Source: an uncultured Christensenellaceae bacterium
GTDB lineage: Bacteria; Bacillota; Clostridia; Christensenellales; Christensenellaceae
Length of the DNA: 64,000 nt
Reading direction: 5' to 3'
Assembly: GCA_964454685.1 (NCBI GenBank)
Contig: CAYVTZ010000010.1
Location: 11,776-75,775 of the forward strand
Part shown: in pieces, positions 1-64,000 of the stretch
Layout: each line of letters begins with the position of its first letter
How positions within the stretch are numbered: the stretch's first letter is position 1
Position numbers and translations under genes: made by a program
The notes under the pieces: generated by a model
Database searches by the model: none
What the model was told of the DNA's origin: nothing
The model's input: the letters and a program-made list of their open reading frames with translations, nothing else

Positions 1-805
1 TGGCACGCGCAATGCGATATTCGCCCGTCTCCATGTTTTGCAGCACCGCGCCCGCCGCTTTGCCGTCCTCGTCCAAAATCAGCTCCACTGCCGCAGTGAA
101 ATCCACCACGGGAATCTCGCGGTTCCACACCTCATCGCGCAGGACACGCATGATTTCCGCACCGGAATAATCCTTTGCAGCGTGCATCCGCTTGCGTGAG
201 GTACCGCCGCCGTGCGTGGTAACCATCGTGCCATCCGGCGCTTTGTCAAACATTACGCCAAAATCGTTCAGCCACTGAATTGCCGCAGGCCCCTGCGAAA
301 CCAGCTTTTTCAGCAAATCCGGCTTGTTTGCATAGTGTCCGCCACCCAACGCATCCAAATAGTGAATGGCGGGGGAATCATTTGCCTTATCCGCAGCCTG
401 AATGCCACCTTCTGCCATCATGGTGTTCGCGTCGCCCATGCGCAGCTTGGTCACAATCATCACGCTTGCGCCGCCATTGTGTGCTTCGATCGCTGCGGAA
501 GCACCCGCGCCGCCACCGCCGATCACCAGCACATCCACATCGTACGCCACATCCGAAAGGTCCAGATTCACGTCTGAAATGCGGCTGTTTGCCTGCAACA
601 ACGCTGCCAGCTCCACCGGCACTTTATCCCCTTTGTTGGGGCCAATTTTCAAATCTTCAAATCCCACCGTCCGGTAATCCGGGTGAAATTCGCGCAACAG
701 ATTTTCTTTTTCCTCGGCGCTCATGCGTTTTGGCTCCACGCCGATTCTCGCTTGTCTGCTCGCGTCTACCTTCGCAGCGGACGCAAGCATTTCTGGTGTA
801 AACAT
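1..805 (-). CDS. FAD flavoprotein of the fumarate reductase/succinate dehydrogenase type (FrdA/SdhA/TfrA-like). Only the N-terminal part is present; the gene runs off the left edge of the window.
   Basis: Absent from the ORF track because there is no stop in the window. My own minus-strand translation starts at ATG 805..803, with AGGAGG about 5 nt upstream: MFTPEMLASAAKVD...DVDVLVIGGGGAGASAAIEAHNGGASVMIVTKLRMGDANTMMAEGGIQAA. It has a GGGGAG Rossmann motif typical of SdhA/FrdA/NadB/AprA-type flavoproteins. About 75 aa precede the Rossmann motif. It starts 10 nt after the Fe-S subunit gene. Confidence 0.6.
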   Translation of the reverse strand, partial: MFTPEMLASAAKVDASRQARIGVEPKRMSAEEKENLLREFHPDYRTVGFEDLKIGPNKGDKVPVELAALLQANSRISDVNLDLSDVAYDVDVLVIGGGGAGASAAIEAHNGGASVMIVTKLRMGDANTMMAEGGIQAADKANDSPAIHYLDALGGGHYANKPDLLKKLVSQGPAAIQWLNDFGVMFDKAPDGTMVTTHGGGTSRKRMHAAKDYSGAEIMRVLRDEVWNREIPVVDFTAAVELILDEDGKAAGAVLQNMETGEYRIARA

Positions 806-814
806 AGGCCCCTC

Positions 815-1489
815 CTATTTCTCGATTTCTCTGTGGTTGTACAGCTCTTTCAGCTCTTCCAACGGCTTTCCTGCCACATCCTCCAAGAGCTGTGTGAAAT
901 CGCCCTTTTCGATGTCCGCCACACGCAACGCCAAATGCTCGGATTTGGGCGCGAGATATTTTCCCGTCAGCCGACGTGCAAGCAATGCCACCTGCGGATG
1001 CGTAATCTCGGCAGGGCAGCGTGCGCTGCATGCGCCGCACATCACACAGTCAAAAGACATTTCTGCGCAAGTCTCATATTGCGCGCGCTGTGCATGCGCA
1101 ATATACTGCATTACCTTCAAATCCTGCGTACAGGCCTTGGTGCAGGCATTACACCCGATGCACTTGTAGATTTCCGGATAAAGCTGCATCATGATCTGCT
1201 CATCCGCGCGCACCTCTTCCATATCATACAGCGGCTTCACCGTCGGGAAATACGGCAGTGTCGCCACATACATATCGTTTTCCACCGTAGTCTGGCATGC
1301 CAGGCAAAAGCGGATTGTGTTATCACCCTTGATGCGGTATATCGTGGTACACGCGCCACAAAATCCGTTACGGCAGCCACAGCCGCGCACCAGTTTATAT
1401 CCCGCGTATTCCATTGCCCCCATGATGGTGAGGCCTGATGGGACACTATACTGCTTCCCCATCAGAAAAACGTTTACCATTTGTTCCAT
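815..1489 (-). CDS. Iron-sulfur subunit of the FrdB/SdhB type (N-terminal 2Fe-2S plus two Cys-cluster motifs)
   Basis: 224 aa. CRNGFCGAC...CLAC matches the plant-type 2Fe-2S motif of SdhB/FrdB. CIGCNACTKAC and CVMCGACSARCP are ferredoxin-type cluster motifs. It lies immediately upstream of the flavoprotein gene. Confidence 0.6.
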   Translation of the reverse strand: MEQMVNVFLMGKQYSVPSGLTIMGAMEYAGYKLVRGCGCRNGFCGACTTIYRIKGDNTIRFCLACQTTVENDMYVATLPYFPTVKPLYDMEEVRADEQIMMQLYPEIYKCIGCNACTKACTQDLKVMQYIAHAQRAQYETCAEMSFDCVMCGACSARCPAEITHPQVALLARRLTGKYLAPKSEHLALRVADIEKGDFTQLLEDVAGKPLEELKELYNHREIEK

Positions 1490-1579
1490 TGTCTAACTCC
1501 TCTCAATCACAAATGTCCAAAATCTCTCATTCCTGCTCAAGCTGGATCGAAACCGCCGTTGCGTTTTCGGACAGCGTGA

Positions 1580-2413
1580 TTAATATTCATCCGGCAATTC
1601 ATCCAGCTCGTCGCACCGGAATACCGGACCGTCCTTACAAACATACTTGGAACCGATGTTGCAGCGTCCGCATTTGCCAACGCCGCATTTCATACGCAGC
1701 TCCATCGTCGTAAAAATCTGCGTTTTGTCAAAGCCCATCTCCATCAGCGCCGCCAGCGTAAATTTGATCATGACCGGAGGCCCGCAAACCAGCACCGTTT
1801 TATCCGTGGAAAAATTCAGCTTTTTAACGTATGCGGGTACAAACCCCACATGACCGTCCCAGTCCTCCTCGCCGCAGTCAATGGTCAAATGCACCTCGGT
1901 ATTTTCCGCACCCGGCCACACATTCGTAATGTCGTCATAGTCCACCAGATCCGCTTTGGTGCGCGATCCGTAAACGATGTCAACCTTGCCGTATTGCCCG
2001 CGCTTGTCCAACACGTAGTTGATTACGGAGCGCAGCGGCGCAAGTCCGATTCCGCCCGCAATAAACAGCAAATCTTTGCCCACCAGATCGGTTTCCACAG
2101 GGAACGCATTGCCATACGGCCCTCGAATGGTGATCTGCTGACCCACGTCCATTTGGTGCAGCCAATCCGTCAGGCAGCCACACTTTTTGATGCTGAACTC
2201 CATATATTTCGTGTTGGTAGGCGATGAGGTGATGGAAAACATCGCTTCTCCCACGCCGGGGATGGACAACATCGCGCACTGTCCGGGCATATGCTCAAAA
2301 CATTTCCCGCCGGAAAGCGCCTCCGCACGGAATGTCTTAACATCCGGCGTATCCTGTCTGATGTCTGTGATGACCCCCACATCGGGAATCAGCACGTCGT
2401 TTCTATTGCTCAT
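1580..2413 (-). CDS. FAD/NAD(P)H-binding oxidoreductase with a C-terminal 2Fe-2S (FlxA / AsrB / PyrK / sulfhydrogenase-gamma-like)
   Basis: I place the start at MSNRNDV (2413), in an ATGA overlap with the upstream stop. LFIAGGIGLAPL is an NAD-binding motif. The C-terminal CGVGKCGRCNIGSKYVCKDGPVF cluster motif is typical of the PyrK/AsrB family. Confidence 0.65.
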   Translation of the reverse strand: MSNRNDVLIPDVGVITDIRQDTPDVKTFRAEALSGGKCFEHMPGQCAMLSIPGVGEAMFSITSSPTNTKYMEFSIKKCGCLTDWLHQMDVGQQITIRGPYGNAFPVETDLVGKDLLFIAGGIGLAPLRSVINYVLDKRGQYGKVDIVYGSRTKADLVDYDDITNVWPGAENTEVHLTIDCGEEDWDGHVGFVPAYVKKLNFSTDKTVLVCGPPVMIKFTLAALMEMGFDKTQIFTTMELRMKCGVGKCGRCNIGSKYVCKDGPVFRCDELDELPDEY

Positions 2414-3432
2414 TTCGTGTCCCCCAACGTTCTGATTACTTTTGCGATATTCATGGAAATGGGGCATTTTGCAATGCACCGCCCGCATCCCACGCAGGAA
2501 TACATCCCGTCATTGTTGGCAGGGAAATATACCAGCTTGTGCATAAACCGCTGGCGGAACCGCTCCACCTGCGAGGTGCGCGGATTCCCGTGCGCCATGC
2601 GTGTAAAGTCGGAATACATGCAGGAATCCCAACAGCGATAGCGCTGCACATCCTTACCCGAATCAAAGTCCCGAATGTCATAGCATTGGCAGGTCGGGCA
2701 CACAAAGGTACAGGTGCCGCAGCCGATACACGCCTTGGAAAGCTCCGCCCACTTGGGAGAATCGAAAAACTTCTCCGTCGCCGTTCCGTCAAACTCAGTC
2801 AGATCAAGGTTCGAGAGCGGCAGCTTCTGCAAAATCTCTTTGATCTGTGCCTGCTGTGCCTCCACCGCTGCACCGTCCGCGTCCTCCAGCATAGGAAGCG
2901 ATGACAGCAGCAATTCGCCTTTTTCCGTGATTGCCTGCAAATACAGCGCATCCTGCGTCAGCCACGCGCTTACATCTCCTTTGGGCTGCGTCGCATCGAT
3001 CCCAAATGCCGTGCAAAAACAGGTTTCTTCCGGCTGCGCACATGCCAGCGCGATCACCACACCATGTTCGCGGCGCGATGCGTAGTAGCTGTCCACCGGC
3101 TCGCTTAAAAACACGCGATCCAGCACTTCCATCCCCATCACATCACATCCGCGCATCCCGAACACCACAAAGGGTGCGTCCGGCGCATCCGGCGCGCTTA
3201 CTTTGATCTCCTTGCCCTTCATTTCAAAGGACACCAGATCCTCACTCTGCGGAAAGAACAAATCCTTACCCGATTTCACCGTGTTCAGCACGTTTAAATT
3301 CACACGCGCTTCCGGCGTCCAAGCCGCAAAATCCACTTTGCCCTTTTGCGAAATAGGCAGATATAAGGTCTTGTCGCTTGCGATGGCTGCAAACAGCTCA
3401 TTCAAACGATCCCGCGCAATTTGTTTCATCAT
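2410..3432 (-). CDS. 4Fe-4S dicluster protein, FlxB / AsrA / sulfhydrogenase-beta-like
   Basis: I place the start at MMKQIARD (3432), overlapping the upstream stop (caATGAtg) with GGAGG upstream. Motifs are CIGCGTCTFVCPTCQC and CVGCGRCIAKCP. Confidence 0.6.
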   Translation of the reverse strand: MMKQIARDRLNELFAAIASDKTLYLPISQKGKVDFAAWTPEARVNLNVLNTVKSGKDLFFPQSEDLVSFEMKGKEIKVSAPDAPDAPFVVFGMRGCDVMGMEVLDRVFLSEPVDSYYASRREHGVVIALACAQPEETCFCTAFGIDATQPKGDVSAWLTQDALYLQAITEKGELLLSSLPMLEDADGAAVEAQQAQIKEILQKLPLSNLDLTEFDGTATEKFFDSPKWAELSKACIGCGTCTFVCPTCQCYDIRDFDSGKDVQRYRCWDSCMYSDFTRMAHGNPRTSQVERFRQRFMHKLVYFPANNDGMYSCVGCGRCIAKCPISMNIAKVIRTLGDTK

Positions 3433-4406
3433 TGCGCACCTCCTTTGATCTGGCCCGGCTCCGTGTCGCCTTCTGTAAAGCTGACCAGCGGCCACGGCGA
3501 TTCGTCGTCCGAGCCGGCCTGATAATCTCCGTAGTTCTCGTTGATATCCTTGATAAACTTGCGGTTCAAAAGGTGCAGCGGAATCCCCTGCGGACAAACG
3601 CGAGAGCATTCGCCACAGTCTGTGCACCGCCCCGCCACATGAAATGCGCGGATGATGTGGAACATATTTTCTTCAAAGGTGTCCACATTCGCTTTCGCCG
3701 ACACGCCGGAATCGTCGTTGTCAAAGATGCACTTCAGACAGGAGCACGCAGGGCACGCATTGCGGCAGGCATTACATCGAATGCACTTACTCAGCTCCCC
3801 GCGCCAGAACGCAAAGCGCTCGTCCGGCGTCATCGCCTCCAGCTTCTTCACCATTGCAAAGCGATCATGTTTGCGCAGCTCAAAGGGTTGAGTGTCTGCG
3901 ATCGTATCATCACTGACCATGAATTCTTCGCTCTTGCAGCATAAGCAGCGCTCGATCAACACATCTTTCAGCGCGCACTCACGGTCGCCGTACAGTGTTT
4001 CCAGCTTGAGCATACCGTCCACTTCCTGCGCCGAAAGTACGCCTTTAATGCCTTTTGCGGCAAGCTTGCCCATATCCACATTGCCGTGGCTGGGCACACC
4101 CAGCACATAAACCTTTTCCCGGTCAATGCGGTGTTCCTTCACCAGTTGGTTAAAACTGTATGTGTCGCAAGGCTTCAGCAGCGCCAAGATGCGCCCTTCC
4201 TTCTTGCTTTCCTCAATCAAATATTTGCTCAGGTTTGCGCCGCAAAAGCAGTCGTAAACCAAATTGTCCAATGTATCCGCCGTAAACACTGCCGGTGTGG
4301 TATCATAGCAAAACTCTCCGCCCTGCCAGCCCAACACGCGGTTGACTGTGCCGTCCGCAAGCAGTGCGCGCGCTTTTTGAACGATTGCGTCTCTGATTAC
4401 TTGCAT
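3429..4406 (-). CDS. Fe-S protein, FlxC-like (FrhB/FdhB-type N-terminus plus a 4Fe-4S dicluster)
   Basis: 325 aa. Motifs are CIRCNACRNACPACSC and CTDCGECSRVCP. There is a 10-nt overlap with the mvhD stop. Confidence 0.55.
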   Translation of the reverse strand: MQVIRDAIVQKARALLADGTVNRVLGWQGGEFCYDTTPAVFTADTLDNLVYDCFCGANLSKYLIEESKKEGRILALLKPCDTYSFNQLVKEHRIDREKVYVLGVPSHGNVDMGKLAAKGIKGVLSAQEVDGMLKLETLYGDRECALKDVLIERCLCCKSEEFMVSDDTIADTQPFELRKHDRFAMVKKLEAMTPDERFAFWRGELSKCIRCNACRNACPACSCLKCIFDNDDSGVSAKANVDTFEENMFHIIRAFHVAGRCTDCGECSRVCPQGIPLHLLNRKFIKDINENYGDYQAGSDDESPWPLVSFTEGDTEPGQIKGGAQ

Positions 4407-4840
4407 CGCAAATCCTCCAATCTCTTGTTCTCTCCCAGCTCGCTCACCGTCTGCACAAATTCATTCATCACCTGCGCAAACTTCTGACCTTCCGCCGCAG
4501 AAACCCATTCCACACGCATTCTGCCGCGTTCGATGCCCATGTATTCCAGCATGCTTTGCATCAGCGCAAAGCGGCGGCGGGCATAATAGTTACCCGTGGA
4601 ATAATGGCAATCACCCGGATGGCAACCGTTTACAATCACACCATCCGCGCCACGTTGGAATGCGCGTAAAATAAACAGCGGATTCACCCTGCACGAGCAA
4701 GGCACACGGATAATCTTTACGTTCGCGGGATAATCCAATCTGCTCGTCCCGGCAAGGTCGGCGCCCGCATAGCTGCACCAGTTGCAGCAAAAGGAAACGA
4801 TCAGCGGCGTATATCCGCCCTGTTTGGTCAATTCCTGCAT
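4397..4840 (-). CDS. mvhD: MvhD/FlxD-type protein (methyl-viologen-reducing hydrogenase delta subunit family)
   Basis: I place the start at MQELTKQGG (4840), with GGAGGTG 8 nt upstream. SFCCNWCSYAGADLAG...RVPCSCRV...NGCHPGDCHY is the characteristic MvhD Cys pattern. It overlaps the hdrA stop. Confidence 0.8.
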   Translation of the reverse strand: MQELTKQGGYTPLIVSFCCNWCSYAGADLAGTSRLDYPANVKIIRVPCSCRVNPLFILRAFQRGADGVIVNGCHPGDCHYSTGNYYARRRFALMQSMLEYMGIERGRMRVEWVSAAEGQKFAQVMNEFVQTVSELGENKRLEDLRCK

Positions 4841-6825
4841 ATCGCGTCCACCTCCGCCATAATTTGTTTGTTGGTAAAGCCCTTCAAATCCATCGCGCCG
4901 GACGGGCACGTCACCGTGCACGCGCCGCAGCCTTGGCAAACCGCCTCGTTTACCTGCGCCACCCGCCGCACCTCGCGCTTGCCATGGTCGTTGACTTCGG
5001 TTTCAGTATACGTGATCGCGCCGTATGGGCAAACATTCGCACATGCGCTGCAGCCATTGCACAGCAGGCAATCCGATCCCGCCACACACGGGTTGCATTT
5101 GAGTTTGTCTTTGGCAAGCAGACCAATCACTTTTGCCGCCGCCGCGCCCGCCTGCGCCACGGTCTCCGGAATGTCCTTCGGCCCTTGGCAGATGCCGGAC
5201 AGGAACACGCCCGCCGTGGGACTTTCCACCGGACGCAGCTTGGGGTGTGCCTCCGTGAAGAAATCGTTGGTGTCCATGCTCGCCGTGAGCATCGTTGCCA
5301 GCGGCCTTGCCGATGGGTCAGGCTCCACCGCCGTTGCCAGCACCACCAAATCCGCATCAATGTTCATTTGCTTGTTGCTGATGAGATCGGAAGCCTGCAC
5401 ATGCAGCACTCCGTCCTCCTCTGCCACCTTACCCACCATGCCTTTGACATAGTTCACGCCGTATTGCTCCACCGCGCGGCGTTGGAATTCATCAAAGTTC
5501 TTGCCGGGGGTGCGCACATCAATATAGAATACATACACCTGCGTGTCGGGATATTTTTCCCGAATCATCATCGCGTGTTTCGCCGTATACATGCAGCAGA
5601 TCTTAGAACAGTAGGATTTTCCGCAGCCCTCCGATTCACGCGAGCCCACGCACTGCACAAACACAATGGTATGCGGGTGTTCCTTATCCGAAGGCCGCAG
5701 CAACACGCCCTCCGTCGGTCCCGCGGCATTCATCAGGCGCTCCAGCTCCAGTGATGTGATCACATCCGGGCACTGCGCATACTGAAATTCGTCATAATCC
5801 GCAAGATCGATGGTTTGAAATCCTGTCGCCGCAATGATCGCGCCGTATTGTTTGGTCACGATTTCGTCCTCCTGCTCAAAGCGAATCGCCTTGGAGGGAC
5901 AAATCTTCTCACATACACCGCATTTACCCGTTTTATAGTGGGTGCAATGCTCGTGATCGATGACCGGCACATTGGGAATCGCCTGCGCAAAGGGAATGTA
6001 AATCGCACCGCGATTTTTAAGTCCCATATTAAATTCGCTCTTCGCCTTCTTGCTGGGGCATTTCTCCGCACAAACGCCGCAGCCTGTACACGCTTCCTCG
6101 TCCACATTACGCGCCTTTTTGCGAATGTCCACCGTGAAGTTGCCCACAAATCCCGAAATCTTATCCACCTCGGAATAGGTATACAGATTTATTTTTTCAT
6201 GCTGCGCCGCATCCACCATCTTGGGGGTCAGAATGCACGCCGCACAGTCCAGCGTGGGAAATGTCTTGTCCAGTTGCGCCATCTTACCGCCGATGGTCGG
6301 CAGTTTCTCCACAATGTCCACTTCATAGCCCGCATCCGCAATGTCCAGTGCGGTTTGAATGCCGGCAATGCCGCCGCCAATCACAAGCGCGCGCTTCACC
6401 ACAGGGCTCTCACCCGCAGTCAACGGCGCATTCAGGTTCAGCTTGGCAATGGCAGCTTTGGCGAGGATTATCGCCTTTTCCGTGCCTTCCTGCTTGTCCT
6501 TATGAATCCACGAGCACTGCTCACGAATGTTTGCGATTTCCACCATATACGGGTTCAACCCCGCCGCTTGTGCTGTTCTGCGGAAGGTTGCCTCGTGCAT
6601 ACGCGGCGAACACGCACAAACCACGATTCCCGTCAGATTGTGTTCCTTCACCGCCTCGATGATGCGTGATTGGCCCACCTCCGAGCACATATATTGGTAT
6701 TCCATCGCATAGACCACGCCCGGCTCACTCTTCACCGCCTGCGCGACTGCTTCTACATCCACTGTTGCCGCAATATTACTGCCACACCAGCAGACGAAAA
6801 CTCCGATTCTTTGCAAAATAATCAC
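4828..6825 (-). CDS. hdrA: Heterodisulfide reductase subunit A (FAD, multiple 4Fe-4S)
   Basis: 665 aa. The N-terminal Cys domain reads GVFVCWCGSNIA...VVCACSPRMH. The FAD motif is VIGGGIAGIQTALDIA. Inserted ferredoxin motifs are CTGCGVCAEKCP and CGVCEKICP, and C-terminal motifs are CNGCSACANVCP and CQGCGACTVTCP. The ORF-track start at 6825 is GTG, only 2 nt from AAGGAG. The TTG at 6816 has better spacing, so the start is uncertain by 9 nt. Confidence 0.85.
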   Translation of the reverse strand: MIILQRIGVFVCWCGSNIAATVDVEAVAQAVKSEPGVVYAMEYQYMCSEVGQSRIIEAVKEHNLTGIVVCACSPRMHEATFRRTAQAAGLNPYMVEIANIREQCSWIHKDKQEGTEKAIILAKAAIAKLNLNAPLTAGESPVVKRALVIGGGIAGIQTALDIADAGYEVDIVEKLPTIGGKMAQLDKTFPTLDCAACILTPKMVDAAQHEKINLYTYSEVDKISGFVGNFTVDIRKKARNVDEEACTGCGVCAEKCPSKKAKSEFNMGLKNRGAIYIPFAQAIPNVPVIDHEHCTHYKTGKCGVCEKICPSKAIRFEQEDEIVTKQYGAIIAATGFQTIDLADYDEFQYAQCPDVITSLELERLMNAAGPTEGVLLRPSDKEHPHTIVFVQCVGSRESEGCGKSYCSKICCMYTAKHAMMIREKYPDTQVYVFYIDVRTPGKNFDEFQRRAVEQYGVNYVKGMVGKVAEEDGVLHVQASDLISNKQMNIDADLVVLATAVEPDPSARPLATMLTASMDTNDFFTEAHPKLRPVESPTAGVFLSGICQGPKDIPETVAQAGAAAAKVIGLLAKDKLKCNPCVAGSDCLLCNGCSACANVCPYGAITYTETEVNDHGKREVRRVAQVNEAVCQGCGACTVTCPSGAMDLKGFTNKQIMAEVDAICRN

Positions 6826-6977
6826 TTCTCCTTATACGATACAAGCTCCCTTGCAAGCAGGCGCTTGCGATCCGCGTTCATTACGGCGCGCATGCTTGTG
6901 TTTCCCGCACGTCTGCGCAAAGCTTTGATGATCTCTGCGCCGCGTGCGCCGCACCTGCGCTCCATCTCCGGCTTCAC
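6822..6977 (-). CDS. Candidate unannotated 51-aa ORF in the hdrC-hdrA spacer
   Basis: Below the ORF-track length cut-off. It begins at GTG 6977 (GAGGG 7 nt upstream), with an in-frame ATG at 6965. Translation: MKPEMERRCGARGAEIIKALRRRAGNTSMRAVMNADRKRLLARELVSYKEK. The stop TGA (6824..6822) overlaps the hdrA GTG as GTGA. Third-position G+C counted by hand is clearly higher in this frame than in the competing 61-aa frame. Confidence 0.3.
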   Translation of the reverse strand: MKPEMERRCGARGAEIIKALRRRAGNTSMRAVMNADRKRLLARELVSYKEK

Positions 6978-7007
6978 AGACAAGCCCTCGGCTGCCCCAG
7001 ATCGGGA

Positions 7008-7403
7008 TTATTTCCAATACTTCCGCAATGCGCTGATAATCGCCTGCTGTGGCAATTCGCCGTCTACAAGCGGCGGCACATCCTGTGCGTTCATGTGGTC
7101 TCCGCCTTTTTCACGGATCACCATCAATCGCACTGCCTCAATCAGCTTTGCGGGCTCCACATTACGCGGACAGCGTTCCATACAGGCAAAGCAGGAAAGG
7201 CAACGCCATAGCGATTCCGATTCCATCAGCTCGCGGATGCGCCCGTCCTTCACCATGACCACAAATTGATGCGGATGATATTCCATCTCGTCATATGCAG
7301 GGCAGGTGCCGGAGCATTTTCCGCACACCATACACTTTTTAGGATCTACCCCGCTCACGCGCAATACGGTTTCTTTGAGTTCATTTTGGGAAAGATTGCT
7401 CAC
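7008..7403 (-). CDS. hdrC: Heterodisulfide reductase subunit C (2x 4Fe-4S)
   Basis: 131 aa. Motifs are CMVCGKCSGTCP and CLSCFACMERCP. There is a 4-nt overlap with hdrB. Confidence 0.75.
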   Translation of the reverse strand: MSNLSQNELKETVLRVSGVDPKKCMVCGKCSGTCPAYDEMEYHPHQFVVMVKDGRIRELMESESLWRCLSCFACMERCPRNVEPAKLIEAVRLMVIREKGGDHMNAQDVPPLVDGELPQQAIISALRKYWK

Positions 7404-8200
7404 TTTGCGCCTCCTTCCGCCACGCCCAGCGCTTCTGCCAGCAGCTTCGTGAAGTATACGACTTCCACGCCGCTTTCTGCGCTGTTTTCTTCTAAATTAT
7501 AGCGGCACAGCGGACATGCCGTCACCACCATCTGTGCGCCTTTTTTAGATGCCGAAGCAAGCGCCTGTTTGCACAGACGCGCCGTGTCCTCTTTGTTTTC
7601 CATCACCACATATCCGCCGCAGCATTCATTGCGGTAGGGATAAATGACCGGCTCTCCGCCCAAAGCACGAATGAAATCCTCCATGATTGTGGGGTTCTCC
7701 GGCTTGTCAAACTGCATCTCTTTGCCCGGACGCAGCAGCAGGCAGCCGTAGTATGCGCCGATTTTTTTCCCTGTCAGCGGGTGCACCACGCGCTTTGCAA
7801 TTTCATCGAAGCCTACTTTATCGCGCAGCACTTCAAAATAGTGCAGCACCTGCGTCTCACCGGCATACGGTTGTTCCAACTGTAAATACTGATTGACCTT
7901 GGTGCGCATTTCCTCGTTTTTCTGCATGTCGTTGTTCACGCGCTTGATTACGTGATGGCATGCCGAACACAACGTCACCAGCTCCCCACGCTCCGCGCTC
8001 TGCGCCAGTGTGCGCACCGCCGAAAGCTTGGTTGCATATTCGTCTGTCGCCATGGGATACACCGCGCCGCAACACTGCCATTCTTCCAGCTCGCACAAAT
8101 TCACGCCCAACGCCTGTGCCGCGCTGCGCGCATAAACGTCCAGCTCTTTCGCCTGCGTTTTGAGCGTACAGCCCGGATAATAGTTCAAGTCCATAGACAT
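7400..8200 (-). CDS. hdrB: Heterodisulfide reductase subunit B (two CCG domains)
   Basis: 266 aa. It starts MSMDLNYYPGC. The first CCG motif is EEWQCCGAVYP...CSACHH and the second is NECCGGY...TACPLCRYN. Confidence 0.8.
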   Translation of the reverse strand: MSMDLNYYPGCTLKTQAKELDVYARSAAQALGVNLCELEEWQCCGAVYPMATDEYATKLSAVRTLAQSAERGELVTLCSACHHVIKRVNNDMQKNEEMRTKVNQYLQLEQPYAGETQVLHYFEVLRDKVGFDEIAKRVVHPLTGKKIGAYYGCLLLRPGKEMQFDKPENPTIMEDFIRALGGEPVIYPYRNECCGGYVVMENKEDTARLCKQALASASKKGAQMVVTACPLCRYNLEENSAESGVEVVYFTKLLAEALGVAEGGAK

Positions 8201-8215
8201 ACTCCCTTGTCCTGT

Positions 8216-8246
8216 GCTCCGGCATCAAACAGCTTGATGCCGGAGC
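8216..8246 (-). promoter_or_regulatory. Perfect 13-bp stem-loop between fumC and hdrB, with no U-tract
   Basis: GCTCCGGCATCAA (8216-8228), loop ACAGC, then TTGATGCCGGAGC (8234-8246). It sits 9 nt after the fumC stop and directly before the hdrB RBS. Confidence 0.4.
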
Positions 8247-8254
8247 GCTCTCGT

Positions 8255-9619
8255 TTAAATCATCTCTTCGGGGTGGAACACCTCGTCGAACTTTTCTTCG
8301 GTCAGGAATCCCAGCGATATGCAGGCCTCCTTGAGTGAAATGTTCTCCTTGTGCGCCTTCTTCGCTGTTTTGGCAGCATTGTCATACCCGATGTACGGGT
8401 TCAGCGCCGTCACCAACATCAAAGAATTATGCAGGTTGTGTTCCATCTTTTCGCGGTTTGCCTCAATGCCCACCGCACAGTTTTTGTTGAAGGACGCGAT
8501 GCCGTCCGCCAGCAACCGTACCGACTGCAAGAAATTGTAAATGCACACCGGCATGAACACATTCAGTTCAAAGTTGCCCTGCGATGCCGCCATGCCCACC
8601 GCCACATCGTTTGCCATCACCTGTACGGCAATCATCGTCAGCGATTCGCACTGCGTCGGATTCACCTTGCCCGGCATAATAGAACTACCCGGCTCATTTT
8701 CCGGAATGAAAATCTCTCCAAGGCCGCAGCGCGGGCCGCTTGACAGCCAACGCACGTCATTTGCAATCTTCATGAGGTTCGCTGCCAGCGCTTTCAGCGC
8801 ACCATGTGCGAAAACCAGTTCGTCCTTGGAGGTCAGCGCATGGAATTTGTTCTCCGCCGTCACAAAGTCTTTGTCGGTCAGCACGCCCACTTGCTTTGCA
8901 ATTTCTTCGGCGAATCCTGCCGGCGCATTCAGCCCCGTGCCCACAGCCGTGCCGCCCAGTGCCAATTCCTTCAATCCGCCCAGCGAATCTTTCAGCATCT
9001 GTTTGGTCTTTTCGATCATGTTGCGCCAGCCGCTCACTTCTTGCGAAAACGCAATGGGCGTCGCGTCCTGAAGGTGTGTGCGTCCGCTCTTCACGATGCC
9101 TTCGCTCTCCTTCTCAATACGCGCGAATGTGGCAATCAACTCATCCATCTGCGGAATCAGCGCATCCTCAATGCCAATCACCGCCGCAATGTGCATCGCG
9201 GTGGGGAAGGTATCGTTGGAGCTTTGCGATTTGTTTACATCGTCGTTCGGGTGCAAGATCGCCTGTCCCGCAATCTCGTTGCCGCGATTTGCGATCACTT
9301 CATTGGCATTCATGTTGGACTGCGTGCCGCTGCCCGTCTGCCAAACCACCAGCGGGAAATGATCGTTGAGTTTTCCGGCGATCACCTCGTCACACGCCGC
9401 GCTGATCGCATTTTTCTTGGCTTCGTCCAGCTTGCCTAAATTGCAGTTTGCAATCGCCGCCGCCTTCTTTAAAATGCCAAACGCATGTGTGATCTCGCGG
9501 GGCATCACTTCCCCGCCGATTTCAAAATTTTGGAGGCTGCGCTGTGTCTGTGCCGCCCAATATCTGTCCGCGGGAACCTGCATTTCCCCCATCGAATCGC
9601 GTTCAATCCGGTATTCCAT
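8255..9619 (-). CDS. fumC: Class II fumarate hydratase
   Basis: The signature [15 protein letters not shown] matches FumC; AspA has PVxPE at this point. The N-terminus reads [29 protein letters not shown] prefer the ATG at 9619 (GGAGG upstream) over the track start at 9640. Confidence 0.85.
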
Positions 9620-9632
9620 CGCATTACCTCCC

Positions 9633-10580
9633 TCAAACATTCACTTGCTTGATTACATTTTTCAGCACTTCTGCGCTGTGATGCAACTTCGCCACTTCAT
9701 CGTCCGTCATGCGCGGCATGACGTTGCCGCAAATACCTTTGGGGCCAAAGATGAAGGGAATAGACAGGCAAACGTCCTCGATTCCATATTCTCCATGCAG
9801 CATGGAGGAAACCGTCATCACCCGGTTGGAGCTGCCAAACAGGCAGTCCACGATGTGGCATACCGAGATTGCAATGGCGTAATAGGTCGCACCCTTGCGC
9901 TCAATGATCTTGCCACCCGAAGTGCGGATATAGTTTTCGATCTCATCGGGATTCAGCTTCGCTTTCACACGTCCGTTGAAGTTAAAGCCACCCTGCTCGT
10001 CTAGGATTTCCACGCTGCCGACGCGCGCGGTGGACCACGGCACAAAAGAGCTGTCTCCGTGTTCGCCCATGACATAAGCATGGATGCTCTTCTGGCTGAT
10101 ATCCAAATACTCCGCTAAACGCGAACGCAGGCGCGCGGTATCCAAAATGGTACCGGAGCCAATGATGCGGCTTTCCGGCAGTCCGGAAACCTTGCAGAAG
10201 GTGTATGTCAGCACGTCTACAGGATTACTCACCAGCAGATACACCGCATCCGGTGCATATTTTACGATTTCCGGCGCAATGGACTTGATGACGTCCACGT
10301 TGGTCTGCGCCAAATCAATGCGCGATTGTCCTACTTTTCTCGGGATGCCCGATGTGATGATGACAACATCCGAATCCTGCGCATCTTGATAGGTTCCTGC
10401 ATAGATCTGGATGGGGGAGCAAAACGGCGTGCCCTGACGGATATCCATTGCTTCGCCCAGTGCTTTTTCGGTGTTTACGTCGATCATCACGATCTCAGAC
10501 GCAAGCCCGTTTACCGCCATGGTATAGGTGATGGTAGCCCCGACGCTGCCCGCGCCGATGATGGTTACTTTTCTGCTCAT
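9633..10580 (-). CDS. mdh: NAD-dependent malate dehydrogenase of the LDH-like family
   Basis: [10 protein letters not shown] is the Rossmann motif. The substrate loop reads [11 protein letters not shown], with Arg where LDHs have Gln (AGANQKPGETR in B. subtilis LDH). GEHGDS is LDH-like. Co-location with fumC supports MDH. Confidence 0.65.
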
Positions 10581-10672
10581 TTTAACATCCTCCTAAGGAT
10601 TACGATTGGTTTACTGTATGGCTTCTATTTTGTAATCTGCGGGAGCAAATGCCTCGCCCCCGCAAAAACAGT

Positions 10673-11689
10673 TTAAGCCTCGCTGCGCTGCGCGATCGCG
10701 CGCTTGACCTGCTCGGTGAAGGCCGGAACGATCTTCATCACATCCCCCACCACGCCATAGTCCGCCACCTCAAAGATGGGCGCATATTCGTCCTTATTGA
10801 TGGCAATGATTACATCGGAATCCTCCATGCCCGCCAAATGCTGAATCGCGCCGGAAATTCCGCAAGCAATATACAGATTGGGGCGCACGGTCTTGCCGGT
10901 CTGTCCCACCTGACGATCCTTGTCTACCCAGCCTGCATCCACGCAAGCACGTGAGGACGCAACGGTGCCGCCAAATGCCTCCGCCAAATCTTCCAAAAGT
11001 TTGAAGTTTTCGGGGCATCCCATGCCGCGTCCGCCGGACACCAGCACTTTTGCGTCTTGAATGTCCATCTTGTCGCTCACTTTTTTGATGATGTCCAAAA
11101 TCTGTACATTCACGCACTCTTTGGGCAGGTTCACCGGGAATTTCTCCACCTTTGCGTGGGACTCGATGGGGTGGATGCGCTGCATCACGCCGGGGCGCAC
11201 CGTCGCCATCTGCGGACGGAATTCCGGGCAAATGATGGTCGCCATGATGTTGCCGCCAAACGCAGGACGCGTCATGCGCAAATTCTTACTTTCCTCGTCC
11301 ACCTCAAGTCCGGTGCAGTCCGCCGTCAAGCCGGTGTGCACACGCGCAGAAACGCGAGGCGCAAGGTCTCGCCCGATTGCGGACGCACCATACAGCACGA
11401 TTTCGGGTTTCTTTTCTTCCACAATCTGTGTGAGCACATGGGTGTACGGCTCCGTCATGTATACTTCCAGTTCCGGTGCATCCGCAAGGATTACATTGTC
11501 CGCACCATAGCGTCCGAGTTTTTCCGCCAAAGCGTCAATGTTATGTCCCAGCACCACTGCCGTCACTTCCGTGTCCAGCGCTTTGGCAAGCTCCGTCGCC
11601 TTACTCACCAACTCCAGCGCAACGCCGGAGAGTTTTCCGTCTTCTTGTTGGGCAAAAACGAATACGCCCTTATAATCCTGAATATTCAT
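10673..11689 (-). CDS. etfA: Electron transfer flavoprotein alpha subunit
   Basis: 338 aa. The EtfA layout is typical, and the order bcd-etfB-etfA matches clostridial butyryl-CoA dehydrogenase/Etf operons. Confidence 0.9.
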   Translation of the reverse strand: MNIQDYKGVFVFAQQEDGKLSGVALELVSKATELAKALDTEVTAVVLGHNIDALAEKLGRYGADNVILADAPELEVYMTEPYTHVLTQIVEEKKPEIVLYGASAIGRDLAPRVSARVHTGLTADCTGLEVDEESKNLRMTRPAFGGNIMATIICPEFRPQMATVRPGVMQRIHPIESHAKVEKFPVNLPKECVNVQILDIIKKVSDKMDIQDAKVLVSGGRGMGCPENFKLLEDLAEAFGGTVASSRACVDAGWVDKDRQVGQTGKTVRPNLYIACGISGAIQHLAGMEDSDVIIAINKDEYAPIFEVADYGVVGDVMKIVPAFTEQVKRAIAQRSEA

Positions 11690-11702
11690 GCAACAAACCT
11701 CC

Positions 11703-12485
11703 TCAAATAATGAACTTGCTGCGGAGGCTGTCCATCAAAAACTCAACCGATTCCGCTATGTCCGTGTTGACCACCGTGCCCGCCGATTTCAGCGGCTTGG
11801 TGAAGGATTTGAACACGCGCGTCGGCGAACCCTTGAGTCCGATGTTCGTGCGATCCACGTCCAAATCTTCCAGCGTCCAAATGAGGACTTCCTTCTCACG
11901 ATATGCGTCCCAAACACCCGCGGGTGTCATGTAACGCGGCATATTCAGCTCCGCCAGCGCCGTAATCAGGCAGGGAAGCTGCGCTTTGATGATGTGGTAG
12001 CGATCCTCATATTGGCGCTTGACCACAATGCTCTTGTCCTGAATTTCGATCTCCTCCGCATAGCTGATGTTCGCCAGCTTCAGATGCTCCGCAATCTGCG
12101 GCCCCACCTGTGCGGTGTCGCCGTCAATCGCCTGTCTGCCTGTGATGATGAGGTCATACGGCAGTTTTTTGATGGCGGATGCCAGCGTGGAAGATGTCGC
12201 CCACGTGTCTGCGCCGCCAAATGCTCTGTCCGTCACCAAAATCGCCTCGTCTGCGCCCATCGCAAGCGCTTCACGCAGTGCGAGGTCAGCCTGCGGCGGC
12301 CCCATGGAAATCACGGTGACCTTTGCGCCGTGCTTATCCTTTAAACGCAGCGCCGCTTCCAGTCCCGCTTTGTCGTCGGGGTTGATGATGGAGGGTACTC
12401 CCTCACGAATGAGCGTTCCTGTTTTCGGATCCAAACGCACCTCGTTGGTATCCGGAACTTGTTTGATACATACAACAATATTCAC
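11703..12485 (-). CDS. etfB: Electron transfer flavoprotein beta subunit
   Basis: 260 aa. MNIVVCIKQVPDT... is the canonical EtfB N-terminus. Confidence 0.9.
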   Translation of the reverse strand: MNIVVCIKQVPDTNEVRLDPKTGTLIREGVPSIINPDDKAGLEAALRLKDKHGAKVTVISMGPPQADLALREALAMGADEAILVTDRAFGGADTWATSSTLASAIKKLPYDLIITGRQAIDGDTAQVGPQIAEHLKLANISYAEEIEIQDKSIVVKRQYEDRYHIIKAQLPCLITALAELNMPRYMTPAGVWDAYREKEVLIWTLEDLDVDRTNIGLKGSPTRVFKSFTKPLKSAGTVVNTDIAESVEFLMDSLRSKFII

Positions 12486-12501
12486 TGAGTTGTCCCTCCT
12501 G

Positions 12502-13641
12502 TTATTTCAGCAAGTCAGCAGAAATAACCATCCGCTGCACTTCGCTGGTGCCTTCGTAGATTTCCGTGATCTTCGCGTCGCGCATCATGCGCTCCACCGG
12601 ATATTCCCGCGTGTAGCCGTAACCGCCCATCAGCTGTACGCATTTGGTGGTCACTGCCATCGCGGTTTCCGCCGCATAAAGCTTCGCGGTTGCGGATTCC
12701 ACGGAATACCGATCCTTGGTGTCCTTTGCAATCGCCGCACGATAAACCAGCAGTTGTGCCGCATCAATGCGCGCTTTGAGGTCTGCCAGCGCAAACTGCG
12801 TGTTCTGGAAGTTTGCCAAAGGCTTGCCAAACTGCTTGCGCTCTTTCACATAGGCAACCGTCTCGTTGAACGCGCCTTCCGCAATACCCAGCGCCTGCGC
12901 CGCAATCCCGATGCGCCCGCCGTCCAGCGTCGCCATCGCGATTTTAAAGCCCTGACCCTCTTTGCCCAGCATGTTTTCCTTGGGTACGATGCAGTTTTCC
13001 ATAATCAGCTCTGCCGTCGCACTGCCGCGGATACCCATTTTGCGCTCTTTTTTGCCTACCGAGAATCCGGGGAAATCCTTTTCCACAATGAATGCGGAAA
13101 TGCCGCGTGTACCCTGGGATTTATCCGTCATCGCAAAGATGATGTAGATGTCCGCATAGCCCGCGTTTGTAATGAAGATTTTGCTGCCGCTGATGATATA
13201 ATTGTCACCCTCCAGCACCGCCTTCGTCTGCTGTCCGGAAGCATCCGTGCCCGCGCCCGCTTCGGTCAGTCCAAACGCGCCGATCTTTTCGCCCTTTGCC
13301 AGCGGAACCAGATATTTCTGCTTCTGTTCTTCCGTGCCAAACTGCTTGATTGGGTTTGCGCCCAGCGAGGTATGCGCGGAAACGATTACGCCCGTGGTCG
13401 CGCAGACCTTGGAAAGCTCCTCCACGCACATCGCATACGCCAGCGTATCGCAACCCTGTCCACCGTATTCTTTGGGGAAGGGTATGCCCAAAAAGCCGTA
13501 TTGTTTCATTTTTTCTACCGTCTCTGCCGGAAAGCGTTCTTCTTCGTCCACTTCCTCCGCAAGCGGTTTCACTTCCTGCTCGGCAAACGCACGATACAGC
13601 GTTTGCAGCATTTGATGTTCTTTGCTTAATGTGAAATCCAT
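12502..13641 (-). CDS. bcd: Short-chain acyl-CoA (butyryl-CoA) dehydrogenase
   Basis: 379 aa acyl-CoA dehydrogenase fold (GLTEAGAGTDA, QLMGGYGYTREYPVERMMRDAKITEIYEGTSEVQ), directly upstream of etfBA. Confidence 0.85.
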   Translation of the reverse strand: MDFTLSKEHQMLQTLYRAFAEQEVKPLAEEVDEEERFPAETVEKMKQYGFLGIPFPKEYGGQGCDTLAYAMCVEELSKVCATTGVIVSAHTSLGANPIKQFGTEEQKQKYLVPLAKGEKIGAFGLTEAGAGTDASGQQTKAVLEGDNYIISGSKIFITNAGYADIYIIFAMTDKSQGTRGISAFIVEKDFPGFSVGKKERKMGIRGSATAELIMENCIVPKENMLGKEGQGFKIAMATLDGGRIGIAAQALGIAEGAFNETVAYVKERKQFGKPLANFQNTQFALADLKARIDAAQLLVYRAAIAKDTKDRYSVESATAKLYAAETAMAVTTKCVQLMGGYGYTREYPVERMMRDAKITEIYEGTSEVQRMVISADLLK

Positions 13642-13748
13642 ATCTTTCTCCTAAAATATTATTGTGCGGTGTGGGTTGCCCCATCTCGCGTTTTTTATAT
13701 GACACAGCACGCAAGGACTTGCCCCGCGCGCCGTCACGTGAACTCTCG

Positions 13749-15107
13749 TTATGCCCAGATCTCGTCGTCCGTCGGCACCTTTTTGTTCGGATCGAACAAC
13801 GCGATGCGCGAAATGTTGATCAGATGCGTGTAGTTGAGGTTCTCGGAGATACTGTTGTTACCCCAGGAACCGCAGCCCAGCGTCGTTGTGGGCGCCAGAC
13901 CGTTCGTCAGCGCGCCGCCCGCCGTTGTCGAGGAAGGCTGGTTGACCACAATACGGCTAACCGGCATCTTCTCTCCCACCATGCGGATGTGCTCCTGATC
14001 ATTCGAGTGAATCGCGCAGGTGTGCCCTTTGCCTTCGTAGTCAAGGTTCTCGTATGCAATGTGCATCGCGTCCTCGAAGGTGTCATAGGGGATTGCCACC
14101 ATGAAGGGGCACATTTTTTCTTTGCACAGCACGTCCGCACGGCCAAAGCCACGGCCTTTAAGAATCACCACTTTGGTATCCTCCGGCACTGCAATGCCTG
14201 CAAGCCCTGCAACCTTCTGCACGCTCTGTCCAACCACATCCTTGCCGATCACCCCGCCGGGGAACAGCGTCTGCGCAAATTTTTCCACCTGTGCCGGATC
14301 GTCGATATAGTATGCGCCGTTTGCTTTAAACGCGTCAATTACCTTGTCAAATTCATCCTTGGGCGCAATCACGCTCTGCTCGCCCGAGCAGATGATACCG
14401 TTGTCGAATTTACGACCTGCGATCACTTTCGCCGCAGCGTCATTGTAGTCAATGCCCTTGTCGATGATGACCTGCACATTGCCGGGGCCAACGCCGAGTG
14501 CCGGCTTGCCGCTGGAATATGCGGATTTCACCATTGCGCCGCCGCCTGTTGCCACCACAACGTCCGCCGCACCCATCAATTCCTGCGTGGTATCCAGCGA
14601 GGGAGTTTCGATGGTCTGGATCAGATCCTCCGGCAACCCAAGCGCCTTGAGCTCCGCGCGGAACAAATCTACCACGTATTTGTTGAGCGCCGCCGTGCGC
14701 GGATGCGGCGCAACCACGATGGCATTCTTCCCTTTCAGTGCAAACATTGCGTTGCACATGGGGGTCACAACCGGATTGGTCACCGGCGTTACCGCGCCTA
14801 CAACACCCTTGGGTTTCGCTACTTTGATGATGTTGTTTTCTTTGTCCTCTTCAATGATACCGTAGGACTTTTTGCCTTTCAGGCTGTTCCAGATGCACTT
14901 GGACTTGCCTTTGCACTTTGCCACTTTGTCCTCATAGACGCCCATGCCGGATTCGTCTACCGCACGGCGCGAAAGCTCTTCCGCACGATCATAGACCACC
15001 TTGCCAATCGCCCGCACCGCAGCATCCACTTGCTCCTGCGTCGCGTTTTTCTCGTATTCCGCCTGCGCCACCCGTGCGCGTTCGATCAATTCTGACACTG
15101 TTGCCAT
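13749..15107 (-). CDS. sucD: CoA-acylating succinate-semialdehyde dehydrogenase (succinyl-CoA reductase)
   Basis: Long stretches match my memory of Clostridium kluyveri SucD: GMGVYEDKVAKC, KPKGVVGAVTPVTNPVVTPMCNAM, GPGNVQVI, CKEKMCP and TLGCGSWGNNSISENL. I prefer the start at MATVSELIERA (15107), with AGGAGG 10 nt upstream. Confidence 0.85.
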   Translation of the reverse strand: MATVSELIERARVAQAEYEKNATQEQVDAAVRAIGKVVYDRAEELSRRAVDESGMGVYEDKVAKCKGKSKCIWNSLKGKKSYGIIEEDKENNIIKVAKPKGVVGAVTPVTNPVVTPMCNAMFALKGKNAIVVAPHPRTAALNKYVVDLFRAELKALGLPEDLIQTIETPSLDTTQELMGAADVVVATGGGAMVKSAYSSGKPALGVGPGNVQVIIDKGIDYNDAAAKVIAGRKFDNGIICSGEQSVIAPKDEFDKVIDAFKANGAYYIDDPAQVEKFAQTLFPGGVIGKDVVGQSVQKVAGLAGIAVPEDTKVVILKGRGFGRADVLCKEKMCPFMVAIPYDTFEDAMHIAYENLDYEGKGHTCAIHSNDQEHIRMVGEKMPVSRIVVNQPSSTTAGGALTNGLAPTTTLGCGSWGNNSISENLNYTHLINISRIALFDPNKKVPTDDEIWA

Positions 15108-15265
15108 TCTTTCAAATCCTCCTGCAAACTTTTTTATTTTAAGATCAAACATCTTTGTTTAAAACTTCACAATACTATTATAGGCTCTTTCCCGCGCGAT
15201 TCAAAGTTATGTAAGTAAAAAAACTTGTCAAACTTTTGATTGCAGTAGAAAATTATGTCCGGCGG

Positions 15266-15273
15266 TGTATAAT
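15266..15273 (+). promoter_or_regulatory. Candidate extended -10 (TGTATAAT) for cat1 in the sucD/cat1 divergent region
   Basis: TGTATAAT lies about 115 nt upstream of the cat1 ATG. No good -35 is present. Confidence 0.3.
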
Positions 15274-15386
15274 ATAAGAAATAGTGAACAAAATTTCTTT
15301 TCATACGCAGTGCAGTTTGATAGATTCCGGACAACACGGGTCTGATTTCGGCGGCTGCGCATCAAAGATGACGGAGGTTTCCAAAT

Positions 15387-16850
15387 ATGAATGACAGAAT
15401 TAAATGCGAAAAATTTTTGAGCAAGGTGATGAGCGCAGAGGACGCTGCCAAACTGGTGTTTCCCGGTGCGACCATCGGCATGAGCGGTTTTACTCCCGCA
15501 GGACATGCCAAGGCGGTGCCGCTTGCGATTGCAAAACGCGCTGAGGCGGGTGAAATCCGCGATCTCACCGTTATGACGGGCGCTTCCGTCGGCGATGAGA
15601 TTGACGGCGCACTGGTGCGTTCCGGCGCAATGAAGCGCCGCACCCCCTATCAAACGCACTCCGAGCTGCGCAACGCCATCAATGCAGGAAAAATTGACTA
15701 TTATGATGTACACCTCAGTCAGGTTCCTGTCTGGGCAAAAAGCGGCTTCTTCGGCGAAATCGACTTTGCCATCGTGGAAATCTCCGGCATTGACGAGCAA
15801 GGGCACATCATCCCTTCCACTTCCATCGGCGCGGCAAACACCTACGTGGATTGTGCCAAACAGGTGATTTTCGAGCTGAATGTCTCGCAGCCGGAAAGCC
15901 TCAAGGGGCTGCACGACATCTACACCGTCGCACCCGCGCCCAATACACTCCCCATCCCGATTGTGCATGCGGATGATCGTATCGGCACAGAATATTACCC
16001 CTGCGATTTTGACAAAATCGCGGCAATCGTCATTACAGACATTCCAGATCGCGGACGCGCCGTGCCGCCGGTGGACGAGATTTCACAGAAAATCGCGGAC
16101 AACATCATCGAGCTGATCACCAAAGAAACCGAGGCAGGCCGTTTGCCCGTGCCGCTTCCCCCGCTGCAATCCGGTGTGGGCGGCGTTGCAAATGCCGTGC
16201 TTGCAGGACTGGAAAAGTCTTCCTTCACGGATTTAGTGGTCTACTCCGAGGTCTTGCAGGATGCCGTGTTCACACTCATCGACTCCGGCAAGATTGCTTT
16301 TGCATCCGGCACAGCGCTCACCATTTCGCCGGATTTCGAGGAGCACTATAATGCGCACTTTGAGGAATACCGTTCCAAAGTCATGTTGCGCCCTCAGGAA
16401 ATTTCCAATCATCCCGAAGTCATCCGTCGCCTGGGACTCGTTGCCATGAACACCGTCATCGAAGCAGACATCTATGGCAACACCAACTCCACGCATATCA
16501 ACGGCACGCGCATGATGAACGGTATCGGCGGCAGCGGCGACTTTGCGCAGAACGCAGGGCTTTCCATTTTTATGACGCCCTCCACCGCAAAAGGCGGCGC
16601 CATCTCCTCTATCGTGCCTTTTGTGACGCATGTCGACCACACGGAGCATGATATCCATTTCCTTGTCACAGAATATGGCTATGCGGACTTACGGGCAAAA
16701 ACACCGAAGGAGCGCGCGCATCTCATCATCGAGAATTGCGCACATCCCGATTTCCGCCCCATGCTGCGCGAATATGTGGAGCTTTCCTGCACGGAATGCC
16801 GCAGCGCCAGCCAGACGCCGCATGTGCTCAGCAAGGTGTTCAACAAATAA
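15387..16850 (+). CDS. cat1: Succinyl-CoA:CoA transferase (acetyl-CoA hydrolase/transferase family)
   Basis: 487 aa. SGFTPAGHAKAVP, QSGVGGVANAVLAGL, MMNGIGGSGDFA and VTHVDHTEHD match remembered C. kluyveri Cat1/AarC-type sequences. Confidence 0.85.
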   Translation: MNDRIKCEKFLSKVMSAEDAAKLVFPGATIGMSGFTPAGHAKAVPLAIAKRAEAGEIRDLTVMTGASVGDEIDGALVRSGAMKRRTPYQTHSELRNAINAGKIDYYDVHLSQVPVWAKSGFFGEIDFAIVEISGIDEQGHIIPSTSIGAANTYVDCAKQVIFELNVSQPESLKGLHDIYTVAPAPNTLPIPIVHADDRIGTEYYPCDFDKIAAIVITDIPDRGRAVPPVDEISQKIADNIIELITKETEAGRLPVPLPPLQSGVGGVANAVLAGLEKSSFTDLVVYSEVLQDAVFTLIDSGKIAFASGTALTISPDFEEHYNAHFEEYRSKVMLRPQEISNHPEVIRRLGLVAMNTVIEADIYGNTNSTHINGTRMMNGIGGSGDFAQNAGLSIFMTPSTAKGGAISSIVPFVTHVDHTEHDIHFLVTEYGYADLRAKTPKERAHLIIENCAHPDFRPMLREYVELSCTECRSASQTPHVLSKVFNK

Positions 16851-16867
16851 TTGCAGATTCCATCCAA

Positions 16868-16893
16868 CCGCCTCAGATTCTGAGGCGGTTTTT
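16868..16893 (+). terminator. Rho-independent terminator after cat1
   Basis: CCGCCTCAG-ATT-CTGAGGCGG followed by TTTTT. Confidence 0.8.
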
Positions 16894-17085
16894 GAGGAAG
16901 ATGGTGTTTTCATGAAACCGCAAAAACACATCAGCATTGACGACGCAGTATGATCGTGTTGAAAAGTATGATGCTCGCTCTGCCGGTAGGCAAATCGTGT
17001 TTCTGATTCATCATTGCATCCGAGATTTCGAAGCCCGGCACGACAAGATCGCATTGGAGGAAACCAAACAATCTTAGGAGGAATC

Positions 17086-17634
17086 ATGTCCTACGTGAAC
17101 GAAGTATTAGAGTTCAATCGGGAATTTGTAAAAAACAAGGAGTACGAGCAGTACGCCACCACCAAGTACCCCAACAAAAAAATCGCCGTGCTATCCTGCA
17201 TGGACACACGGCTGACAGAATTATTGCCCGCCGCATTGGGTTTTAAAAACGGTGATATCAAAATCATCAAGAATGCAGGCGGCGTAATTTCCCACCCATT
17301 TGGCAGTGCCATGCGCAGCCTTCTTGTGGCGATTTATGAGCTAAATGTCGAAGAGATTTTCGTGGTCGGGCATTATGATTGCGGAATGCAGTCCTTGCAA
17401 CCGCAACGCATGATCAAAAAGATGAAGCAGCGCGGCATCAGCGAAAAAGAACTGGATATGATCGAATACTGCGGCGTGGACCTTGAGCACTGGTTCAAAG
17501 GTTTTGAAGATCCTGCCGAATCAGTCGCCGCAACCGTAGGCGTGATTGTACATCATCCCCTCATTCCCAAAGATATCAAAGTTGCCGGCTTTGTCATAGA
17601 CCCCTTAACGGGGCAGTTGGATGTGGTAGAATAA
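17086..17634 (+). CDS. Beta-class carbonic anhydrase
   Basis: I place the start at MSYVNE (AGGAGG 5 nt upstream). The zinc ligand pattern is SCMDTRL ... HYDCG. Confidence 0.8.
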   Translation: MSYVNEVLEFNREFVKNKEYEQYATTKYPNKKIAVLSCMDTRLTELLPAALGFKNGDIKIIKNAGGVISHPFGSAMRSLLVAIYELNVEEIFVVGHYDCGMQSLQPQRMIKKMKQRGISEKELDMIEYCGVDLEHWFKGFEDPAESVAATVGVIVHHPLIPKDIKVAGFVIDPLTGQLDVVE

Positions 17635-17755
17635 TCGCACATCGTTCCCTTTAGTTTCAGCAATTCCAAGCTGCTTGAAAACGCTTGCAGACCTATTTTT
17701 TATACTTGACTTTACATGTAAATGTGATTTATTTATCACTTTTCAGGAGGTTGCT

Positions 17756-18166
17756 GTGAAAGCGTTGTACAAGTTTTGTCCGTTTCAATTTGGATATTTG
17801 GGTTTTCTCGGTTTTCTTGGCTTCTCCTATTACAGCGCTCCAATGCAGTCTAGTGCATTGCTGTTGTTCTTTGCACTGTTTGGCTTATTCGGCTGCTTCT
17901 TTGTACAAAATGTAAACATTGGCATTCTTGCGTTGGGCGAGGAAGGTCGCTTGCTCGCAGAAAAGAAAGATGAGCGTTATCTGCGCAATAGGCAAAAATC
18001 CATGCGCAACGCTTTTTTCTGTTCATTAATACAACTTAGCGTACTATGTATTTTTGCAAGCGCCACACATCTAACGCAAGTGCAGCTTGTATTACTCTGC
18101 GCATTTGGCATCGTTGCAATCAGCCTCACCTACTGTATTTCTTTCTACTGCTTGGAAAAGAGGTAA
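17756..18166 (+). CDS. Small multi-pass membrane protein (DUF3796-like)
   Basis: GTG start with AGGAGG upstream. It carries a GFLGFLGF motif, DERYLRNRQKS and hydrophobic helices. The pairing with a short XRE regulator is the usual context for this family, from memory. Confidence 0.5.
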   Translation: MKALYKFCPFQFGYLGFLGFLGFSYYSAPMQSSALLLFFALFGLFGCFFVQNVNIGILALGEEGRLLAEKKDERYLRNRQKSMRNAFFCSLIQLSVLCIFASATHLTQVQLVLLCAFGIVAISLTYCISFYCLEKR

Positions 18167-18172
18167 CCGCAT

Positions 18173-18376
18173 ATGGGCAATTTCCAGTGCAATTTGAAAA
18201 AATATCGCGTCTTGAAAGAGCTTTCTCAAGAAGAACTCGCCGCAATTGTTGGCGTGCGGCGCGAGACGATTGTACGGCTGGAAGCAAGTAAGTATAATCC
18301 ATCACTCAAACTCGCCATGGATGTTTCCCGTGCTGTGGAAGCCCCGCTTGAGGAGTTGTTTTGCTTCGGCAGGTAG
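18173..18376 (+). CDS. XRE-family helix-turn-helix transcriptional regulator
   Basis: 67 aa. LSQEELAAIVGVRRETIVRLEASKYNPSLKLAMDVSRAV is a canonical HTH_XRE segment. Confidence 0.75.
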   Translation: MGNFQCNLKKYRVLKELSQEELAAIVGVRRETIVRLEASKYNPSLKLAMDVSRAVEAPLEELFCFGR

Positions 18377-18377
18377 T

Positions 18378-19046
18378 TCACCCAAACACATTCTCCCGAT
18401 ATCGGTACACCGTGCAGGGGCGCCCCCCCGTGCAGTCGTCTTGCGTCTGCTCCAGCTCTCCTATCGCGCTCAAATATGCTAAATAGCGCTGCACCGTGAT
18501 GCGTGAAACGCGCACCTTCTTCACCAGTTCACCACAGGTAAAATGCGTGTCCGGTTCACGCGCCAGCACCGCGCGAATGGTTTCCAAGGTCTTTTGTTGT
18601 AATCCTTTGGGGAGCATCGGCGCATCCACGATTCCTTTTTTGACGCTGTCAGCCATCTCCTGCGTCAAAACCGGTCGATCATAAATCTGCAATCGCCGCA
18701 AAAAGCGTCCAACCGCCTGTTCAAACCGTGTACGATCAAATGGATCGATCAGGCAGTCTGCTACGCCCAAACGCATGGCACAGTTCAGCGTCTCCCGATC
18801 CCCTCGGGCAAGATATGCAATCGCCTCCACCGGCTCTCCTGCCAAACGCAGATCGCGCAACAGGGTCAGCCCGCGTTGCGGCTGATGACGCAAGTCCAGC
18901 AATAGCAAGTCCGCTTGCGCCAGACGACTGATTTCCGCACCTTCCTGCAAAACAGTCTCGAAATAAAATTCGCTGCCGCGGATCATATCCATCATCGGCT
19001 CGCGTGCTTCTCCTTCTCCCGATTTCACCACTGTCATGCGATACAT
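18378..19046 (-). CDS. CitB/DcuR/CitT-family response regulator with a degenerate (pseudo-)receiver domain
   Basis: Hand alignment to B. subtilis CitT. The C-terminal HTH VSRITVQRYLAYLSAIGELEQT...GGRPCTVYRY matches the family. In the receiver, the acidic pair EDD is KSG, the conserved Thr is replaced and the conserved Lys (LIKP) is LIDP. The Asp in LLLLDL is retained. No histidine kinase is present in the window. Confidence 0.7.
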   Translation of the reverse strand: MYRMTVVKSGEGEAREPMMDMIRGSEFYFETVLQEGAEISRLAQADLLLLDLRHQPQRGLTLLRDLRLAGEPVEAIAYLARGDRETLNCAMRLGVADCLIDPFDRTRFEQAVGRFLRRLQIYDRPVLTQEMADSVKKGIVDAPMLPKGLQQKTLETIRAVLAREPDTHFTCGELVKKVRVSRITVQRYLAYLSAIGELEQTQDDCTGGRPCTVYRYRENVFG

Positions 19047-19136
19047 GGATAGCCTCTCCTCTCACGCCAGATTTTCATTCCTACCTGCGATCGTGCGCTC
19101 CGCGCGTACCTTTATTCTACATTCTGCATTTTCTGC

Positions 19137-19200
19137 CGCTCTTGGGGCATTCCAGCCCTCTATCGCTCCACAACGCAGTAGCTTTCAGCCAATCGCTCGT
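19137..19200. repeat. Partial copy of the 106-bp repeat unit
   Basis: CGCTCTTGGGGCATTCCAGCCCTCTATCGCTCCACAACGCAGTAGCTTTCAGCCAATCGCTCG is near-identical to the first ~60 nt of the units at 19437 and 19543. Confidence 0.8.
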
Positions 19201-19436
19201 CGTCGCAAAGTTCGCTCCGCTCCGCTTCACGCTCCCGCGCAAAGCTGCACACGCTCTCTTGCGTCTCCTCTACCCCACAAAACCCTATTCCCTCGCCACT
19301 GTCGTCAGAAATCAATCGTTTTTCAAGGTCAGAGACCGACGAAAAACATCTTCTTGCTGGGGGATTCTCAAAGGGGTGAACGCAGTTTCCCCTTTGAAAT
19401 TGCCGATAGGCAATGCCAGCGGGAACCCCTTCTACG

Positions 19437-19660
19437 CGCTCTCGGGGCATTCCAGCTCTCTGTCACTCCTCAACGCAGTAGCTTTCAGCCAATCACTTCG
19501 TTCTTGGGAAAGCCTTGCGTGCGTTTTGCCAGCCAATCGCTCCGCTCTTGGGGCATTCCAGTCCTCAATCACTCCTCAACGCAGTAGCTTTCAGCCAATC
19601 ACTTCGTTCTTGGGAAAGCCTTGCGTGCGTTTTGCCAGCCAATCGCTCCGCTCTTGGGGC
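19437..19660. repeat. Tandem direct repeat, 106-bp unit, two full copies plus the start of a third
   Basis: CGCTCT(C/T)GGGGCATTCCAG... begins at 19437, 19543 and 19649, an exact 106-nt period. Each unit contains two related sub-motifs, CAGCCAATC(A/G)CT(T/C)CG(T/C)TCTTGGG. Confidence 0.85.
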
Positions 19661-19695
19661 AAAACGCAAAGAGCCGCACCACGCGGCACGGCTCT
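19655..19695 (-). terminator. Probable intrinsic terminator of the abfD-4hbD operon
   Basis: On the minus strand, the AGAGCCG...CGGCTCT hairpin is followed by TTTGCGTTTTG, starting 14 nt after the 4hbD stop. Confidence 0.5.
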
Positions 19696-19708
19696 CCATG
19701 TTCTAAAA

Positions 19709-20821
19709 TCAATACAGCGATTTGTAAATCCCGTACACCGCGTCTTTGGACAGTTCCACATAGTTATTGCCCATCAGGCGTTGCTGTTTTTCCATCACAT
19801 TCTGTGTGAAGGTGTCCAAATCCTGCTCGGTCACGCCATATTCCCGCAACGGCTTACGCTGGATGATCCGGTTGAGCAGCTTTTCCATCTCCACATACAC
19901 ATCTGCTTCACCGCAGCCCAAAATCTGCGCGATAAAGCGGTTCATCTTCTTGATCTTGCCTTCGGAGTCAATGCTCATGTATGCTTTAAACACACCAATC
20001 AGCAGGCAATAATTCGCCTCGCCGTGCGGCACGTGATACATACCGCCCAGCGGGTAGCTCATTGCATGCACCGCAGCGCAGCCCGCATTGCCAAACGCGA
20101 TTCCCGCATAGTTGCTGGCAATCAGGAAGTCTTTCAACAGCGGAATACGCGCCTCTTCACCGTCCTTCGCAATCACCTTGTAACCTTCCAGAATCATGCG
20201 AATCGCTTCGTAACCGAACAGCTCCGTATATGGTGTCGCCTTCGGGGAAAGCGAGGATTCCAGCGCGTGGATCAGCGCATCGATCGAGCTGGTCGCAAAA
20301 AATTTAAACGGCAGACCCTTCAATAGTTCCGGAATCAGCACGGCGCTGTCCGCATACATCTCGTCAACTGCAAGACCCATTTTTGTATGGCGGCTTTTCA
20401 GCTCTAAAATCGAGATGTTGGTCACTTCACTGCCCGTACCGCACGTCGTAGGTACCAGCACAAGTTCCTTCGCCTTGATGATCTCCGCCTTGCGATCATA
20501 CAGATCCAAAATCGGCGCAACATTTTTCAGCGCAAAAATCTTGGAGATATCAATGATGGTGCCGCCGCCGATTGCGATAATGCGCTTGTAATTGCCCTTC
20601 ATATCGGCATACATCGCCTCCGCCATTTCGTCAGACGGCTCGCCTGCTCCGTATTTTTCCTGATACATCACGTCCGCTTTCAGGTTCATTGTCCCAAAGT
20701 ACGGCTGGTAGATATACTCATTGGTGATGATGAGGTCTCCCTCACCGATTTTGTATTCCTCCGCAAACTCTTTGCAAGTGTCGAAGGAAAAAATGTCCGG
20801 TTTAATGGTCAATGCTTTCAT
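19709..20821 (-). CDS. 4hbD: NAD-dependent 4-hydroxybutyrate dehydrogenase (iron-type alcohol dehydrogenase family)
   Basis: 370 aa. It is collinear with my memory of C. kluyveri 4HbD: GEPSDEM, VPTTCGTGSEVTN, SNYAGIAFGNAG, YHVPHGEANY and RKPLREYG. Confidence 0.85.
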   Translation of the reverse strand: MKALTIKPDIFSFDTCKEFAEEYKIGEGDLIITNEYIYQPYFGTMNLKADVMYQEKYGAGEPSDEMAEAMYADMKGNYKRIIAIGGGTIIDISKIFALKNVAPILDLYDRKAEIIKAKELVLVPTTCGTGSEVTNISILELKSRHTKMGLAVDEMYADSAVLIPELLKGLPFKFFATSSIDALIHALESSLSPKATPYTELFGYEAIRMILEGYKVIAKDGEEARIPLLKDFLIASNYAGIAFGNAGCAAVHAMSYPLGGMYHVPHGEANYCLLIGVFKAYMSIDSEGKIKKMNRFIAQILGCGEADVYVEMEKLLNRIIQRKPLREYGVTEQDLDTFTQNVMEKQQRLMGNNYVELSKDAVYGIYKSLY

Positions 20822-20906
20822 GGTTCAAACTCCTATCTTTCACCGGCGGCACATTGCCGCTTACAAATTGCGTGTCGAAAAACGGCGCATTATTTTTTCG
20901 GTCGCA

Positions 20907-22211
20907 TTACGCATCATAAACGCAATGGAACTTTTTCTCAAAAAACTCAATCAGCTCCGCACGGAAATCGGGGTGCGCAATCGCAATCAAGCGTTTTGCA
21001 CGTTCGCGCAGCGTGATGCCGCGCAAGTCCGCAATGCCGTACTCGGTAATCACATATTGCACATCATAGCGTGTGGTGGTCACTGCCGCGCCTTCGTCGA
21101 TAATCGGCACAATCTTAGAGACCTTGCCCTTTGCCGTGGAGGGCATTGCCATAATGCTGCGCCCGTTTCGGCTCATTGCCGCGCCGCGCACAAAGTCGAC
21201 CTGTCCGCCCACGCCGCTGATCTGGTTGTGTCCCACTGATGTGGAAACCACCTGCCCCATCAAATCCACCTGTACACAGGAATTAATGGACACCAAATTG
21301 TCATTCTGCGCGATGACCAGCGGATCGTTTACATAGTCCACCGGATAAATTCCCACCGCCGGGTTATCGTCTAAGTAATCGTACAAACGCCGCGTGCCCA
21401 TGGCAAAGGTCAATACGCTTTTGCCGGGATGCAGCGTCTTGCATTTGTTGGTAATCACGCCTGCCTCAACCAGCTCTACCACGCCGTCTGAGAACATTTC
21501 GCTGTGGATGCCGAGGTCCTTCTTATCCTTCAAAAACAGCAATACCGCATCCGGAATCGCGCCGATGCCCAGTTGCAGGCAGTCGCCGTCATGGATGAGC
21601 GATGCGCAGTTTTCGCCAATCGCCTTTTCCACATCCGTGATGGTCGGATTAGGCAACTCCAGCATAGGCAGATCGCACTCCACAATCGCGGTCAATTCGC
21701 TGATATGCACGAAAGAATCCCCGTGAATGCGCGGCATATTTTTGTTCACTTGCGCCAGCACGATGTTCGCCTGCTTCACACCTTCCATCGTATAGTCCAC
21801 CGAAACGCCCAAGCTCACATAGCCATGCGCATCCGGCGGCGATACCTGAACCACCGCAACATCCGGTTTGCAGTTGGTGCGCAAACGCTCCGGCTCTTTG
21901 GAAAAATATACCGGCGTGATATCCGCACGCCCTTCCGCGCAAGCTTTGCGGGCGTTTGCCCCCAAAAAGAACGCATTGTGTCTAAAATGTTTTTCCATTC
22001 CGGGTTCGCAATACCCCGCTTTTCCCAGACTAACCATGTGGATGATTTCCACATCTTCATACGCCTGCGCGTTCGCAACCAGCGCGTCTGTCAGCGCAAC
22101 GGGTTCTCCTGCCGCGTGCCCAATCACAATCCGGTCGCCCGGCTTGATGAGCTTCACCGCTTCCTCCGCACTCGTCAGTCGTTGTTGATAGATTTCCTTC
22201 CAATTCGTCAT
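20907..22211 (-). CDS. abfT: 4-hydroxybutyrate CoA-transferase
   Basis: 434 aa acetyl-CoA hydrolase/transferase family protein. Its context between abfD and 4hbD matches that in Clostridium aminobutyricum and Porphyromonas gingivalis. Confidence 0.8.
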   Translation of the reverse strand: MTNWKEIYQQRLTSAEEAVKLIKPGDRIVIGHAAGEPVALTDALVANAQAYEDVEIIHMVSLGKAGYCEPGMEKHFRHNAFFLGANARKACAEGRADITPVYFSKEPERLRTNCKPDVAVVQVSPPDAHGYVSLGVSVDYTMEGVKQANIVLAQVNKNMPRIHGDSFVHISELTAIVECDLPMLELPNPTITDVEKAIGENCASLIHDGDCLQLGIGAIPDAVLLFLKDKKDLGIHSEMFSDGVVELVEAGVITNKCKTLHPGKSVLTFAMGTRRLYDYLDDNPAVGIYPVDYVNDPLVIAQNDNLVSINSCVQVDLMGQVVSTSVGHNQISGVGGQVDFVRGAAMSRNGRSIMAMPSTAKGKVSKIVPIIDEGAAVTTTRYDVQYVITEYGIADLRGITLRERAKRLIAIAHPDFRAELIEFFEKKFHCVYDA

Positions 22212-22480
22212 ATTGCCTCTCCCATCTGTTTGATTTCTTCCAGCAATGTGCTGTATGCCTCGTCATGTGTCAGAATGCTGCGCCCGTGCTTGCCCATTAG
22301 ACCGTCAATCTGCGCGCATGCACTGTTGCAGCCGCACACCACCACCACATAATCAAGTTGGTCGTCTGGCTGCGCCGATACGATCTCGCTGTCCGGAAAA
22401 TCATTCCGCAGACGCTGTGCGATATCCGTTCTGTCAAAGCGCGGGTTGCATCCCCCGCAGTATTTAATCCCGATCTTCAC
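22208..22480 (-). CDS. Small Cys-rich protein (YCGGCNP / VCGCNSAC motifs), function unknown
   Basis: 90 aa. It is translationally coupled on both sides, with a 17-nt overlap with nfu and an ATGA overlap with abfT. Confidence 0.5.
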   Translation of the reverse strand: MKIGIKYCGGCNPRFDRTDIAQRLRNDFPDSEIVSAQPDDQLDYVVVVCGCNSACAQIDGLMGKHGRSILTHDEAYSTLLEEIKQMGEAI

Positions 22481-22769
22481 GCCGTTCCCTTCTCTGCCTC
22501 AAAATCTGTTTCGCCATGCCGATGGTTTCGTCGCTGACGCCCGTTACCAAAATCACATCGGCAATTTCGGGAATCGTGTCTTTCACTTCCGCACTCACGA
22601 TGCCTTCCAGCGTTGCAGAGGCGGAAGGGCAGTTTTGGCACGCGCCCAAAAAGCGTACCTTAAGTACGCCGTCTTCCAAACTGACAATCTCTAAATCGCC
22701 GTCATGCCCCGCCAACGTCGGGCGTACTTTTTCCGCAATCACTCGCTCCACACGCTGCCGTAAATCCAT
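22464..22769 (-). CDS. NifU C-terminal domain (Nfu-like) Fe-S scaffold/carrier protein
   Basis: 101 aa. GHDGDLEIVSLEDGVLKVRFLGACQNCPSASATLEG is the Nfu CxxC motif. A NifU-like gene sits between abfT and abfD in P. gingivalis, from memory. Confidence 0.75.
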   Translation of the reverse strand: MDLRQRVERVIAEKVRPTLAGHDGDLEIVSLEDGVLKVRFLGACQNCPSASATLEGIVSAEVKDTIPEIADVILVTGVSDETIGMAKQILRQRRERREDRD

Positions 22770-22785
22770 GTTCTTGTATCACTCC

Positions 22786-22815
22786 GTTCTTTTCTTTTGG
22801 AAAAAAGAAAAGAAC
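22786..22815 (-). promoter_or_regulatory. Perfect 13-bp A/T-only hairpin just upstream of the nfu RBS
   Basis: GTTCTTTTCTTTT-GGAA-AAAAGAAAAGAAC. Confidence 0.35.
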
Positions 22816-23014
22816 CAAAAGAAAATCAATTTGTCTTACTCTGTTCTACCCATTCTCGCGTCAGCGAAAGGGGCACAACCCCCACAGAACGAACACAGGC
22901 GCGCATCGCGCGCCCTCATTCCTTCTTCGTCGGGGCAACCTGCGGTCGCCCCTTATTTCGCGCAGTTACGCGCGCCCTCATACTTCTTTTTTAATCAAAC
23001 TTCTCAGTTGAATT

Positions 23015-24463
23015 TTATTCCTCAACGTGCGCAATCGTCTTTGCCAGCTTCTTCTTCATTTCCAGATTGCCCTGACGCGCGATCATGATACGCTGTGCCT
23101 GCGGGCTGCCCGCGCCGTGCATGGATTCTGTGCGGTATCCAACCGCCGCCGTACCCAACGCAAGGTTTTCAATCAAGCGCAGAATGCGCAAACGGTTTTC
23201 TGTCGAAACGCTGGAAACGCCCTTGAGGTATTTCTCCACATACTTGCCCAGCTTCGGATCGCGGAAGTCCTTCTCGGAAGGAGCCGTAACCACCACTCCA
23301 CCTGCAATGTCCTCCGCAAGCCGCACGATCTCGTACGGGAAGCGCGTCACGTTCTGTTTGCAAACATTCGCCAGCAAAAGATCGATCATGTAGTTGCCCG
23401 CGGGCATCTGATGCCCCTCAGCCGAGCACGCGATTCCGCATGCGAACAATGTCTCGTTCAGATGTGTCATCTCGATCAGCTTGTCCTTGATGTGCGAAGC
23501 CTTTGCCGCGCCATTGTAGTCCGCCGCAACCGCAGCCGCGCCGATCAGCACATCGCCCACGCCAACTTTGCAGCCGCCATAGCTCTGACGGTGATATCCC
23601 GCAAAGCGCTCCACCAGCATGCCGGCAAACTCGGTCTCGCCATTCAAGAAGATACGGTCATTGGGCACAAACACATCGTCGAAAATGGTCAGTGCTTCTA
23701 CGCCGCCAAACTCCGCGTTTCCTACATCAATATCGCCGCCTTCCAGCTTGCGCGTGTCGCAGGACTGACGCCCGATGATCATAAACAGACCTTCCGCGTC
23801 CAGCGGCACCGCAAAGGAAACCGCATAGTCCTTGTCCTCCGGGCGCATTGCCACTGTGGGCATCACGATGACCTCGTGAGAGTTGAGCATACCCGTCTGA
23901 TGCGCCTTTGCGCCGCGCACCACGATGCCGTCCGGGCGGCGTTCCACCACGCGCAGATAAAGATCAGGATCTTCCTGCTGGTGCGGTGCCAATCCGCGAT
24001 CGCCTTTCGGGTCCGTCATTGCGCCGTCAATGGTCAGGTCATTGTCCTGACAATATTTCATAAACTTCAAGAAATTCTCATGATAGTTCGTACCACAAGC
24101 CTTGTCCGTTTCAAATGTCGTGCTGTAAACCGCATTAAATGCGTCCATACCAACGCAACGCTGGAAGCACGCCGCCGTTTTCTGACCCAGCAAGCGCTGC
24201 ATCTTCACCTTTTTCACAAGGTCGTCCGTGTTGCGGTGAATGTTGGTAAAGCGGTTGATTTTACGGCCATCCTCCAACGTGACGGTCATCAAATCTTCAT
24301 ATTCGGGCATCTGCGCCAAATCATACGTCATGCGCACCGAATTAAGCGACGGTCTCAAAATCGGATCGTCCACCGGATTTTCGATTTTCTCGCCGAACAT
24401 GTAAACCTGCATGTTGATTTTGCGAATACTCTCGATGTACTGTTCCCCTGTCATAAGTGCCAT
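23015..24463 (-). CDS. abfD: 4-hydroxybutyryl-CoA dehydratase / vinylacetyl-CoA delta-isomerase
   Basis: 482 aa. It is near-collinear with my memory of C. aminobutyricum AbfD: MTGEQYIESIRK, KMQRLLGQKTAxCFQRCVGMDAFNA, ERFAGYHRQSYGGCKVGVGDV and SMHGAGSPQAQRIMIARQGN. Confidence 0.9.
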   Translation of the reverse strand: MALMTGEQYIESIRKINMQVYMFGEKIENPVDDPILRPSLNSVRMTYDLAQMPEYEDLMTVTLEDGRKINRFTNIHRNTDDLVKKVKMQRLLGQKTAACFQRCVGMDAFNAVYSTTFETDKACGTNYHENFLKFMKYCQDNDLTIDGAMTDPKGDRGLAPHQQEDPDLYLRVVERRPDGIVVRGAKAHQTGMLNSHEVIVMPTVAMRPEDKDYAVSFAVPLDAEGLFMIIGRQSCDTRKLEGGDIDVGNAEFGGVEALTIFDDVFVPNDRIFLNGETEFAGMLVERFAGYHRQSYGGCKVGVGDVLIGAAAVAADYNGAAKASHIKDKLIEMTHLNETLFACGIACSAEGHQMPAGNYMIDLLLANVCKQNVTRFPYEIVRLAEDIAGGVVVTAPSEKDFRDPKLGKYVEKYLKGVSSVSTENRLRILRLIENLALGTAAVGYRTESMHGAGSPQAQRIMIARQGNLEMKKKLAKTIAHVEE

Positions 24464-24625
24464 AATGTTCTTTCCTTTCTTGGTTCCAATCTATCCTGCG
24501 CGGAACATCCCGCCACCGTGCGGCGCGCATTCCTTCGCATATCTTTACATCTTTATTATACTACCAATGTGCTCTTCTGGCACTACTAAATTGTGGATTT
24601 TTTATAAATTTTCCTAAATTTTCGT

Positions 24626-24646
24626 GTTGATTCGCCGCAAATCAAC
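24626..24646. promoter_or_regulatory. Inverted repeat GTTGATT-N7-AATCAAC between the response regulator gene and abfD
   Basis: Perfect 7-bp arms. No U-tract follows on the minus strand, so an operator or weak attenuator is more likely than a terminator. Confidence 0.25.
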
Positions 24647-24682
24647 CACTTTCACACATCATTTGATCAAAAAGGCAGCATT

Positions 24683-25372
24683 TCACGCACCTTCGTTTTC
24701 CACGCCGTGCCATTGATATACCACGGCGGGATGCCCCCCTGTCCGGTAATCCACCTTGCTCTGGATATGTCCCGCATCCAGCAGCTGTTTGAGGTATCGC
24801 CGCGCCGTCACCACAGAAATATGCAGCCGTTGCGCCAGCTCCTTCACTGTAAATGCGTGCCCCTTCGCCTTGCGCAAGCATAGTAGTACCTCCTGCGCCC
24901 GTTCGTTCAGCTCCGACCACCCGCACGCCTCACGATCAAAGTGCAGCAGGCAATCCGCCAGTTTCTGATCGGCGCCGCGCGCACCCGTGCGAAAACGCAG
25001 CCGCGTCTGGCAAGCGTCCAGACATACCCGAAACCGTTCATATTCCAGCGGTTTGATCAAGTAATCCACAGCCCCCAGCTGCAACGCGCCGCGCATGGTC
25101 TCCCCATTGCTGTCCGAGGTCACCGCCACCACATCCAGTTCCATGTCCTCACGCAGCAAGTCGCGCAGGAATGTCTCTCCCTGCTCATCCGGCAGCCGCA
25201 TTTCCAAAAACACAACATCTGCGTGGTGCTCGCGCAAAAACGCAAGCGCCTGCTTTCCCGCATCAAACATCGCCGTCACGATAAAGCGTCCGTCCGCTTC
25301 CAGCAAGGCGCACGTCCGCTCCCGTCCTTCCGGCGAGGCATCCACCAAAACTGCTCGATACGTTCCTTCCAT
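24683..25372 (-). CDS. CitB/DcuR/CitT-family response regulator with Glu at the phospho-acceptor position
   Basis: Hand alignment to CitT. ADVVFLEMRLPDEQG aligns with PDLLLLDVYMPDELG, so Asp is replaced by Glu. The acidic pair EDD is DAS. Thr (VAVTSD) and Lys (YLIKP) are retained. The C-terminal HTH is ISVVTARRYLKQLLDAGHIQSKVDYRTGGHPAVVYQW. The ATG at 25372 lies about 10 nt after the hydrogenase stop, with GAGG upstream. Confidence 0.7.
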   Translation of the reverse strand: MEGTYRAVLVDASPEGRERTCALLEADGRFIVTAMFDAGKQALAFLREHHADVVFLEMRLPDEQGETFLRDLLREDMELDVVAVTSDSNGETMRGALQLGAVDYLIKPLEYERFRVCLDACQTRLRFRTGARGADQKLADCLLHFDREACGWSELNERAQEVLLCLRKAKGHAFTVKELAQRLHISVVTARRYLKQLLDAGHIQSKVDYRTGGHPAVVYQWHGVENEGA

Positions 25373-25382
25373 CACGCCTCAC

Positions 25383-26804
25383 TTATGCGTCAAAAACGCG
25401 AATCGCATCCACAATCTGCTTTTCCATCGCTTCCACGCCGTATTTATCCACTTCGCGCTTATCTTTCGCGCCATGTGTCAGGCAACCCGCGCCACCGATG
25501 CAGCCGTCCTTGCATGCCATACCCTCAAAAAAGTTACCGTCCGGCACCCCTTTCGCCAGCTTGAGCAGTGCAACGCGGCATTCCTCGATGCCATCGCAAA
25601 CCACCGGCTGAAAGTCAAAATCTTCCAGCTCCTGCTCGCGCAAGCCTTCCTTCACCGCATCCTTCAAACCACCGCTGCGCGCAAAAATTCTTCCAAAGTA
25701 GGAGGCATTGTTCAGCACTCCTTCCTCCAACGTCGTAATGTCGATATCCCGCGCGTCAAACAACGCCTGCAATTCCTCAAAGGTGATCACCGCATCCACA
25801 TAATCGGATACCAGCCGCTGCTCCTCTTTTTTTGCAATACACGGCCCGATAAACACCACTTTCGCTCCGGGCGTCGTCTCCTTGATCTTTTTTGCTATGG
25901 TCGCCATAGGCGAAAGATTATGCGAGATATGCTGCGCAAGCTGCGGAAACTGCGTCCGCACATACTTCACAAATGCCGGGCAGCACGAACTGGTCAGCAA
26001 TCCCTTCTCCACCAGCTCCCGCGCCTCGGCATACGCCACCATGTCCGCGCCCAGCGCCGCTTCCACCGTATGAAAGAACCCCAGCTTTTCCAAGCCGGTA
26101 ATCACCTGCCCCAGCTTTGCATAGCTAAATTGGCTGGAAATGGACGGAGCCACCACCGCATACACTTTGTATTTGGTGTTGCTTTCGCTCTTTTTCAGTA
26201 GGTCGATCACACGCAGCATATACGATTTATCCATGATCGCGCCAAACGGGCACATGTAAACACACGCGCCGCACGCCGTACATTTTTCGTTGTCGATGCT
26301 CGCCACCTTGTCTTTGTTCATGGAGATCGCCTTCAGTTTGCAGGCCTTTTCGCAAGGTCGCTTGTTGACCATAATCGCGCTGTACGGACAAACATCCGCG
26401 CATTTGCCGCATTCCACACATTTTGTCTTGTCAATGTGCGCCTTCTGGAAGCTGTCAAAAACGATCGCATCCTTCGGACAAACGTCACGGCAACGGTGCG
26501 CAATACAGCCGCGGCATGCTTCGGAAACCGCAAACCCTGCCACCGGGCATTCGTCGCAGGCAATGTCGATGACTTCCACCACATTGGGATTCTCCGTATC
26601 GCCGCCCATCGCCAGCTTCACGCGCTCCGCAAGAATCGCCCTCTCTTTATAAACACAGCAACGCATCGTCGGCTCGTTGCCCGGCACGATGATTTTAGGG
26701 ATATCCGCCACTTTTTCCAGCAATCTGTCGTCAAACGCATGCCGCGCCACCTCGCGCAGCACCTTATATTTCAAATATTGTACATTGGTATCAAATTTAT
26801 GCAT
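25383..26804 (-). CDS. [FeFe]-hydrogenase catalytic subunit with N-terminal ferredoxin-like clusters
   Basis: 473 aa. H-cluster motifs are TSSCCPAFV, GPCIAKKEE and FEGMACKDGCIGGAGC. Several CxxCxxCxxxCP motifs are present. The subgroup (possibly group B or a HydA2-like type) cannot be assigned by eye. Confidence 0.85.
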   Translation of the reverse strand: MHKFDTNVQYLKYKVLREVARHAFDDRLLEKVADIPKIIVPGNEPTMRCCVYKERAILAERVKLAMGGDTENPNVVEVIDIACDECPVAGFAVSEACRGCIAHRCRDVCPKDAIVFDSFQKAHIDKTKCVECGKCADVCPYSAIMVNKRPCEKACKLKAISMNKDKVASIDNEKCTACGACVYMCPFGAIMDKSYMLRVIDLLKKSESNTKYKVYAVVAPSISSQFSYAKLGQVITGLEKLGFFHTVEAALGADMVAYAEARELVEKGLLTSSCCPAFVKYVRTQFPQLAQHISHNLSPMATIAKKIKETTPGAKVVFIGPCIAKKEEQRLVSDYVDAVITFEELQALFDARDIDITTLEEGVLNNASYFGRIFARSGGLKDAVKEGLREQELEDFDFQPVVCDGIEECRVALLKLAKGVPDGNFFEGMACKDGCIGGAGCLTHGAKDKREVDKYGVEAMEKQIVDAIRVFDA

Positions 26805-26821
26805 TCCATTTCCTTTCGCAT

Positions 26822-27994
26822 CTAAAAATAACTCACCTTAATCCGTTTCCCCATCGCCCGCAAGCATGTGGAAAGCTCTTCCACTAAGTTCATCTTAATG
26901 TTGAACTGAATGGGCAGGTCGGGGTTTTGGTGCGCCGGGTTCACCGCGCGCCCCACAAAAAAATTGATGTCTGTCGCTTCCTCAAACAGCAACCGCGCAA
27001 TGCAGCTTGCGCCATCCTTTTTATAGCTCCAATATTGATAGCTCTCGTTGTCCTTTAAATAGTCCTGCGCATAGGTCAGTACCTTGCTGAGGGTGATTAC
27101 GCCCTCCGTTACAAGATCCACCCCTTCAATGCTCGCCATGGGCGGAATTTCTTTGTCGTAATATTCCAAACTCGGGATCAGCGGCTTGCCCAACGTTTTC
27201 GCCACCAGCGTCGAGGTAGAACCTCCGCACACCAAATGCTTCCCCTCTTTCGCAAAAAACAGCGAAATCATGCGTTCATTATCGTCATGGCTGCGCGGCG
27301 GCCCGAACATCAGGTTCATGGGTACGCGCCGACGCACGCGCATGGTACAAACCGTGGTGTCATCCCCCGGCTGTCCTCCGTAAAGTGTGTTGCATTCATC
27401 CAGCAGCATGGTCGAGAGCGTCTTGGCCGTGTACTCCGCGCGCGAAAGCGGCTCAATGAAGTCGATCACATTGTCCCGCTCCCATCCAAAATTCAACGTG
27501 CGCCCCGTTCCGGCATAAATCGCGCCGTCGCTCATGGCAATGATGCAATCCCCTTCGCGCAAAGTCGTCTTACTGTGATAAATGGTCTTACCGTCCAAAT
27601 TCAGCGTAGTTGCGGGCAGCTCTGTGTGCTCCCCCTCGCGCAGAAAAATCACGCGCGGGTTGTCATATTCAATGATCTGCGCTGTGTCGTTGTCCTCGAT
27701 CTTGATGATCGTAAAGGTGGAATATGCCACACCGCGCACACTGCACACCGGCAGGGTCGCCGCCACGGTCTCCACACACTGATCGATGCTCATTTCATTT
27801 GCCATCATCGTGGCAATGATGTTCGCCGTCAGCGTAGATAAAATGCTCGCTTTCACTCCGCTGCCCATGCCGTCCGCCAGCACAAGTACCGTGCTGTTCT
27901 CCGTAGGATTCACGATCTGCACCGTATCGCCGCACAGCAGCTCCCCGAATTTATTCATGCTGCTGCAACCGATATCCACACACAAATTATTCAT
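26822..27994 (-). CDS. PP2C/SpoIIE-family serine phosphatase with a C-terminal domain of unknown function
   Basis: 390 aa. CGDTV...VLADGMGSGVKASILS...MSDGA is the SpoIIE/PP2C pattern. The start overlaps the hydS stop as ATGAATAA. Confidence 0.8.
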   Translation of the reverse strand: MNNLCVDIGCSSMNKFGELLCGDTVQIVNPTENSTVLVLADGMGSGVKASILSTLTANIIATMMANEMSIDQCVETVAATLPVCSVRGVAYSTFTIIKIEDNDTAQIIEYDNPRVIFLREGEHTELPATTLNLDGKTIYHSKTTLREGDCIIAMSDGAIYAGTGRTLNFGWERDNVIDFIEPLSRAEYTAKTLSTMLLDECNTLYGGQPGDDTTVCTMRVRRRVPMNLMFGPPRSHDDNERMISLFFAKEGKHLVCGGSTSTLVAKTLGKPLIPSLEYYDKEIPPMASIEGVDLVTEGVITLSKVLTYAQDYLKDNESYQYWSYKKDGASCIARLLFEEATDINFFVGRAVNPAHQNPDLPIQFNIKMNLVEELSTCLRAMGKRIKVSYF

Positions 27995-29645
27995 CCCGCA
28001 GCGACTCCTTCAGCTTGGTCAGTGCCACCTTGGTCTCGGAAACCGTCTCTCCCAGCAGCGAAGCGATTTCCTGCACCACACGCATCTGTTTTTCAATAAC
28101 CTTGTCCGTCACCTCAATGGTCTGCTGCGTCATCTGCTCCCTGTTTTCGCGGCTGATTTCCTCCGCCGTCACATCGCGCATGATGCAAATAAAAATATGG
28201 TAGTTCGGATCATAAATCGCCGTTTCATCCACAAAAATATTGTATTCTGCTAAATACACGCGCCGATCTTTGATCGTGCGTCCCGTTTCTTGCACCGTCA
28301 AGAAGTCTGTCGGATCCAAAATGCGCACCACATTCTCGCCCAGCACGTCCGTTTCCCGTGAAAGGTGCATCATACGCAGCGCCGATGGATTGATCTGCTG
28401 CACCTCCAGCGCATCGTTGAGCACAATAATCGCATTGGGCGTATTGGAAAAAACGTTGCTGGAAAAAGACTCCGCCTTCTCCTTCAAGAAAGGCAGGCAC
28501 ATGGAAAGATCCGCCTTGCCTTGCAGCACCGCAACCGCCTTCTCGCGGCAGGTGTCATAGCCGCAGCTTCCACAATTCAGCTCTTCTTCCGCTCTGGTCT
28601 TGCCCATCTTACGCAAAACGTCCTCAATCGCCTTTTCACCGGGGCGCACCTGTCCGGCGCCCAGTCCGGCATAACCCGCATCCAGGTTTGCTGCTGTTGT
28701 GATGTCAAACTGCGTTTCACTCGCGTATCTTCGCACCGCCGCCGTGTTGCGCAGCGTAGAACGCCGCTCCATCAGCGGGCCGCCCACACAGCTGCCGCTG
28801 CATGCGGACATCTCGATAAAGCAGTGCCGCAACGCGCCGTCCTGAATCTCTCTCAATGCCGCAACGCAGTTTTCCAAGCCATCCACACATAAATAATCGT
28901 ATTGCTTCTGCGTCTGCCCCATTGTTTCTAAAATGCCGCCTACCGTAGGGAACATCGCAGCCTTCCCGCTGGAATCCGGCGCATCCTGCGCGATCGTCAC
29001 GCCGGCTTCCTCCAGCCAGCGACTCAAATCCTCAAAGGTCAGCGCGCAGTCTACCTCGCCCGCATTGCGCCGCGCTTCGTCCTTCTTGGCAACGCACGGA
29101 CCGATAAATACGGTCTTTGCCTCCGGTTCCTGCTCCTTTATGATGCGGCAGTGCGCCAACATCGGTGATGCCACCTGCGCTAAATAAGGCAGCAGCAGCG
29201 GAAAGTGTTTTTGAATCATCAGATTCAGCGATTGGCAGCAGGATGAGATCAGCACGGGCTGTGTGCCTGCTTCCAAAATGCGCGCATATTCACGCGCAAC
29301 CACCGTCGCGCCGATCGCCGTCTGCTCCACACGCGCAAAGCCAAGCTGCTTCAGCGCCGATTCCAGCGCCTCAAAGGATACGCCGTAGTTCGCTACAAAG
29401 GAGGGCGCAACACTCGCCACCACCGTTTCGTTCATGGCAATCAGCACTTTTGCCGTTTCCAGATCATCTTTAATTTCCTTCGCGTCCTGCGGGCACACCA
29501 AAAAGCATTGTCCGCACAGCACGCAGTCCTCCGCCACAATATGCGCCTGATTCCCTGAAAACCGGATAGACTTCACCGGACAGTGGCGAATACATTTATA
29601 ACAATTTTTACAGTTGGCCTTTTTCAGCCTGATCATTTCGGGCAT
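27987..29645 (-). CDS. hydS: Putative sensory [FeFe]-hydrogenase (HydS-like): ferredoxin motifs, H-domain, extra Cys motif and a C-terminal PAS domain
   Basis: The H-domain motifs deviate from the catalytic consensus: SSCCQ instead of TSCCP, GPCVAKKDE, and EMSACSGSCVGGP with Ser in place of the Met before AC. There is an additional CGSCGYDTC motif. The C-terminal ~120 aa look PAS-like. The start is ambiguous among 29657, 29645 and 29636; 29645 has the best GGAG spacing. Confidence 0.8.
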   Translation of the reverse strand: MPEMIRLKKANCKNCYKCIRHCPVKSIRFSGNQAHIVAEDCVLCGQCFLVCPQDAKEIKDDLETAKVLIAMNETVVASVAPSFVANYGVSFEALESALKQLGFARVEQTAIGATVVAREYARILEAGTQPVLISSCCQSLNLMIQKHFPLLLPYLAQVASPMLAHCRIIKEQEPEAKTVFIGPCVAKKDEARRNAGEVDCALTFEDLSRWLEEAGVTIAQDAPDSSGKAAMFPTVGGILETMGQTQKQYDYLCVDGLENCVAALREIQDGALRHCFIEMSACSGSCVGGPLMERRSTLRNTAAVRRYASETQFDITTAANLDAGYAGLGAGQVRPGEKAIEDVLRKMGKTRAEEELNCGSCGYDTCREKAVAVLQGKADLSMCLPFLKEKAESFSSNVFSNTPNAIIVLNDALEVQQINPSALRMMHLSRETDVLGENVVRILDPTDFLTVQETGRTIKDRRVYLAEYNIFVDETAIYDPNYHIFICIMRDVTAEEISRENREQMTQQTIEVTDKVIEKQMRVVQEIASLLGETVSETKVALTKLKESLRDE

Positions 29646-29681
29646 ACACAACTCCATTCATTTTCCAGCATGCACAGCGGG

Positions 29682-29921
29682 TTACACACGGCTTAAAATA
29701 CGTTCCTCAAAGAACCCTGCCGTATCCTGCGGGCTTAACGAAAACACTTCCTCATCCACCTTGACGCACACGCCGTTTTTACAGGTACCCATGCAAAAAG
29801 TTCCGCTCAACTCCACTCGATTTTTTAAATCATGCTGCTCAATCAGCGTCTGCATCTGCTCCACGATCTCGCGCGACCCCTTCAAATGGCAGGAGCTCCC
29901 GATACATATCACAACATTCAT
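29682..29921 (-). CDS. Thioredoxin-like 2Fe-2S ferredoxin (NuoE/HndA-type fold)
   Basis: 79 aa. It reads ICIGSSCHLKG...CMGTCKNGVCV, with a strong RBS (AAGGAGAA). Confidence 0.7.
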   Translation of the reverse strand: MNVVICIGSSCHLKGSREIVEQMQTLIEQHDLKNRVELSGTFCMGTCKNGVCVKVDEEVFSLSPQDTAGFFEERILSRV

Positions 29922-30060
29922 TCAACATTCTCCTTTTTCGTCCAGATGTATGCGCGCACAGCGCCATGTTTGGTGCAGGCATATCCCGCGCGATGATATC
30001 ATTTGTGAATATTTTATCATTCTTTCACATCCCACACAACGCATCACTTTAATATGCTGC

Positions 30061-30078
30061 TATATCATTTATGATATA
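30061..30078. promoter_or_regulatory. Perfect 18-bp palindrome TATATCAT-TT-ATGATATA, a candidate operator of the fdx-hydS operon
   Basis: It lies about 140 nt upstream of the fdx ATG, just downstream of a candidate minus-strand promoter. Related elements are ATGATATCAT (29993-30002) and ATATATCAT (near 30231). Confidence 0.4.
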
Positions 30079-30087
30079 CCCCTATGG

Positions 30088-30117
30088 ATGATACTCCAAT
30101 AGGTTTGCTGCTGTCAA
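30088..30117 (-). promoter_or_regulatory. Candidate sigma-A promoter for fdx-hydS (TTGACA-N18-TATCAT on the minus strand)
   Basis: The -35 is the reverse complement of TGTCAA at 30112-30117. The -10 is the reverse complement of ATGATA at 30088-30093. Confidence 0.3.
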
Positions 30118-30284
30118 CTCACCTGCGCAAAGTCCGCGCGTTGCTTTTCCTGTCCTAAGCAAAAAAACAGCAGTTCTCCCAACCAAAATCATCTCCATCC
30201 CGCCACAAAAAGCACCGCCCTGCTCATGGCATATATCATCACACCTCTGATTTATCTATCCCTCCATCTCGCTCCCCGCAAACA

Positions 30285-30325
30285 TGAAAAAGCGTCCCTT
30301 CCATTCTTGCCGGAAGAGACGCTTT
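30285..30325 (-). terminator. Intrinsic terminator downstream of nox
   Basis: The minus strand reads AAAGCGTCTCTTCC-GGCAAGAAT-GGAAGGGACGCTTT followed by TT. Confidence 0.6.
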
Positions 30326-30408
30326 CCCGATTTATTGTATCCTAAAGCCGAAAACCGCCGTCTCAGCTTTGTTCAGCTTTCCTGCGCTAGGCGCCCGCTT
30401 TCATACCC

Positions 30409-31752
30409 TCAGTTCGGCGCGGAAAGCGCCGCCATCGTGATATAGTTATACGGCTGGTTAAAGTGCGGCAGGAAGAAGATGTCCAGCAATTTAAGCTTAT
30501 CAATGGTCACGCCCTCCTCAATGGCGAGCGAGAACATATGAATGCCCATCGAAATATCTTGACGTGATGCCATCTGCGCGCCCAATACGCGGCGTGTCTT
30601 TTTGTCAAACACAATACGCAGTTTCACCTGATAGTTGTTCTCCTTGATGAACGCCGGCTTCTGGAAGTCCTCAAACTGCGTGTACGCCGGTTCAAAGCCC
30701 GCTTTTTGTGCCGCCGCCATGTTAAGCCCGGTGGAAACCATGTTGTATCCATAGATGGAAATGCCGTTTGATCCCTGCACGCCCGCAGACTCCAGCACTG
30801 TGCCACACGCGTTGTGCGCCGCCACAATGCCGCTGCGTACTGCGTTGGTTGCCAAAGCAATATAAGAGGTTTCCTGCAACGCATTGCTGTATACCGTCGC
30901 ACAGTCGCCGATTGCATACACATCCTGCATGCTGGTGCGCTGGTTCAGGTCTACCTTGTATGCGCCGTTTCCAAACAGTTCCAGCCGGTCCGCGCCCAGC
31001 CCTGTATTGGGCTTAAATCCAATGGACAAAATCACCATCTGCGCCGGGTATTCTCCCTTGTCCGTCACAACCGTCTGTACCAGACCGTTTGCATCGCCTT
31101 TCAGCTCCAAAACGCGCTGTCCATATTGCAGCGCAATACCATGATCTTTCAGCACGTTGTCCATATCCTCCGTGAACCACGGATCGTAGTAACCGGCAAG
31201 GCAAGTGTCCGCCGCTTCAAACAGCGTCGCATTCTTGCCTCTGCGCTGCGCTGCCTCGGCAATTTCCACTCCGATATACCCCGCGCCAATCACGGCAACA
31301 TCCTTGACCAGCGCGTCATTCATGCACAAATTGGCCTTCTCGCCATCCTGAAACAGTTTCACAAACTGTACGTTCTGCAAGTCTTTACCCGGCAGCTTCG
31401 GCTCAATGGGCAGCGATCCCGTCGCCAAAATCAGCTTGTCGTAGTCCGCAACCACTTTTTCGCCATCCTTTGTGGTCGCATAAACCTTTTTGGTGTCAAA
31501 ATCGATGCGGTCTACCTCTGTCTCCATGTAGATGGTCGCGCCTTTTTTGGCAAGCGCTTCTCTGGACGAATAGAACAGACCCGCATAGTCGTCAATCTGT
31601 CTGCCCACCCACAGTGCCGTGCCACAGCCCAGATAGCTGATGTTCGAGTTGCGATCAAAAACCGTCAACTCATTGCCCGGATACTGATCCAAAATGGTGT
31701 TCGCGGCAGCCGTACCCGCATGGTTCGCCCCAATCAATACAATTTTGCTCAT
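30409..31752 (-). CDS. nox: H2O-forming NADH oxidase (pyridine nucleotide-disulfide oxidoreductase, Cys42-type)
   Basis: I place the start at MSKIVLIGANHAGTAA. SYLGCGTALW carries the redox Cys. It is collinear with remembered streptococcal Nox-2 (GDCATVYSNA, GVQGSNGISIYG, FFLPHFNQPYNYITMAAL). Confidence 0.8.
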   Translation of the reverse strand: MSKIVLIGANHAGTAAANTILDQYPGNELTVFDRNSNISYLGCGTALWVGRQIDDYAGLFYSSREALAKKGATIYMETEVDRIDFDTKKVYATTKDGEKVVADYDKLILATGSLPIEPKLPGKDLQNVQFVKLFQDGEKANLCMNDALVKDVAVIGAGYIGVEIAEAAQRRGKNATLFEAADTCLAGYYDPWFTEDMDNVLKDHGIALQYGQRVLELKGDANGLVQTVVTDKGEYPAQMVILSIGFKPNTGLGADRLELFGNGAYKVDLNQRTSMQDVYAIGDCATVYSNALQETSYIALATNAVRSGIVAAHNACGTVLESAGVQGSNGISIYGYNMVSTGLNMAAAQKAGFEPAYTQFEDFQKPAFIKENNYQVKLRIVFDKKTRRVLGAQMASRQDISMGIHMFSLAIEEGVTIDKLKLLDIFFLPHFNQPYNYITMAALSAPN

Positions 31753-31961
31753 TAAAAGTAACCTCCGTTTGATAAAGTTCGTGAGAAAAATAAAATCAAG
31801 GTATTTTTGATAAACATAATATACACCGTTTGCGCGCGCCTTAATCAAAAAGCGTTCTTTCTCATATCTTTTTTTACAATTTTTACAGAGCCTGCTGCCA
31901 CGCGATTTTCGCTGCTTTCGGGCATCAACTTTTTGAGCGGGCTTTGCTTCCTTGCGCCATC

Positions 31962-31997
31962 AAAAAAGGCTGCCGCGCTTCCTCGCACAGCAGCCTT
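31962..31997 (-). terminator. Intrinsic terminator after the DUF4349 gene
   Basis: The minus strand reads AAGGCTGC...GCAGCCTT followed by TTTTTT. Confidence 0.65.
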
Positions 31998-32016
31998 GCC
32001 AATCATACGGTTACTC

Positions 32017-32967
32017 TTATTTCTGCGTTTTGTTCTCTGGCTTTGTTCCCTCTCCCGCCTGCTTTGCAAGGCGCGATATTGCCACCCGCGCGCGTATCCG
32101 GCGCACCAGCCATACGATCACCCATGCAATCACGCCAAACACCGCCAGCAGCAACAAAACCGGCACAGCAGCCGCAAAGAACACCGCCATTCCATCCAAA
32201 AATTCTCCTACGCCCGTCATCGACATCGAAAATGCCTCCGACGCACGATCACCCAGCGGCTGGCCGTCTTTGCCGATGGTTTCCGGCGTAATCAGCTCTA
32301 TCAGCGTCACATCCACCGTTGCGTAATCGACCAGTTGATCCAGTTGCCGTTTGTTTCCCTGCAGCTGATCCAATTCATACAGCACATCCGATAATTCCTT
32401 TTCAAACGCGATGATATCCTCGGCCTTTGTAGCACTTTCCAAATATCCCATCAAGCGTTCTTTGCGCAGCTCCAGCATGTCGATGCGCGCAGTTGTGTCA
32501 TAATATTGCGAAGTTAAGTCCTCTGTGGTCTTGTTTTTGCCAATCAACTCTCCTATGCCGGATATTCCGTCCATAAAAGCATTCAGCCGATCCGCCGGAA
32601 CGCGCAGCGAAAGCCGCGAATTGCGTCCGTAGTTCCTACCCGATTGCGAGGAATATGCCGAGGTTTCCTCATTCGCTACATATCCGTTCTCCCGCTCCAT
32701 AAGCTGCATAATTTTGGTATAATCCGCGTCATATTGCTTGGTGTGTATCTCAAAATACGCACTTTGCGTCAGCTTGCGTCCACTGTCGGGCAGGTCGGTG
32801 TTGGGCAACCCCGTCAACCCCGCATCCCCCGTTGATTCGTTTATGGATGCGGCCGCTTCACCGGAGACCGCCTCTGCCGCCTCCTTGGTTCCCGCAAACG
32901 GTGCCGCACACGCCACAAGGCTGGTCAAAAGGAACACAGCAATAAGTAAAACAACAATTTTTTTCAT
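32017..32967 (-). CDS. DUF4349-type lipoprotein with a C-terminal transmembrane helix
   Basis: The signal peptide has a lipobox (LTSLVAC). The coiled-coil segment is YYDTTARIDMLELRKERLMGYLE...LVDYATVDVTL. A C-terminal hydrophobic helix is present. Confidence 0.65.
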   Translation of the reverse strand: MKKIVVLLIAVFLLTSLVACAAPFAGTKEAAEAVSGEAAASINESTGDAGLTGLPNTDLPDSGRKLTQSAYFEIHTKQYDADYTKIMQLMERENGYVANEETSAYSSQSGRNYGRNSRLSLRVPADRLNAFMDGISGIGELIGKNKTTEDLTSQYYDTTARIDMLELRKERLMGYLESATKAEDIIAFEKELSDVLYELDQLQGNKRQLDQLVDYATVDVTLIELITPETIGKDGQPLGDRASEAFSMSMTGVGEFLDGMAVFFAAAVPVLLLLAVFGVIAWVIVWLVRRIRARVAISRLAKQAGEGTKPENKTQK

Positions 32968-33267
32968 GATATATTTCCTCCATTTTATCTGAAATCAAAG
33001 ATAAGATGCGGGTGTTCACTTGTTTTGCCACGCATACATCCCCTCCGCAGGCAATTACATGCCGTGGCGAATCACCTTGCTTCATTATACTCAAAAACCC
33101 GCTCAACCAAGCGGTTGTTCACAGGTTTTTTACAAAGAAACAAAGCCGTAACACAATGGTAAAAGAATGTTCATATCCCCGCCCGAAATCGTCATACAGT
33201 CTTAAAAAAGAAGACCGCAGTTGCTTCATATCTGTTTTTCCAAAGCAATCTCCGCACACTGCTTGCT

Positions 33268-34125
33268 TTACATCAGCGAAAACAGCGAGGTTAACGCGCC
33301 GCGCACCGCGGACGAAATGGCAATGGAAACAATCGACTTGAAAATCCCCATCACAATCGCCACAATGGCGATAATGCGTGCGGCTCGCAGCATGGGATTA
33401 CGCGCATCCGTCTTTTTCGCCTCCCCGCCAATGGCAAAGGCAGCGACCCCCAACCCCAGTGCAACAGGGCCATAGATAAAGAACGCGACAACGCCGCAAA
33501 GCGACAGTACAAATGCAGTCACTGTATTACGGCCCACCGGCGGCGTATGCTTTTTGTCGGCATAAATCGGCTGACCGGCCACCGCGCCAAACGCCTCGCA
33601 CAGGCGGCGGCTGAGGTTGTTGTTCACATAGCGATCCAGCCAGAGGATCTCCTTGCCTTGCTCTTGCATCGCGCTTGAGCAGGTACGCTCCATCAGCAGC
33701 GCATCTGAGTGGGTCGCAGGCATCGTTTCCCCCTGCTCCTCTCGTTTCTCGTCAGGAGCTTCAGAGGCAAACGGCGCGGACGAAGCAGGCCTTATTTGCT
33801 GCATCCCCAAGCCCGCCAGCAGATCCGCCGTCATCAGCAACGCGGTCTTTTTGCTCATGAAATTTTTGGAAAAAGGAACACGCGAAGCCGTCTTGATTTC
33901 GGCTCGCAAAAAATCACCCAACAATTTTTGTGTCGGTTCCTCTGCCACATGCAGCGGTATCGCCTTTTTCTCTGCCAGGTCATGCAGCAGTCCGGCGCAC
34001 ACCAGAGCATCCTCACAGCCCTCCTGCGCCAGCAGAAAACCGGTTTGCAACGCATGCTCCAAACCCGTCAGTTGGTTGCTCGAATAATACTCTGTTAAAA
34101 ATGGAATCAACTGTTGCGATGTCAT
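33268..34125 (-). CDS. Hypothetical protein: N-terminal H...HD-like segment and a C-terminal two-helix membrane anchor
   Basis: 285 aa. It has EHALQTG...GLLHDL (an HD-domain-like spacing) and two hydrophobic helices near the C-terminus. The family assignment is not secure. Confidence 0.35.
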   Translation of the reverse strand: MTSQQLIPFLTEYYSSNQLTGLEHALQTGFLLAQEGCEDALVCAGLLHDLAEKKAIPLHVAEEPTQKLLGDFLRAEIKTASRVPFSKNFMSKKTALLMTADLLAGLGMQQIRPASSAPFASEAPDEKREEQGETMPATHSDALLMERTCSSAMQEQGKEILWLDRYVNNNLSRRLCEAFGAVAGQPIYADKKHTPPVGRNTVTAFVLSLCGVVAFFIYGPVALGLGVAAFAIGGEAKKTDARNPMLRAARIIAIVAIVMGIFKSIVSIAISSAVRGALTSLFSLM

Positions 34126-34179
34126 GAGAATCTCCTTCCAAACACTTCAAGCGCTTTTACCCGGACAAAAGCCGACGTA

Positions 34180-34216
34180 AAAAAACAAGGGATGTGATAC
34201 CACCGTATCACATCCC
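34180..34216 (-). terminator. Intrinsic terminator after the DEAD-box helicase gene
   Basis: The minus strand reads GGGATGTGATA-CGGTGG-TATCACATCCC followed by TTGTTTTTT. Confidence 0.8.
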
Positions 34217-34226
34217 CCTTCAAAAC

Positions 34227-35339
34227 TCAAGCGTTTAGGTTTGTGTTCCCTTTTGTATTCAGCACATTGTATCTGCGCTTAATGTCTGAAAGATTCCCGC
34301 GATCACGGCGGCTGACCAGTGTGCAGGCGACTCCTTCATTGCCCGCGCGCCCTGTTCTGCCAATGCGGTGCACATAATATTCCGCCTTCTCCGGCACATC
34401 ATAGTTGATCACGAGGTCAACGTGCTTGACGTCGATGCCTCTGGCGGCAACGTCCGTCGCAACCAGAATTTTGCTTTTCCCTTCGCGGAATAACTGCATC
34501 ACCTTATCACGTTCCTTCTGCGTGAGATCGCCATGCAGACATGCGGTCTGCTCTCCGCTTTCGCGCATACTCTGTGCAACGTGCTTGGCGCGTCGGCGTG
34601 TGTTGCAGAAAATCAGAGTCAACCGCGGCGCAATCTCATCCATCAACTGATTGATGGCGGGCAGCTTCGCGTGATCCTCCACTTGGATGCTCATTTGACG
34701 AATCAGCTCGATCGGCTGCGTCTTGGATGCGGTTTGAATGGTTTTCGGCTCGGTCAAAAATTGCTGCGCCACCTCCGAAACCTTCTTGTTCATGGTCGCG
34801 GTAAACAGCATGGTTTGGTGTTCTCCCGTCACATGCGAAAGGATGGATTTAATATCCGGCAAAAATCCGAAATCAAGCATTTCGTCCGCTTCATCCAGCA
34901 CGGCAAAGCGTACATTTTTCAGCTTGATCACATTGCGCGCAATCAAATCCTTCACGCGCCCCGGCGTACCGATCACAATTTGTGCGCCCGCACGCAGCGC
35001 GCGAATCTGTATGCTGGCGGGTTGCCCGCCATATACGCTGATCACACGCAATTTTTTGTGTTCAGTCAACTGCTTGAACACCTCTGTAATTTGCAGCGCC
35101 AGCTCTCTGGTCGGGCAAAGTACCAGCGCTTGAATTTTTTTATTATCATTGAATACCTTCTCGATAATCGGAATGGCAAACGCCGCAGTCTTGCCCGTGC
35201 CCGTCTGCGCAACCGCAACAATATCCTCGCCTTGCAGCGCGGGAGCCAGCGTTTCAGACTGGATGGGCGTGGGTTTCTTGTAGCCATTTCTGGCAAGCGT
35301 CTGCTGCATTTCCTTGGTCAGTTGTTCGTTATAATTCAT
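34227..35339 (-). CDS. DEAD-box ATP-dependent RNA helicase
   Basis: I place the start at MNYNEQ. Motifs found are the Q motif (PTPIQ), AQTGTGKT, DEAD (LDEADEM), SAT-like TAT and HRIGRTGRAG. Confidence 0.85.
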   Translation of the reverse strand: MNYNEQLTKEMQQTLARNGYKKPTPIQSETLAPALQGEDIVAVAQTGTGKTAAFAIPIIEKVFNDNKKIQALVLCPTRELALQITEVFKQLTEHKKLRVISVYGGQPASIQIRALRAGAQIVIGTPGRVKDLIARNVIKLKNVRFAVLDEADEMLDFGFLPDIKSILSHVTGEHQTMLFTATMNKKVSEVAQQFLTEPKTIQTASKTQPIELIRQMSIQVEDHAKLPAINQLMDEIAPRLTLIFCNTRRRAKHVAQSMRESGEQTACLHGDLTQKERDKVMQLFREGKSKILVATDVAARGIDVKHVDLVINYDVPEKAEYYVHRIGRTGRAGNEGVACTLVSRRDRGNLSDIKRRYNVLNTKGNTNLNA

Positions 35340-35593
35340 AGTTCCTCTTTCTGTTTTTTTCATAAAAATAGACTGGGCACAGAAAACGTGCACAGTCCTA
35401 CCATTGCATGCTCCGTCCGGTTACATCCTTCTCACGGAAAAAACGATCCGCTCTTTGGCAAATCTCGATTTTTGCCAACGTGTATCTTCGATGTAACAGA
35501 CAAATCAATAAATATTACATAAACATACTCAAGCATTGTAACACGTGCTTTGAGAAATGTAAACTGAAATTTTTTGAGACCACCTCATTCTCT

Positions 35594-35621
35594 TTACTTC
35601 TCCCGTATAAAATGATATAAT
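35594..35621 (+). promoter_or_regulatory. Candidate promoter TTACTT-N16-TATAAT upstream of the small ORF and valS
   Basis: The -10 is a perfect TATAAT at 35616-35621. Confidence 0.35.
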
Positions 35622-35660
35622 ATTTCACATTGTGTAACCGAAGCATATAAGGAGAAACAC

Positions 35661-35849
35661 ATGAACTTTTTTTTGGAAATGAACGCCGCAAAAGGCATCG
35701 GGCTGGCGCTTGTGATCGCGGGCGCAATCGTGACATTTTCGGCAAAGCGCATCACAAAAAACGGTGCGTGGCAGCATCGGGAGCTCGTCTGCAAAATTTG
35801 CGGACTGGCAGCGGTGATGGCCGGGCTACTGACGATGATATCGGCATAA
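35661..35849 (+). CDS. Small (62 aa) two-helix membrane protein in the valS leader position
   Basis: It has a strong RBS (AAGGAGAAACACATG), two hydrophobic helices and ends 43 nt before valS. Confidence 0.45.
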
Positions 35850-35892
35850 CAGCCGTTTGGATGAACCAAATTGGACGATGTGGGAGGAAACC

Positions 35893-38523
35893 ATGGCAAA
35901 AGAACTGAGTAAAACCTATGACCCGAAATTAACCGAAAAACGCATCTATCAAAATTGGATGGACAAAGGATATTTTCACGCGGAGGTGGATCAAGATAAG
36001 CAGCCTTTTACAATCGTGATTCCCCCGCCAAACATTACAGGGCAACTGCACATGGGGCACGCGCTGGATAATATGATTCAGGATGCGATCATACGCACCA
36101 AGCGGATGCAGGGCTATCAAGCATTGTGGATGCCGGGCACCGACCACGCGAGCATCGCAACGGAAGTCAAAATCGTAGATAAACTGGCGGAAGAGGGAAT
36201 CAAAAAAGAAGACCTCGGCCGCGACGGTTTCCTGGAGCGCGCATGGGAGTGGAAGGCGCAGTATGGCGGCAGAATCGTTGAACAGCTCAAGCAGTTGGGT
36301 TCCTCGCTGGATTGGGAACGCGAGCGCTTTACCATGGACGAAGGCTGTTCGCGCGCGGTGCGCGAAGTCTTTGTGCGCCTGTATAACAAAGGATTGATTT
36401 ATCAGGGCAACCGCATCATCAACTGGTGCCCCAAGTGCCTGACTGCGCTCTCGGACGCAGAGGTGGAATACGAAGAGCAGGCAGGGCATTTCTGGCACAT
36501 GCGCTACCTTGCAGAGGACGGCGGCGAAGGGATTGTGGTCGCAACCACACGCCCCGAAACCATGCTGGGCGATACAGCGGTAGCCGTACACCCCGATGAC
36601 AAGCGTTATGCGCATCTGGTCGGCAAAAACGTAATTCTGCCGTTGATGAATAAGCCCATCCCCGTGGTGGCGGATGCGTATGTAGACATGGAGTTTGGCA
36701 CAGGCGCGGTAAAGATCACACCCGCGCACGACCCCAACGACTACGAAGTCGGTATGCGGCACAATCTGCCCATGATCCGTGTGCTGAACGATGACGGCAC
36801 GGTGAACGAGCTGGGCGGCAAGTATGCGGGGCTGGAACGTTACGAGGCTCGTAAGCAAATTGTAGCGGATTTGGAAGCGCAAGGCCTGCTCATCAAAATC
36901 GAGGATCATCCGCACAATGTCGGGCAGTGTTATCGCTGCTCCACCGTGATTGAGCCGATCATCTCCAAGCAGTGGTTCGTCAAAATGAAAGATTTGGCGC
37001 AGCCGGCAATCGAAGCAGTGGAGAGCGGCGCGGTACAGTTCGTGCCCGAACGTTTTTCCAAGATCTATTTCAACTGGCTGTACAACATCCGCGACTGGTG
37101 TATTTCCCGTCAACTATGGTGGGGGCATCGCATTCCGGCGTATACCTGCGAGGATTGCGGACACTTGACGGTTGCGACAGAGGCGCCCCAAACCTGCGAA
37201 ACATGCGGTGGGCATCGTTTTGCGCAGGACGAGGACGTGCTGGATACGTGGTTCTCGTCGGGCTTGTGGCCCTTCTCTACATTAGGCTGGCCGGACAAAA
37301 CCCCGGAATTGGAATATTTCTATCCCACCAGCGTGCTCGTAACCGGCTATGATATCATATTCTTCTGGGTCGCACGTATGATGATTTTCGGCATTGAAAT
37401 CATGGGTGAACCACCGTTCAAAACAATCGACATCCACGGTATCGTGCGCGACCGCAACGGTCGCAAGATGTCCAAGTCGCTCAATAACGGTATCGACCCG
37501 CTGGAAGTCATCGAGCAATACAGTGCCGATGCGCTGCGTTTCTCGCTGGCAATCGGCATCAGCGCAGGTAGTGATATGCGCTTTTACGATGAAAAAGTGG
37601 AAGCGGCACGCAACTTTGCCAACAAGATTTGGAATGCCTCGCGTTTCGTCCTCATGAATATCAAAGACGACGCGGTTGCCCCCATTGACGAATGCAAGCT
37701 GGACGTAGCGGATTGGTGGATTCTCTCCCGTCTGAACCACGCCATTCAGGAGTGCACCGAAAACATCGAGCGCTTTGAGCTGGGTCTGGCGGCACAAAAG
37801 GTTTACGATTTCACGTGGAGTGAGCTGTGCGATTGGTATATCGAAATGGCAAAACCGCGGCTGTATGAAAGTGACGAGGAAACCAAGTCAGCGACGCTTA
37901 GTGTGCTGGTATATGTGCTGCAAAACACACTCAAACTGCTGCACCCCTTCATGCCGTTTATCACGGAGGAAATCTACACCAACCTGCCGGGCGCTGAGGA
38001 AACAATCATGCTTTCCGCATGGCCGGAAATTGCCTTCGTAAGCGATAAAGGGCAGATGATGAACGGTGTCATGGACATCATCCGCGCCGTGCGAAATGTG
38101 CGCGCCGAGATGAACGTTCCGCCGAGCGTCAAAGTGAAGCTGACTGTGCTAACCAAGGAAAAAGAAGCCGTGGCAGCATGCACCGAATACATCAAACGGC
38201 TGGCATTTGCAAACGAGGTGGAGGTCATTGCCGATAAAGCGATGATTCCGCAGGATAGCGTTTCTGCGGTCTGCGCACTGGGCGAGGCATATATGCCGCT
38301 CGCAGAGCTGATCGACGTGGAAAAAGAGATCGCGCGTCTGAGCAAAGAAGCGGCGTACAACGATGGAGAAATCGCGCGCGCACAAGGCAAGCTGTCCAAC
38401 AAAGGATTCACGGACAAAGCGCCCGCCAAAGTGGTGGAAGAGGAACGCAACAAGCTGAATCAATATCTTGAGATGAAAGAAAAGCTTGCCGAGCGTATTG
38501 CTTTTCTGAAAGGACTGAAATAG
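35893..38523 (+). CDS. valS: Valine--tRNA ligase
   Basis: I place the start at [11 protein letters not shown] (GGAGG upstream). It has a HIGH-type motif (GQLHMGHAL), KMSKS and a C-terminal coiled coil. Its length (876 aa) is typical. Confidence 0.95.
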
Positions 38524-39633
38524 ATGGATTTTTTTCAGGTCGCAGGCACGAACGCCAAAGGTTCTACGGCAACGTATCTTGCGCACATCCTGATGTACGA
38601 AAAAAGCACAGGACTCTTTACCTCGCCGCATTTAAACAGTGCGTGCGAACGGTTTTGGATGGACGGTCTGCACATGACGCAGGCGGAATACGCATTTTAC
38701 GCACACCGCTTTTCAGAGGAAAAGCGTAGCTTTGCGCGTTGGACCAAGATGGCGCTGGCATGGTTTGAAGATTGTCAGGCAAAGGCAGCCGTGATGGAAA
38801 CAGGGCTGGGCGGGCGGCTGGACCCCACCAATGTGGTTCCGTCCCGCTGGCAGATCATCACCCCGATCGGCATGGATCACACACAGCTTCTGGGCGACAG
38901 CATCGGGCAAATCGCCGCAGAAAAGGCAGGCATCATCAAGCTGGGCAGCACAGTGGTTTCCCACCCCCAGCATCCCGAAGCGCTGGAAGTCATCCAGCGG
39001 GCAAGCCTGCAAAAAAATGCAAAGCTGTGCGTACTGGATCCTGCGCAGATCTCACTGGATTTTGCCGATGAAGAAGGGCAAACCTTTGATCTTGATTACG
39101 CCGGACGAGTATACAAAAACTTGAAAATCCGATCCAATGCGCCTGTGCAGGTGCAAAATGCGTGCGTAGCAGCCATTACCGCAATCGAATACGGCGCTCG
39201 CGCGGAGAGCATTCGTTTTGGGCTGGCGGCAGCGCGCTTTCCGGCACGCTTCCAAAAAATCGGCAATGTTATCATCGACGGCGCGCACAACACCGCAGCA
39301 ATACAAACGCTGAAAAACAGTCTGGAAGCGGTATATCCCAACAAAAAAATCGTCTGCTTGACGGCAATGATGTCAGATAAAGATTGCCTCGGCATGGCAC
39401 AGATCATCCAGTCCTTTGCGCAGCACGTAGTGTGCACCTGCGTCGATCAAAACCGAGGGCTGGATGCGGAAAAACTGGCAGGGCTATTTCATAACGCCGT
39501 CTGCGTGGAAGACCCCGTGGCGGCAATCCGTCTTGCAAGTCAAAATACACCGCCCGACTGCCTGCTGGTGGTCTGCGGATCATTTTATCTTGCAGCGGAA
39601 GCATTGTCCGTGCTAGGGGAATCATTCGTATAA
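38524..39633 (+). CDS. folC: Folylpolyglutamate synthase/dihydrofolate synthase (Mur ligase family) with a short N-terminus
   Basis: It has the P-loop AGTNAKGST, the TSPHL motif and DGAHN. The order valS-folC matches Bacillus. The ATG directly abuts the valS TAG. Confidence 0.75.
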   Translation: MDFFQVAGTNAKGSTATYLAHILMYEKSTGLFTSPHLNSACERFWMDGLHMTQAEYAFYAHRFSEEKRSFARWTKMALAWFEDCQAKAAVMETGLGGRLDPTNVVPSRWQIITPIGMDHTQLLGDSIGQIAAEKAGIIKLGSTVVSHPQHPEALEVIQRASLQKNAKLCVLDPAQISLDFADEEGQTFDLDYAGRVYKNLKIRSNAPVQVQNACVAAITAIEYGARAESIRFGLAAARFPARFQKIGNVIIDGAHNTAAIQTLKNSLEAVYPNKKIVCLTAMMSDKDCLGMAQIIQSFAQHVVCTCVDQNRGLDAEKLAGLFHNAVCVEDPVAAIRLASQNTPPDCLLVVCGSFYLAAEALSVLGESFV

Positions 39634-39687
39634 GATTGGTGATATTAGATGCAACGCTGCGACTGCGACTCCGGCCGGAATCAACGG

Positions 39688-40212
39688 CTATACCAGCCGC
39701 GAAAGCACCTCTTGGTATAGCTCCACCGCGTGGTCACGCCACTTTTCCGTCATAATTTGCGCATCGCGCTTGGAGTACATCAGTAAATTGATCTCGAACA
39801 CCGTGCGGTCATGCTCTAAAACCTTGAGCGTCACGCGATACTCGGAATCAGATAACTTAATGAATTCCCCAACGTATTGCGATTCTTTTTCCAGCTCGCT
39901 CTTGTTGGCGGTGATGTAGGTCTGAATCGCCTCGCGAAAAGAATGTCGCAGATCGTTCTGCAGCACATACACCAGTTTCGAGCCGGCCTCTGTGATGCAG
40001 TATGTGGTACCCTGCGGTGTCGTGGTCTCGGTGATGTGGTTATTTTGGGAAAGCTCAAACAGGCATTCCTGCATATCAAAAAACTGCATGAAGCCAAGCT
40101 CATCCATAATGCGGATCAGCTGCAATTCATTTAGACGCATTTGTGCGCTGTCCAGCAAATACAGCAAAAGCAGCTTGTTGTGCGCCATAGTTTGTTTGGG
40201 TTTGATTTGCAT
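39688..40212 (-). CDS. DUF4364-like putative transcriptional regulator
   Basis: I prefer the start MQIKPKQ (AGGGGTG upstream). It has an N-terminal winged-helix-like segment, LLLLYLL...LNELQLIRIM. The family assignment is from memory only. Confidence 0.45.
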   Translation of the reverse strand: MQIKPKQTMAHNKLLLLYLLDSAQMRLNELQLIRIMDELGFMQFFDMQECLFELSQNNHITETTTPQGTTYCITEAGSKLVYVLQNDLRHSFREAIQTYITANKSELEKESQYVGEFIKLSDSEYRVTLKVLEHDRTVFEINLLMYSKRDAQIMTEKWRDHAVELYQEVLSRLV

Positions 40213-40306
40213 TCGGTTCACCCCTTGCTTTGCTCTATAAAAATAGTATACCATACTCCGGCAGGAAAAAAAATCCGTGATTTGCAATTTATTTGCAGCA
40301 AAAGGC

Positions 40307-40335
40307 TTGAAATCCTCAACCAAAAACGGTATAAT
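40307..40335 (+). promoter_or_regulatory. Near-consensus sigma-A promoter TTGAAA-N17-TATAAT for tRNA-Val
   Basis: The -35 is at 40307-40312 and the -10 at 40330-40335. The tRNA starts at 40353. Confidence 0.6.
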
Positions 40336-40352
40336 TTATACTCGTAATGTAT

Positions 40353-40429
40353 GGGACTGTAGCCCAGCTGGTTAGAGCGCTACGTTGACATCGTAGAGGT
40401 CGTTGGTTCGAGCCCAATCAGTCCCACCA
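40353..40429 (+). tRNA. tRNA-Val (anticodon GAC), with CCA encoded
   Basis: I folded the cloverleaf by hand. The acceptor stem is GGGACTG/CAGTCCC, the anticodon stem CTACG/CGTAG with loop TTGACAT, the T-arm GTTGG-TTCGAGC-CCAAT, and the 3' end ACCA. Confidence 0.9.
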
Positions 40430-40453
40430 GCGGGTGCGACCCGCCGCAAATGT

Positions 40454-40485
40454 TGCGCTTCTGTGTTTGCAGGAGCGCATTTTTT
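40454..40485 (+). terminator. Intrinsic terminator after tRNA-Val
   Basis: TGCGCTTCTG-TGTTTG-CAGGAGCGCA followed by TTTTTT. Confidence 0.75.
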
Positions 40486-40695
40486 ATGCCGCATTTTAGG
40501 AACTCTTTGCCAATCCACCGCCGTTGTGACGCTGGATCACGTTTCACAATTTACAAGGTTGCGATATTTTATTGTCCAAAATCCTTTTTGCGGCATAATA
40601 ATCAGTAAGATGTAACCTCTCGCACCATTTCAAGGTCTAATCATTGAAGGCGCCTACAAGATAAGGTCTCTAGGACCTCGAAGGGAGAAATATCA

Positions 40696-41223
40696 ATGGA
40701 TATGGATCAACTGGAACGGTTGTTTTTACAATCCTACCAAAAAGCATATCGCGCAGCAAAATGCATTTTGTTTGACAGCGCTACAGCGGAGGACGCAGTT
40801 TCAGAAGCGCTGATCCGCATGTTTCGCGCGCTGGAGCGCGGCAAACCAATCGAGAATGCAGAAGCATATTTTATGCGCATCACCGTAAATGAAGCAAAGC
40901 GCATCTGTAAACAGCACAAGGAGCTCCCCTGCGACAACGTGTTGGATTATCTCGAAACAGGCTGCATAACGGAAGAGCCAAATGCGGAGGACGCTGCGTA
41001 CAATCTGCTCATGGCAGTCAACCGCTTGGGAAGCAATCTGGCTTTGCCCATCAAACTGCATTATTACGGCGGTTTTTCCGAAAAGGAAGTGGCACAGCTG
41101 TTGCACGTCTCCTATGGGGCTGTAAAAACACGTATCTCACGCGCAAAAGCAAAATTGAAAATTGCACTGCGCGTACAGGATGAAGAAATAAGAGGTGCAT
41201 ATCATGAAAACTGTAATGGATAA
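40696..41223 (+). CDS. ECF-type sigma-70 family RNA polymerase sigma factor
   Basis: 175 aa. Region 2 is EDAVSEALIRMF and the region 4 HTH is FSEKEVAQLLHVSYGAVKTRISRAKAKL. Confidence 0.8.
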   Translation: MDMDQLERLFLQSYQKAYRAAKCILFDSATAEDAVSEALIRMFRALERGKPIENAEAYFMRITVNEAKRICKQHKELPCDNVLDYLETGCITEEPNAEDAAYNLLMAVNRLGSNLALPIKLHYYGGFSEKEVAQLLHVSYGAVKTRISRAKAKLKIALRVQDEEIRGAYHENCNG

Positions 41224-42460
41224 AATGCTGGAACATGCATATAAAAAAGAATATTTCCAAACCGCATCCCCTCAAAGAATTTGGGACAAAGCACGCTATG
41301 CAACCCTGACAAAGAAAAAGCGGAATTTTGTTCCCGTCCTCGCCTGCGTCGCGGGTGTGGCGCTAATGCTTGTTGCAGTGCCGCCTGTGCGTGCGGCGGT
41401 GCAAGATTTTTTCACAAGCGTGGGGCAATATATGTCCACGCCGCAAGAACAGCGACCAAAAGTGGAAGATGTACCCATTCAAACTCCAAAAAATCAGGAA
41501 ATGCAGGTTGTAGAAACGGACGCGCCACCACAGGAAGTACCCGCAGCGATTGGACTTCCCGAAAATTGGGCGGATCAAATCAAAATCGAAATCAAAGAAG
41601 CCCTGTATGACGGCGAAAAAGTCTATCTAACCTATACGATAGACGGCTCCGCACTTGGGCTGAACGCATTCAAGGATTTAGGCGGAAATATGCCCTACGG
41701 CGAAAATGCCTACAAACCTGTTTTTGTAGGCTCCAATGTCGCGTTAGGCAACGAGCCGCTTGAAAACAGCGCCGTCGGTTACGAATGGTCGGTGGAAAAC
41801 AACGGCGGTTTCATCACAGCAACCAGTGAATATACAGGCGAAATGCTCTCCGGGTTGAGCGACGATCAGCAAATGACACTTTATCTGCAAATTCCGCAGG
41901 GCGTGGCCAGCCCGGAGCTTGCAACAGAAGCGGGACATCCCTATCCCTTCAACTACAATAAGCAATTCGCCGTGTCCTTTACCATCAACGCGCAGAATAA
42001 GATGAAGGTTTTTGGGGAACAGGTATATGAAATCAACGGCTTCCCTGTGACCTTCCGCAAGGTCATATTCAAGCCCACCGAGATCGCCATTGATGTGTTT
42101 GCCCCCTCCAGCCCCGAATGGCAGGAGCTGCACAGGAAATCAAATGACATCTTTGAAAAGTATAAGGACGACCCCGCAATGATGGAATCAGAATCCGCCC
42201 GCCTTCTCGAAGAATACGCCCAAAGCAATGTCGATGAATTCGCCTTTGAGATTGATTTCCATGTGTTCGCGGATGGGCAGGAAATCACCACACCCGGCGC
42301 GGCGGGCTTCATGGAATTTATGACGCAAGATTTCACCGGTTATACGGGCAGATTCTCCATCCCCTTTCCACAATCGGGCATCCGGCAGCTTACCTTAGTT
42401 CCCTACAACACCACGACCGGCGAAGAATATACCGCAGATAAAATTGTCATCGACTGCTAA
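41204..42460 (+). CDS. Putative anti-sigma factor: single-pass membrane protein with a large extracytoplasmic domain (DUF4179-like)
   Basis: It overlaps the sigma gene. The ATG at 41204 has AGAGGTG 6 nt upstream. The TM helix is FVPVLACVAGVALMLVAV. The family name is from memory. Confidence 0.5.
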   Translation: MKTVMDKMLEHAYKKEYFQTASPQRIWDKARYATLTKKKRNFVPVLACVAGVALMLVAVPPVRAAVQDFFTSVGQYMSTPQEQRPKVEDVPIQTPKNQEMQVVETDAPPQEVPAAIGLPENWADQIKIEIKEALYDGEKVYLTYTIDGSALGLNAFKDLGGNMPYGENAYKPVFVGSNVALGNEPLENSAVGYEWSVENNGGFITATSEYTGEMLSGLSDDQQMTLYLQIPQGVASPELATEAGHPYPFNYNKQFAVSFTINAQNKMKVFGEQVYEINGFPVTFRKVIFKPTEIAIDVFAPSSPEWQELHRKSNDIFEKYKDDPAMMESESARLLEEYAQSNVDEFAFEIDFHVFADGQEITTPGAAGFMEFMTQDFTGYTGRFSIPFPQSGIRQLTLVPYNTTTGEEYTADKIVIDC

Positions 42461-42494
42461 CGCAATATCCTAATCACACGCGCACCGCTACAAC

Positions 42495-42529
42495 AAAAGG
42501 CTACAAGCATCATGTGTTTGTAGCCTTTT
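42495..42529. terminator. Bidirectional terminator between the anti-sigma gene and the FGGY kinase gene
   Basis: AAAAGGCTACAA-loop-TTGTAGCCTTTT. Confidence 0.7.
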
Positions 42530-42586
42530 CCGATGAAGTATCCCACAAAATTCTTATGCAAAAGCACTAAGCTTGTCCTGTATTGC

Positions 42587-44080
42587 TTATCGATACACCT
42601 CTTTTACCGCTTCATACAAACGCAAGTAACGTTGGAAGTTGTCTTGATAGCGCACGCTCATCGCTTGCTGTGGTGTATACACGTGCTCTATTTTAGTAAA
42701 ACGATCTTGTGCTTCTTCTAAATTGGCAAACAAACCCAAGTTCACATAGCATAAAATCGCACTCGCTAATGTGCCCGCCTCTTTGTTCTTTGTGGTGCAA
42801 ATCTCGCGCTCAAAAATGTCCGCTCGAATCTGCATCCATGCAGCCGAAGTCGCGCCCCCTCCAACCGCAATCATCCGGTGGATCGGAATGCCCACATCGG
42901 TCAAGCAATTCATTGCGCGCTTAATTTCATAGGTTTCATTCTCCAAAAACGCCCGAAAGAGTTCTCCGCGCGTTGTGTGGAGTCTTAGCCCCGCTAAAAC
43001 CGCAGGGGTAACGCCATCCATCCCCGGCGTACATCCGCCCCCAAAGTATGGAATCATCAGCAGGCCGGTCGGGTCGGGCGGGATCTCCGCATTCAGGCGC
43101 ATGTACGCATTCGGCAGATGCGCAATGTCCTTTGCCAATGTATCCCGAAACCACTTGATGGTGCACCCGCCGGACATGCTGAACGCAGAAGTAACATAAG
43201 TTTCCTCTGTTAAGTATGGAATGAGCGGCAGTCTGTATTCCACCATCTTATCCACATCCAGTTGCGTCGCATCCATAATGGGCGTCAGCGCATCTACTGT
43301 GCCCATACCGTTTGCCATGTCGCCTTTTTTTGCTCCGCTTCCGCACGCCGCCAAAATCTGGTCATGCCCACCCACAATGAGCTTGACGCCTTCTCCCATT
43401 CCCAATGTTCGCGCAATACGGCGGCTCATATCGCCCACCACGCTCCCGCCGGGTACAGGCTCCGGCAAAGCGCTTGTTTGTATCTGGGAGAACGCTACTG
43501 CATCCTCCCACCACTTCTTTGTCCTGACCTGAAACATCTGGCTGCGCGCCGCCAACGAGTAGTCACATTGATGCTCCGCCCCCAGCCGATATGTGATAAA
43601 ATCAGCGACAAATGAAATGCGCTTCACCTTTTCCATTACCTGTGGTCGATGCTTGTGCATCCATCGCATTTTGTACATCGAGAACATCGGGTCGTTAAAA
43701 CCGCCGGAGTTCATGAATACATCTTTTTCGGTATGCTGTTCTAAAAACTCTGCACATTCCTCCGTTCCACGCCGGTCCATATAGATCATAGTGTGCGCCA
43801 GCACGTTGTCCTGCTCGTCCATGCACACAAAGGACTCTCCGAACGATGTAACACAAATGGCGCGCACCTGCTTTCGATTGCAGGACTTTGTGGACTCCGC
43901 CAACACCTCCAGCGCCTTTGCAAAAAGTAATTCTGCATCCAGTTCAAACCAGCCATCCTGTTCACAAATCAGGTTGTATTCCCGATAAGCATGATTCAAA
44001 ACATTTGCCTGATCATCGAATACTGTACTTTTGATGCCCGAAGTCCCCACATCCAACCCAATCACATACATCTGCGCCAC
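42587..44080 (-). CDS. FGGY-family carbohydrate kinase (xylulokinase/fuculokinase-like; substrate unknown)
   Basis: 497 aa. The N-terminus YVIGLDVGTSGIKSTVFD is the FGGY signature, and GGGATS lies near the C-terminus. Confidence 0.8.
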   Translation of the reverse strand: MAQMYVIGLDVGTSGIKSTVFDDQANVLNHAYREYNLICEQDGWFELDAELLFAKALEVLAESTKSCNRKQVRAICVTSFGESFVCMDEQDNVLAHTMIYMDRRGTEECAEFLEQHTEKDVFMNSGGFNDPMFSMYKMRWMHKHRPQVMEKVKRISFVADFITYRLGAEHQCDYSLAARSQMFQVRTKKWWEDAVAFSQIQTSALPEPVPGGSVVGDMSRRIARTLGMGEGVKLIVGGHDQILAACGSGAKKGDMANGMGTVDALTPIMDATQLDVDKMVEYRLPLIPYLTEETYVTSAFSMSGGCTIKWFRDTLAKDIAHLPNAYMRLNAEIPPDPTGLLMIPYFGGGCTPGMDGVTPAVLAGLRLHTTRGELFRAFLENETYEIKRAMNCLTDVGIPIHRMIAVGGGATSAAWMQIRADIFEREICTTKNKEAGTLASAILCYVNLGLFANLEEAQDRFTKIEHVYTPQQAMSVRYQDNFQRYLRLYEAVKEVYR

Positions 44081-44110
44081 TTTCCTTTGCTAAAACATTA
44101 TTTCCCCGCC

Positions 44111-45175
44111 CTACGGAACCAATACCACCTTGATCGCATCCGGGTCTTTCTCCGCTACCTCAAACGCCTTTTCCCATTCATCCAGCTTGAATACATGCGT
44201 CACAACGCCGTCCGTTTGAATCGATCCATCCGCAATCCCTTTGATCACCGGCGCATAGCAGTTCCCGCTCAAATGCGCACCCAAAATATCCATCGCTTTT
44301 GTATCCCCAATAATATTCCAATCAACCGTGATGTCAGCCGGAAATACGCCAAATTGCACATAGCGTCCCATATTGCATACCATATCCAGCCCCTGCTTTA
44401 CGCTGATCACGCTGCCCACTGCCTCTATGTATACATCGCATCCATATCCGCCTGTCAATTTGCGGACTTCTTCCACAACATTCACCTGCGTCGGATCCAT
44501 CACCAAATCCGCACCGAAGTCCAGCGCTTTTTGGCGGCGACTCTCTTTCAGGTCTAATCCAATCAGCAGCTTTGGAGACGCCTTGCGGATCGTATTGATC
44601 ATTCCAAGTCCAATCGCTCCCAAACCGCTTACCACCACCACATCCGTATGCTTGGTGTTTGCGCGTTCCGCGGCGTTCATGGCGCAAGCGTATGGCTCAA
44701 TGATCGCGCCTTGCTCCACGGTAAAATCATCTGGCAAATGATGGATCAAGCTGCCTTTTTGGAATTTCATGTACTGCGCAAAACCGCCCTGTGCATCCTC
44801 TTTAAATCCATAAATGTGGTGCGGCTGGCACATCCACGGCGCACCCTGCTTGCAATATCTGCATTCGCCGCACGGTAAAATCTGCTCCGCCGTAATCTTC
44901 TGCCCGATCTTGATCTCCGGCAGCCCCGCGCCAACTTCAACGACCTCTCCATAAAATTCATGCCCGCCGATGCACGGCGCATCGATATAGGATGTTTCAC
45001 CCGGCTTTCCCCAAACGCGCTCTCCGCCATGAAATGTTTTTACATCTCCGGCGCAAATGCCGCATCCCAATACTTTGATCAAAACTTCCCCATCCGAGAT
45101 TTCCGGGACCGGAACCTCTTCAACCCTCTGGTCATACGGCGCATACACGCGCAACGCTTTCATTGTCTTTGTCAT
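44111..45175 (-). CDS. Zinc-dependent medium-chain polyol/alcohol dehydrogenase
   Basis: GCGICAGD, GHEFYGEV and VVSGLGAIGL are present. I prefer the start at MTKTMKAL (GGAGGAG 6 nt upstream). Confidence 0.8.
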   Translation of the reverse strand: MTKTMKALRVYAPYDQRVEEVPVPEISDGEVLIKVLGCGICAGDVKTFHGGERVWGKPGETSYIDAPCIGGHEFYGEVVEVGAGLPEIKIGQKITAEQILPCGECRYCKQGAPWMCQPHHIYGFKEDAQGGFAQYMKFQKGSLIHHLPDDFTVEQGAIIEPYACAMNAAERANTKHTDVVVVSGLGAIGLGMINTIRKASPKLLIGLDLKESRRQKALDFGADLVMDPTQVNVVEEVRKLTGGYGCDVYIEAVGSVISVKQGLDMVCNMGRYVQFGVFPADITVDWNIIGDTKAMDILGAHLSGNCYAPVIKGIADGSIQTDGVVTHVFKLDEWEKAFEVAEKDPDAIKVVLVP

Positions 45176-45248
45176 TGTTTTCTCCTCCATTATTTAGTTG
45201 TTCATAAGACTTCATCACAATCGAATCACTGCGTTGCAATGCTCGACG

Positions 45249-46226
45249 TCATACAGTTTCCGTTTTTTTACTCGTTGCAACTTGCAATAATACCGAAGCA
45301 ATAATAATGAATCCTTTGATAATGTCCTGAGGGTAAGACGGTACCGCGAGCAAATTCATTATGTTGCCTATGAGTGCCAAGATCAGCACACCTACAAGCG
45401 TTTTTACTGCCGATCCTTGTCCGCCGGAAAGGCTGGCTCCGCCAATCACGCAGCTTGCAATTGCATCCAGCTCTAAACCTTCTCCCACAATCGGCGATCC
45501 CATCGCAGTGCGCGAAGCAGTTAAGATCCCTGCAAAACTGGCGCATAATCCTGAAATCAAGTATACGGAAAGCTTATAGTTCTTCACGCGAACGCCCGCT
45601 AACGAAACAGCCGTTTCATTACTGCCACACGCAACCACCAAACGCCCGAAAGAAGAGTATTTCAGCAAAAACCAGAAGAGCAACACCGCACATGCCGCAA
45701 TAAAGACCAAAACCGGCAACCCGCCAAACACCACACCCGTCCCCAATGCGTCCAGCGTACCCGCAGGAGTCTTGAGCGGTGTGCCATTTGAAATCAGCAA
45801 TGCTGTTCCTCTCGCAATCGTCATAACAGCAAGCGTCACAATAAACGATGCCATACGAACGTGAGCCACTAAAAATCCGGCAAATGCGCCCAACCCTGCG
45901 CCTACCAAAAGCGTGAGCGTAATGGAAGCAGCCATCCCCAAGTTCAATTTCGAAAGAAAAATCGCAACCAGTACACCGCCGAACGCCATAACCGATCCCA
46001 CTGAAAGGTCAATGCCTCCCGTCAAAATCACCATCAGCATGCCCATCGCCACCACAATCAGCGCCGCATATTGCCGACCAATGTTGATGATGTTGTTCAG
46101 CGTGAAAAAATCCGGCGAGATACAGATACATATGATGACGAGCGCCGCAAACATCACATAGGTACTGTTCGCAACAAGAAATTTTGAAAATTTCGCTTTG
46201 GAGTTTATACTCAATTTCTTCTCCAT
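45249..46226 (-). CDS. CUT2 (ribose-type) sugar ABC transporter permease
   Basis: 325 aa RbsC-like multi-pass protein (GGIDLSVGS motif). Confidence 0.85.
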   Translation of the reverse strand: MEKKLSINSKAKFSKFLVANSTYVMFAALVIICICISPDFFTLNNIINIGRQYAALIVVAMGMLMVILTGGIDLSVGSVMAFGGVLVAIFLSKLNLGMAASITLTLLVGAGLGAFAGFLVAHVRMASFIVTLAVMTIARGTALLISNGTPLKTPAGTLDALGTGVVFGGLPVLVFIAACAVLLFWFLLKYSSFGRLVVACGSNETAVSLAGVRVKNYKLSVYLISGLCASFAGILTASRTAMGSPIVGEGLELDAIASCVIGGASLSGGQGSAVKTLVGVLILALIGNIMNLLAVPSYPQDIIKGFIIIASVLLQVATSKKTETV

Positions 46227-46227
46227 A

Positions 46228-47724
46228 TCATTTTACCCCCATAGATAGTTGTATCAGGTTTCCTTCTGTCAATTCGTTTTTGTCCAATTCCCCCACAATT
46301 CTGCCTTGGCGCATAATCATCACGCGATCACACATGTTGATAATCTCTTCCATTTCTGAAGAAATCATGATTATGGCAATCCCTGCCTCCGCCAGTTCGT
46401 TGATCACGCTATATATCTCCGCTTTCGCGCCAACGTCAACACCGCGCGTTGGTTCATCTAGAATAATGCATTCACAGTCTGCCGCCATCCATTTTGCAAG
46501 CGCAACCTTTTGCTGATTTCCACCGGATAAGCTGGAAACTTGATCCTCCAGCGATGCGTATTTCGTCGCCAGCTTTTTCAGGATTTCCCTTGCGTAAATA
46601 CTATCCTTCTTGTGGTGTATGATGCCCGCTTTGCTCACTTTCCTTAGTGAGGTCATTGTTGTGTTGATTCTAATGGATTGATCCAGCAATACACCTTGGT
46701 TTTTTCTATCTTCGGGAACCAATCCAACGCGCATTTTAACTGCCTGTGCGGCCGATTTCAGTTCCGTTTTTTCGCCATTCAAGAAAATTTGCCCATCTTC
46801 CAGCTTTTCTACGCCAAACAATGCCCTCATTGTTTCCGTCCGTCCGGCTCCCACCAGCCCGGAAAATCCCAACACCTCTCCACGGCGTGCATAAAAGGAC
46901 ACATCCTGCACCAAATGCCCAGCATTCAGGTGCTTAACTTCCAACATAACGTCACCAATCTGTGCGTGTCGTTTCGGAAACAAGGTCGATAATTCCCGCC
47001 CTACCATAAGGTTGATCAGTGCATGCTTGTCCGTATCCTGAATGCTCAGTTCTTTTACAAGCGCTCCATCTTTCAGAACGGTAACCCTGTCACAAATCTC
47101 AAATATTTCATCCATCCGATGTGAAATATATACAATCCCAATTCCTCGGTCTTTCAGTGTTTTCAGCAATCCAAACAGTTTCCTGATCTCACTGAATGTT
47201 AGCACTGCGGTCGGCTCATCCAAAACCAGTGTTTTCGCATCTTTTGATAAAGACTTGCATATCTCAACAATCTGCTGATACGCCACCGGTAGTGTTCCTA
47301 CCACGGCATCCGTATCAATGTCCTCAAACCCCAATTTTGCCAGCAAATCTTTTGCGTCTTTTTTGAGTTGCTTCCAGTTAATCAATAGCTTGCCGTTGGA
47401 CAGCCGGTCAATAAAAATATTCTCCGCAACTGTCAGGTCAGGCGCCAACATAAATTCCTGATATATCACAGAAATCCCCATGTCCTTGCTTATTTTCGGG
47501 GAAGTGATCCGTTTTACATCCCCATTGATTTTTATGCTTCCGCTGTCTGCCTGTAATGCGCCCGACAATACTTTCATCAACGTCGATTTTCCTGCTCCGT
47601 TTTCACCAACCAGAGCATGGATTTCCCCCGGGCGTATTTTAAAAGATACATCGTTCAGCGCATAAACGCCGCCGAATGTCTTTGTAATCCCTTCCATTTC
47701 TATGGTGCATTGGTCATTTTTCAT
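46228..47724 (-). CDS. CUT2 sugar ABC transporter ATP-binding protein (duplicated ATPase, RbsA-like)
   Basis: I place the start at MKNDQC (GGAGG 8 nt upstream). It has two Walker A motifs (GENGAGKST and GLVGAGRTE) and LSGGNQQK. Confidence 0.9.
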   Translation of the reverse strand: MKNDQCTIEMEGITKTFGGVYALNDVSFKIRPGEIHALVGENGAGKSTLMKVLSGALQADSGSIKINGDVKRITSPKISKDMGISVIYQEFMLAPDLTVAENIFIDRLSNGKLLINWKQLKKDAKDLLAKLGFEDIDTDAVVGTLPVAYQQIVEICKSLSKDAKTLVLDEPTAVLTFSEIRKLFGLLKTLKDRGIGIVYISHRMDEIFEICDRVTVLKDGALVKELSIQDTDKHALINLMVGRELSTLFPKRHAQIGDVMLEVKHLNAGHLVQDVSFYARRGEVLGFSGLVGAGRTETMRALFGVEKLEDGQIFLNGEKTELKSAAQAVKMRVGLVPEDRKNQGVLLDQSIRINTTMTSLRKVSKAGIIHHKKDSIYAREILKKLATKYASLEDQVSSLSGGNQQKVALAKWMAADCECIILDEPTRGVDVGAKAEIYSVINELAEAGIAIIMISSEMEEIINMCDRVMIMRQGRIVGELDKNELTEGNLIQLSMGVK

Positions 47725-47781
47725 GGAAATACCTCCATTTTCTGTGCCACGCCGGTTTCCCGGCATGACACAGTTTTTATC

Positions 47782-48933
47782 TTAGAACAACGAATCAGGA
47801 TCATAGAACTGGTCAACATTTTCGGGATTGACGCAGTTAGCCTGTGTAAATGTTTCCTGCGGGTAAGAATACGGGTCTTTTCCATCTTCAATAATCTCTG
47901 CCGCGCATTGTACCGCCAATTCAGCAACTTTTACAGGGTTGTTTTCGCCGGTTGCCTTGTATGCCGAATCCGCTTTAATCAATTCATAAGCCTCTTTCTG
48001 CCCGTCAGCAGAAGCAAAAATCGCAACGTCCTGAAGTTTGTTTGCATTTTCCAGCGCAGTCATCGCGCCCAGCAGCATATTGTCATTTTCTCCAAACACC
48101 GCATTGATGTTCGGGTTTGCCACCAAAAGGTCTTCCATTGCAGGCAGTCCGCCATCTGTTGTCCAGCCGCCCCAGCCTTGACCCACAATGGAAAGCTTCG
48201 CTTCCGCGTCAGATGCCTTGCCGGTGTCGGTAAGCTGCTGCTCAAATGCCAGCGCACGATCCCATGCTTCTTCTTTGCTCAAACCCAACCGCGCTTCCAT
48301 AATGCCCGCGTAAATGCCGGCTCTTCTTAAAAGACCGGTCGGATGTCCCTTTGTTCCGCTGATCTGCGCTGCTGAAATCTCCTTGTCTCCGAAAAACTTT
48401 GCACAATATTTCCCTACTTCAATGCCATTATTCACGTTGTCCGAGGAAATCGCCGTTGCCGCACCAGCCTCCGGGTCAATACCGCTATCGATCACGATAG
48501 TGGGAACGCCCGCTGCCTTTCCTGCCTGCACTGCCGCCGCACACGAGATCGTGTCAACAGAATCCAAGAAAATCATGTTCATTTTTTGTGCAACGAAGGT
48601 TTCGATATTTTTGATCTCATCATTGATGTCATTTTTTGCATCCAGTACCGTAACCTCCCAGCCACGTGCCTTGCAAAGGTCCTCTACCGTTTTAGATAAC
48701 GCGATAAAATACGGATTATCCAGCGTCTTCATTGCCACGCCAACTTTCACAGCCTTTGCGGCCGCAGGCTCTTCTGCCGCCGGTGCCTCCGCTGCGGGCG
48801 CTTCTGATGCAGGAGCTTCTGCCGCCGGTGTTTCCGATGCCGGTGTACTTGCCGCCGGAGCGGCGCACGCCACCATCATGCTGCATACAACAAATACCGC
48901 AACCAAGGCGACCAACCATTTACTTTTCTTCAT
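47782..48933 (-). CDS. Sugar ABC transporter substrate-binding lipoprotein (RbsB-like) with an Ala/Pro/Glu-rich linker
   Basis: It has a lipobox (MVAC), the linker PASETPAAEAPASEAPAAEAPAAEEPAA and a periplasmic-binding-protein type I core. Confidence 0.85.
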   Translation of the reverse strand: MKKSKWLVALVAVFVVCSMMVACAAPAASTPASETPAAEAPASEAPAAEAPAAEEPAAAKAVKVGVAMKTLDNPYFIALSKTVEDLCKARGWEVTVLDAKNDINDEIKNIETFVAQKMNMIFLDSVDTISCAAAVQAGKAAGVPTIVIDSGIDPEAGAATAISSDNVNNGIEVGKYCAKFFGDKEISAAQISGTKGHPTGLLRRAGIYAGIMEARLGLSKEEAWDRALAFEQQLTDTGKASDAEAKLSIVGQGWGGWTTDGGLPAMEDLLVANPNINAVFGENDNMLLGAMTALENANKLQDVAIFASADGQKEAYELIKADSAYKATGENNPVKVAELAVQCAAEIIEDGKDPYSYPQETFTQANCVNPENVDQFYDPDSLF

Positions 48934-49135
48934 GTTTTTCTCCTCCTATAAAAGTGTGATAGTTTATTTCTATGCGCCCTGAAAAAAGGTACGCTAATAG
49001 ACCTACACGTTCCATGCTTATCATTCAAATGCTGATCAAGAAATTTTTACTTCGATTATCTTTTAATAGTATACTTGTGTTAATTGGTATTTATTTTGTT
49101 TGTATTTCCATAGCGCATCCTCACCCCACGAGACA

Positions 49136-50137
49136 TTATGGCGTCGTATCCCTTACAATCAACTCAGCAGGTATAAAGTAGGTATAATCCTTCTCATCCG
49201 TCTTTTGTATCTTATTCTCCAAGTTCTCAATCGCAGTCCGGCAGATTTCCTCCATGGGTTGCCGCACGGTTGTAATGGGTGTTTGCGCCAGTGCTGAAAA
49301 CATCGTATCGTCGAATCCCGCAACCGCAATCTCTCCCGGCACCTTGACCTCCCGCTCTCTCAATCGCTTCATTACGCCAATGGCCATGATATCATTGATG
49401 CAGCAGATCGCATCCGGTTTCTTTTCCAGTACCCGATCCGTTGCGGCATACGCCGCTTCAAAATTCGGATATTCAATGTTTACGATCATGTCATGATCAA
49501 TCCGAAGTCCTGCTTCTGCAAAAGCCTGCTTATACCCTTCTAAACGCAGCTTTGCAAAATTGAAATCAAAGTCCGCCGTCATCAGCACGATCCGTCTCAT
49601 GCCCTTTTGCAATAGATACCTCACCAGCTCATATTCTCCCTTTCGGAAGTCACACAGCACACACGTTTCCGTGCATCCCGGGTAAGTATCGGTGCAAAAT
49701 ACAAAGGGGATTTCCAAGTTTCTTAACGTCTCAATGTGCGTAAAATCGGGGTTTTTTTGAATGGACGGAACAATGATTACCCCCTGCGTTCTGCGCGATA
49801 CAAACATTTCGATGTATTCCTTCTCGCGCTTGCTCTTGTCGTTTGAGATGCCCAGGATCATTGTATATCCCATGTTCTCCGTCATTTTGTTAATAATGTC
49901 TACAATACTTGCAAAAAACGGATTGGTGATCTCCGGTACAACGAGCCCGATCTCTTTGCTCTTTTGGTTTACCAGGCTCTGCGCCAGCGGATTTGGCGTA
50001 TATTCCAGCCGCTTCGCTATGGATATCACCTTTTTTCTGGTTTCTTCACTGATACCGGGTCTGCCGTTCAATGCCATTGATGTCGCTGCAACTGATAAGT
50101 TGGATGCCTTTGCCACATCCTTTAACGTTACTCTCAT
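49136..50137 (-). CDS. LacI-family transcriptional regulator
   Basis: I prefer the start MRVTLKDVAKASNLSVAT (AGGAGG upstream). It has the HTH plus a sugar-binding core. Confidence 0.85.
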   Translation of the reverse strand: MRVTLKDVAKASNLSVAATSMALNGRPGISEETRKKVISIAKRLEYTPNPLAQSLVNQKSKEIGLVVPEITNPFFASIVDIINKMTENMGYTMILGISNDKSKREKEYIEMFVSRRTQGVIIVPSIQKNPDFTHIETLRNLEIPFVFCTDTYPGCTETCVLCDFRKGEYELVRYLLQKGMRRIVLMTADFDFNFAKLRLEGYKQAFAEAGLRIDHDMIVNIEYPNFEAAYAATDRVLEKKPDAICCINDIMAIGVMKRLREREVKVPGEIAVAGFDDTMFSALAQTPITTVRQPMEEICRTAIENLENKIQKTDEKDYTYFIPAELIVRDTTP

Positions 50138-50145
50138 ATTCCTCC

Positions 50146-50323
50146 TGAAACGTTTCATCAGCTTTTCAGCATCAAACGTTTCTCCAACATTAAATTACAG
50201 TATATTCCGTTTTTATCTGTGAAAAATCTCATAATTTATCGTATTTTATTACTAAATCGTTTCAGTTTTCACACGCTTTTCTCATGGATTCCGTCGTTCT
50301 TCAAAATAGTCTGAAACGTTTTA
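50146..50323. promoter_or_regulatory. Array of four LacI-type operator-like sites
   Basis: The sites are TGAAACGTTTCA (50146-50157, a perfect palindrome), TCAAACGTTTCT (50172-50183), TAAATCGTTTCA (50253-50264) and TGAAACGTTTTA (50312-50323). Confidence 0.55.
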
Positions 50324-50420
50324 GTTCTTTATATTGCTATCCTATCACAGATTATAGTATACTGTTATAAATATAATATCATTTTATATTAAAATAATCT
50401 AGCATTGGAGAATTTTTACA

Positions 50421-51062
50421 TTGTTTTTTTCTCCGAAAATAATTACTGAACTTTTTCAGTCGTTTTTTGCCGTCACAGGAATCTCCTGCTTGATCGCAGA
50501 TCATACATTTTCACTTTTATCTTGTTTTCCCGCGGAGTCTACCCTGCGCGCTGTGCCCTCGCGCGCGTATGTTGAAGCGCACCCCGATTGCTGCATATCC
50601 TTCCGGGTGGGTGCGCATGCCTTTCATCTGTTGTTCGCTCCGCCGCCCGACTCCCGCGCATCTAAACACGATTGCAAAACAATCGTACAACTCCTTTGCA
50701 CCCGCTTAAGTTTATTGCTATCTGAAAGCACCACTGCGCCCATCGATCAAATCCACCTGTATATCCTAGACCATCTAAGCGAGGAAATCTCAGCCGAAAT
50801 GATTTCCGATGAACTTCACATTCCGCGCAGCAGTCTGTTTCGCCTGATTAAGAAATATTGTGACTGTACGCCGGGTGCATTTGTTTTGCGCTGTCGCATT
50901 CACCGCGCAAAGCAGCTGTTACAGGAAACCGATTTACCCGTGTCCGATGTCGCACTGCAATGCGGTATGATGGACGCTAATTATTTCACGTATTTGTTTC
51001 GCAAGTCCTGCGGTCTCCCACCATCGCGCTATCGCAGGCAGTTTGGCTCTTTTGCCGACTAA
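50421..51062 (+). CDS. AraC-family transcriptional regulator
   Basis: TTG start. The C-terminal double HTH includes SAEMISDELHIPRSSLFRLIKKY and DVALQCGMMDANYFTYLFRK. Confidence 0.7.
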   Translation: MFFSPKIITELFQSFFAVTGISCLIADHTFSLLSCFPAESTLRAVPSRAYVEAHPDCCISFRVGAHAFHLLFAPPPDSRASKHDCKTIVQLLCTRLSLLLSESTTAPIDQIHLYILDHLSEEISAEMISDELHIPRSSLFRLIKKYCDCTPGAFVLRCRIHRAKQLLQETDLPVSDVALQCGMMDANYFTYLFRKSCGLPPSRYRRQFGSFAD

Positions 51063-51250
51063 CCGCCTTTTCGCAAGACGAACCAATCCTTTCAAACAAC
51101 CGGAAAAATTCACCGCAGACTATCCATAACTTGGTGGCGCAAAGCAAACCTTTAGGGCTCTTTTTGCGCCACCGTCTGTAAGATTCGCCTCAACAAAAGC
51201 AGACAGGTGTGCTATAATAAAGCGAGAAATGCAAACAGGAGTGCTGTGCA

Positions 51251-52009
51251 ATGGCTGAAAAGCGTACCAATTTGGTTCTCAATTATATCAAGCAGAATAA
51301 GGAGGTGACACTTCGTGAATTGTGCCGCCTCTTTCCCATTTACAACGAAATGACGCTGCGGCGCGATCTGATTCTTTTGGAAAAGAACGGCTACATCAAG
51401 CGATTTCGCGGAGGTGCGCGTTTGTGCGAAGACTCCATGACTGAGTTTTATCACTATCAGCGACGCAGTGCATCCTCGCTTGCCGCCAAGCAATATATTG
51501 CCCTGCGCGCCGCGCAGCTTTTAGAAGATTCTTCATCCGTCTATTTTGACGCAGGCACCACAATGCTTGAGCTTGCCCGCATCCTGCCGGATATGCGCCT
51601 GTTCATCACTACCAACGATCCTGCCATACTCTTTGAAGGCTTGCACAAAGACCATGTTGAAGTTCTTATGACCGGCGGCTCTCTCAATAAGTCCGTTCAT
51701 TCGCTTTCCGGCCCTGTTGCGCTTGGCACATTGGATCAAATCAATATTGATACCGCTTTTGTCGGCGCAGCCGGTTTCTCTGCAACGCACGGCTTTACGA
51801 ACGCACTCTATAATGAATGCGAATTGAAAAAAAAGGTCATTTCCGTTTCCAAAAAGGTAATCATGCTGCTGGACAGCACAAAGTTTTCAAAAAGCCTACC
51901 CTATACGTTTGCACTTCCACAGCAGGTATCCACACTGGTCACAGATCAGCCCCTTCCGGAGGATCTCGCACAAGCTGCAAAAGCAGCGAATATTGAAGTC
52001 ATCTGCTAA
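51251..52009 (+). CDS. DeoR-family transcriptional regulator
   Basis: 252 aa. It has the N-terminal HTH (VTLRELCRLFPIYNEMTLRRDLILLEKNGYIKR) and a DeoR C-terminal sensor domain. Confidence 0.85.
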   Translation: MAEKRTNLVLNYIKQNKEVTLRELCRLFPIYNEMTLRRDLILLEKNGYIKRFRGGARLCEDSMTEFYHYQRRSASSLAAKQYIALRAAQLLEDSSSVYFDAGTTMLELARILPDMRLFITTNDPAILFEGLHKDHVEVLMTGGSLNKSVHSLSGPVALGTLDQINIDTAFVGAAGFSATHGFTNALYNECELKKKVISVSKKVIMLLDSTKFSKSLPYTFALPQQVSTLVTDQPLPEDLAQAAKAANIEVIC

Positions 52010-52038
52010 TTGCCTGCCACAAGAGTTTATTTATTTGC

Positions 52039-52067
52039 TTGACATTATCACTAATTAGTGATAAATT
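52039..52067 (+). promoter_or_regulatory. Promoter (TTGACA-N17-TAAATT) overlapped by a perfect 20-bp palindrome, the likely MarR auto-operator
   Basis: TTGACA is at 52039-52044. The palindrome TTATCACTAATTAGTGATAA spans 52045-52064. The MarR ATG at 52074 has no Shine-Dalgarno sequence and lies about 7 nt from the -10. Confidence 0.6.
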
Positions 52068-52073
52068 GAATCT

Positions 52074-52487
52074 ATGGAAGCAACAAACAACGACGGAAAA
52101 TTTATCATTGCACTCAGTCGCGCACTCAGATCGGCGCATCAAAAGAGCCTGGCGCTTTTGCGTCAGTATCGCTTGACACAGCCGCAGTTTGAAGTGCTGG
52201 AGGCACTGTATCACAAAGGCGCGCTCACCATTGGCGCACTCATTCAGGCGGTGCTGTCCACCAGCGGAAACATGACAGTAGTTGTGCGTAATCTCGAAAA
52301 AAACGGATTGGTTCAATGCGAAAAAAACCCGTCCGACCTCCGTTCGGTCATCGTATCCCTGACACCTGCCGGTCAAGAATTGATTGCCGATGTATTCCGG
52401 CAGCACATGGCTCTGATTCGTGAAAGCCTCGCCCCCATCACCGAGGAGGAAAAACAAACCATCATCCAGATTTTAAAAAAGCTGTGA
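52074..52487 (+). CDS. MarR-family transcriptional regulator
   Basis: 137 aa with a winged HTH (LTQPQFEVLEALYHKGALTIGALIQAV). Confidence 0.85.
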   Translation: MEATNNDGKFIIALSRALRSAHQKSLALLRQYRLTQPQFEVLEALYHKGALTIGALIQAVLSTSGNMTVVVRNLEKNGLVQCEKNPSDLRSVIVSLTPAGQELIADVFRQHMALIRESLAPITEEEKQTIIQILKKL

Positions 52488-52513
52488 AAGCGCAGCTTTG
52501 AAGGGAGCAAATT

Positions 52514-53119
52514 ATGGATTTTTACAATGCAATCAAGGTACGACGGAGCAATTACAGCATTACAGATCAATCGACCATTTCGGATGAGCGAATTGAGCAA
52601 ATTCTCGCGGAGGTCATCACGTATGCGCCATCCGCGTTCAATTCGCAAAGCGCACGCATCATCCTGCTGCTAAACTCTTCTCACAAACGACTTTGGGAGA
52701 TCGTCATGGACGCGCTGCGTGCCATCGTTCCCGCCGATCAGTTTGCGGAGACTGAGCAAAAAATAAATTCCTTCGCAGCAGGGCACGGCACCATTCTCTA
52801 TTTTGAGGATATGGATACCGTACAGGGTCTGCAGCAGCAGTTCCCTCTATATGCCGATAACTTCCCCGTCTGGTCGATGCAAAGCGCGGGTATGTTGCAA
52901 TATGCCGTGTGGGCCGCGCTGTCCAGCGAGGGTCTAGGGGCTTCCTTGCAGCACTATGCACCCCTCATTGAGGAAACAGTACGCAAAGAATTTGGCGCAT
53001 CCGAAAGCTGGAAGCTGCTCGCACAAATGCCGTTTGGAACGCCGTCTCAGCCGCCCAAGCAACTGACGCGTATGCCGATCGAGCAGCGCCTGCAGGTGCA
53101 GAAAGGAGCAAAATCATGA
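52514..53119 (+). CDS. Nitroreductase-family (FMN) oxidoreductase
   Basis: 201 aa. IKVRRSNY...APSAFNSQSARI is the nitroreductase N-terminal signature. Confidence 0.8.
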   Translation: MDFYNAIKVRRSNYSITDQSTISDERIEQILAEVITYAPSAFNSQSARIILLLNSSHKRLWEIVMDALRAIVPADQFAETEQKINSFAAGHGTILYFEDMDTVQGLQQQFPLYADNFPVWSMQSAGMLQYAVWAALSSEGLGASLQHYAPLIEETVRKEFGASESWKLLAQMPFGTPSQPPKQLTRMPIEQRLQVQKGAKS

Positions 53120-53826
53120 TTCGAGTGATCGACCATACCAGCATGGGGCGCAGCGAACTTGGCTGGTTGCACAGCCTGTTCCACTTCTCCTTTGCAGAGT
53201 ATTATAATCCTGACAACATCCAGTTTGGCAACCTGCGCGTCATCAACGACGATATCGTAGAACCGGGAGAAGGCTTTGACACGCACCCACACCGGAATAT
53301 GGAGATTGTCAGCTATGTCGTGGAGGGTGCGCTCACGCATCAAGACAGCATGGGCAATAAGCGCACGCTCACACGCGGTCAGGTACAGTATATGAGCGCG
53401 GGAACCGGCGTCATGCACAGTGAGTTTAACTTAACGGATCAGCCTGCACGTTTTCTGCAAATCTGGATTCTTCCCGATCAAAACGGGTACCAGCCCAATT
53501 ATGGCGACGAACAGTTTCCTTGGGAATTGCGCGAAAACAAATGGCTGCACATTGTTTCGGGACAGGAAGGCGGCGCACCCATACACATCCATCAGGATAT
53601 GGATATCTCCGTGTGCTTCCTCAACGCCGGCAATCAGCTGAAGTACGATCTTGCGGCAGGTCGCCAGGCATATCTCGTGCAGATCGAGGGAGACGGCAAA
53701 GTCAATGGATCGCAGCTGCATACGCGAGATGCAGCAGAAATCACACAAGAGCAAACGATTTTGTTGCAGGCAGACACGGATGCACATTACATCCTGCTGG
53801 ACATGAAACAGGCGGAAGCACAATAG
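53116..53826 (+). CDS. Pirin-family bicupin protein
   Basis: 236 aa. The metal site is HPHRNMEIVSYVVEG. There is a 4-nt overlap with the nitroreductase gene. Confidence 0.85.
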   Translation: MIRVIDHTSMGRSELGWLHSLFHFSFAEYYNPDNIQFGNLRVINDDIVEPGEGFDTHPHRNMEIVSYVVEGALTHQDSMGNKRTLTRGQVQYMSAGTGVMHSEFNLTDQPARFLQIWILPDQNGYQPNYGDEQFPWELRENKWLHIVSGQEGGAPIHIHQDMDISVCFLNAGNQLKYDLAAGRQAYLVQIEGDGKVNGSQLHTRDAAEITQEQTILLQADTDAHYILLDMKQAEAQ

Positions 53827-53845
53827 CTCGCTCGTTGTAACCATA

Positions 53846-53886
53846 TAAAAAACGGCGTAAACTGCTCAGTTTACGCCGTTTCTTTT
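53846..53886. terminator. Bidirectional terminator between pirin and fucI
   Basis: AAAAA-AACGGCGTAAAC-TGCTCA-GTTTACGCCGTT-TCTTTT. Confidence 0.75.
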
Positions 53887-53895
53887 GTGCATTGC

Positions 53896-55653
53896 TTATT
53901 TGTAAAGCGGGCCGTAATTCTCGCAAGCGCGGTAATCCGCACCTTCGCGGTCGTTTGTGCCAAACGCGTTCCACGCCGACGGACGGAACAGCTTTTCTTC
54001 CGCTACGTTGTGCATATTCACCGGAATGCGCAGCATCGCCGCCAATGTGATGAGGTCAGCGCCAACATGCCCATAAACGGATGCACCGTGGTTTGCGCCC
54101 CAGTTTGCCATCACGCTGTATGTATCCGTGAATGCGCCCTTGCCGGTCAGGTTGGGTGCAAACCATGTGCACGGCCAGCCCGGATCGGTGCGATCCCACA
54201 AAATCTGGTTCACGTCATCCGGCAGCTCCACGGTATACCCTTCCGCAATCTGCAACACCGGACCCAAGCCCTTCACAAGGTTCATGCGCGCCATCGTGAT
54301 AGGCATTTTTGCCTTGGTTGCAAACGTAGAGGAAAATCCGCCGCCACGGAAATATCCAAGGTTGCCGGGTGTCCATTTGGTTGCGTCAAGGCACTTCTGC
54401 GCCTCTTCTTCGGTAATCTCCCAGAAGGGCTTCATCACCGGCTGACCGTCGCGCTTCTGCTCTCCACAAGCATCCAGTGAGGACGCGCCGGAGTTGATCA
54501 AATGGATGATGCCATCCTTTGCCACGCCGTCCAGATCATAGCCCGTCACGCGCTTCACCGCCGAGGGGCTCCAATAGGTTCTAACATCACTGAATACCGG
54601 AGCCGTGTTGGTCACAAGATGGCCAAACAGCATTGCAACCGCGTTCATGCAGTCATTTTCCGTCGCAACCACAAGCGGCTTGCGAATACCGTTCCAGTCA
54701 TAGGACGAGCACAGGATGGCTTCCATGAAGTCGCCGTTGGGCATAAAGTCCGTCCACTGGCGCTGACCTTGGAATCCCGACGCGATCGCGTTGTTGCCGT
54801 TGCCTTCTTCATTCCAGCCGGCTTTTTTCACATTCTCGTTGCCCTGCATCATATCGCGCATGATGAGCGCCATCTTCACGCTGTATTCCCAGTCTGCATC
54901 AAGCTGCTCGCGCGTTCTGCCATTTTCTTTGTTATAGATGTCAGCGTTTTCCTTGCAGTTCTTTTTGACCCACGCAAGTGCGCGCTTGTATTCTTCCTTG
55001 TCGTAGATTTCCTTCTCCACACGGCGAATCATTTCACTCATGTCTTTGTATTCGCAGCGCATGCCCAAGTATTCTTCAAAAAAGTTGGGGTCAACGATAC
55101 TGCCCGCGATTCCCATGGAAACGTTACCCACAGATAAATAAGCTTTGTTCTTCATCTGTCCAACCGCAGCCGCACCACGCGCAAAGCGCAAAATCTTTTC
55201 AGAAACATCCGCCGGAATATTCTCGTCCGTCGCATCCTGCACATCATGTCCATAAATGGAGAATGCCGGAATGCCCTTCTGTGCGTGTGCCGCCAGCACA
55301 GCCGCCAGATATACCGCACCCGGGCGCTCGGTCGCGTTCAGACCCCAAATCGCCTTCGGCGTGGTCTTGTCCATATCCATCGTCTCGCTGCCATAGCACC
55401 AGCAAGGCGTAACGGTCAGCGTTGCACAAACGCCTTCCTTCTGAAATTTTTTCTGGCATGCAGCCGCTTCCGCAAAGCCGCCGATGGTTCCGTCTGCGAT
55501 CACGCATTCCACCGGATTGCCGTCATTATCCCGTACGTTGTCGCCAATCAGCTTCGCCGCCGCGCGCGCCATACGCATTGTTTGATCTTCCAGTCCTTCT
55601 CTGATTCCCTTTTCCCGACCATCAATGGTGGGTCTAATTCCAATTTTGACCAT
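53896..55653 (-). CDS. fucI: L-fucose (D-arabinose) isomerase
   Basis: 585 aa. The N-terminus is [10 protein letters not shown], and the length and layout are typical of FucI. Confidence 0.9.
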
Positions 55654-55672
55654 TTTTTCTACCTCTTTCCTG

Positions 55673-56005
55673 TTAATCTAAATGGAACACTTCTTCCATT
55701 TCTGCCCAATGCTCGGATTCTTTGGCAGAATCCACCCTCTGCTGACACGGGATACACTCTGCCCACCACTCTTGCGTCAGAGGGTCGGCAGCCATTTTCG
55801 CCATGTCCGCTTCATAGTTATCCCCGATGTATTCGTAGTAAGAAAATAAATAACCGTCGCGTAAATAAATCGAGTAGTTGCGAATGTTACACGCATGAAT
55901 CATGTCTAAAATGCCCTGCCAAGGTGCTGCGTGCAGTTCCTTGTAATACGCCTCTTTTTCCGGGCGCACTTTGATCACTTGACCATATCGTACCACAGAA
56001 TTCAC
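55673..56005 (-). CDS. L-rhamnose mutarotase-family protein (RhaM/YiiL-like)
   Basis: 110 aa. The pattern matches remembered E. coli YiiL (Y..LH...W..., NYSIYL, QEWW). Confidence 0.75.
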
Positions 56006-57045
56006 CCCTTTTCAACTTCTTTTACGGCTTCAAACAGCGCCGCAATGTTCTCCGGCTTCACATCCGGCATAATCGCCTCATGGCTGGGCGAAACCACCAA
56101 ACCGGTGGGGAAAATCCTGCGCAGCTCGCGCACTTTGTTTTTGATGTCCTCAGGGCTGCCGTTCACCAGCAGATCCTGCGTGTCCACACCGCCGCAGAAG
56201 GCGCCCATCGCACCAAAATCGCGCGCAATGCGTTCCGGATCCATGCCCACCGCCAGTGCCTGTAAGGGATGCACGATGTCCACACCCGCCTCAAACAAAT
56301 CCGGAATCACCTCCGCAATCGCCCCACAGGAATGATAAATCACCTTTAAGCCAAATTCCTTCGCCTGTGCAACCAGGCGCTTCGCACCGGGAATCACAAA
56401 ATCACGCACCATTTGCGGAGAAAGCATTAATCCGCGCTGCGATCCCATATCGTTGCCAATCAGCACCGCATGCATACGTCCCTTTGCCGCTTTAAAAAAG
56501 ATTTCATTCGCCTTCAGATAAAATTGCACGATCTTCTCATCCACCGCCCGATATAAATCAGGGTTTGCTATCATGTTCATCATAGCATTTTCCATGCCAA
56601 ATGCTGCGCACGTATCCTGAAAATGCGCCGACCACACCACGCCCAGAATCGCCTTGTCCTTTGGCACACTGGAAAACATCTTCTCGCATTCTTCCAGCGA
56701 AATATATTTCTCCGGATCAGGCCAGTCAAATTTCTCCACGTCCGCAAGATCCTCGCTCTTTGCAAAGCAGCCTTCCTCGGTCAACGTACGCTCGTGCGAG
56801 TCCACATTCCCGTTTTGCTGAAAATCAAACGCCGCATAAATTGCATTGCTCGTCGGCGATTGATATGGCATTTCTATCGGATAAACATCATCGTCCAGCG
56901 CCGCTTTCAGGCCCGGCATATCCTTCACCCCAAAGTGCTTATACAAAATAGGCAGCGTCAACACATCCGGCACCCCCAGCCAGGATGCAGGATAGTCCAC
57001 CGCCTCTTTATTTACCGTTTTCATAAATCTTTCAATACTGTTCAT
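56002..57045 (-). CDS. URO-D/MtaA-family protein (uroporphyrinogen decarboxylase-like TIM barrel), function unknown
   Basis: I place the start at MNSIERF (AAAGGAGG upstream). GNDMGSQRGLMLSP and VIYHSCGAI are present. The HSCG motif resembles the HxCG zinc site of MT2/MtaA methyltransferases. Confidence 0.65.
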   Translation of the reverse strand: MNSIERFMKTVNKEAVDYPASWLGVPDVLTLPILYKHFGVKDMPGLKAALDDDVYPIEMPYQSPTSNAIYAAFDFQQNGNVDSHERTLTEEGCFAKSEDLADVEKFDWPDPEKYISLEECEKMFSSVPKDKAILGVVWSAHFQDTCAAFGMENAMMNMIANPDLYRAVDEKIVQFYLKANEIFFKAAKGRMHAVLIGNDMGSQRGLMLSPQMVRDFVIPGAKRLVAQAKEFGLKVIYHSCGAIAEVIPDLFEAGVDIVHPLQALAVGMDPERIARDFGAMGAFCGGVDTQDLLVNGSPEDIKNKVRELRRIFPTGLVVSPSHEAIMPDVKPENIAALFEAVKEVEKG

Positions 57046-57083
57046 AATTCCTCCTTTGGCGCAATCCTTTCTTTTCACACGCT

Positions 57084-58385
57084 CTACCGCGCATATTCCT
57101 CCGCCACACGCATGGCAATCTTTTCCCATTCCCACAAATTCTGCGGCTTATAATTCACGGTGGAAATGTCCTTCATAATGATCTCCACATGCCCTTCCTG
57201 CGCATACTGCATAAACTCGCGCAGATGCCGCTCCGCCTCCTGCGCATCAAACACAGATTCCGCAAAAATCGCGGGGGTTGGCTTGCGGCTCATCACATAA
57301 TCCTGCCCCACTGCCTCCGTGATTTTTTTGGTGTCACACCATGCAGATACCGACAACTTGCGCAGATTCGGGATTTTGCGCATAATGTCCATTTTATCGT
57401 GCAGCGGTTCGCAGCAGCCATAATAGGTGTGGCCAAACCGTTCGAGCCACCGCATGTCATGCTCTACCGCAAACTCCCAATGCATATCCGGTGATACGCT
57501 GGAAAAAATCTGCGCGTTAGAGCATCCCCACATATTATGCGGGTGCACATGCTCCGCGTCATATTCTGTTCCCGGCAGATCGGATACATATCCGTAGCCG
57601 CCCGACCCGATGCGCGTATTGTTGTTGTCCAAGGAAAGCAAGTTCAACTCATCCAGCTGATCCAGCTCACTCATCCACGCGTTGACCATGCGCTCATACG
57701 CAGCATGCACCATTTCCGGTCTCATCACCAGATCCATCATCGCCTCAGAAATTCCCCACCAGCGGATGAGGAAATCCCACGGCGTATACCAAATATGTGT
57801 CTGCCCCACCTTTTTTACATCAATAATGCCGTCGAACACATCCTTCATGGCAGCATAGCGATATTCCGTCGCCTTTTCCATGTATGTGATCTTGGGCAAT
57901 GCAATTTTTTCGATATCCTCCGGCTCTTTGATCTGTATTTTGAAGTGGCGAGAGTATATCTCATTGTTCGCGTCTGTATGTGCCGTTTCCACGTCTTCCA
58001 AAATGCCAAAATCCGTGCTGTGAAAAACCTTCGGGCATTCGATATAGTCGTTGACCACCATGTCGCCGGGCAAATGCCTGCTCTGGTAAATGGTGCGGCG
58101 CAGTGTGGTTTCCAGCTCCCTCGCCCAATCATGTTCGCATTGCAGCGTCAGCTCATCGTCCACATTCATCTCGTGCCACGGGATTTCATTGATCCATACC
58201 ATCGGACGTTTGGATTGCAAATCATTGAGCGCAGTCCACAGCGCAGCCTTGTTAGAAGCCTTGTCCGCAGCGCCAATGCGAGCGATCTCCTCACCCAGCC
58301 GCCGCAAAACATCCTTGTCCGCCTGCTTGAGATGGATTTCTTCCTCCACCGGTATGGGTATGATATGACTTGGATCGTGTAACAT
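57084..58385 (-). CDS. Hypothetical 433-aa protein, possibly a distant URO-D-like barrel
   Basis: I place the start at MLHDPSH (GAAGGGGGA upstream). I recognise no motif securely. It is flanked by two URO-D-family genes in the same operon. Confidence 0.4.
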   Translation of the reverse strand: MLHDPSHIIPIPVEEEIHLKQADKDVLRRLGEEIARIGAADKASNKAALWTALNDLQSKRPMVWINEIPWHEMNVDDELTLQCEHDWARELETTLRRTIYQSRHLPGDMVVNDYIECPKVFHSTDFGILEDVETAHTDANNEIYSRHFKIQIKEPEDIEKIALPKITYMEKATEYRYAAMKDVFDGIIDVKKVGQTHIWYTPWDFLIRWWGISEAMMDLVMRPEMVHAAYERMVNAWMSELDQLDELNLLSLDNNNTRIGSGGYGYVSDLPGTEYDAEHVHPHNMWGCSNAQIFSSVSPDMHWEFAVEHDMRWLERFGHTYYGCCEPLHDKMDIMRKIPNLRKLSVSAWCDTKKITEAVGQDYVMSRKPTPAIFAESVFDAQEAERHLREFMQYAQEGHVEIIMKDISTVNYKPQNLWEWEKIAMRVAEEYAR

Positions 58386-58606
58386 GTTGTTTCCCCCTTC
58401 TTGCATCAAAATATCTACAAATTTCAAAAACTCAATTCCATCACCAAACCGGATGGAAAATGCGCAAGTCTTGCCGCTTTCGGCCCCCGACAAAAGTCCT
58501 TTGATGCCGTGCTCTGTCTCGCTTTTCCAAGGCGCTATCCCCGCACCCGCCTTTGCCAAAGGTTCATCGAAGCCTCGTTATCCCCCGGATTCAAAGAAAA
58601 GGAAGA

Positions 58607-59659
58607 TTACGCGTTTTCTGAAAGCTTGGCAGCTTCTTCAAACATCGCCACCACATTGCGCGCAGGAATCTCCGGCAGAATATAGTCGTGCGACGCCGCT
58701 ACGATATACCGCCCATATTTCCCCAGCACCTCGATCATACGCCGCGTTTCATCACGCACTTGCTGCTCTGTACCAAATTTCAATATTTCATTCTCGTCTA
58801 CGCCGCCAAAAAAGACACAGTTGTCACGAAATGTCTCCACCAACGTTTCGGGGTTCATATGTTCCGCATTCACTTGTATGGGGTTGATGGCGTCCACACC
58901 GATATCAATCAAGTCTCCAATGATCTCGTGGATATCTCCGCAGGAATGAATCGCCGTTACGCAGCCATTCTGCTTCGCCTGCGCAATCAGCTTTGCCACA
59001 TATGGCTTGTAAAATTTACGCCACATGTCCGGTGCCATCAGCAGCGCCCGCTGCGATCCAAAGTCGTTCCCAATGAAATACATATCCACGCAGTCCGGAT
59101 TTTGCGCAAACACACGCCGATCCAGCTCATGATAAAATGCAAAGCACCGTTCAATGATTGCTTCACAAACCGCAGGGTTCGTATACATATTGATAAAGAA
59201 CTCTTCCATGTCCATCAACTCCGTGGAATCATGAAAGAATGGCGACCAGCACCCCCCGATCAAGCAATGATCCTTCACCTGCTCCCGCTGCTCTTGCGAG
59301 ATGGTGACGTCATAATCATCCGGATTCTCAAACCCACGGTACGCCTCCACCTCTGCCACACTCTGCGCGCCGGCCAGCGGATGCGTCATCGCCTGCCCAT
59401 AGAAAGCGCCGCCGCGCACAATGCCCCATTCGCACATGCGGGTGCCGTCCTCATACACCGCGCGTTCCGCGCCCACATAGCGCGGTCGAATGGTCATATA
59501 ATCGAGGTCCAGTCGATTGTAGAACGCATCCGGCTCATCCTGCGCGCCCAAATGCGCAATGATATTTTTCGTGGACTCCGCGTCTCCGCCATACCACATC
59601 GGAAAACGATCCATACTTTTGCGATAAAACGGTGCCAATGCACGTTGTTTGTTTGTCAT
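58607..59659 (-). CDS. URO-D/MtaA-family protein, paralogue of 56002-57045
   Basis: 350 aa. GNDFGSQRALLMAP and VTAIHSCGDI repeat the pattern seen in the other copy. Confidence 0.65.
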   Translation of the reverse strand: MTNKQRALAPFYRKSMDRFPMWYGGDAESTKNIIAHLGAQDEPDAFYNRLDLDYMTIRPRYVGAERAVYEDGTRMCEWGIVRGGAFYGQAMTHPLAGAQSVAEVEAYRGFENPDDYDVTISQEQREQVKDHCLIGGCWSPFFHDSTELMDMEEFFINMYTNPAVCEAIIERCFAFYHELDRRVFAQNPDCVDMYFIGNDFGSQRALLMAPDMWRKFYKPYVAKLIAQAKQNGCVTAIHSCGDIHEIIGDLIDIGVDAINPIQVNAEHMNPETLVETFRDNCVFFGGVDENEILKFGTEQQVRDETRRMIEVLGKYGRYIVAASHDYILPEIPARNVVAMFEEAAKLSENA

Positions 59660-59824
59660 TTCACGTTCCTGCTTTCATAGAATCAGATTCACCGGAATCA
59701 TACTTGTTGCAAGGTCGCGCCCACTTGCTCACGCCTGCTCTGCCTGTTGTCATGCAGACACGAATAAAAATAACATCTTATTCCCATTCGTTTTTACACC
59801 ACAGCATCAGAAAAAACTTTTTTT

Positions 59825-59851
59825 AAGAGAGGAGGAAAATCCCCCTCTCTT
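59825..59851 (-). promoter_or_regulatory. Intra-operon hairpin after the binding-protein gene
   Basis: AAGAGAGG-loop-CCTCTCTT lies 38 nt after the SBP stop. On the minus strand the tail is AAAAAAAGTTTTTT, so it is at best a weak terminator or attenuator. Confidence 0.35.
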
Positions 59852-59888
59852 TTCAGTGTGTCAATTCTCTCGACGTGTTGTCATCAGA

Positions 59889-61178
59889 TTACCACTGTGT
59901 CGGATAGAAGTTATCCACATTGTCTTTGGTAATCATGTCCGTGGAGAGGTAGCCAACCGGCATCACTTCTTCACCATTAAACCACTGTGCGATGGTGCGA
60001 GCTGCAAGACCAGCATCACCTTCCGCAGACTGATAGTTGATGACGAGCAGGTCGCCGCTCTTCACCAGATCCTGACCGGTCTTGGAGTTTCCTGCCGCAA
60101 CGATCATGATGTCGTCTCTGCCGGCTTCTTTCACCGCGTCCACTGCGCCAGTTGCCTGTGCAGAGTCGTCAGCCAGGAAGATCGCCTTCAGTTCCGGACC
60201 AAAACGGGTAATCCAGTCGGAAACAACCTGTTTCACTTTTGCAGCTTCAAAGCCGGGGGACTGGATGTCCAGCGTCTTGATGTTCGGGTATTTCGCTTTC
60301 AGCTCCGTGATCGGGCCATAGGTACGTGCATAGTAAGGGGAAGTACCAACGTTATGCGTGATGTACGCAATGCCGCCTTCACCGTTCATTGCAGTGCCCA
60401 GCGTGTCTGCCAGTGTTCTCATCTGTGCCCAGTCGTCGGGGCCGGTCCAGGAGATCATGTAAGGCATTGCATCCGAGGTCGGCAGCGTGTTGTAGCCGAA
60501 TGCCGGAATGCCCGCTTCCGTGATTTTACGGAATTGCTGTGTCGCGTTTTCAGCGGACAACGGAATCAATGCGATTGCATCGGGTTTCGCGTTGATCGCC
60601 TGGTCAATCATCTGATCCTGCAAAGCTTTGTCCCAGTTCGGGGAAAGAATTTCAACTTCCATACCCAGCGCTTCTGCAGCCTTTTTCCAGCCGTTCATGT
60701 TCGCGGTGGTCCAAGCATGGTCGCCGTGTACGATGACGATAACTTTTTTACCGATTGCGCCATCAGCCGGAGATTTCGGCAGATTCGGAGCTTTTGCGCC
60801 CGCATCCCAGCCAACATACTCCATGTCGTAGTATTTGCCGGATTCGTCTTCTGCCAACGCTTCAGGATCAGCCGGTCTTTCCGGGAACGGCTTTTCAATC
60901 GGGTCAGGCATAAGCTGCTGATTGTCCGTGCTCTTCGCTTCTTTGATCGCGGTTTCATACATCGCTTTGGAAGCAGTAAGGTTGTCGCCCGCCGGAGCTT
61001 CAGATGCCGGAGCCTCGGAAGCCGGAGCCTCAGAAGCCGGAGCTTCAGATGCCGGTGCCTCAGAAGCCGGAGCTTCGGATGCCGGAGCTTCAGATGCCGG
61101 AGCTGCGGCAGGTGCGCAAGCTGCAAACATCGTGCATGCCATTAAAACGGCAAGTGCAATTACAAGAAATTTTTTCAT
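59889..61178 (-). CDS. Sugar ABC transporter substrate-binding lipoprotein with a (SEAPA)x7 linker
   Basis: It has a lipobox (MFAAC), seven SEAPA repeats and a type I periplasmic-binding fold. Confidence 0.85.
   Translation of the reverse strand: MKKFLVIALAVLMACTMFAACAPAAAPASEAPASEAPASEAPASEAPASEAPASEAPASEAPAGDNLTASKAMYETAIKEAKSTDNQQLMPDPIEKPFPERPADPEALAEDESGKYYDMEYVGWDAGAKAPNLPKSPADGAIGKKVIVIVHGDHAWTTANMNGWKKAAEALGMEVEILSPNWDKALQDQMIDQAINAKPDAIALIPLSAENATQQFRKITEAGIPAFGYNTLPTSDAMPYMISWTGPDDWAQMRTLADTLGTAMNGEGGIAYITHNVGTSPYYARTYGPITELKAKYPNIKTLDIQSPGFEAAKVKQVVSDWITRFGPELKAIFLADDSAQATGAVDAVKEAGRDDIMIVAAGNSKTGQDLVKSGDLLVINYQSAEGDAGLAARTIAQWFNGEEVMPVGYLSTDMITKDNVDNFYPTQW
60991..61110. repeat. 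15-bp tandem repeat (about 8 units) encoding the SEAPA linker
   Basis: GCCGGAGCTTCAGAT-type units begin every 15 nt from 60991. Units differ at synonymous positions. Confidence 0.9.
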
Positions 61179-61223
61179 TGTCTTCCTCCTGTTTTTTTAT
61201 TCTTCCGGTTTCCCGGTAAGATA

Positions 61224-62267
61224 CTAAATTTTTTCTCGTCCCGTTTCCTTCTGGAACTGCACCAACAGGTTCGGACGCACACCGATGGTACGCTGTTTGT
61301 GATAGGTACTCAGTGTCTCGTAAATGACGCAGAACGCCAGCACCAGTCCAAGGAGTAGGATTTGATATTCAAACTTGCCTCCCAGCGTAGTCAGCACTGA
61401 CAGCATTGCTTGGATAGCAATGATGGCGATAAAGGTGTTTACCACCTTGCCCTTGCCGCCGTTGATGTCCGTTCCGCCGATGATGGTCGCCGTCAAGCCC
61501 ACCATCAAAGGCGCAATGCCCTTTTCTCCCATTGTGGGAGTTGCCGACCCTTGATATGCCGCAAACAGTGAGCCACCCAACGCGCACAGCACGCCCGATA
61601 TCACAAACACCAAAATCGTGTTCTTTTCGCTTTTGATTCCGGCGAGCCATGCAGTTTCCAGATTGCCGCCCATCAAATAGACGTTTCTGCCGAATCTCGT
61701 CTTGGCAAGCACAATCGCCAGCACCACAACCACAACCAACGTGATTGCAAAGGTCACAGAAATAGGCAACGCCGGAATGGGTGTCACACGCAGTGCGTCC
61801 GACAGCGCAAAGTCACCTTTTACACTGATTTCAGCACCGTTGCAGTAGATGTACATCAATCCGCGCAGTACAAATTGTGTGCCCAGCGTCGCAATGAAGG
61901 AGTGAATTTTTGCTTTTGCAACCAAAATGCCGTTGAACAATCCCGCCAGTGCACCCACACCAATCGCAATCATAAAGGCGAGCGGCCATGGAAGACCGGA
62001 AAGCGTGTGCATCCCCATTACGAGGATGGCACCCATGTTGGTCATATAGCCAACGGACAAGTCCATGTGTCCCGCGATCATACACAGCGTAAACGCGATG
62101 CCAATATAGACATACATGGTCGCACTGTTGAAGATCGAGGTGAAGTTATATAAGTTATAGAAGTTGGTTGCGAAGAGTCCCGCAATCAGCACACCCGCCA
62201 AGAACAGATACGCTCTGTGTTCGTTGATCCAACCGGCGTTTATTTTCATTTTTTTCGTCTGTTCCAT
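61224..62267 (-). CDS. CUT2 sugar ABC transporter permease
   Basis: 347 aa RbsC-like protein (HMDLSVGY motif). Confidence 0.85.
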   Translation of the reverse strand: MEQTKKMKINAGWINEHRAYLFLAGVLIAGLFATNFYNLYNFTSIFNSATMYVYIGIAFTLCMIAGHMDLSVGYMTNMGAILVMGMHTLSGLPWPLAFMIAIGVGALAGLFNGILVAKAKIHSFIATLGTQFVLRGLMYIYCNGAEISVKGDFALSDALRVTPIPALPISVTFAITLVVVVVLAIVLAKTRFGRNVYLMGGNLETAWLAGIKSEKNTILVFVISGVLCALGGSLFAAYQGSATPTMGEKGIAPLMVGLTATIIGGTDINGGKGKVVNTFIAIIAIQAMLSVLTTLGGKFEYQILLLGLVLAFCVIYETLSTYHKQRTIGVRPNLLVQFQKETGREKI

Positions 62268-63304
62268 TACGCCCTCCCCAGCTTTCTTTCAGAGTTGGTG
62301 TTCAGCCATACCACGAACAGGAATACAAGACCTGTCACCAGATACTGGTTGAATGTGGATACTCCCAGCAGTGTCATGATGTTATTTAGCATGCCGACTA
62401 CCAGCACGCCGCCGAATACGCCGATGATGCTTCCTTTTCCTCCGGAGAGCATCATACCGCCCAGCAATACAGCCGTCAGGCAGGAGAAGTCATAGCCTTC
62501 GCCATTGCCATATGCGCCTGTCTTGGCCTGCGATGCGTAGAAGATACCGGTAATTGCCGCACAAAACGAGCAGAAGATATAAGCAAAGATGATTACTTTT
62601 GCACTCTTAATGCCGGAAAGTTTCGCCACTTCATAGTTCGAGCCTACAATTTTCAACTGGTTGCCGAATTTTGTGCGAGTCATCAAAATGTACGCAATCA
62701 CGAACATTACGATCATCACCACCACCATCAGCGGCAACGCCCCGTTGAAGAAATAGATGCGTGCCAGCGAGTTGAAGATCTCCGCCGCCTGCATGCCCAG
62801 CTCACTGTTTGCGCCCATCACATCAGGGTATACTTGCGTTCCCTGCCATGCCACGCGCACTATGCCCGAAAGCACAAGGTTGAATGCCAGTGTCCAAATG
62901 ATGGGGTTTGCGCGATATTTTCCAATCAAGATTCCGTTCACCACGCCCACCAGCGTCCCGGCAATCAGTCCGCCCACCAGGCTGACTACGATGCCGTAAG
63001 GAATGAGCTGGATTGCCACCATGCCCGAAAGCGCGATGGTCATAGGCAGTGACATATCGTTGAAATTCGCGGAATAGACGATAAACGCCAAACCTGCGCA
63101 CGCGATGCCCGTCATCGCAACCGCGCTCAAAATGGAGCGAAGGTTTGCAATCGTCACGAAAGATTGCGGGTTGATGATGATGCCCACCACAATCAGTACG
63201 CCAACCATCACCCATATGCCGAGTTTATTGAGGATTACGCTTCCTTTGTTCAGCTCTGTCCGGCGCGTATCCGTCTTGACAGTCGCTGTTGCTTTGTTCG
63301 TCAT
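62267..63304 (-). CDS. CUT2 sugar ABC transporter permease (second subunit)
   Basis: 345 aa RbsC-like protein. Its stop overlaps the next gene's start, and its start overlaps the ATPase stop. Confidence 0.85.
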   Translation of the reverse strand: MTNKATATVKTDTRRTELNKGSVILNKLGIWVMVGVLIVVGIIINPQSFVTIANLRSILSAVAMTGIACAGLAFIVYSANFNDMSLPMTIALSGMVAIQLIPYGIVVSLVGGLIAGTLVGVVNGILIGKYRANPIIWTLAFNLVLSGIVRVAWQGTQVYPDVMGANSELGMQAAEIFNSLARIYFFNGALPLMVVVMIVMFVIAYILMTRTKFGNQLKIVGSNYEVAKLSGIKSAKVIIFAYIFCSFCAAITGIFYASQAKTGAYGNGEGYDFSCLTAVLLGGMMLSGGKGSIIGVFGGVLVVGMLNNIMTLLGVSTFNQYLVTGLVFLFVVWLNTNSERKLGRA

Positions 63305-64000
63305 GATATGTGTTTACCCTCCCCGTTTGCAGCGACCAGCAAGGAATGCTCGGTGATCTCTTCCTTACTGATTTCGCCAATAATCTGTCCTTCGCGCAGG
63401 ATAACAGCGCGGTCAGAAAGCCCGACCACTTCGGGCAAGTCGCTGGATAACAGAATCACAGCGTTGCCGCGCGCCGCATAGTCCAGCACTGCTTGGTGGA
63501 TGATCTGCTTTGCGCCGATGTCCACGCCGCGGGTCGGTTCGTCCAAGATCAGCACATTCACGTCCGTCGCCAGCCATTTTGCCATCAGCACCTTCTGCTG
63601 ATTGCCGCCGGAGAAGTTGTTCACAATGCGATCCGGTTCGGGCGGATATACGGAAAGCTCCGCAATCTTCTCATTCACGATGCCCAAATGTTTTTTTGGA
63701 TTGTAGAAGGGTCCTTTTTCCAAATTGTCAATAATGGCGGAAAGCACATTGTCTGTCACGCTCTGTTTGAGCGCCAGCCCCGCCACTTTGCGATCCTCGG
63801 TCAGATAACCAATGCCCGCCTGAATCGCTTGAGACATATTCTTAAATTCACATTTCTTGCCGTTCAGCGTCACCGTTCCTTCGTCCAGCGGATCTACACC
63901 GCACAAAACGCGTCCGATTTCGCTTCTTCCTGAGCCTGCAAGACCAACCACCGCCAGCACCTCGCCCCTGTGGAGCTCAAAGTCAATATGATGGAAGAAT
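63301..64000 (-). CDS. CUT2 sugar ABC transporter ATP-binding protein, C-terminal half only (continues past the right edge)
   Basis: It has the second-domain Walker A (GLAGSGRSE), FSGGNQQK and ILDEPTRGVD. The reading frame is open to position 64000. Confidence 0.85.
   Translation of the reverse strand, partial: FFHHIDFELHRGEVLAVVGLAGSGRSEIGRVLCGVDPLDEGTVTLNGKKCEFKNMSQAIQAGIGYLTEDRKVAGLALKQSVTDNVLSAIIDNLEKGPFYNPKKHLGIVNEKIAELSVYPPEPDRIVNNFSGGNQQKVLMAKWLATDVNVLILDEPTRGVDIGAKQIIHQAVLDYAARGNAVILLSSDLPEVVGLSDRAVILREGQIIGEISKEEITEHSLLVAANGEGKHIS

Follow-up and report, generated by a model that had tools for sequence, protein, structure and literature searches.

Can a flavoprotein/Fe-S pair encoded together with Hdr and Flx subunits draw electrons from NADH and deliver them to both fumarate and ferredoxin? 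This question is raised by a locus in a 64,000-nucleotide stretch of DNA (the window) from an uncultured Christensenellaceae bacterium. The minus strand of positions 1-10580 carries the genes mdh, fumC, hdrB, hdrC, hdrA, mvhD/flxD, flxC, flxB and flxA, followed by those for an Fe-S protein (frdB) and a flavoprotein (frdA). All eleven co-directional open reading frames of the original prediction are present. The locus is a genuine operon for the route from oxaloacetate to succinate, with a membrane-free fumarate reductase and an Hdr/Flx module. Its features are:

9633..10580, minus strand: mdh, LDH-family malate dehydrogenase, 315 aa (Pfam Ldh_1_N and Ldh_1_C)
8255..9619, minus strand: fumC, class II fumarate hydratase, 454 aa (TIGR00979, 740 bits against a cut-off of 665)
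8214..8248, minus strand: GC-rich 15-bp hairpin in the fumC-hdrB spacer (-25.6 kcal/mol)
7400..8200, minus strand: hdrB-like gene, 266 aa (PF02754 twice, two complete CCG motifs)
7008..7403, minus strand: hdrC-like gene, two [4Fe-4S] motifs, 131 aa (Fer4_8 and related families)
6826..7007, minus strand: 182-nt hdrC-hdrA spacer, unusual for such operons
4828..6825, minus strand: hdrA, putative bifurcating flavoprotein, 665 aa (676 bits to M. wolfeii HdrA 5odc_A)
4397..4840, minus strand: mvhD/flxD-like [2Fe-2S] adaptor, 147 aa (PF02662, 192 bits; VhuD model, 139 bits)
3429..4406, minus strand: flxC-like Fe-S protein, 325 aa (Fer4 dicluster at residues 204-275)
2410..3432, minus strand: flxB-like Fe-S protein, 340 aa (PF17179 Fer4_22, 108 bits)
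1580..2413, minus strand: flxA-like putative NAD(P)H-oxidising flavoprotein with a [2Fe-2S] site, 277 aa (FAD_binding_6, NAD_binding_1, DHODB_Fe-S_bind)
815..1489, minus strand: Fe-S partner of the flavoprotein, 224 aa (Fer2_4 and Fer4_7/8/9)
1..805, minus strand: flavoprotein, N-terminal 268 aa, cut by the window edge (PF00890 from residue 91)

The majority of the gene junctions in the operon overlap. The start/stop overlaps listed earlier (7400/7403, 4828/4840, 4397/4406, 3429/3432 and 2410/2413) are correct, with starts that have ribosome-binding sites; hdrC starts with GTG and overlaps the hdrB stop, and mvhD begins within hdrA, sharing its last 13 nt. The frdB-frdA gap, previously given as 10 nt, was counted as 9 nt. 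For fumC, the ATG at 9619 with a ribosome-binding site was taken as the start; its open reading frame opens at 9640. The 54-nt fumC-hdrB spacer contains the hairpin, which has no T tract on the coding strand and may have a role in mRNA processing or stability. The hdrC-hdrA gap has a median of 12.5 nt over 52 loci and is long only here and in Christensenella (426 and 593 nt); no repeat of the spacer sequence was found elsewhere in the window and no match in Rfam. As predicted, no FrdC/D anchor is present at the locus or downstream in relatives, and hydropathy predicted no transmembrane helices in any of the eleven proteins. A succinate-to-butyryl-CoA gene set lies directly upstream of the operon.

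The 'succinate operon' of Pseudoclostridium thermosuccinogenes (CDQ83_RS03365-RS03315) likewise has the order fumC-hdrB-hdrC-hdrA-mvhD-flxC-flxB-flxA-frdB-frdA, and its gene lengths agree with the published coordinates. The proteins of the window are orthologous to those of this operon and 54-83% identical to them (FumC, 83%; Fe-S partner, 75% to protein P0192). The two loci differ in their surroundings: mdh directly upstream and an adjoining succinate-to-butyryl-CoA set in the window, a LysR regulator gene upstream and a gene for a 93-aa membrane protein downstream in P. thermosuccinogenes. By eye, the sequence of this small downstream ORF resembles a hydrophobic membrane protein.

Co-conservation of the genes was borne out: the nine-gene block hdrBCA-flxDCBA-frdBA was collinear in 52 of the 53 species loci with enough flanking sequence, which is far more than expected by chance, and adjacent genes within it are separated by median gaps of -13 to +20 nt. 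The collinear block occurs across Christensenellales, Oscillospiraceae and Lachnospiraceae, and also in Synergistaceae and Planctomycetota MAGs. This collinearity speaks against two independent enzymes sharing an operon, in which Flx-Hdr would have its own acceptor and FrdAB would be fed by another donor, e.g. ferredoxin. The orthologous P. thermosuccinogenes genes are moreover co-regulated, changing together in RNA-seq (PMC7282089). A division into two enzymes, which would fit one locus (L068) where frdBA has no adjacent hdr/flx genes and the flxA-frdB junction, which never overlaps (median gap 20 nt, 90 nt in the window), is regarded as highly improbable.

Homologues of the flavoprotein are 530-545 aa long and its remaining part lies left of the window. 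Because the window covers the flavoprotein only up to residue 268, its catalytic residues were taken from 86%-identical homologues; the protein is 86% identical to Christensenella proteins, and NCBIfam scores are those of a full-length Christensenella homologue. When placement with FrdA/TfrA was weighed against AprA/NadB, the TfrA model scored best (328 bits), with SdhA/FrdA at 266-272 and NadB at 264 bits; AprA was absent from the 25 NCBIfam families listed and from the best 50 fold matches. The predicted fold of the full-length homologue was closest to E. coli FrdA (Foldseek E 1e-25, TM 0.60), with NadB at rank 49. The equivalents of E. coli FrdA H232, T244, E245, R287, H355 and R390 are invariant in 76/76 sequences, and in all 76 the covalent-FAD histidine is replaced by Asn. 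E. coli FrdA His44 variants retain fumarate reduction and lose succinate oxidation, and the Asn is consistent with a one-way fumarate reductase. The extension before the FAD domain exists, but it comprises about 90 residues and not the ∼75 first proposed, because PF00890 begins at residue 91; it is conserved with 53-68% column identity in 76 homologues. The full-length Christensenella homologue reached no NCBIfam model at its cut-off and lacks the C-terminal domain PF02910, and substrate specificity was therefore deduced from active-site residues and gene context. Judged by its sequence, the flavoprotein is FrdA/SdhA-like, yet atypical in its Asn, missing C-terminal domain and N-terminal extension. 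It shares the FAD-binding and capping-domain fold and an identical catalytic His/Arg/Thr/Glu set with E. coli FrdABCD (1KF6) and SdhABCD (1NEK), and the CxxxxCxxC...C [2Fe-2S] motif is common to the Fe-S partners. In contrast to the E. coli enzymes, FrdC/D or SdhC/D and PF02910 are absent here, Asn stands for the covalent-FAD histidine, and the Fe-S subunit has two four-cysteine motifs instead of the [4Fe-4S] and [3Fe-4S] sites and fails the SdhB models.

Fumarase genes were linked in 40 of 41 loci, as class II upstream (17) or class I downstream (23) and never both; mdh was present in 31/41, a putative exporter in 32/41 and AAEx-family transporters 3' of the flavoprotein gene in 26/41. Mdh scored above the cut-offs of the NCBIfam LDH models and of the MDH subfamily model PRK06223. 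At its specificity position (Gln102 in LDH), Arg occurs within the motif GIPRK, both in this protein and in 40/40 cluster-linked homologues, which points to oxaloacetate/malate specificity. If the flavoprotein/Fe-S pair acted on another substrate, such as L-aspartate (NadB) or a different alpha,beta-unsaturated acid, mdh and fumC would be only loosely related to it. The missed equivalog cut-offs, the nearly equal NadB scores and the atypical termini would agree with this; the substitution of two unrelated fumarase classes for one another, the linked Mdh with its Arg102-type residue, the AAEx-family transporters and FrdA and SdhA as the top fold matches argue against it. To our knowledge, NadB has no Fe-S partner either, and a non-fumarate substrate is considered very unlikely.

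The designation of the Fe-S partner as FrdB-like holds for its cofactor motifs and not for membership of the SdhB/FrdB family. One [2Fe-2S] motif (C39-x4-C44-x2-C47...C65) and two CxxCxxCxxxC motifs (C110/113/116/120 and C148/151/154/158) have invariant cysteines; the SdhB models failed, and PDB profile searches returned a generic dicluster domain with no SdhB/FrdB match. Its structure model was poor (pLDDT 58.7), and domain searches found no CCG domain of its own. The TfrB model is covered consecutively by FrdB (19-101), HdrC (133-220) and HdrB (263-487). In TfrB, a single polypeptide, the CCG domain is wired directly to the flavoprotein, and this is a precedent for direct FrdB-HdrC-HdrB wiring. 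Methanothermobacter TfrAB (NF004900, NF004898) is, like the window enzyme, soluble and without an anchor. However, scores here were far below the TfrAB equivalog cut-offs (328 vs 718; 28-36 vs 385), three polypeptides stand in place of TfrB, and compared with TfrA the flavoprotein has the N-terminal extension and no C-terminal domain. The donor of Tfr is CoM-SH plus CoB-SH.

The expected domains are present in every subunit, and the cluster-binding cysteines of HdrA, HdrB, HdrC, MvhD, FlxA, FlxB, FlxC and FrdB are all invariant in 53-70 species. HdrA aligned over its full length with 5odc_A (residues 6-664 against 5-651). Across 53 sequences, 28 cysteines never vary, among them those of four CxxCxxCxxxC motifs, and HdrA retains the complete architecture of a bifurcating enzyme, with both ferredoxin-type domains and all their cysteines. 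The HdrB-like subunit (117 bits to HdrB 8rvv_B) matched the NCBIfam models MFR SdhE (142 bits, best) and HdrB TIGR03288 (132 bits), both below the cut-offs; ten cysteines (11, 43, 44, 78, 81, 153, 193, 194, 229 and 232) are invariant in 54 sequences. HdrC matched TIGR03290 with 67 bits and has eight invariant cysteines. FlxC is related to the C-terminal part of FdhB from Fdh-Hdr complexes (9t1s_M, 8rvu_E, 7bkb_E; 78-85 bits), FlxB to sulfhydrogenase I beta (9nez_B, 147 bits) and the AsrA, HydB and ShyB models (150-159 bits), and FlxA to the HydG, AsrB and PRK08345 models (192-226 bits). The methanogen complexes MvhAGD-HdrABC and Fdh-MvhD-HdrABC (5ODC, 7BKB, 8RVU) contain close homologues of HdrA, HdrB, HdrC and MvhD, FlxC is similar to the docking FdhB part of the Fdh-Hdr complexes, and these methanogen complexes set a structural precedent for electron bifurcation at the flavin of HdrA. 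Here, an NAD(P)H-type FlxAB pair takes the place of hydrogenase or formate dehydrogenase as donor module, and the proposed acceptor is fumarate, via the flavoprotein, instead of CoM-S-S-CoB.

The best explanation, which is held to be moderately probable, is a soluble nine-subunit Flx-Hdr-Frd assembly that passes electrons from NADH to fumarate and ferredoxin by bifurcation. In the reductive branch, oxaloacetate would be converted to malate by Mdh, to fumarate by FumC and to succinate by this assembly. NADH would be oxidised by FlxA (FAD, [2Fe-2S]), and FlxB, FlxC and the MvhD-like FlxD would relay the electrons to the FAD in HdrA. At this flavin the pair would be split, one electron moving uphill via the ferredoxin-type clusters of HdrA to ferredoxin and the other taking the downhill route by way of HdrC and HdrB into the [2Fe-2S]/2x[4Fe-4S] subunit, then to the non-covalent FAD of the FrdA-like subunit, where fumarate would be reduced. 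The net reaction would be 2 NADH + fumarate + Fd(ox) -> 2 NAD+ + succinate + Fd(red), about -40 kJ/mol with textbook potentials. We infer that the nine proteins associate physically in one complex, that NADH is the electron donor, that bifurcation to ferredoxin takes place and that HdrB transfers electrons directly to FrdB.

Bifurcation is not demonstrable from sequence alone, and electron transfer from NADH to fumarate is strongly exergonic on its own. The Hdr/Flx proteins could thus be a long Fe-S wire in a soluble NADH:fumarate reductase that leaves ferredoxin unreduced or, in a variant, uses reduced ferredoxin as second donor. This is judged improbable: HdrA has the full bifurcating architecture, and retention of all nine subunits is hard to explain when far simpler soluble fumarate reductases exist and suffice. 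In addition, high H2 pressure abolished succinate formation by P. thermosuccinogenes in an earlier study recounted in PMC7282089, which points to ferredoxin coupling.

Alternatively, Flx-Hdr could work as Desulfovibrio FlxABCD-HdrABC is proposed to, as a bifurcating NADH:ferredoxin/disulfide reductase; the disulfide would be a small protein or low-molecular-weight thiol, and the thiols would feed fumarate reduction as in the methanogen thiol:fumarate reductase. In methanogens the disulfide is reduced at the CCG motifs of HdrB, and because these motifs are intact here, with all ten cysteines of both motifs invariant, such an intermediate is possible. TfrA as the top model for the flavoprotein and the description of Flx-Hdr as donating electrons to 'ferredoxin (and thiols)' (PMC7282089) also agree with it. 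However, the flavoprotein's Fe-S partner lacks a CCG domain for thiol oxidation, the loci share no conserved DsrC-like protein or other small cysteine-rich carrier, and CCG proteins are also plain SdhAB partners in type E enzymes, MFR SdhE being the best NCBIfam match of HdrB. Clostridia are not known to contain CoM or CoB, and a thiol shuttle is considered unlikely.

The proposed bifurcation within a Flx-Hdr-Frd assembly has parallels elsewhere. D. vulgaris FlxABCD-HdrABC (Ramos et al., 2015, cited in PMC7282089 and PMC5861303) comprises seven subunits of the same types (FlxA, which binds NAD(P)H, Fe-S proteins FlxB and FlxC, FlxD of the MvhD kind, and HdrA, HdrB and HdrC), and NADH-driven bifurcation to ferredoxin is likewise proposed there. 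The order hdrBCA-flxDCBA found here is reversed compared to D. vulgaris; the high-potential acceptor proposed for D. vulgaris is the DsrC disulfide, whereas here the flavoprotein/Fe-S pair is attached and DsrC is absent. Bcd-Etf follows the same logic, in which a high-potential C=C acceptor pulls the reduction of ferredoxin by NADH (crotonyl-CoA -10 mV, fumarate +33 mV; PMC5861303), but its protein families are unrelated to those of the operon and bifurcation occurs at the Etf flavin. A bcd-etfBA set is located directly upstream in the window.

A literature search found no biochemical characterisation of any member of the family, in line with the original prediction. NADH-dependent fumarate reduction coupled to ferredoxin reduction was proposed earlier in a preprint (Koendjbiharie and van Kranenburg, 2019, doi 10.20944/preprints201912.0288.v1, cited in PMC7282089), and the idea of a bifurcating NADH:fumarate/ferredoxin reductase was used by Koendjbiharie et al. 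(2020; PMC7282089). All sequence-based tests that the original prediction listed as able to refute it had outcomes in its favour. Fumarate-coupled bifurcation is supported by the present analysis, but it is not new, because the mechanism was put forward in 2019-2020 for the orthologous P. thermosuccinogenes operon. The operon, whose nine Flx-Hdr-Frd subunits are kept in hundreds of species, is common among gut bacteria.

The co-directional run of eleven genes named in the original prediction was recovered completely on the minus strand, between positions 1 and 10580:

10580..9633, minus strand: mdh, LDH/MDH-family dehydrogenase
9619..8255, minus strand: fumC, class II fumarase (TIGR00979, 740 bits)
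8200..7400, minus strand: hdrB-like, two CCG domains
7403..7008, minus strand: hdrC-like, two [4Fe-4S] motifs
6825..4828, minus strand: hdrA, full-length HdrA match (676 bits)
4840..4397, minus strand: mvhD/flxD (PF02662, 192 bits)
4406..3429, minus strand: flxC-like, Fe-S protein
3432..2410, minus strand: flxB-like, Fer4_22 protein
2413..1580, minus strand: flxA-like, FAD/NAD-binding protein with a [2Fe-2S] site
1489..815, minus strand: frdB, Fe-S protein of 224 aa
805..<1, minus strand: frdA, flavoprotein, 268 codons up to the window end

The start/stop overlaps quoted earlier are right when starts with a ribosome-binding site are taken, and such overlaps point to translational coupling within the window. 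Close spacing of frdB and frdA was also found, but the distance is 9 nt and not the 10 nt that had been given. Three further elements were observed, namely a long hdrC-hdrA spacer, a hairpin between fumC and hdrB and a gap of 90 nt before frdB. An Rfam scan of the operon gave no match. The hdrC-hdrA spacer (window 6826-7007) comprises 182 nt compared to a median of 12.5 nt elsewhere, and a strong fold was predicted for it (-68.7 kcal/mol, an energy calculated without shuffle control). The corresponding Christensenella spacers are even longer (426-593 nt; L002 3576-4003 and L003 3415-4009) and contain internal sequence repeats. A 48-codon ORF, the stop of which overlaps the hdrA start, was rejected as a gene because it is not conserved in these longer spacers. 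As in addition no similar DNA was matched elsewhere, the window spacer was treated as non-coding. The fumC-hdrB spacer carries a perfect 15-bp GC-rich hairpin (window 8214-8248), and a T tract is lacking on the coding strand. The hairpin may act in mRNA processing or stability, as an element uncoupling mdh-fumC from the genes that follow.

Over its full length, HdrA matched the bifurcating enzyme of Methanothermococcus/M. wolfeii. All ten cysteines of the two CCG motifs are kept in HdrB, as are eight cysteines in HdrC, and the cysteines of MvhD, FlxA, FlxB and FlxC are kept as well (53-70 species). FlxB is similar to sulfhydrogenase I beta (147 bits) and FlxC to the C-terminal region of FdhB, a subunit on the donor side of Fdh-MvhD-Hdr complexes. 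At the level of domains, the window shares with the Desulfovibrio-type FlxABCD-HdrABC an HdrA with FAD and multiple [4Fe-4S] clusters, an HdrB with two CCG domains, an HdrC with two [4Fe-4S] clusters, an FlxA with NAD(P)H, FAD and [2Fe-2S] sites, the Fe-S proteins FlxB and FlxC, and an MvhD-like FlxD. The order differs, being flxABCD-hdrABC in the Desulfovibrio type, as named and described in the literature, and hdrB-hdrC-hdrA-flxD-flxC-flxB-flxA in the window. No gene resembling DsrC, the disulfide of which is the proposed acceptor in the Desulfovibrio type, was present among the larger window ORFs scanned. In Mdh, the specificity position (Gln102 in LDH) is occupied by Arg in the window (motif GIPRK) and in 40 of 40 linked homologues; the HMMs were ambiguous, with LDH and MDH subfamily models both over their cut-offs.

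The 224-aa Fe-S protein had been called FrdB-like. Its cofactor motifs agree with this, since an SdhB-style [2Fe-2S] motif (C39-x4-C44-x2-C47...C65) and two CxxCxxCxxxC motifs are invariant, but the SdhB/FrdB family models were not reached (PF13085, 18.3 bits with a cut-off of 27; TIGR00384, 28.8 bits with a cut-off of 88). In the PDB, only generic dicluster domains were matched, both with the single sequence and with a profile. The alignment was shallow and the AF2 model poor (pLDDT 58.7), and Foldseek recognized only the N-terminal [2Fe-2S] beta-grasp, with TM ≤0.30. For these reasons, 'FrdB-like' is used here as a statement on cofactors and not on family membership. In TfrB of thiol:fumarate reductase, an Fe-S domain and two CCG domains are joined in one polypeptide, whereas in the window these parts are split over FrdB, HdrC and HdrB. 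The TfrB model was indeed matched consecutively by FrdB (19-101), HdrC (133-220) and HdrB (263-487), with 28-36 bits compared to a cut-off of 385, a hint that the three proteins together may correspond to a split TfrB. Electrons could also reach fumarate through a thiol/disulfide shuttle. This is an unlikely explanation, as no CCG domain occurs in the Fe-S partner and a conserved gene for a carrier is absent.

The window contains only the first 268 residues of the flavoprotein, and full-length homologues of 530-545 aa were therefore taken from more than 70 species loci. An exact-match look-up of the FrdB protein gave only a 3.2-kb contig, so the Christensenella homologues were used instead; the 538-aa Christensenella protein shares 86% identity with the fragment in the window. 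The first search with the 268-aa fragment had returned only partial proteins, and an in-frame stop or an assembly-breaking element was considered; this was discarded in view of the full-length genes in the other loci. Residues 1-90 of the Christensenella protein form an extension without Pfam match and residues 91-471 match PF00890 (FAD_binding_2, 233 bits). An unusual extension before the FAD domain, as predicted originally, is thus present, but it is longer than the ∼75 aa proposed. The C-terminal helical domain PF02910 gave no match in the 538-aa homologue, in which 67 residues follow PF00890.

Placement of the flavoprotein relied on HMM scores and fold ranking, which stand in for a phylogeny. 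The best NCBIfam model was TfrA, the flavoprotein of TfrAB (NF004900; 328 bits, model positions 6-409 of 546), although the equivalog cut-off of 718 was not reached. SdhA/FrdA models gave 266-272 bits and NadB 264 bits, and AprA was absent among the 25 NCBIfam families listed. In the AF2 model of the C. minuta orthologue (pTM 0.82) the N-terminal extension was confidently folded, and the top Foldseek matches of the model were E. coli FrdA (E 1e-25, TM 0.60), followed by E. coli SdhA and M. smegmatis Sdh1; NadB was found at rank 49 and AprA was not in the top 50. Both rankings favour FrdA/TfrA over AprA/NadB, with SdhA/FrdA and NadB lying close together in the HMM scores.

The protein was aligned to E. 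coli FrdA (1kf6_A), and the equivalents of H232, T244, E245, R287, H355 and R390 do not vary among 76 homologues. These six fumarate-site residues lie past the fragment present in the window, and homologues at 86% identity were used to read them. The flavoprotein shares FAD_binding_2, the fumarate site and the overall fold with SdhA/FrdA flavoproteins, but lacks PF02910 and the covalent-FAD histidine. The position of the latter (His44 in E. coli FrdA) is Asn127 in the window (GDANTMMAEGG) and Asn in 76 of 76 homologues. Non-covalent FAD is a hallmark of one-way fumarate reductases, as seen in E. coli FrdA His44 variants and soluble flavocytochrome c3. The combination of an invariant Asn, an N-terminal extension and no C-terminal domain is an atypical anatomy that is newly described here.

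In a scan of one genome per species, the flavoprotein was found in at least 559 species. Carriers among the matches listed belong mostly to Christensenellales, Oscillospiraceae, Lachnospiraceae and other Clostridia, together with single Synergistaceae and Planctomycetota MAGs; cultured carriers, gut bacteria among them, include Christensenella minuta, C. tenuis, C. intestinihominis, Porcincola intestinalis and Sporofaciens musculi. The Synergistaceae and Planctomycetota MAGs (L015 and L027) contain a full or partial operon with a flavoprotein identity of 72%, which reflects either horizontal transfer or a binning error. The predicted synteny of hdrB-hdrC-hdrA-mvhD-flxC-flxB-flxA-frdB-frdA was borne out: the nine genes occur on one strand and in the same order in the window, in the Pseudoclostridium thermosuccinogenes-type locus L083 and in 52 of 53 other loci, these being the best-matching loci with enough upstream DNA. 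Median gaps between neighbouring genes range from -13 to +20 nt. With this co-conservation, two independent enzymes that merely share one operon are a very unlikely explanation. One locus (L068 9282-11632) was the only one to contain frdB-frdA with no neighbouring hdr/flx genes, and has a large helicase gene upstream instead.

Among the 41 loci with both flanks, a fumarase gene was found in 40, a Mdh gene in 31 and a putative exporter in 32 (Asp-Al_Ex/AAEx-family in 26, a 93-aa membrane protein in 6). The fumarase is either class II and upstream of hdrB (17 loci) or class I and downstream of frdA (23 loci), and never both, which is a non-orthologous displacement within one operon type (L001-L081). 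Since two unrelated fumarases interchange beside the same block, this is strong contextual evidence for fumarate as the substrate, and a flavoprotein acting on another substrate is highly improbable.

Transmembrane helices were predicted in none of the eleven operon proteins. As the window ends inside frdA, downstream genes were inspected in relatives, where transporters, fumarase or soluble proteins were found and where no FrdC/D- or SdhC/D-type anchor followed the flavoprotein gene in any relative examined. The absence of an anchor, already stated in the original prediction, thus holds for the relatives examined as well and sets this operon type apart from membrane-bound FrdABCD with its hydrophobic FrdC/D anchors. 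A 240-aa ORF after frdA in Christensenella was rejected as an anchor, as it is soluble, without hydrophobic segments, and has an HxHxDH-like motif. In L083 (12404-12685) and in seven further loci, frdA is followed by a gene for a small, hydrophobic membrane protein (93-105 aa), which occupies the slot of the Asp-Al_Ex/AAEx transporter found in most species. The 93-aa ORF of P. thermosuccinogenes was considered as a DsrC-like thiol carrier and dismissed because its sequence looks hydrophobic and membrane-type. In the published RNA-seq table for this species, expression within the operon is highest for the small membrane protein (PMC7282089).

The 'succinate operon' of P. thermosuccinogenes was described as consisting of fumC, seven genes for a Flx-Hdr complex, two for a fumarate reductase and one for a small hypothetical protein, and all its genes shift together, about 3- to 4-fold, in the RNA-seq table (Koendjbiharie et al. 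2020, PMC7282089). The gene lengths in L083 agree with the published coordinates, and the same ten genes are present in the same order as in the window, including the linked fumarate hydratase (window fumC, 8255-9619). By tblastn, identities of 54-83% to the window proteins were obtained for each of the ten shared genes, over nearly the entire length. The FrdB homologue P0192, the name of which assigns it to P. thermosuccinogenes, shares 75% identity with the Fe-S protein of the window. The window operon is therefore an orthologue of one for which the hypothesis is already in print, with putative biochemistry. In line with the earlier statement that such a complex had not been characterized biochemically, no report of its purification or assay was found in the literature search. 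New here are the breadth of the distribution, the flavoprotein anatomy and the fumarase displacement as evidence for the fumarate substrate.

Taken together, the feature is real and coherent and its original interpretation is the best one available. A bifurcating NADH:fumarate/ferredoxin reductase formed by Hdr/Flx-FrdBA is the best reading, and is proposed with modest confidence. Gene content, cofactor ligands, fumarate site, solubility and co-conservation are demonstrated, and the physical complex, the electron donor, the bifurcation and a direct step from HdrB to FrdB are inferred. NADH would be oxidized at FlxA, and FlxB, FlxC and FlxD would carry the electrons on to the flavin of HdrA, the proposed site of bifurcation. 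One branch would lead from there to ferredoxin, the other via HdrC, HdrB and the Fe-S subunit to the non-covalent FAD of the flavoprotein, where fumarate would be reduced. The potentials of NADH and ferredoxin are -320 mV and about -450 mV, respectively. That of fumarate (E0') is +33 mV (PMC5861303). From these potentials roughly -40 kJ/mol was calculated, comparable to Bcd-Etf. An NADH:fumarate wire without bifurcation is an improbable alternative to the bifurcating reductase. It is possible, if doubtful, that all nine proteins form one soluble supercomplex, in which the non-cubane clusters of HdrB would simply relay electrons to the FrdB-like subunit, without a thiol in between.

Directly upstream of mdh, a further set of genes (10673-24463), mostly on the minus strand, was found:

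11689..10673, minus strand: etfA (family-level)
12485..11703, minus strand: etfB (family-level)
13641..12502, minus strand: acyl-CoA dehydrogenase (family-level)
15152..13749, minus strand: aldehyde dehydrogenase, CoA-acylating type (family-level)
15387..16850, plus strand: Cat1-like CoA transferase (family-level)
17014-17634, plus strand: beta-class carbonic anhydrase
20821..19709, minus strand: Fe-alcohol dehydrogenase (Fe-ADH; family-level)
22211..20907, minus strand: second CoA transferase (family-level)
24463..23015, minus strand: HpaB-family, 4-hydroxybutyryl-CoA dehydratase-like protein (family-level)

Judged from these family-level matches, the set encodes a putative route from succinate via succinyl-CoA, succinate semialdehyde, 4-hydroxybutyrate and crotonyl-CoA to butyryl-CoA, with Bcd-Etf for the last step. 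Together with the operon, it suggests that oxaloacetate could be converted to butyrate, with ferredoxin being reduced at two steps. EtfA was not found next to the operon in the other loci fetched, several of which, including both Christensenella loci, have flanks ending at or just upstream of mdh; the operon-etfA linkage may therefore be lineage-specific. The carbonic anhydrase gene sits between the succinate-forming and succinate-consuming genes, and would fit a CO2-fixing carboxylation that feeds oxaloacetate. Further on (24683-29657, minus strand), genes for a response regulator with HTH_11, two [FeFe]-hydrogenase-like proteins, one of them with a 'Putative Fe-S cluster' domain, and a SpoIIE-type phosphatase look like a hydrogen- or redox-sensing regulatory module adjoining the pathway genes. 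Two ORFs without Pfam match were observed on the minus strand, at 18378-19046 (222 aa, inside the pathway cluster) and 33268-34125 (285 aa). Between 40353 and 64000, a tRNA (40353-40426) is followed by genes for FGGY kinase, Zn-ADH, an ABC sugar transporter, a LacI regulator and L-fucose isomerase; these sugar-use genes are unrelated to the operon.

Should the proposed chemistry hold, flavin-based electron bifurcation would gain a further class, in which fumarate is the high-potential acceptor. This would explain the energy gain from succinate formation in fermenters without quinones. A single supercomplex, if true, would represent thiol:fumarate reductase in a split and bifurcating form and, combined with Rnf or Ech, would provide Clostridia free of quinones and cytochromes with a kind of fumarate respiration. 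It could then be a major overlooked route to succinate in gut Christensenellales, Oscillospiraceae and Lachnospiraceae, continuing in this organism to butyrate. The operon is more than the curiosity of one thermophile, and its presence in Christensenella minuta makes it tractable for decisive biochemistry.

Follow-up and report, generated by a model that had tools for sequence, protein, structure and literature searches.

The window analysed here is a 64,000-nucleotide stretch of DNA from an uncultured gut bacterium of the Christensenellaceae, and its first 24 kb carry two adjoining groups of metabolic genes. One group (mdh-fumC-hdrBCA-flxDCBA-frdBA) is predicted to form succinate, and the other to convert succinate to butyryl-CoA. 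Pathway genes were assigned from profile or structure-sequence matches, and reactions were inferred from the assignments. An earlier sequence-only reading had proposed that each step from oxaloacetate to butyryl-CoA is represented here; all genes that it named are present where it placed them, and the gene content for the whole route is complete in the locus.

The succinate-forming group lies entirely on the minus strand. Its first gene, mdh (9633-10580), belongs to the lactate dehydrogenase family and is scored by NCBIfam as an L-lactate dehydrogenase. Lactate dehydrogenases have Gln at the substrate-specificity position where the LDH-like malate dehydrogenases have Arg; the residue here is Arg, and it is kept in 13 of 13 fumC-linked orthologues. 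A class II fumarate hydratase gene, fumC (8255-9640; TIGR00979, 740 bits, over the cut-off), is followed by genes for an HdrB/SdhE-like subunit in which both CCG motifs, Cx31CCx33CxxC and Cx39CCx34CxxC, are complete (7400-8200), an HdrC-like subunit with two [4Fe-4S] motifs (7008-7403) and an HdrA-like flavoprotein that would carry the bifurcating FAD (4828-6825; NF040770 HdrA2, 789 bits over residues 6-663). Next come an FlxD/MvhD-like subunit with an FlpD domain (4397-4939, probable start ATG at 4840), an FlxC-like 4Fe-4S dicluster protein (3429-4406), an FlxB-like iron-sulfur subunit (Fer4_22; ShyB/AsrA-like; 2410-3627, true start probably near 3430) and an FlxA-like NAD(P)H-binding FAD/2Fe-2S subunit of the DHOD-B/HydG/AsrB type (1580-2488, true start probably near 2410). 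The group ends with frdB (815-1489) and frdA. The frdB product is an SdhB/FrdB-like iron-sulfur subunit whose N-terminal part is of the 2Fe-2S type; it carries two CxxCxxCxxxC motifs. A fumarate hydratase, HdrB/C/A with FlxD/C/B/A, and FrdB/FrdA on a single strand are the components of a "succinate operon", and the same fumC-hdr-flx-frd block is also found in L050, L053, L056, L057 and L061.

The frdA-like gene starts at 805 on the minus strand and runs off the left edge of the window (1-805, the N-terminal 268 amino acids); the complete gene on the contig (L001:10967-12580) encodes 537 amino acids. The protein has an FAD_binding_2 domain and a 90-amino-acid N-terminal extension, and Succ_DH_flav_C was not detected in a domain search. 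TfrA is its best NCBIfam match, with scores for the TfrA, NadB and SdhA models all far under their cut-offs. Alignment with E. coli SdhA and FrdA shows that all four dicarboxylate-binding or catalytic positions (His/Arg/His/Arg) are conserved and that the His for covalent FAD attachment is replaced (GDANTMMAEGG). Because this last residue is normally needed for succinate oxidation, the combination fits fumarate reduction rather than the reverse reaction. No FrdC/D-like membrane-anchor gene was found in the operon or its flanks.

The succinate-to-butyryl-CoA genes adjoin this block. On the minus strand are etfA (10673-11689), etfB (11703-12485), bcd for a short-chain acyl-CoA dehydrogenase (12502-13641) and sucD for a CoA-acylating succinate-semialdehyde dehydrogenase (13749-15152, probable start 15107), which matches PDB 8CEI, a succinate-semialdehyde dehydrogenase (acetylating), with 617 bits. 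The Bcd-Etf components fall under the NCBIfam cut-offs for characterised bifurcating sets: EtfB scores 374 bits against NF040731 (cut-off 445), and Acr-type models are likewise under their cut-offs. Divergent from sucD, the plus strand carries cat1, for a succinyl-CoA:acetate CoA-transferase of the ScpC/AarC type (15387-16850; NF053853, 687 bits versus a cut-off of 500), and a beta-carbonic anhydrase gene with intact CxDxR and HxxC zinc motifs (17014-17634, probable start 17086). The sequence-only reading suggested that this anhydrase could serve the carboxylation that makes oxaloacetate; the gene is specific to this genome and no related locus has an equivalent, so nothing ties the enzyme to the pathway. 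The remaining genes are again on the minus strand: 4hbD, for an iron-type alcohol dehydrogenase (19709-20821); abfT, for a 4-hydroxybutyrate CoA-transferase (20907-22211; 556 bits to PDB 3EH7); genes for a 90-amino-acid Cys-rich protein and a NifU-like protein (22208-22769), which relatives also keep between abfD and abfT; and abfD, for a 4-hydroxybutyryl-CoA dehydratase/vinylacetyl-CoA isomerase (23015-24463; 804 bits to PDB 1U8V). When AbfD is aligned to 1U8V, TAACFQRCVG and FAGYHRQSYGGCKVG are conserved, and the [4Fe-4S] ligands are present as a CxxxC pair plus the His and Cys of the HRQSYGGC stretch. Cat1, SucD, 4HbD, AbfT/Cat2 and AbfD make up the full set for the succinate/4-hydroxybutyrate route to crotonyl-CoA. 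Two DcuR/DpiA-like regulators flank the locus genes, one between the carbonic anhydrase gene and 4hbD (18378-19046, minus strand), whose receiver domain matches weakly, and a response regulator upstream of abfD (24683-25375, minus strand).

From sucD to frdA, 15 genes lie on the minus strand, as the sequence-only reading had noted, with intergenic gaps of at most 182 bp. Its remark that no convincing U-tract terminator interrupts them also stands. We found 23 terminator-like sites versus 24.1 expected in shuffled sequence, which is no excess, and the one strong hairpin, a 15-bp stem-loop between fumC and hdrB (8214-8248, minus strand), lacks a coding-strand U tract; the ribosome-binding site of hdrB comes after it. 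The etfA-mdh joint measures 92 bp, and neither a promoter-like nor a terminator-like site was found on its coding strand. Promoter-like sites lie upstream of sucD (15204-15177) and abfD (24583-24555), and a terminator-like site lies 3' of 4hbD (19687-19673). The picture of one operon suits this genome, but not Christensenella, where the etfA-mdh joint holds a 0.4-0.5 kb spacer or unrelated inserted genes, including an opposite-strand LysR gene in two genomes. Co-transcription is thus not general, and the two halves are probably transcribed separately in that genus.

Physical linkage of the halves is nonetheless real. The sequence-only reading had held that unlinked halves in related genomes would count against it; comparative genomics instead found them linked. 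The order sucD...bcd-etfBA...mdh-fumC-hdr-flx-frd is kept in the examined Christensenella genomes that could be scored, and one of them (G010) keeps the sucD...frd order though its abfD operon sits 505 kb away. A second, rearranged fusion, cat1-mdh-fumC-hdr-flx with gaps of 22-24 bp, occurs in related metagenome-assembled genomes (L011, L030 and L031). Other genera of Christensenellaceae have only one of the two modules, and each occurs alone. Across the family, frdA always comes after fumC and usually also after an Arg-type mdh. In a sample of 399 genomes of the class Clostridia, an FrdA orthologue is present in 99, a quarter of the sample (65-76% identity), and a SucD orthologue in 15; no linkage of the two modules was found in this sample outside Christensenellaceae.

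As the sequence-only reading observed, the window contains no carboxylase. Canonical PEP carboxykinase is absent from this assembly, though Christensenella has it, and a search of the genome for a PEP carboxylase motif found none. The genome encodes a divergent PEP carboxykinase-like protein as well as malic enzyme and an OadA/OadB complex. The same reading saw no butyrate-releasing enzyme in the window. Cat1 and AbfT are the sole AcetylCoA_hydro-type CoA-transferases in the genome, and 4-hydroxybutyrate CoA-transferases can take butyryl-CoA as donor; the enzyme is therefore not really absent. A second bcd-etfB-etfA set (contig C39) and thl-crt-hbd (contig C8) indicate that the bcd-etf genes of the locus are a dedicated copy. 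The genome thus also has the usual route from acetyl-CoA to butyryl-CoA, and butyrate formation in this organism can be explained without the locus. Rnf is encoded and could serve ferredoxin re-oxidation. No AAE-type succinate exporter was found in the genome, and no dicarboxylate transporter in the locus or adjoining it; a relative with only the succinate-forming module (G022) has an AAE-type exporter directly after frdA.

Every Christensenella strain tested forms acetate and butyrate but no propionate, with the highest butyrate in C. tenuis (PMC11085954); removal of H2 by a methanogen lowers butyrate (PMC7002349), in keeping with an electron sink. Thiolase and Hbd are missing from four genomes (G007, G013, G017 and G018, the last being C. 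tenuis NSJ-35) that nonetheless keep the frd and abf genes. Retention of the locus in such Christensenella, including the butyrate-making C. tenuis, is an indirect point in favour of its use for butyrate.

Both modules have already been described, and we did not find a description of their junction. Pseudoclostridium thermosuccinogenes has an induced "succinate operon" of a fumarate hydratase gene, seven Flx-Hdr genes and two fumarate reductase genes, proposed in 2019-2020 (PMC7282089, which cites a 2019 preprint by Koendjbiharie and van Kranenburg). The present block shares its fumC, seven hdr/flx genes and frdB-frdA in the same order, and with them the proposal of a soluble, NADH-dependent, ferredoxin-reducing fumarate reductase. 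P. thermosuccinogenes excretes succinate as an end product, and its operon is followed by a putative transporter; here, sucD-bcd-etfBA and mdh precede the block, which lacks an exporter and lies beside succinate-consuming genes. Clostridium kluyveri, C. aminobutyricum, Clostridioides difficile and Porphyromonas gingivalis have the same cat1, sucD, 4hbD, cat2/abfT, abfD and bcd-etf enzymes, AbfD matching the C. aminobutyricum structure 1U8V and AbfT the P. gingivalis enzyme. In these organisms the succinate-forming genes lie outside the cluster; here they are contiguous with it and encode a soluble, Hdr-linked reductase. The fumarate reductase of P. gingivalis is of the membrane-bound quinol type. 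Carbon from aspartate and glutamate is reported to reach succinyl-CoA and crotonyl-CoA in that species (PMC6775972, citing Takahashi et al. 2000). A 2026 genome atlas lists the succinate/4-hydroxybutyrate-to-butyrate pathway as complete in Christensenella (PMC13106387).

From oxaloacetate to crotonyl-CoA, the intermediates follow one another as in the dicarboxylate/4-hydroxybutyrate CO2-fixation cycle of Thermoproteales and Desulfurococcales, which likewise uses the radical dehydratase AbfD. We considered and rejected this autotrophic cycle: the locus is not closed, ending with bcd-etf at butyryl-CoA with no regeneration of two acetyl-CoA; it has CoA-transferases in place of synthetases; its Hdr-linked reductase differs from the archaeal one; and the genome search gave no PEP carboxylase motif. 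The chemistry alone is shared. FlxABCD-HdrABC of Desulfovibrio vulgaris comprises the same seven Flx/Hdr subunit types (Ramos et al. 2015, cited in PMC7282089 and PMC6315080), and TfrB of the methanogen thiol:fumarate reductase TfrAB combines in a single chain the cofactor motifs of HdrC, HdrB and FrdB. Unlike those systems, the present one implies no DsrC-type or CoM/CoB-type thiol carrier. Its CCG subunit and its FrdB-like subunit are separate proteins, so electrons probably pass directly from protein to protein, not via a disulfide.

On balance we favour, with some reservation, the reading that these two known modules, side by side, form a reductive fermentation branch from C4-dicarboxylates through succinate, 4-hydroxybutyrate and butyryl-CoA to butyrate. 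Carboxylation of PEP or pyruvate may supply the C4 acid, or malate, fumarate, aspartate or succinate may be taken up. Mdh would reduce oxaloacetate to malate and FumC would yield fumarate. A soluble FlxABCD-HdrABC-FrdBA complex would then oxidise NADH. Some of the electrons would travel via HdrC/HdrB and FrdB to the FAD that FrdA binds non-covalently, and from there to fumarate; the others would probably go to ferredoxin (proposed: 2 NADH + Fd(ox) + fumarate -> 2 NAD+ + Fd(red) + succinate). Such ferredoxin reduction is so far a proposal for every member of the group (PMC7282089). Cat1 would put CoA onto succinate, SucD and 4HbD would convert succinyl-CoA to 4-hydroxybutyrate, and AbfT would activate the latter, most economically with butyryl-CoA as donor and release of butyrate. 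Dehydration by AbfD would give crotonyl-CoA, which Bcd-EtfAB would reduce, probably again with ferredoxin reduction.

It is also conceivable, though we think it rather unlikely, that the two modules are merely neighbours with little or no carbon passing between them. The mdh-fumC-hdr-flx-frd genes would then make succinate as a biosynthetic precursor or redox valve, and sucD/4hbD/abf/bcd would consume environmental succinate, 4-aminobutyrate or 4-hydroxybutyrate, as in Clostridioides difficile. The solitary occurrence of each module in other genera, the far commoner FrdA orthologue and the spacers, inserts and opposite-strand regulator at the Christensenella joint all agree with this reading, and the DcuR-like regulators could sense external C4-dicarboxylates. 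Against it, adjacency has been kept throughout the scorable Christensenella despite insertions at that very joint, cat1 stands directly before mdh-fumC-hdr-flx in a second, independent arrangement, no exporter or transporter of the kinds sought accompanies the locus, and the short joint here shows no site that would divide it.

Two further readings touch the reductase itself. Were FrdAB another FAD_binding_2 member (L-aspartate oxidase-like, or another enoate- or thiol-linked reductase), Hdr-Flx would serve some other acceptor, and the steps from oxaloacetate to succinate would no longer connect. The low model scores, the absent C-terminal domain and the unexplained N-terminal extension speak for this, as does the status of the group's activity as a proposal (PMC7282089). 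We regard it as improbable, given the four conserved dicarboxylate positions, the SdhB/FrdB-like 2Fe-2S/4Fe-4S partner and the constant fumC and usual Arg-type mdh upstream; moreover, in a known succinate producer the homologous operon is the only fumarate reductase candidate described (PMC7282089). Least credible, and in our view very improbable, is operation in the oxidative direction, in which butyrate, 4-hydroxybutyrate or 4-aminobutyrate would be broken down to oxaloacetate by way of succinate and Hdr-Flx would act as a confurcating succinate dehydrogenase. The enzymes other than Frd are reversible in principle, and AbfD and 4HbD act in 4-aminobutyrate catabolism in C. aminobutyricum. However, standard potentials for succinate (+33 mV) and ferredoxin (about -450 mV) give a calculated mean near -210 mV, making reduction of NAD+ at -320 mV impossible; FrdA lacks the covalent-FAD His; and cultured relatives make butyrate rather than consume it (PMC7002349, PMC11085954).

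In the favoured reductive branch, each oxaloacetate would take up 7 NADH and yield 2 reduced ferredoxins, so the branch would be a large NADH sink feeding Rnf and/or hydrogenases. The presence of a soluble, probably energy-conserving fumarate reductase module adjoining succinate-to-butyrate genes suggests that butyrate may be made from four-carbon acids. If this is true, butyrate would derive from CO2 plus a C3 unit, and not solely from two acetyl units.

Searches against Pfam, NCBIfam and PDB sequences confirmed every gene that the sequence-only reading had named for a route from oxaloacetate to butyryl-CoA. The genome that carries the locus (hereafter G000; 3.25 Mb in 107 contigs, 94% complete) has 15 minus-strand genes that run from right to left in the order sucD (13749-15152), bcd, etfB, etfA, mdh (9633-10580), fumC, hdrB (an HdrB-like CCG protein), hdrC, hdrA, flxD (MvhD/FlxD), flxC, flxB, flxA, frdB (an FrdB-like iron-sulfur protein) and frdA (an FrdA-like flavoprotein), and no gap between them exceeds 182 bp. 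The minus-strand frdA-like gene encodes 537 amino acids, starts at position 805 and ends 808 bases past the left edge of the window (L001:10967-12580, where L001 is the window's own contig, C10, of which the window spans 11776-75775). Signalling genes on the plus strand lie to its left, and the unit therefore ends at frdA. Divergent from sucD are cat1 and genes for a beta-carbonic anhydrase and a DUF3796 protein. To the right of this group is a third unit, consisting of abfD, nifU, a gene for a 90-residue protein, abfT and 4hbD, with two DcuR/DpiA-like regulators on its flanks. Past 25.4 kb, the window contains unrelated genes, namely a sensory hydrogenase cassette, housekeeping genes and sugar genes.

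The earlier impression that the run from sucD to frdA contains no convincing U-tract terminator holds up, in that 23 terminator-like sites were observed and 24.1 were expected from shuffled sequence. Judged from sequence, sucD, cat1 and abfD are each preceded by a promoter-like site, and 4hbD is followed by a terminator-like one. Between fumC and hdrB is a 15-bp GC-rich stem-loop (8214-8248) that lacks a U tract and is directly followed by the hdrB ribosome-binding site. This structure may shift the balance between upstream and downstream message, or may act in mRNA stability or processing. Control of the locus by sigma-54 was rejected, because -24/-12 motifs occur in the window at chance frequency and none is at a relevant place.

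In the 4-hydroxybutyrate module, AbfD scores 804 bits against the C. aminobutyricum structure 1U8V and retains the cluster ligands, AbfT scores 556 bits against a solved 4-hydroxybutyrate CoA-transferase, and SucD scores 617 bits against a solved acylating succinate-semialdehyde dehydrogenase. Cat1 exceeds the NCBIfam cut-off for succinyl-CoA:acetate CoA-transferase. A role for Cat1 as the transferase of a propionate pathway (the ScpC role) is unlikely, because Christensenella strains form no propionate (PMC11085954).

In the succinate module, FumC scores above the cut-off for class II fumarase. The mdh product exceeds NCBIfam cut-offs for L-lactate dehydrogenase, and annotation pipelines will probably name it ldh. 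At the position where Arg or Gln sets oxaloacetate specificity in this family, it has Arg, rather than the Gln of lactate dehydrogenases, as do 13 of 13 fumC-adjacent orthologues in relatives. The conserved Arg and the linkage to fumC argue that this gene encodes malate dehydrogenase. When aligned with E. coli SdhA and FrdA, the FrdA-like protein retains all of the His, Arg, His and Arg residues that bind and protonate the dicarboxylate. Where a His would bind FAD covalently, it has Asn. No match to the C-terminal domain of SdhA was detected, and the protein carries a conserved N-terminal extension of 90 amino acids. HdrC and FrdB each contain two 4Fe-4S motifs, to which FrdB adds one of the 2Fe-2S type, and both CCG motifs of HdrB are intact. 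Taken together, HdrC, HdrB, FrdB and FrdA resemble a thiol:fumarate reductase that is divided among separate chains and connected to an NADH-oxidizing Flx module. By our calculation from standard potentials, the energy change is about -68 kJ/mol for electron transfer from NADH to fumarate and about +19 kJ/mol for transfer from NADH to ferredoxin; the proposed bifurcating fumarate reductase reaction is therefore feasible. Operation of the locus in the oxidative direction was rejected on the basis of redox potentials and the absent covalent-FAD His.

The nearest SucD loci, at 80-86% identity, are from Christensenella species, which places G000 in a sister genus within Christensenellaceae. Among 56 genomes of the family, a close FrdA orthologue is present in 27 and AbfD in 24. 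The genomes that encode both come from the window's genus, from Christensenella (13 of 14 genomes) and from one other genus (a single genome). Each half also exists alone: the (mdh)-fumC-hdr-flx-frd block in at least four genera of the family, and AbfD without a close FrdA orthologue in at least seven, with 4hbD-abfD-abfT present in all three of the latter whose loci were examined. In one genus (g16), a gene for a Rex-type redox-sensing repressor lies 3' of frdA (L062:491-1111), and an ORF in a second locus (L066:436-1056) matches it in size and position.

The comparison with relatives that the sequence-only reading had called for found both halves adjacent in the Christensenella genomes examined, all of which keep the order sucD...bcd-etfBA...mdh-fumC-hdrBCA-flxDCBA-frdBA. 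One of them (G010) preserves the order from sucD to frd even though its abfD operon is 505 kb distant. A second architecture was found in three related metagenome-assembled genomes, in which cat1-mdh-fumC-hdr-flx forms one tight unit with gaps of 22-24 bp, divergent from sucD-regulators-abfD-nifU-abfT-4hbD-bcd-etfBA. In a broader sample of 399 Clostridia genomes, drawn evenly from 217 genera, FrdA orthologues occur in 99 genomes (55 genera) and are 65-76% identical, including the 90-residue extension, a degree of conservation that is unusually high for a putative enzyme. SucD orthologues occur in 15 of the 399. Outside the family, four genomes have both proteins, encoded on separate contigs in three cases and 1.4 Mb apart in the fourth. 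The junction is thus real, specific to this lineage and present in two architectures; no stronger evidence is available that one half supplies the substrate of the other.

The joint between the halves is loose in Christensenella: a noncoding spacer of 0.4-0.5 kb, or a stretch of 2.6-3.5 kb with unrelated genes, lies between etfA and mdh. As a compact unit, the run of 15 genes is thus peculiar to G000. In Christensenella the joint is a hot spot for insertions (L051:5569-8206, L003:7806-10420 and L040:15794-19333). Two genomes have an opposite-strand LysR gene and a split chromate-type transporter there, and C. hongkongensis has genes for an aldehyde dehydrogenase and a zinc alcohol dehydrogenase. 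The sucD-bcd gap, 107 bp in the window, measures 1.35-1.5 kb in Christensenella loci (L002, L003, L006, L007, L040, L051 and L058), and in Christensenella sp. Marseille-P2438 the sigma-54 gene rpoN lies between sucD and bcd (L008:11376-12644). The suggestion that the beta-carbonic anhydrase serves the carboxylation finds no comparative support: approximately 50 related loci contain no homologue of either this gene or the DUF3796 gene, and we rejected the anhydrase as a conserved pathway member.

Elsewhere in G000 are thl-crt-hbd (contig C8) and a second bcd-etfB-etfA set (contig C39), so the usual route from acetyl-CoA is available to this organism as well, and the locus holds a dedicated extra copy of bcd-etf. 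In the second set, the etfA gene, downstream of bcd and etfB, encodes a fusion with an enoyl-CoA hydratase (crotonase) domain (C39:192-2003, equivalent to L048:192-2003; minus strand, 603 amino acids). G000 encodes one acetate kinase, and Cat1 and AbfT are its sole CoA-transferases of their family. A motif search, in which a miss counts as a weak negative, found no AtoDA-type CoA-transferase. The simplest means of butyrate release would be for butyryl-CoA to pass its CoA to 4-hydroxybutyrate or succinate, given the known donor range of 4-hydroxybutyrate CoA-transferases.

PROSITE-style patterns found no motifs for PEP carboxykinase (PEPCK) or PEP carboxylase in G000. Profile searches detected a canonical ATP-dependent PEPCK, unlinked to the locus, in six of six Christensenella genomes tested, and in the 94%-complete G000 assembly they detected only a divergent paralogue. 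This 556-residue protein (C5:67469-69139) has the P-loop GLSGSGKST, and VLHDDAFVI instead of LIGDDEHGW; paralogues of it adjoin canonical pckA in two Christensenella genomes. G000 also encodes malic enzyme and a carboxyltransferase cluster (C42:1-5062; L045) that comprises an OadA-like 5S carboxyltransferase truncated by the contig end, an OadB sodium-pump subunit, a biotin carrier and an MmdA-like 12S carboxyltransferase. The cluster could be a two-headed decarboxylase pump or a transcarboxylase-like hybrid, and may either supply oxaloacetate or drain it. A PYC_OADA match that might have indicated pyruvate carboxylase was rejected, because it corresponds to the OadA that adjoins OadB. No AAE-type succinate exporter is present in G000. 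Genome G022, from a genus that carries the succinate operon alone, encodes an Asp-Al_Ex (AAE family) permease directly 3' of frdA (L064:156-1457), which would suit the export of succinate as a final product.

Textbook butyrate fermentation condenses two C2 units. The carboxylating route would instead lead from PEP and CO2 to oxaloacetate, succinate, 4-hydroxybutyrate, crotonyl-CoA and butyrate. From oxaloacetate, it would involve five two-electron reductions; if both flavin steps (Flx-Hdr-Frd and Bcd-Etf) bifurcate, seven NADH would be used and two ferredoxins reduced, feeding Rnf, which is encoded in G000. Activation of succinate would cost one acetyl-CoA. By our stoichiometry, conversion of 1.5 glucose to 2 acetate, 1 butyrate and 1 CO2 balances without H2, and passage of four ferredoxins through Rnf would give roughly 4 ATP per glucose.

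Four Christensenella genomes (G007, G013, G017 and G018, the last being the 99%-complete C. tenuis NSJ-35) have no thiolase and no strong match to 3HCDH_N (Hbd), yet keep the frd and abf genes. In a strain survey, every Christensenella strain formed acetate and butyrate and none formed propionate, and a C. tenuis strain formed the most butyrate (PMC11085954). The same survey noted butyrate in some strains without an annotated butyryl-CoA transferase, "suggesting unknown pathways", called the butyrate pathway of Christensenellaceae inconsistent across strains and invoked "unknown genes/enzymes/pathways". Removal of H2 by a methanogen lowered butyrate (PMC7002349), as expected of an electron-sink branch. 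This evidence supports the 4-hydroxybutyrate route indirectly; since rich media could supply aspartate, glutamate or succinate, it does not show the source of the C4 skeleton.

Both modules are of known kinds. A fumC-Flx/Hdr-frd "succinate operon" has been described in P. thermosuccinogenes, with a proposed coupling of fumarate reduction to ferredoxin reduction (PMC7282089), and tubeworm symbionts have a similar association with thiol:fumarate reductase genes (PMC6315080). For Christensenella, the route to butyrate through succinate semialdehyde has been listed as complete (PMC13106387), and in P. gingivalis, carbon from aspartate and glutamate is reported to pass through succinyl-CoA to crotonyl-CoA (PMC6775972). 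In the literature searched, we found no description of the two modules joined, nor of a Christensenella fumarate reductase. What is new is the lineage-specific junction and the implied C3 + C1 route to butyrate. The observation of a fused locus in the sequence-only reading thus stands, and its interpretation as a single fermentative pathway is supported in part. We regard it as possible, if rather doubtful, that Christensenella and its allies make butyrate from sugar wholly or largely by the carboxylating C3 + C1 route with two flavin-based bifurcation steps, the clearest case being genomes free of thiolase and Hbd, such as that of C. tenuis.

Christensenellaceae are heritable gut bacteria linked to leanness. 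If carbon does flow through the locus, it would account for butyrate in strains that lack thiolase or an annotated butyryl-CoA transferase, would constitute a natural sugar-to-butyrate route that fixes CO2 rather than losing it, and would give a physiological setting to the widespread putative Flx-Hdr-linked fumarate reductase. The locus would then suit study of that enzyme, because adjoining genes would consume its product. If the route is real, catalogues that score butyrate producers by thiolase or but/buk markers would have to add one with C4-dicarboxylate entry.
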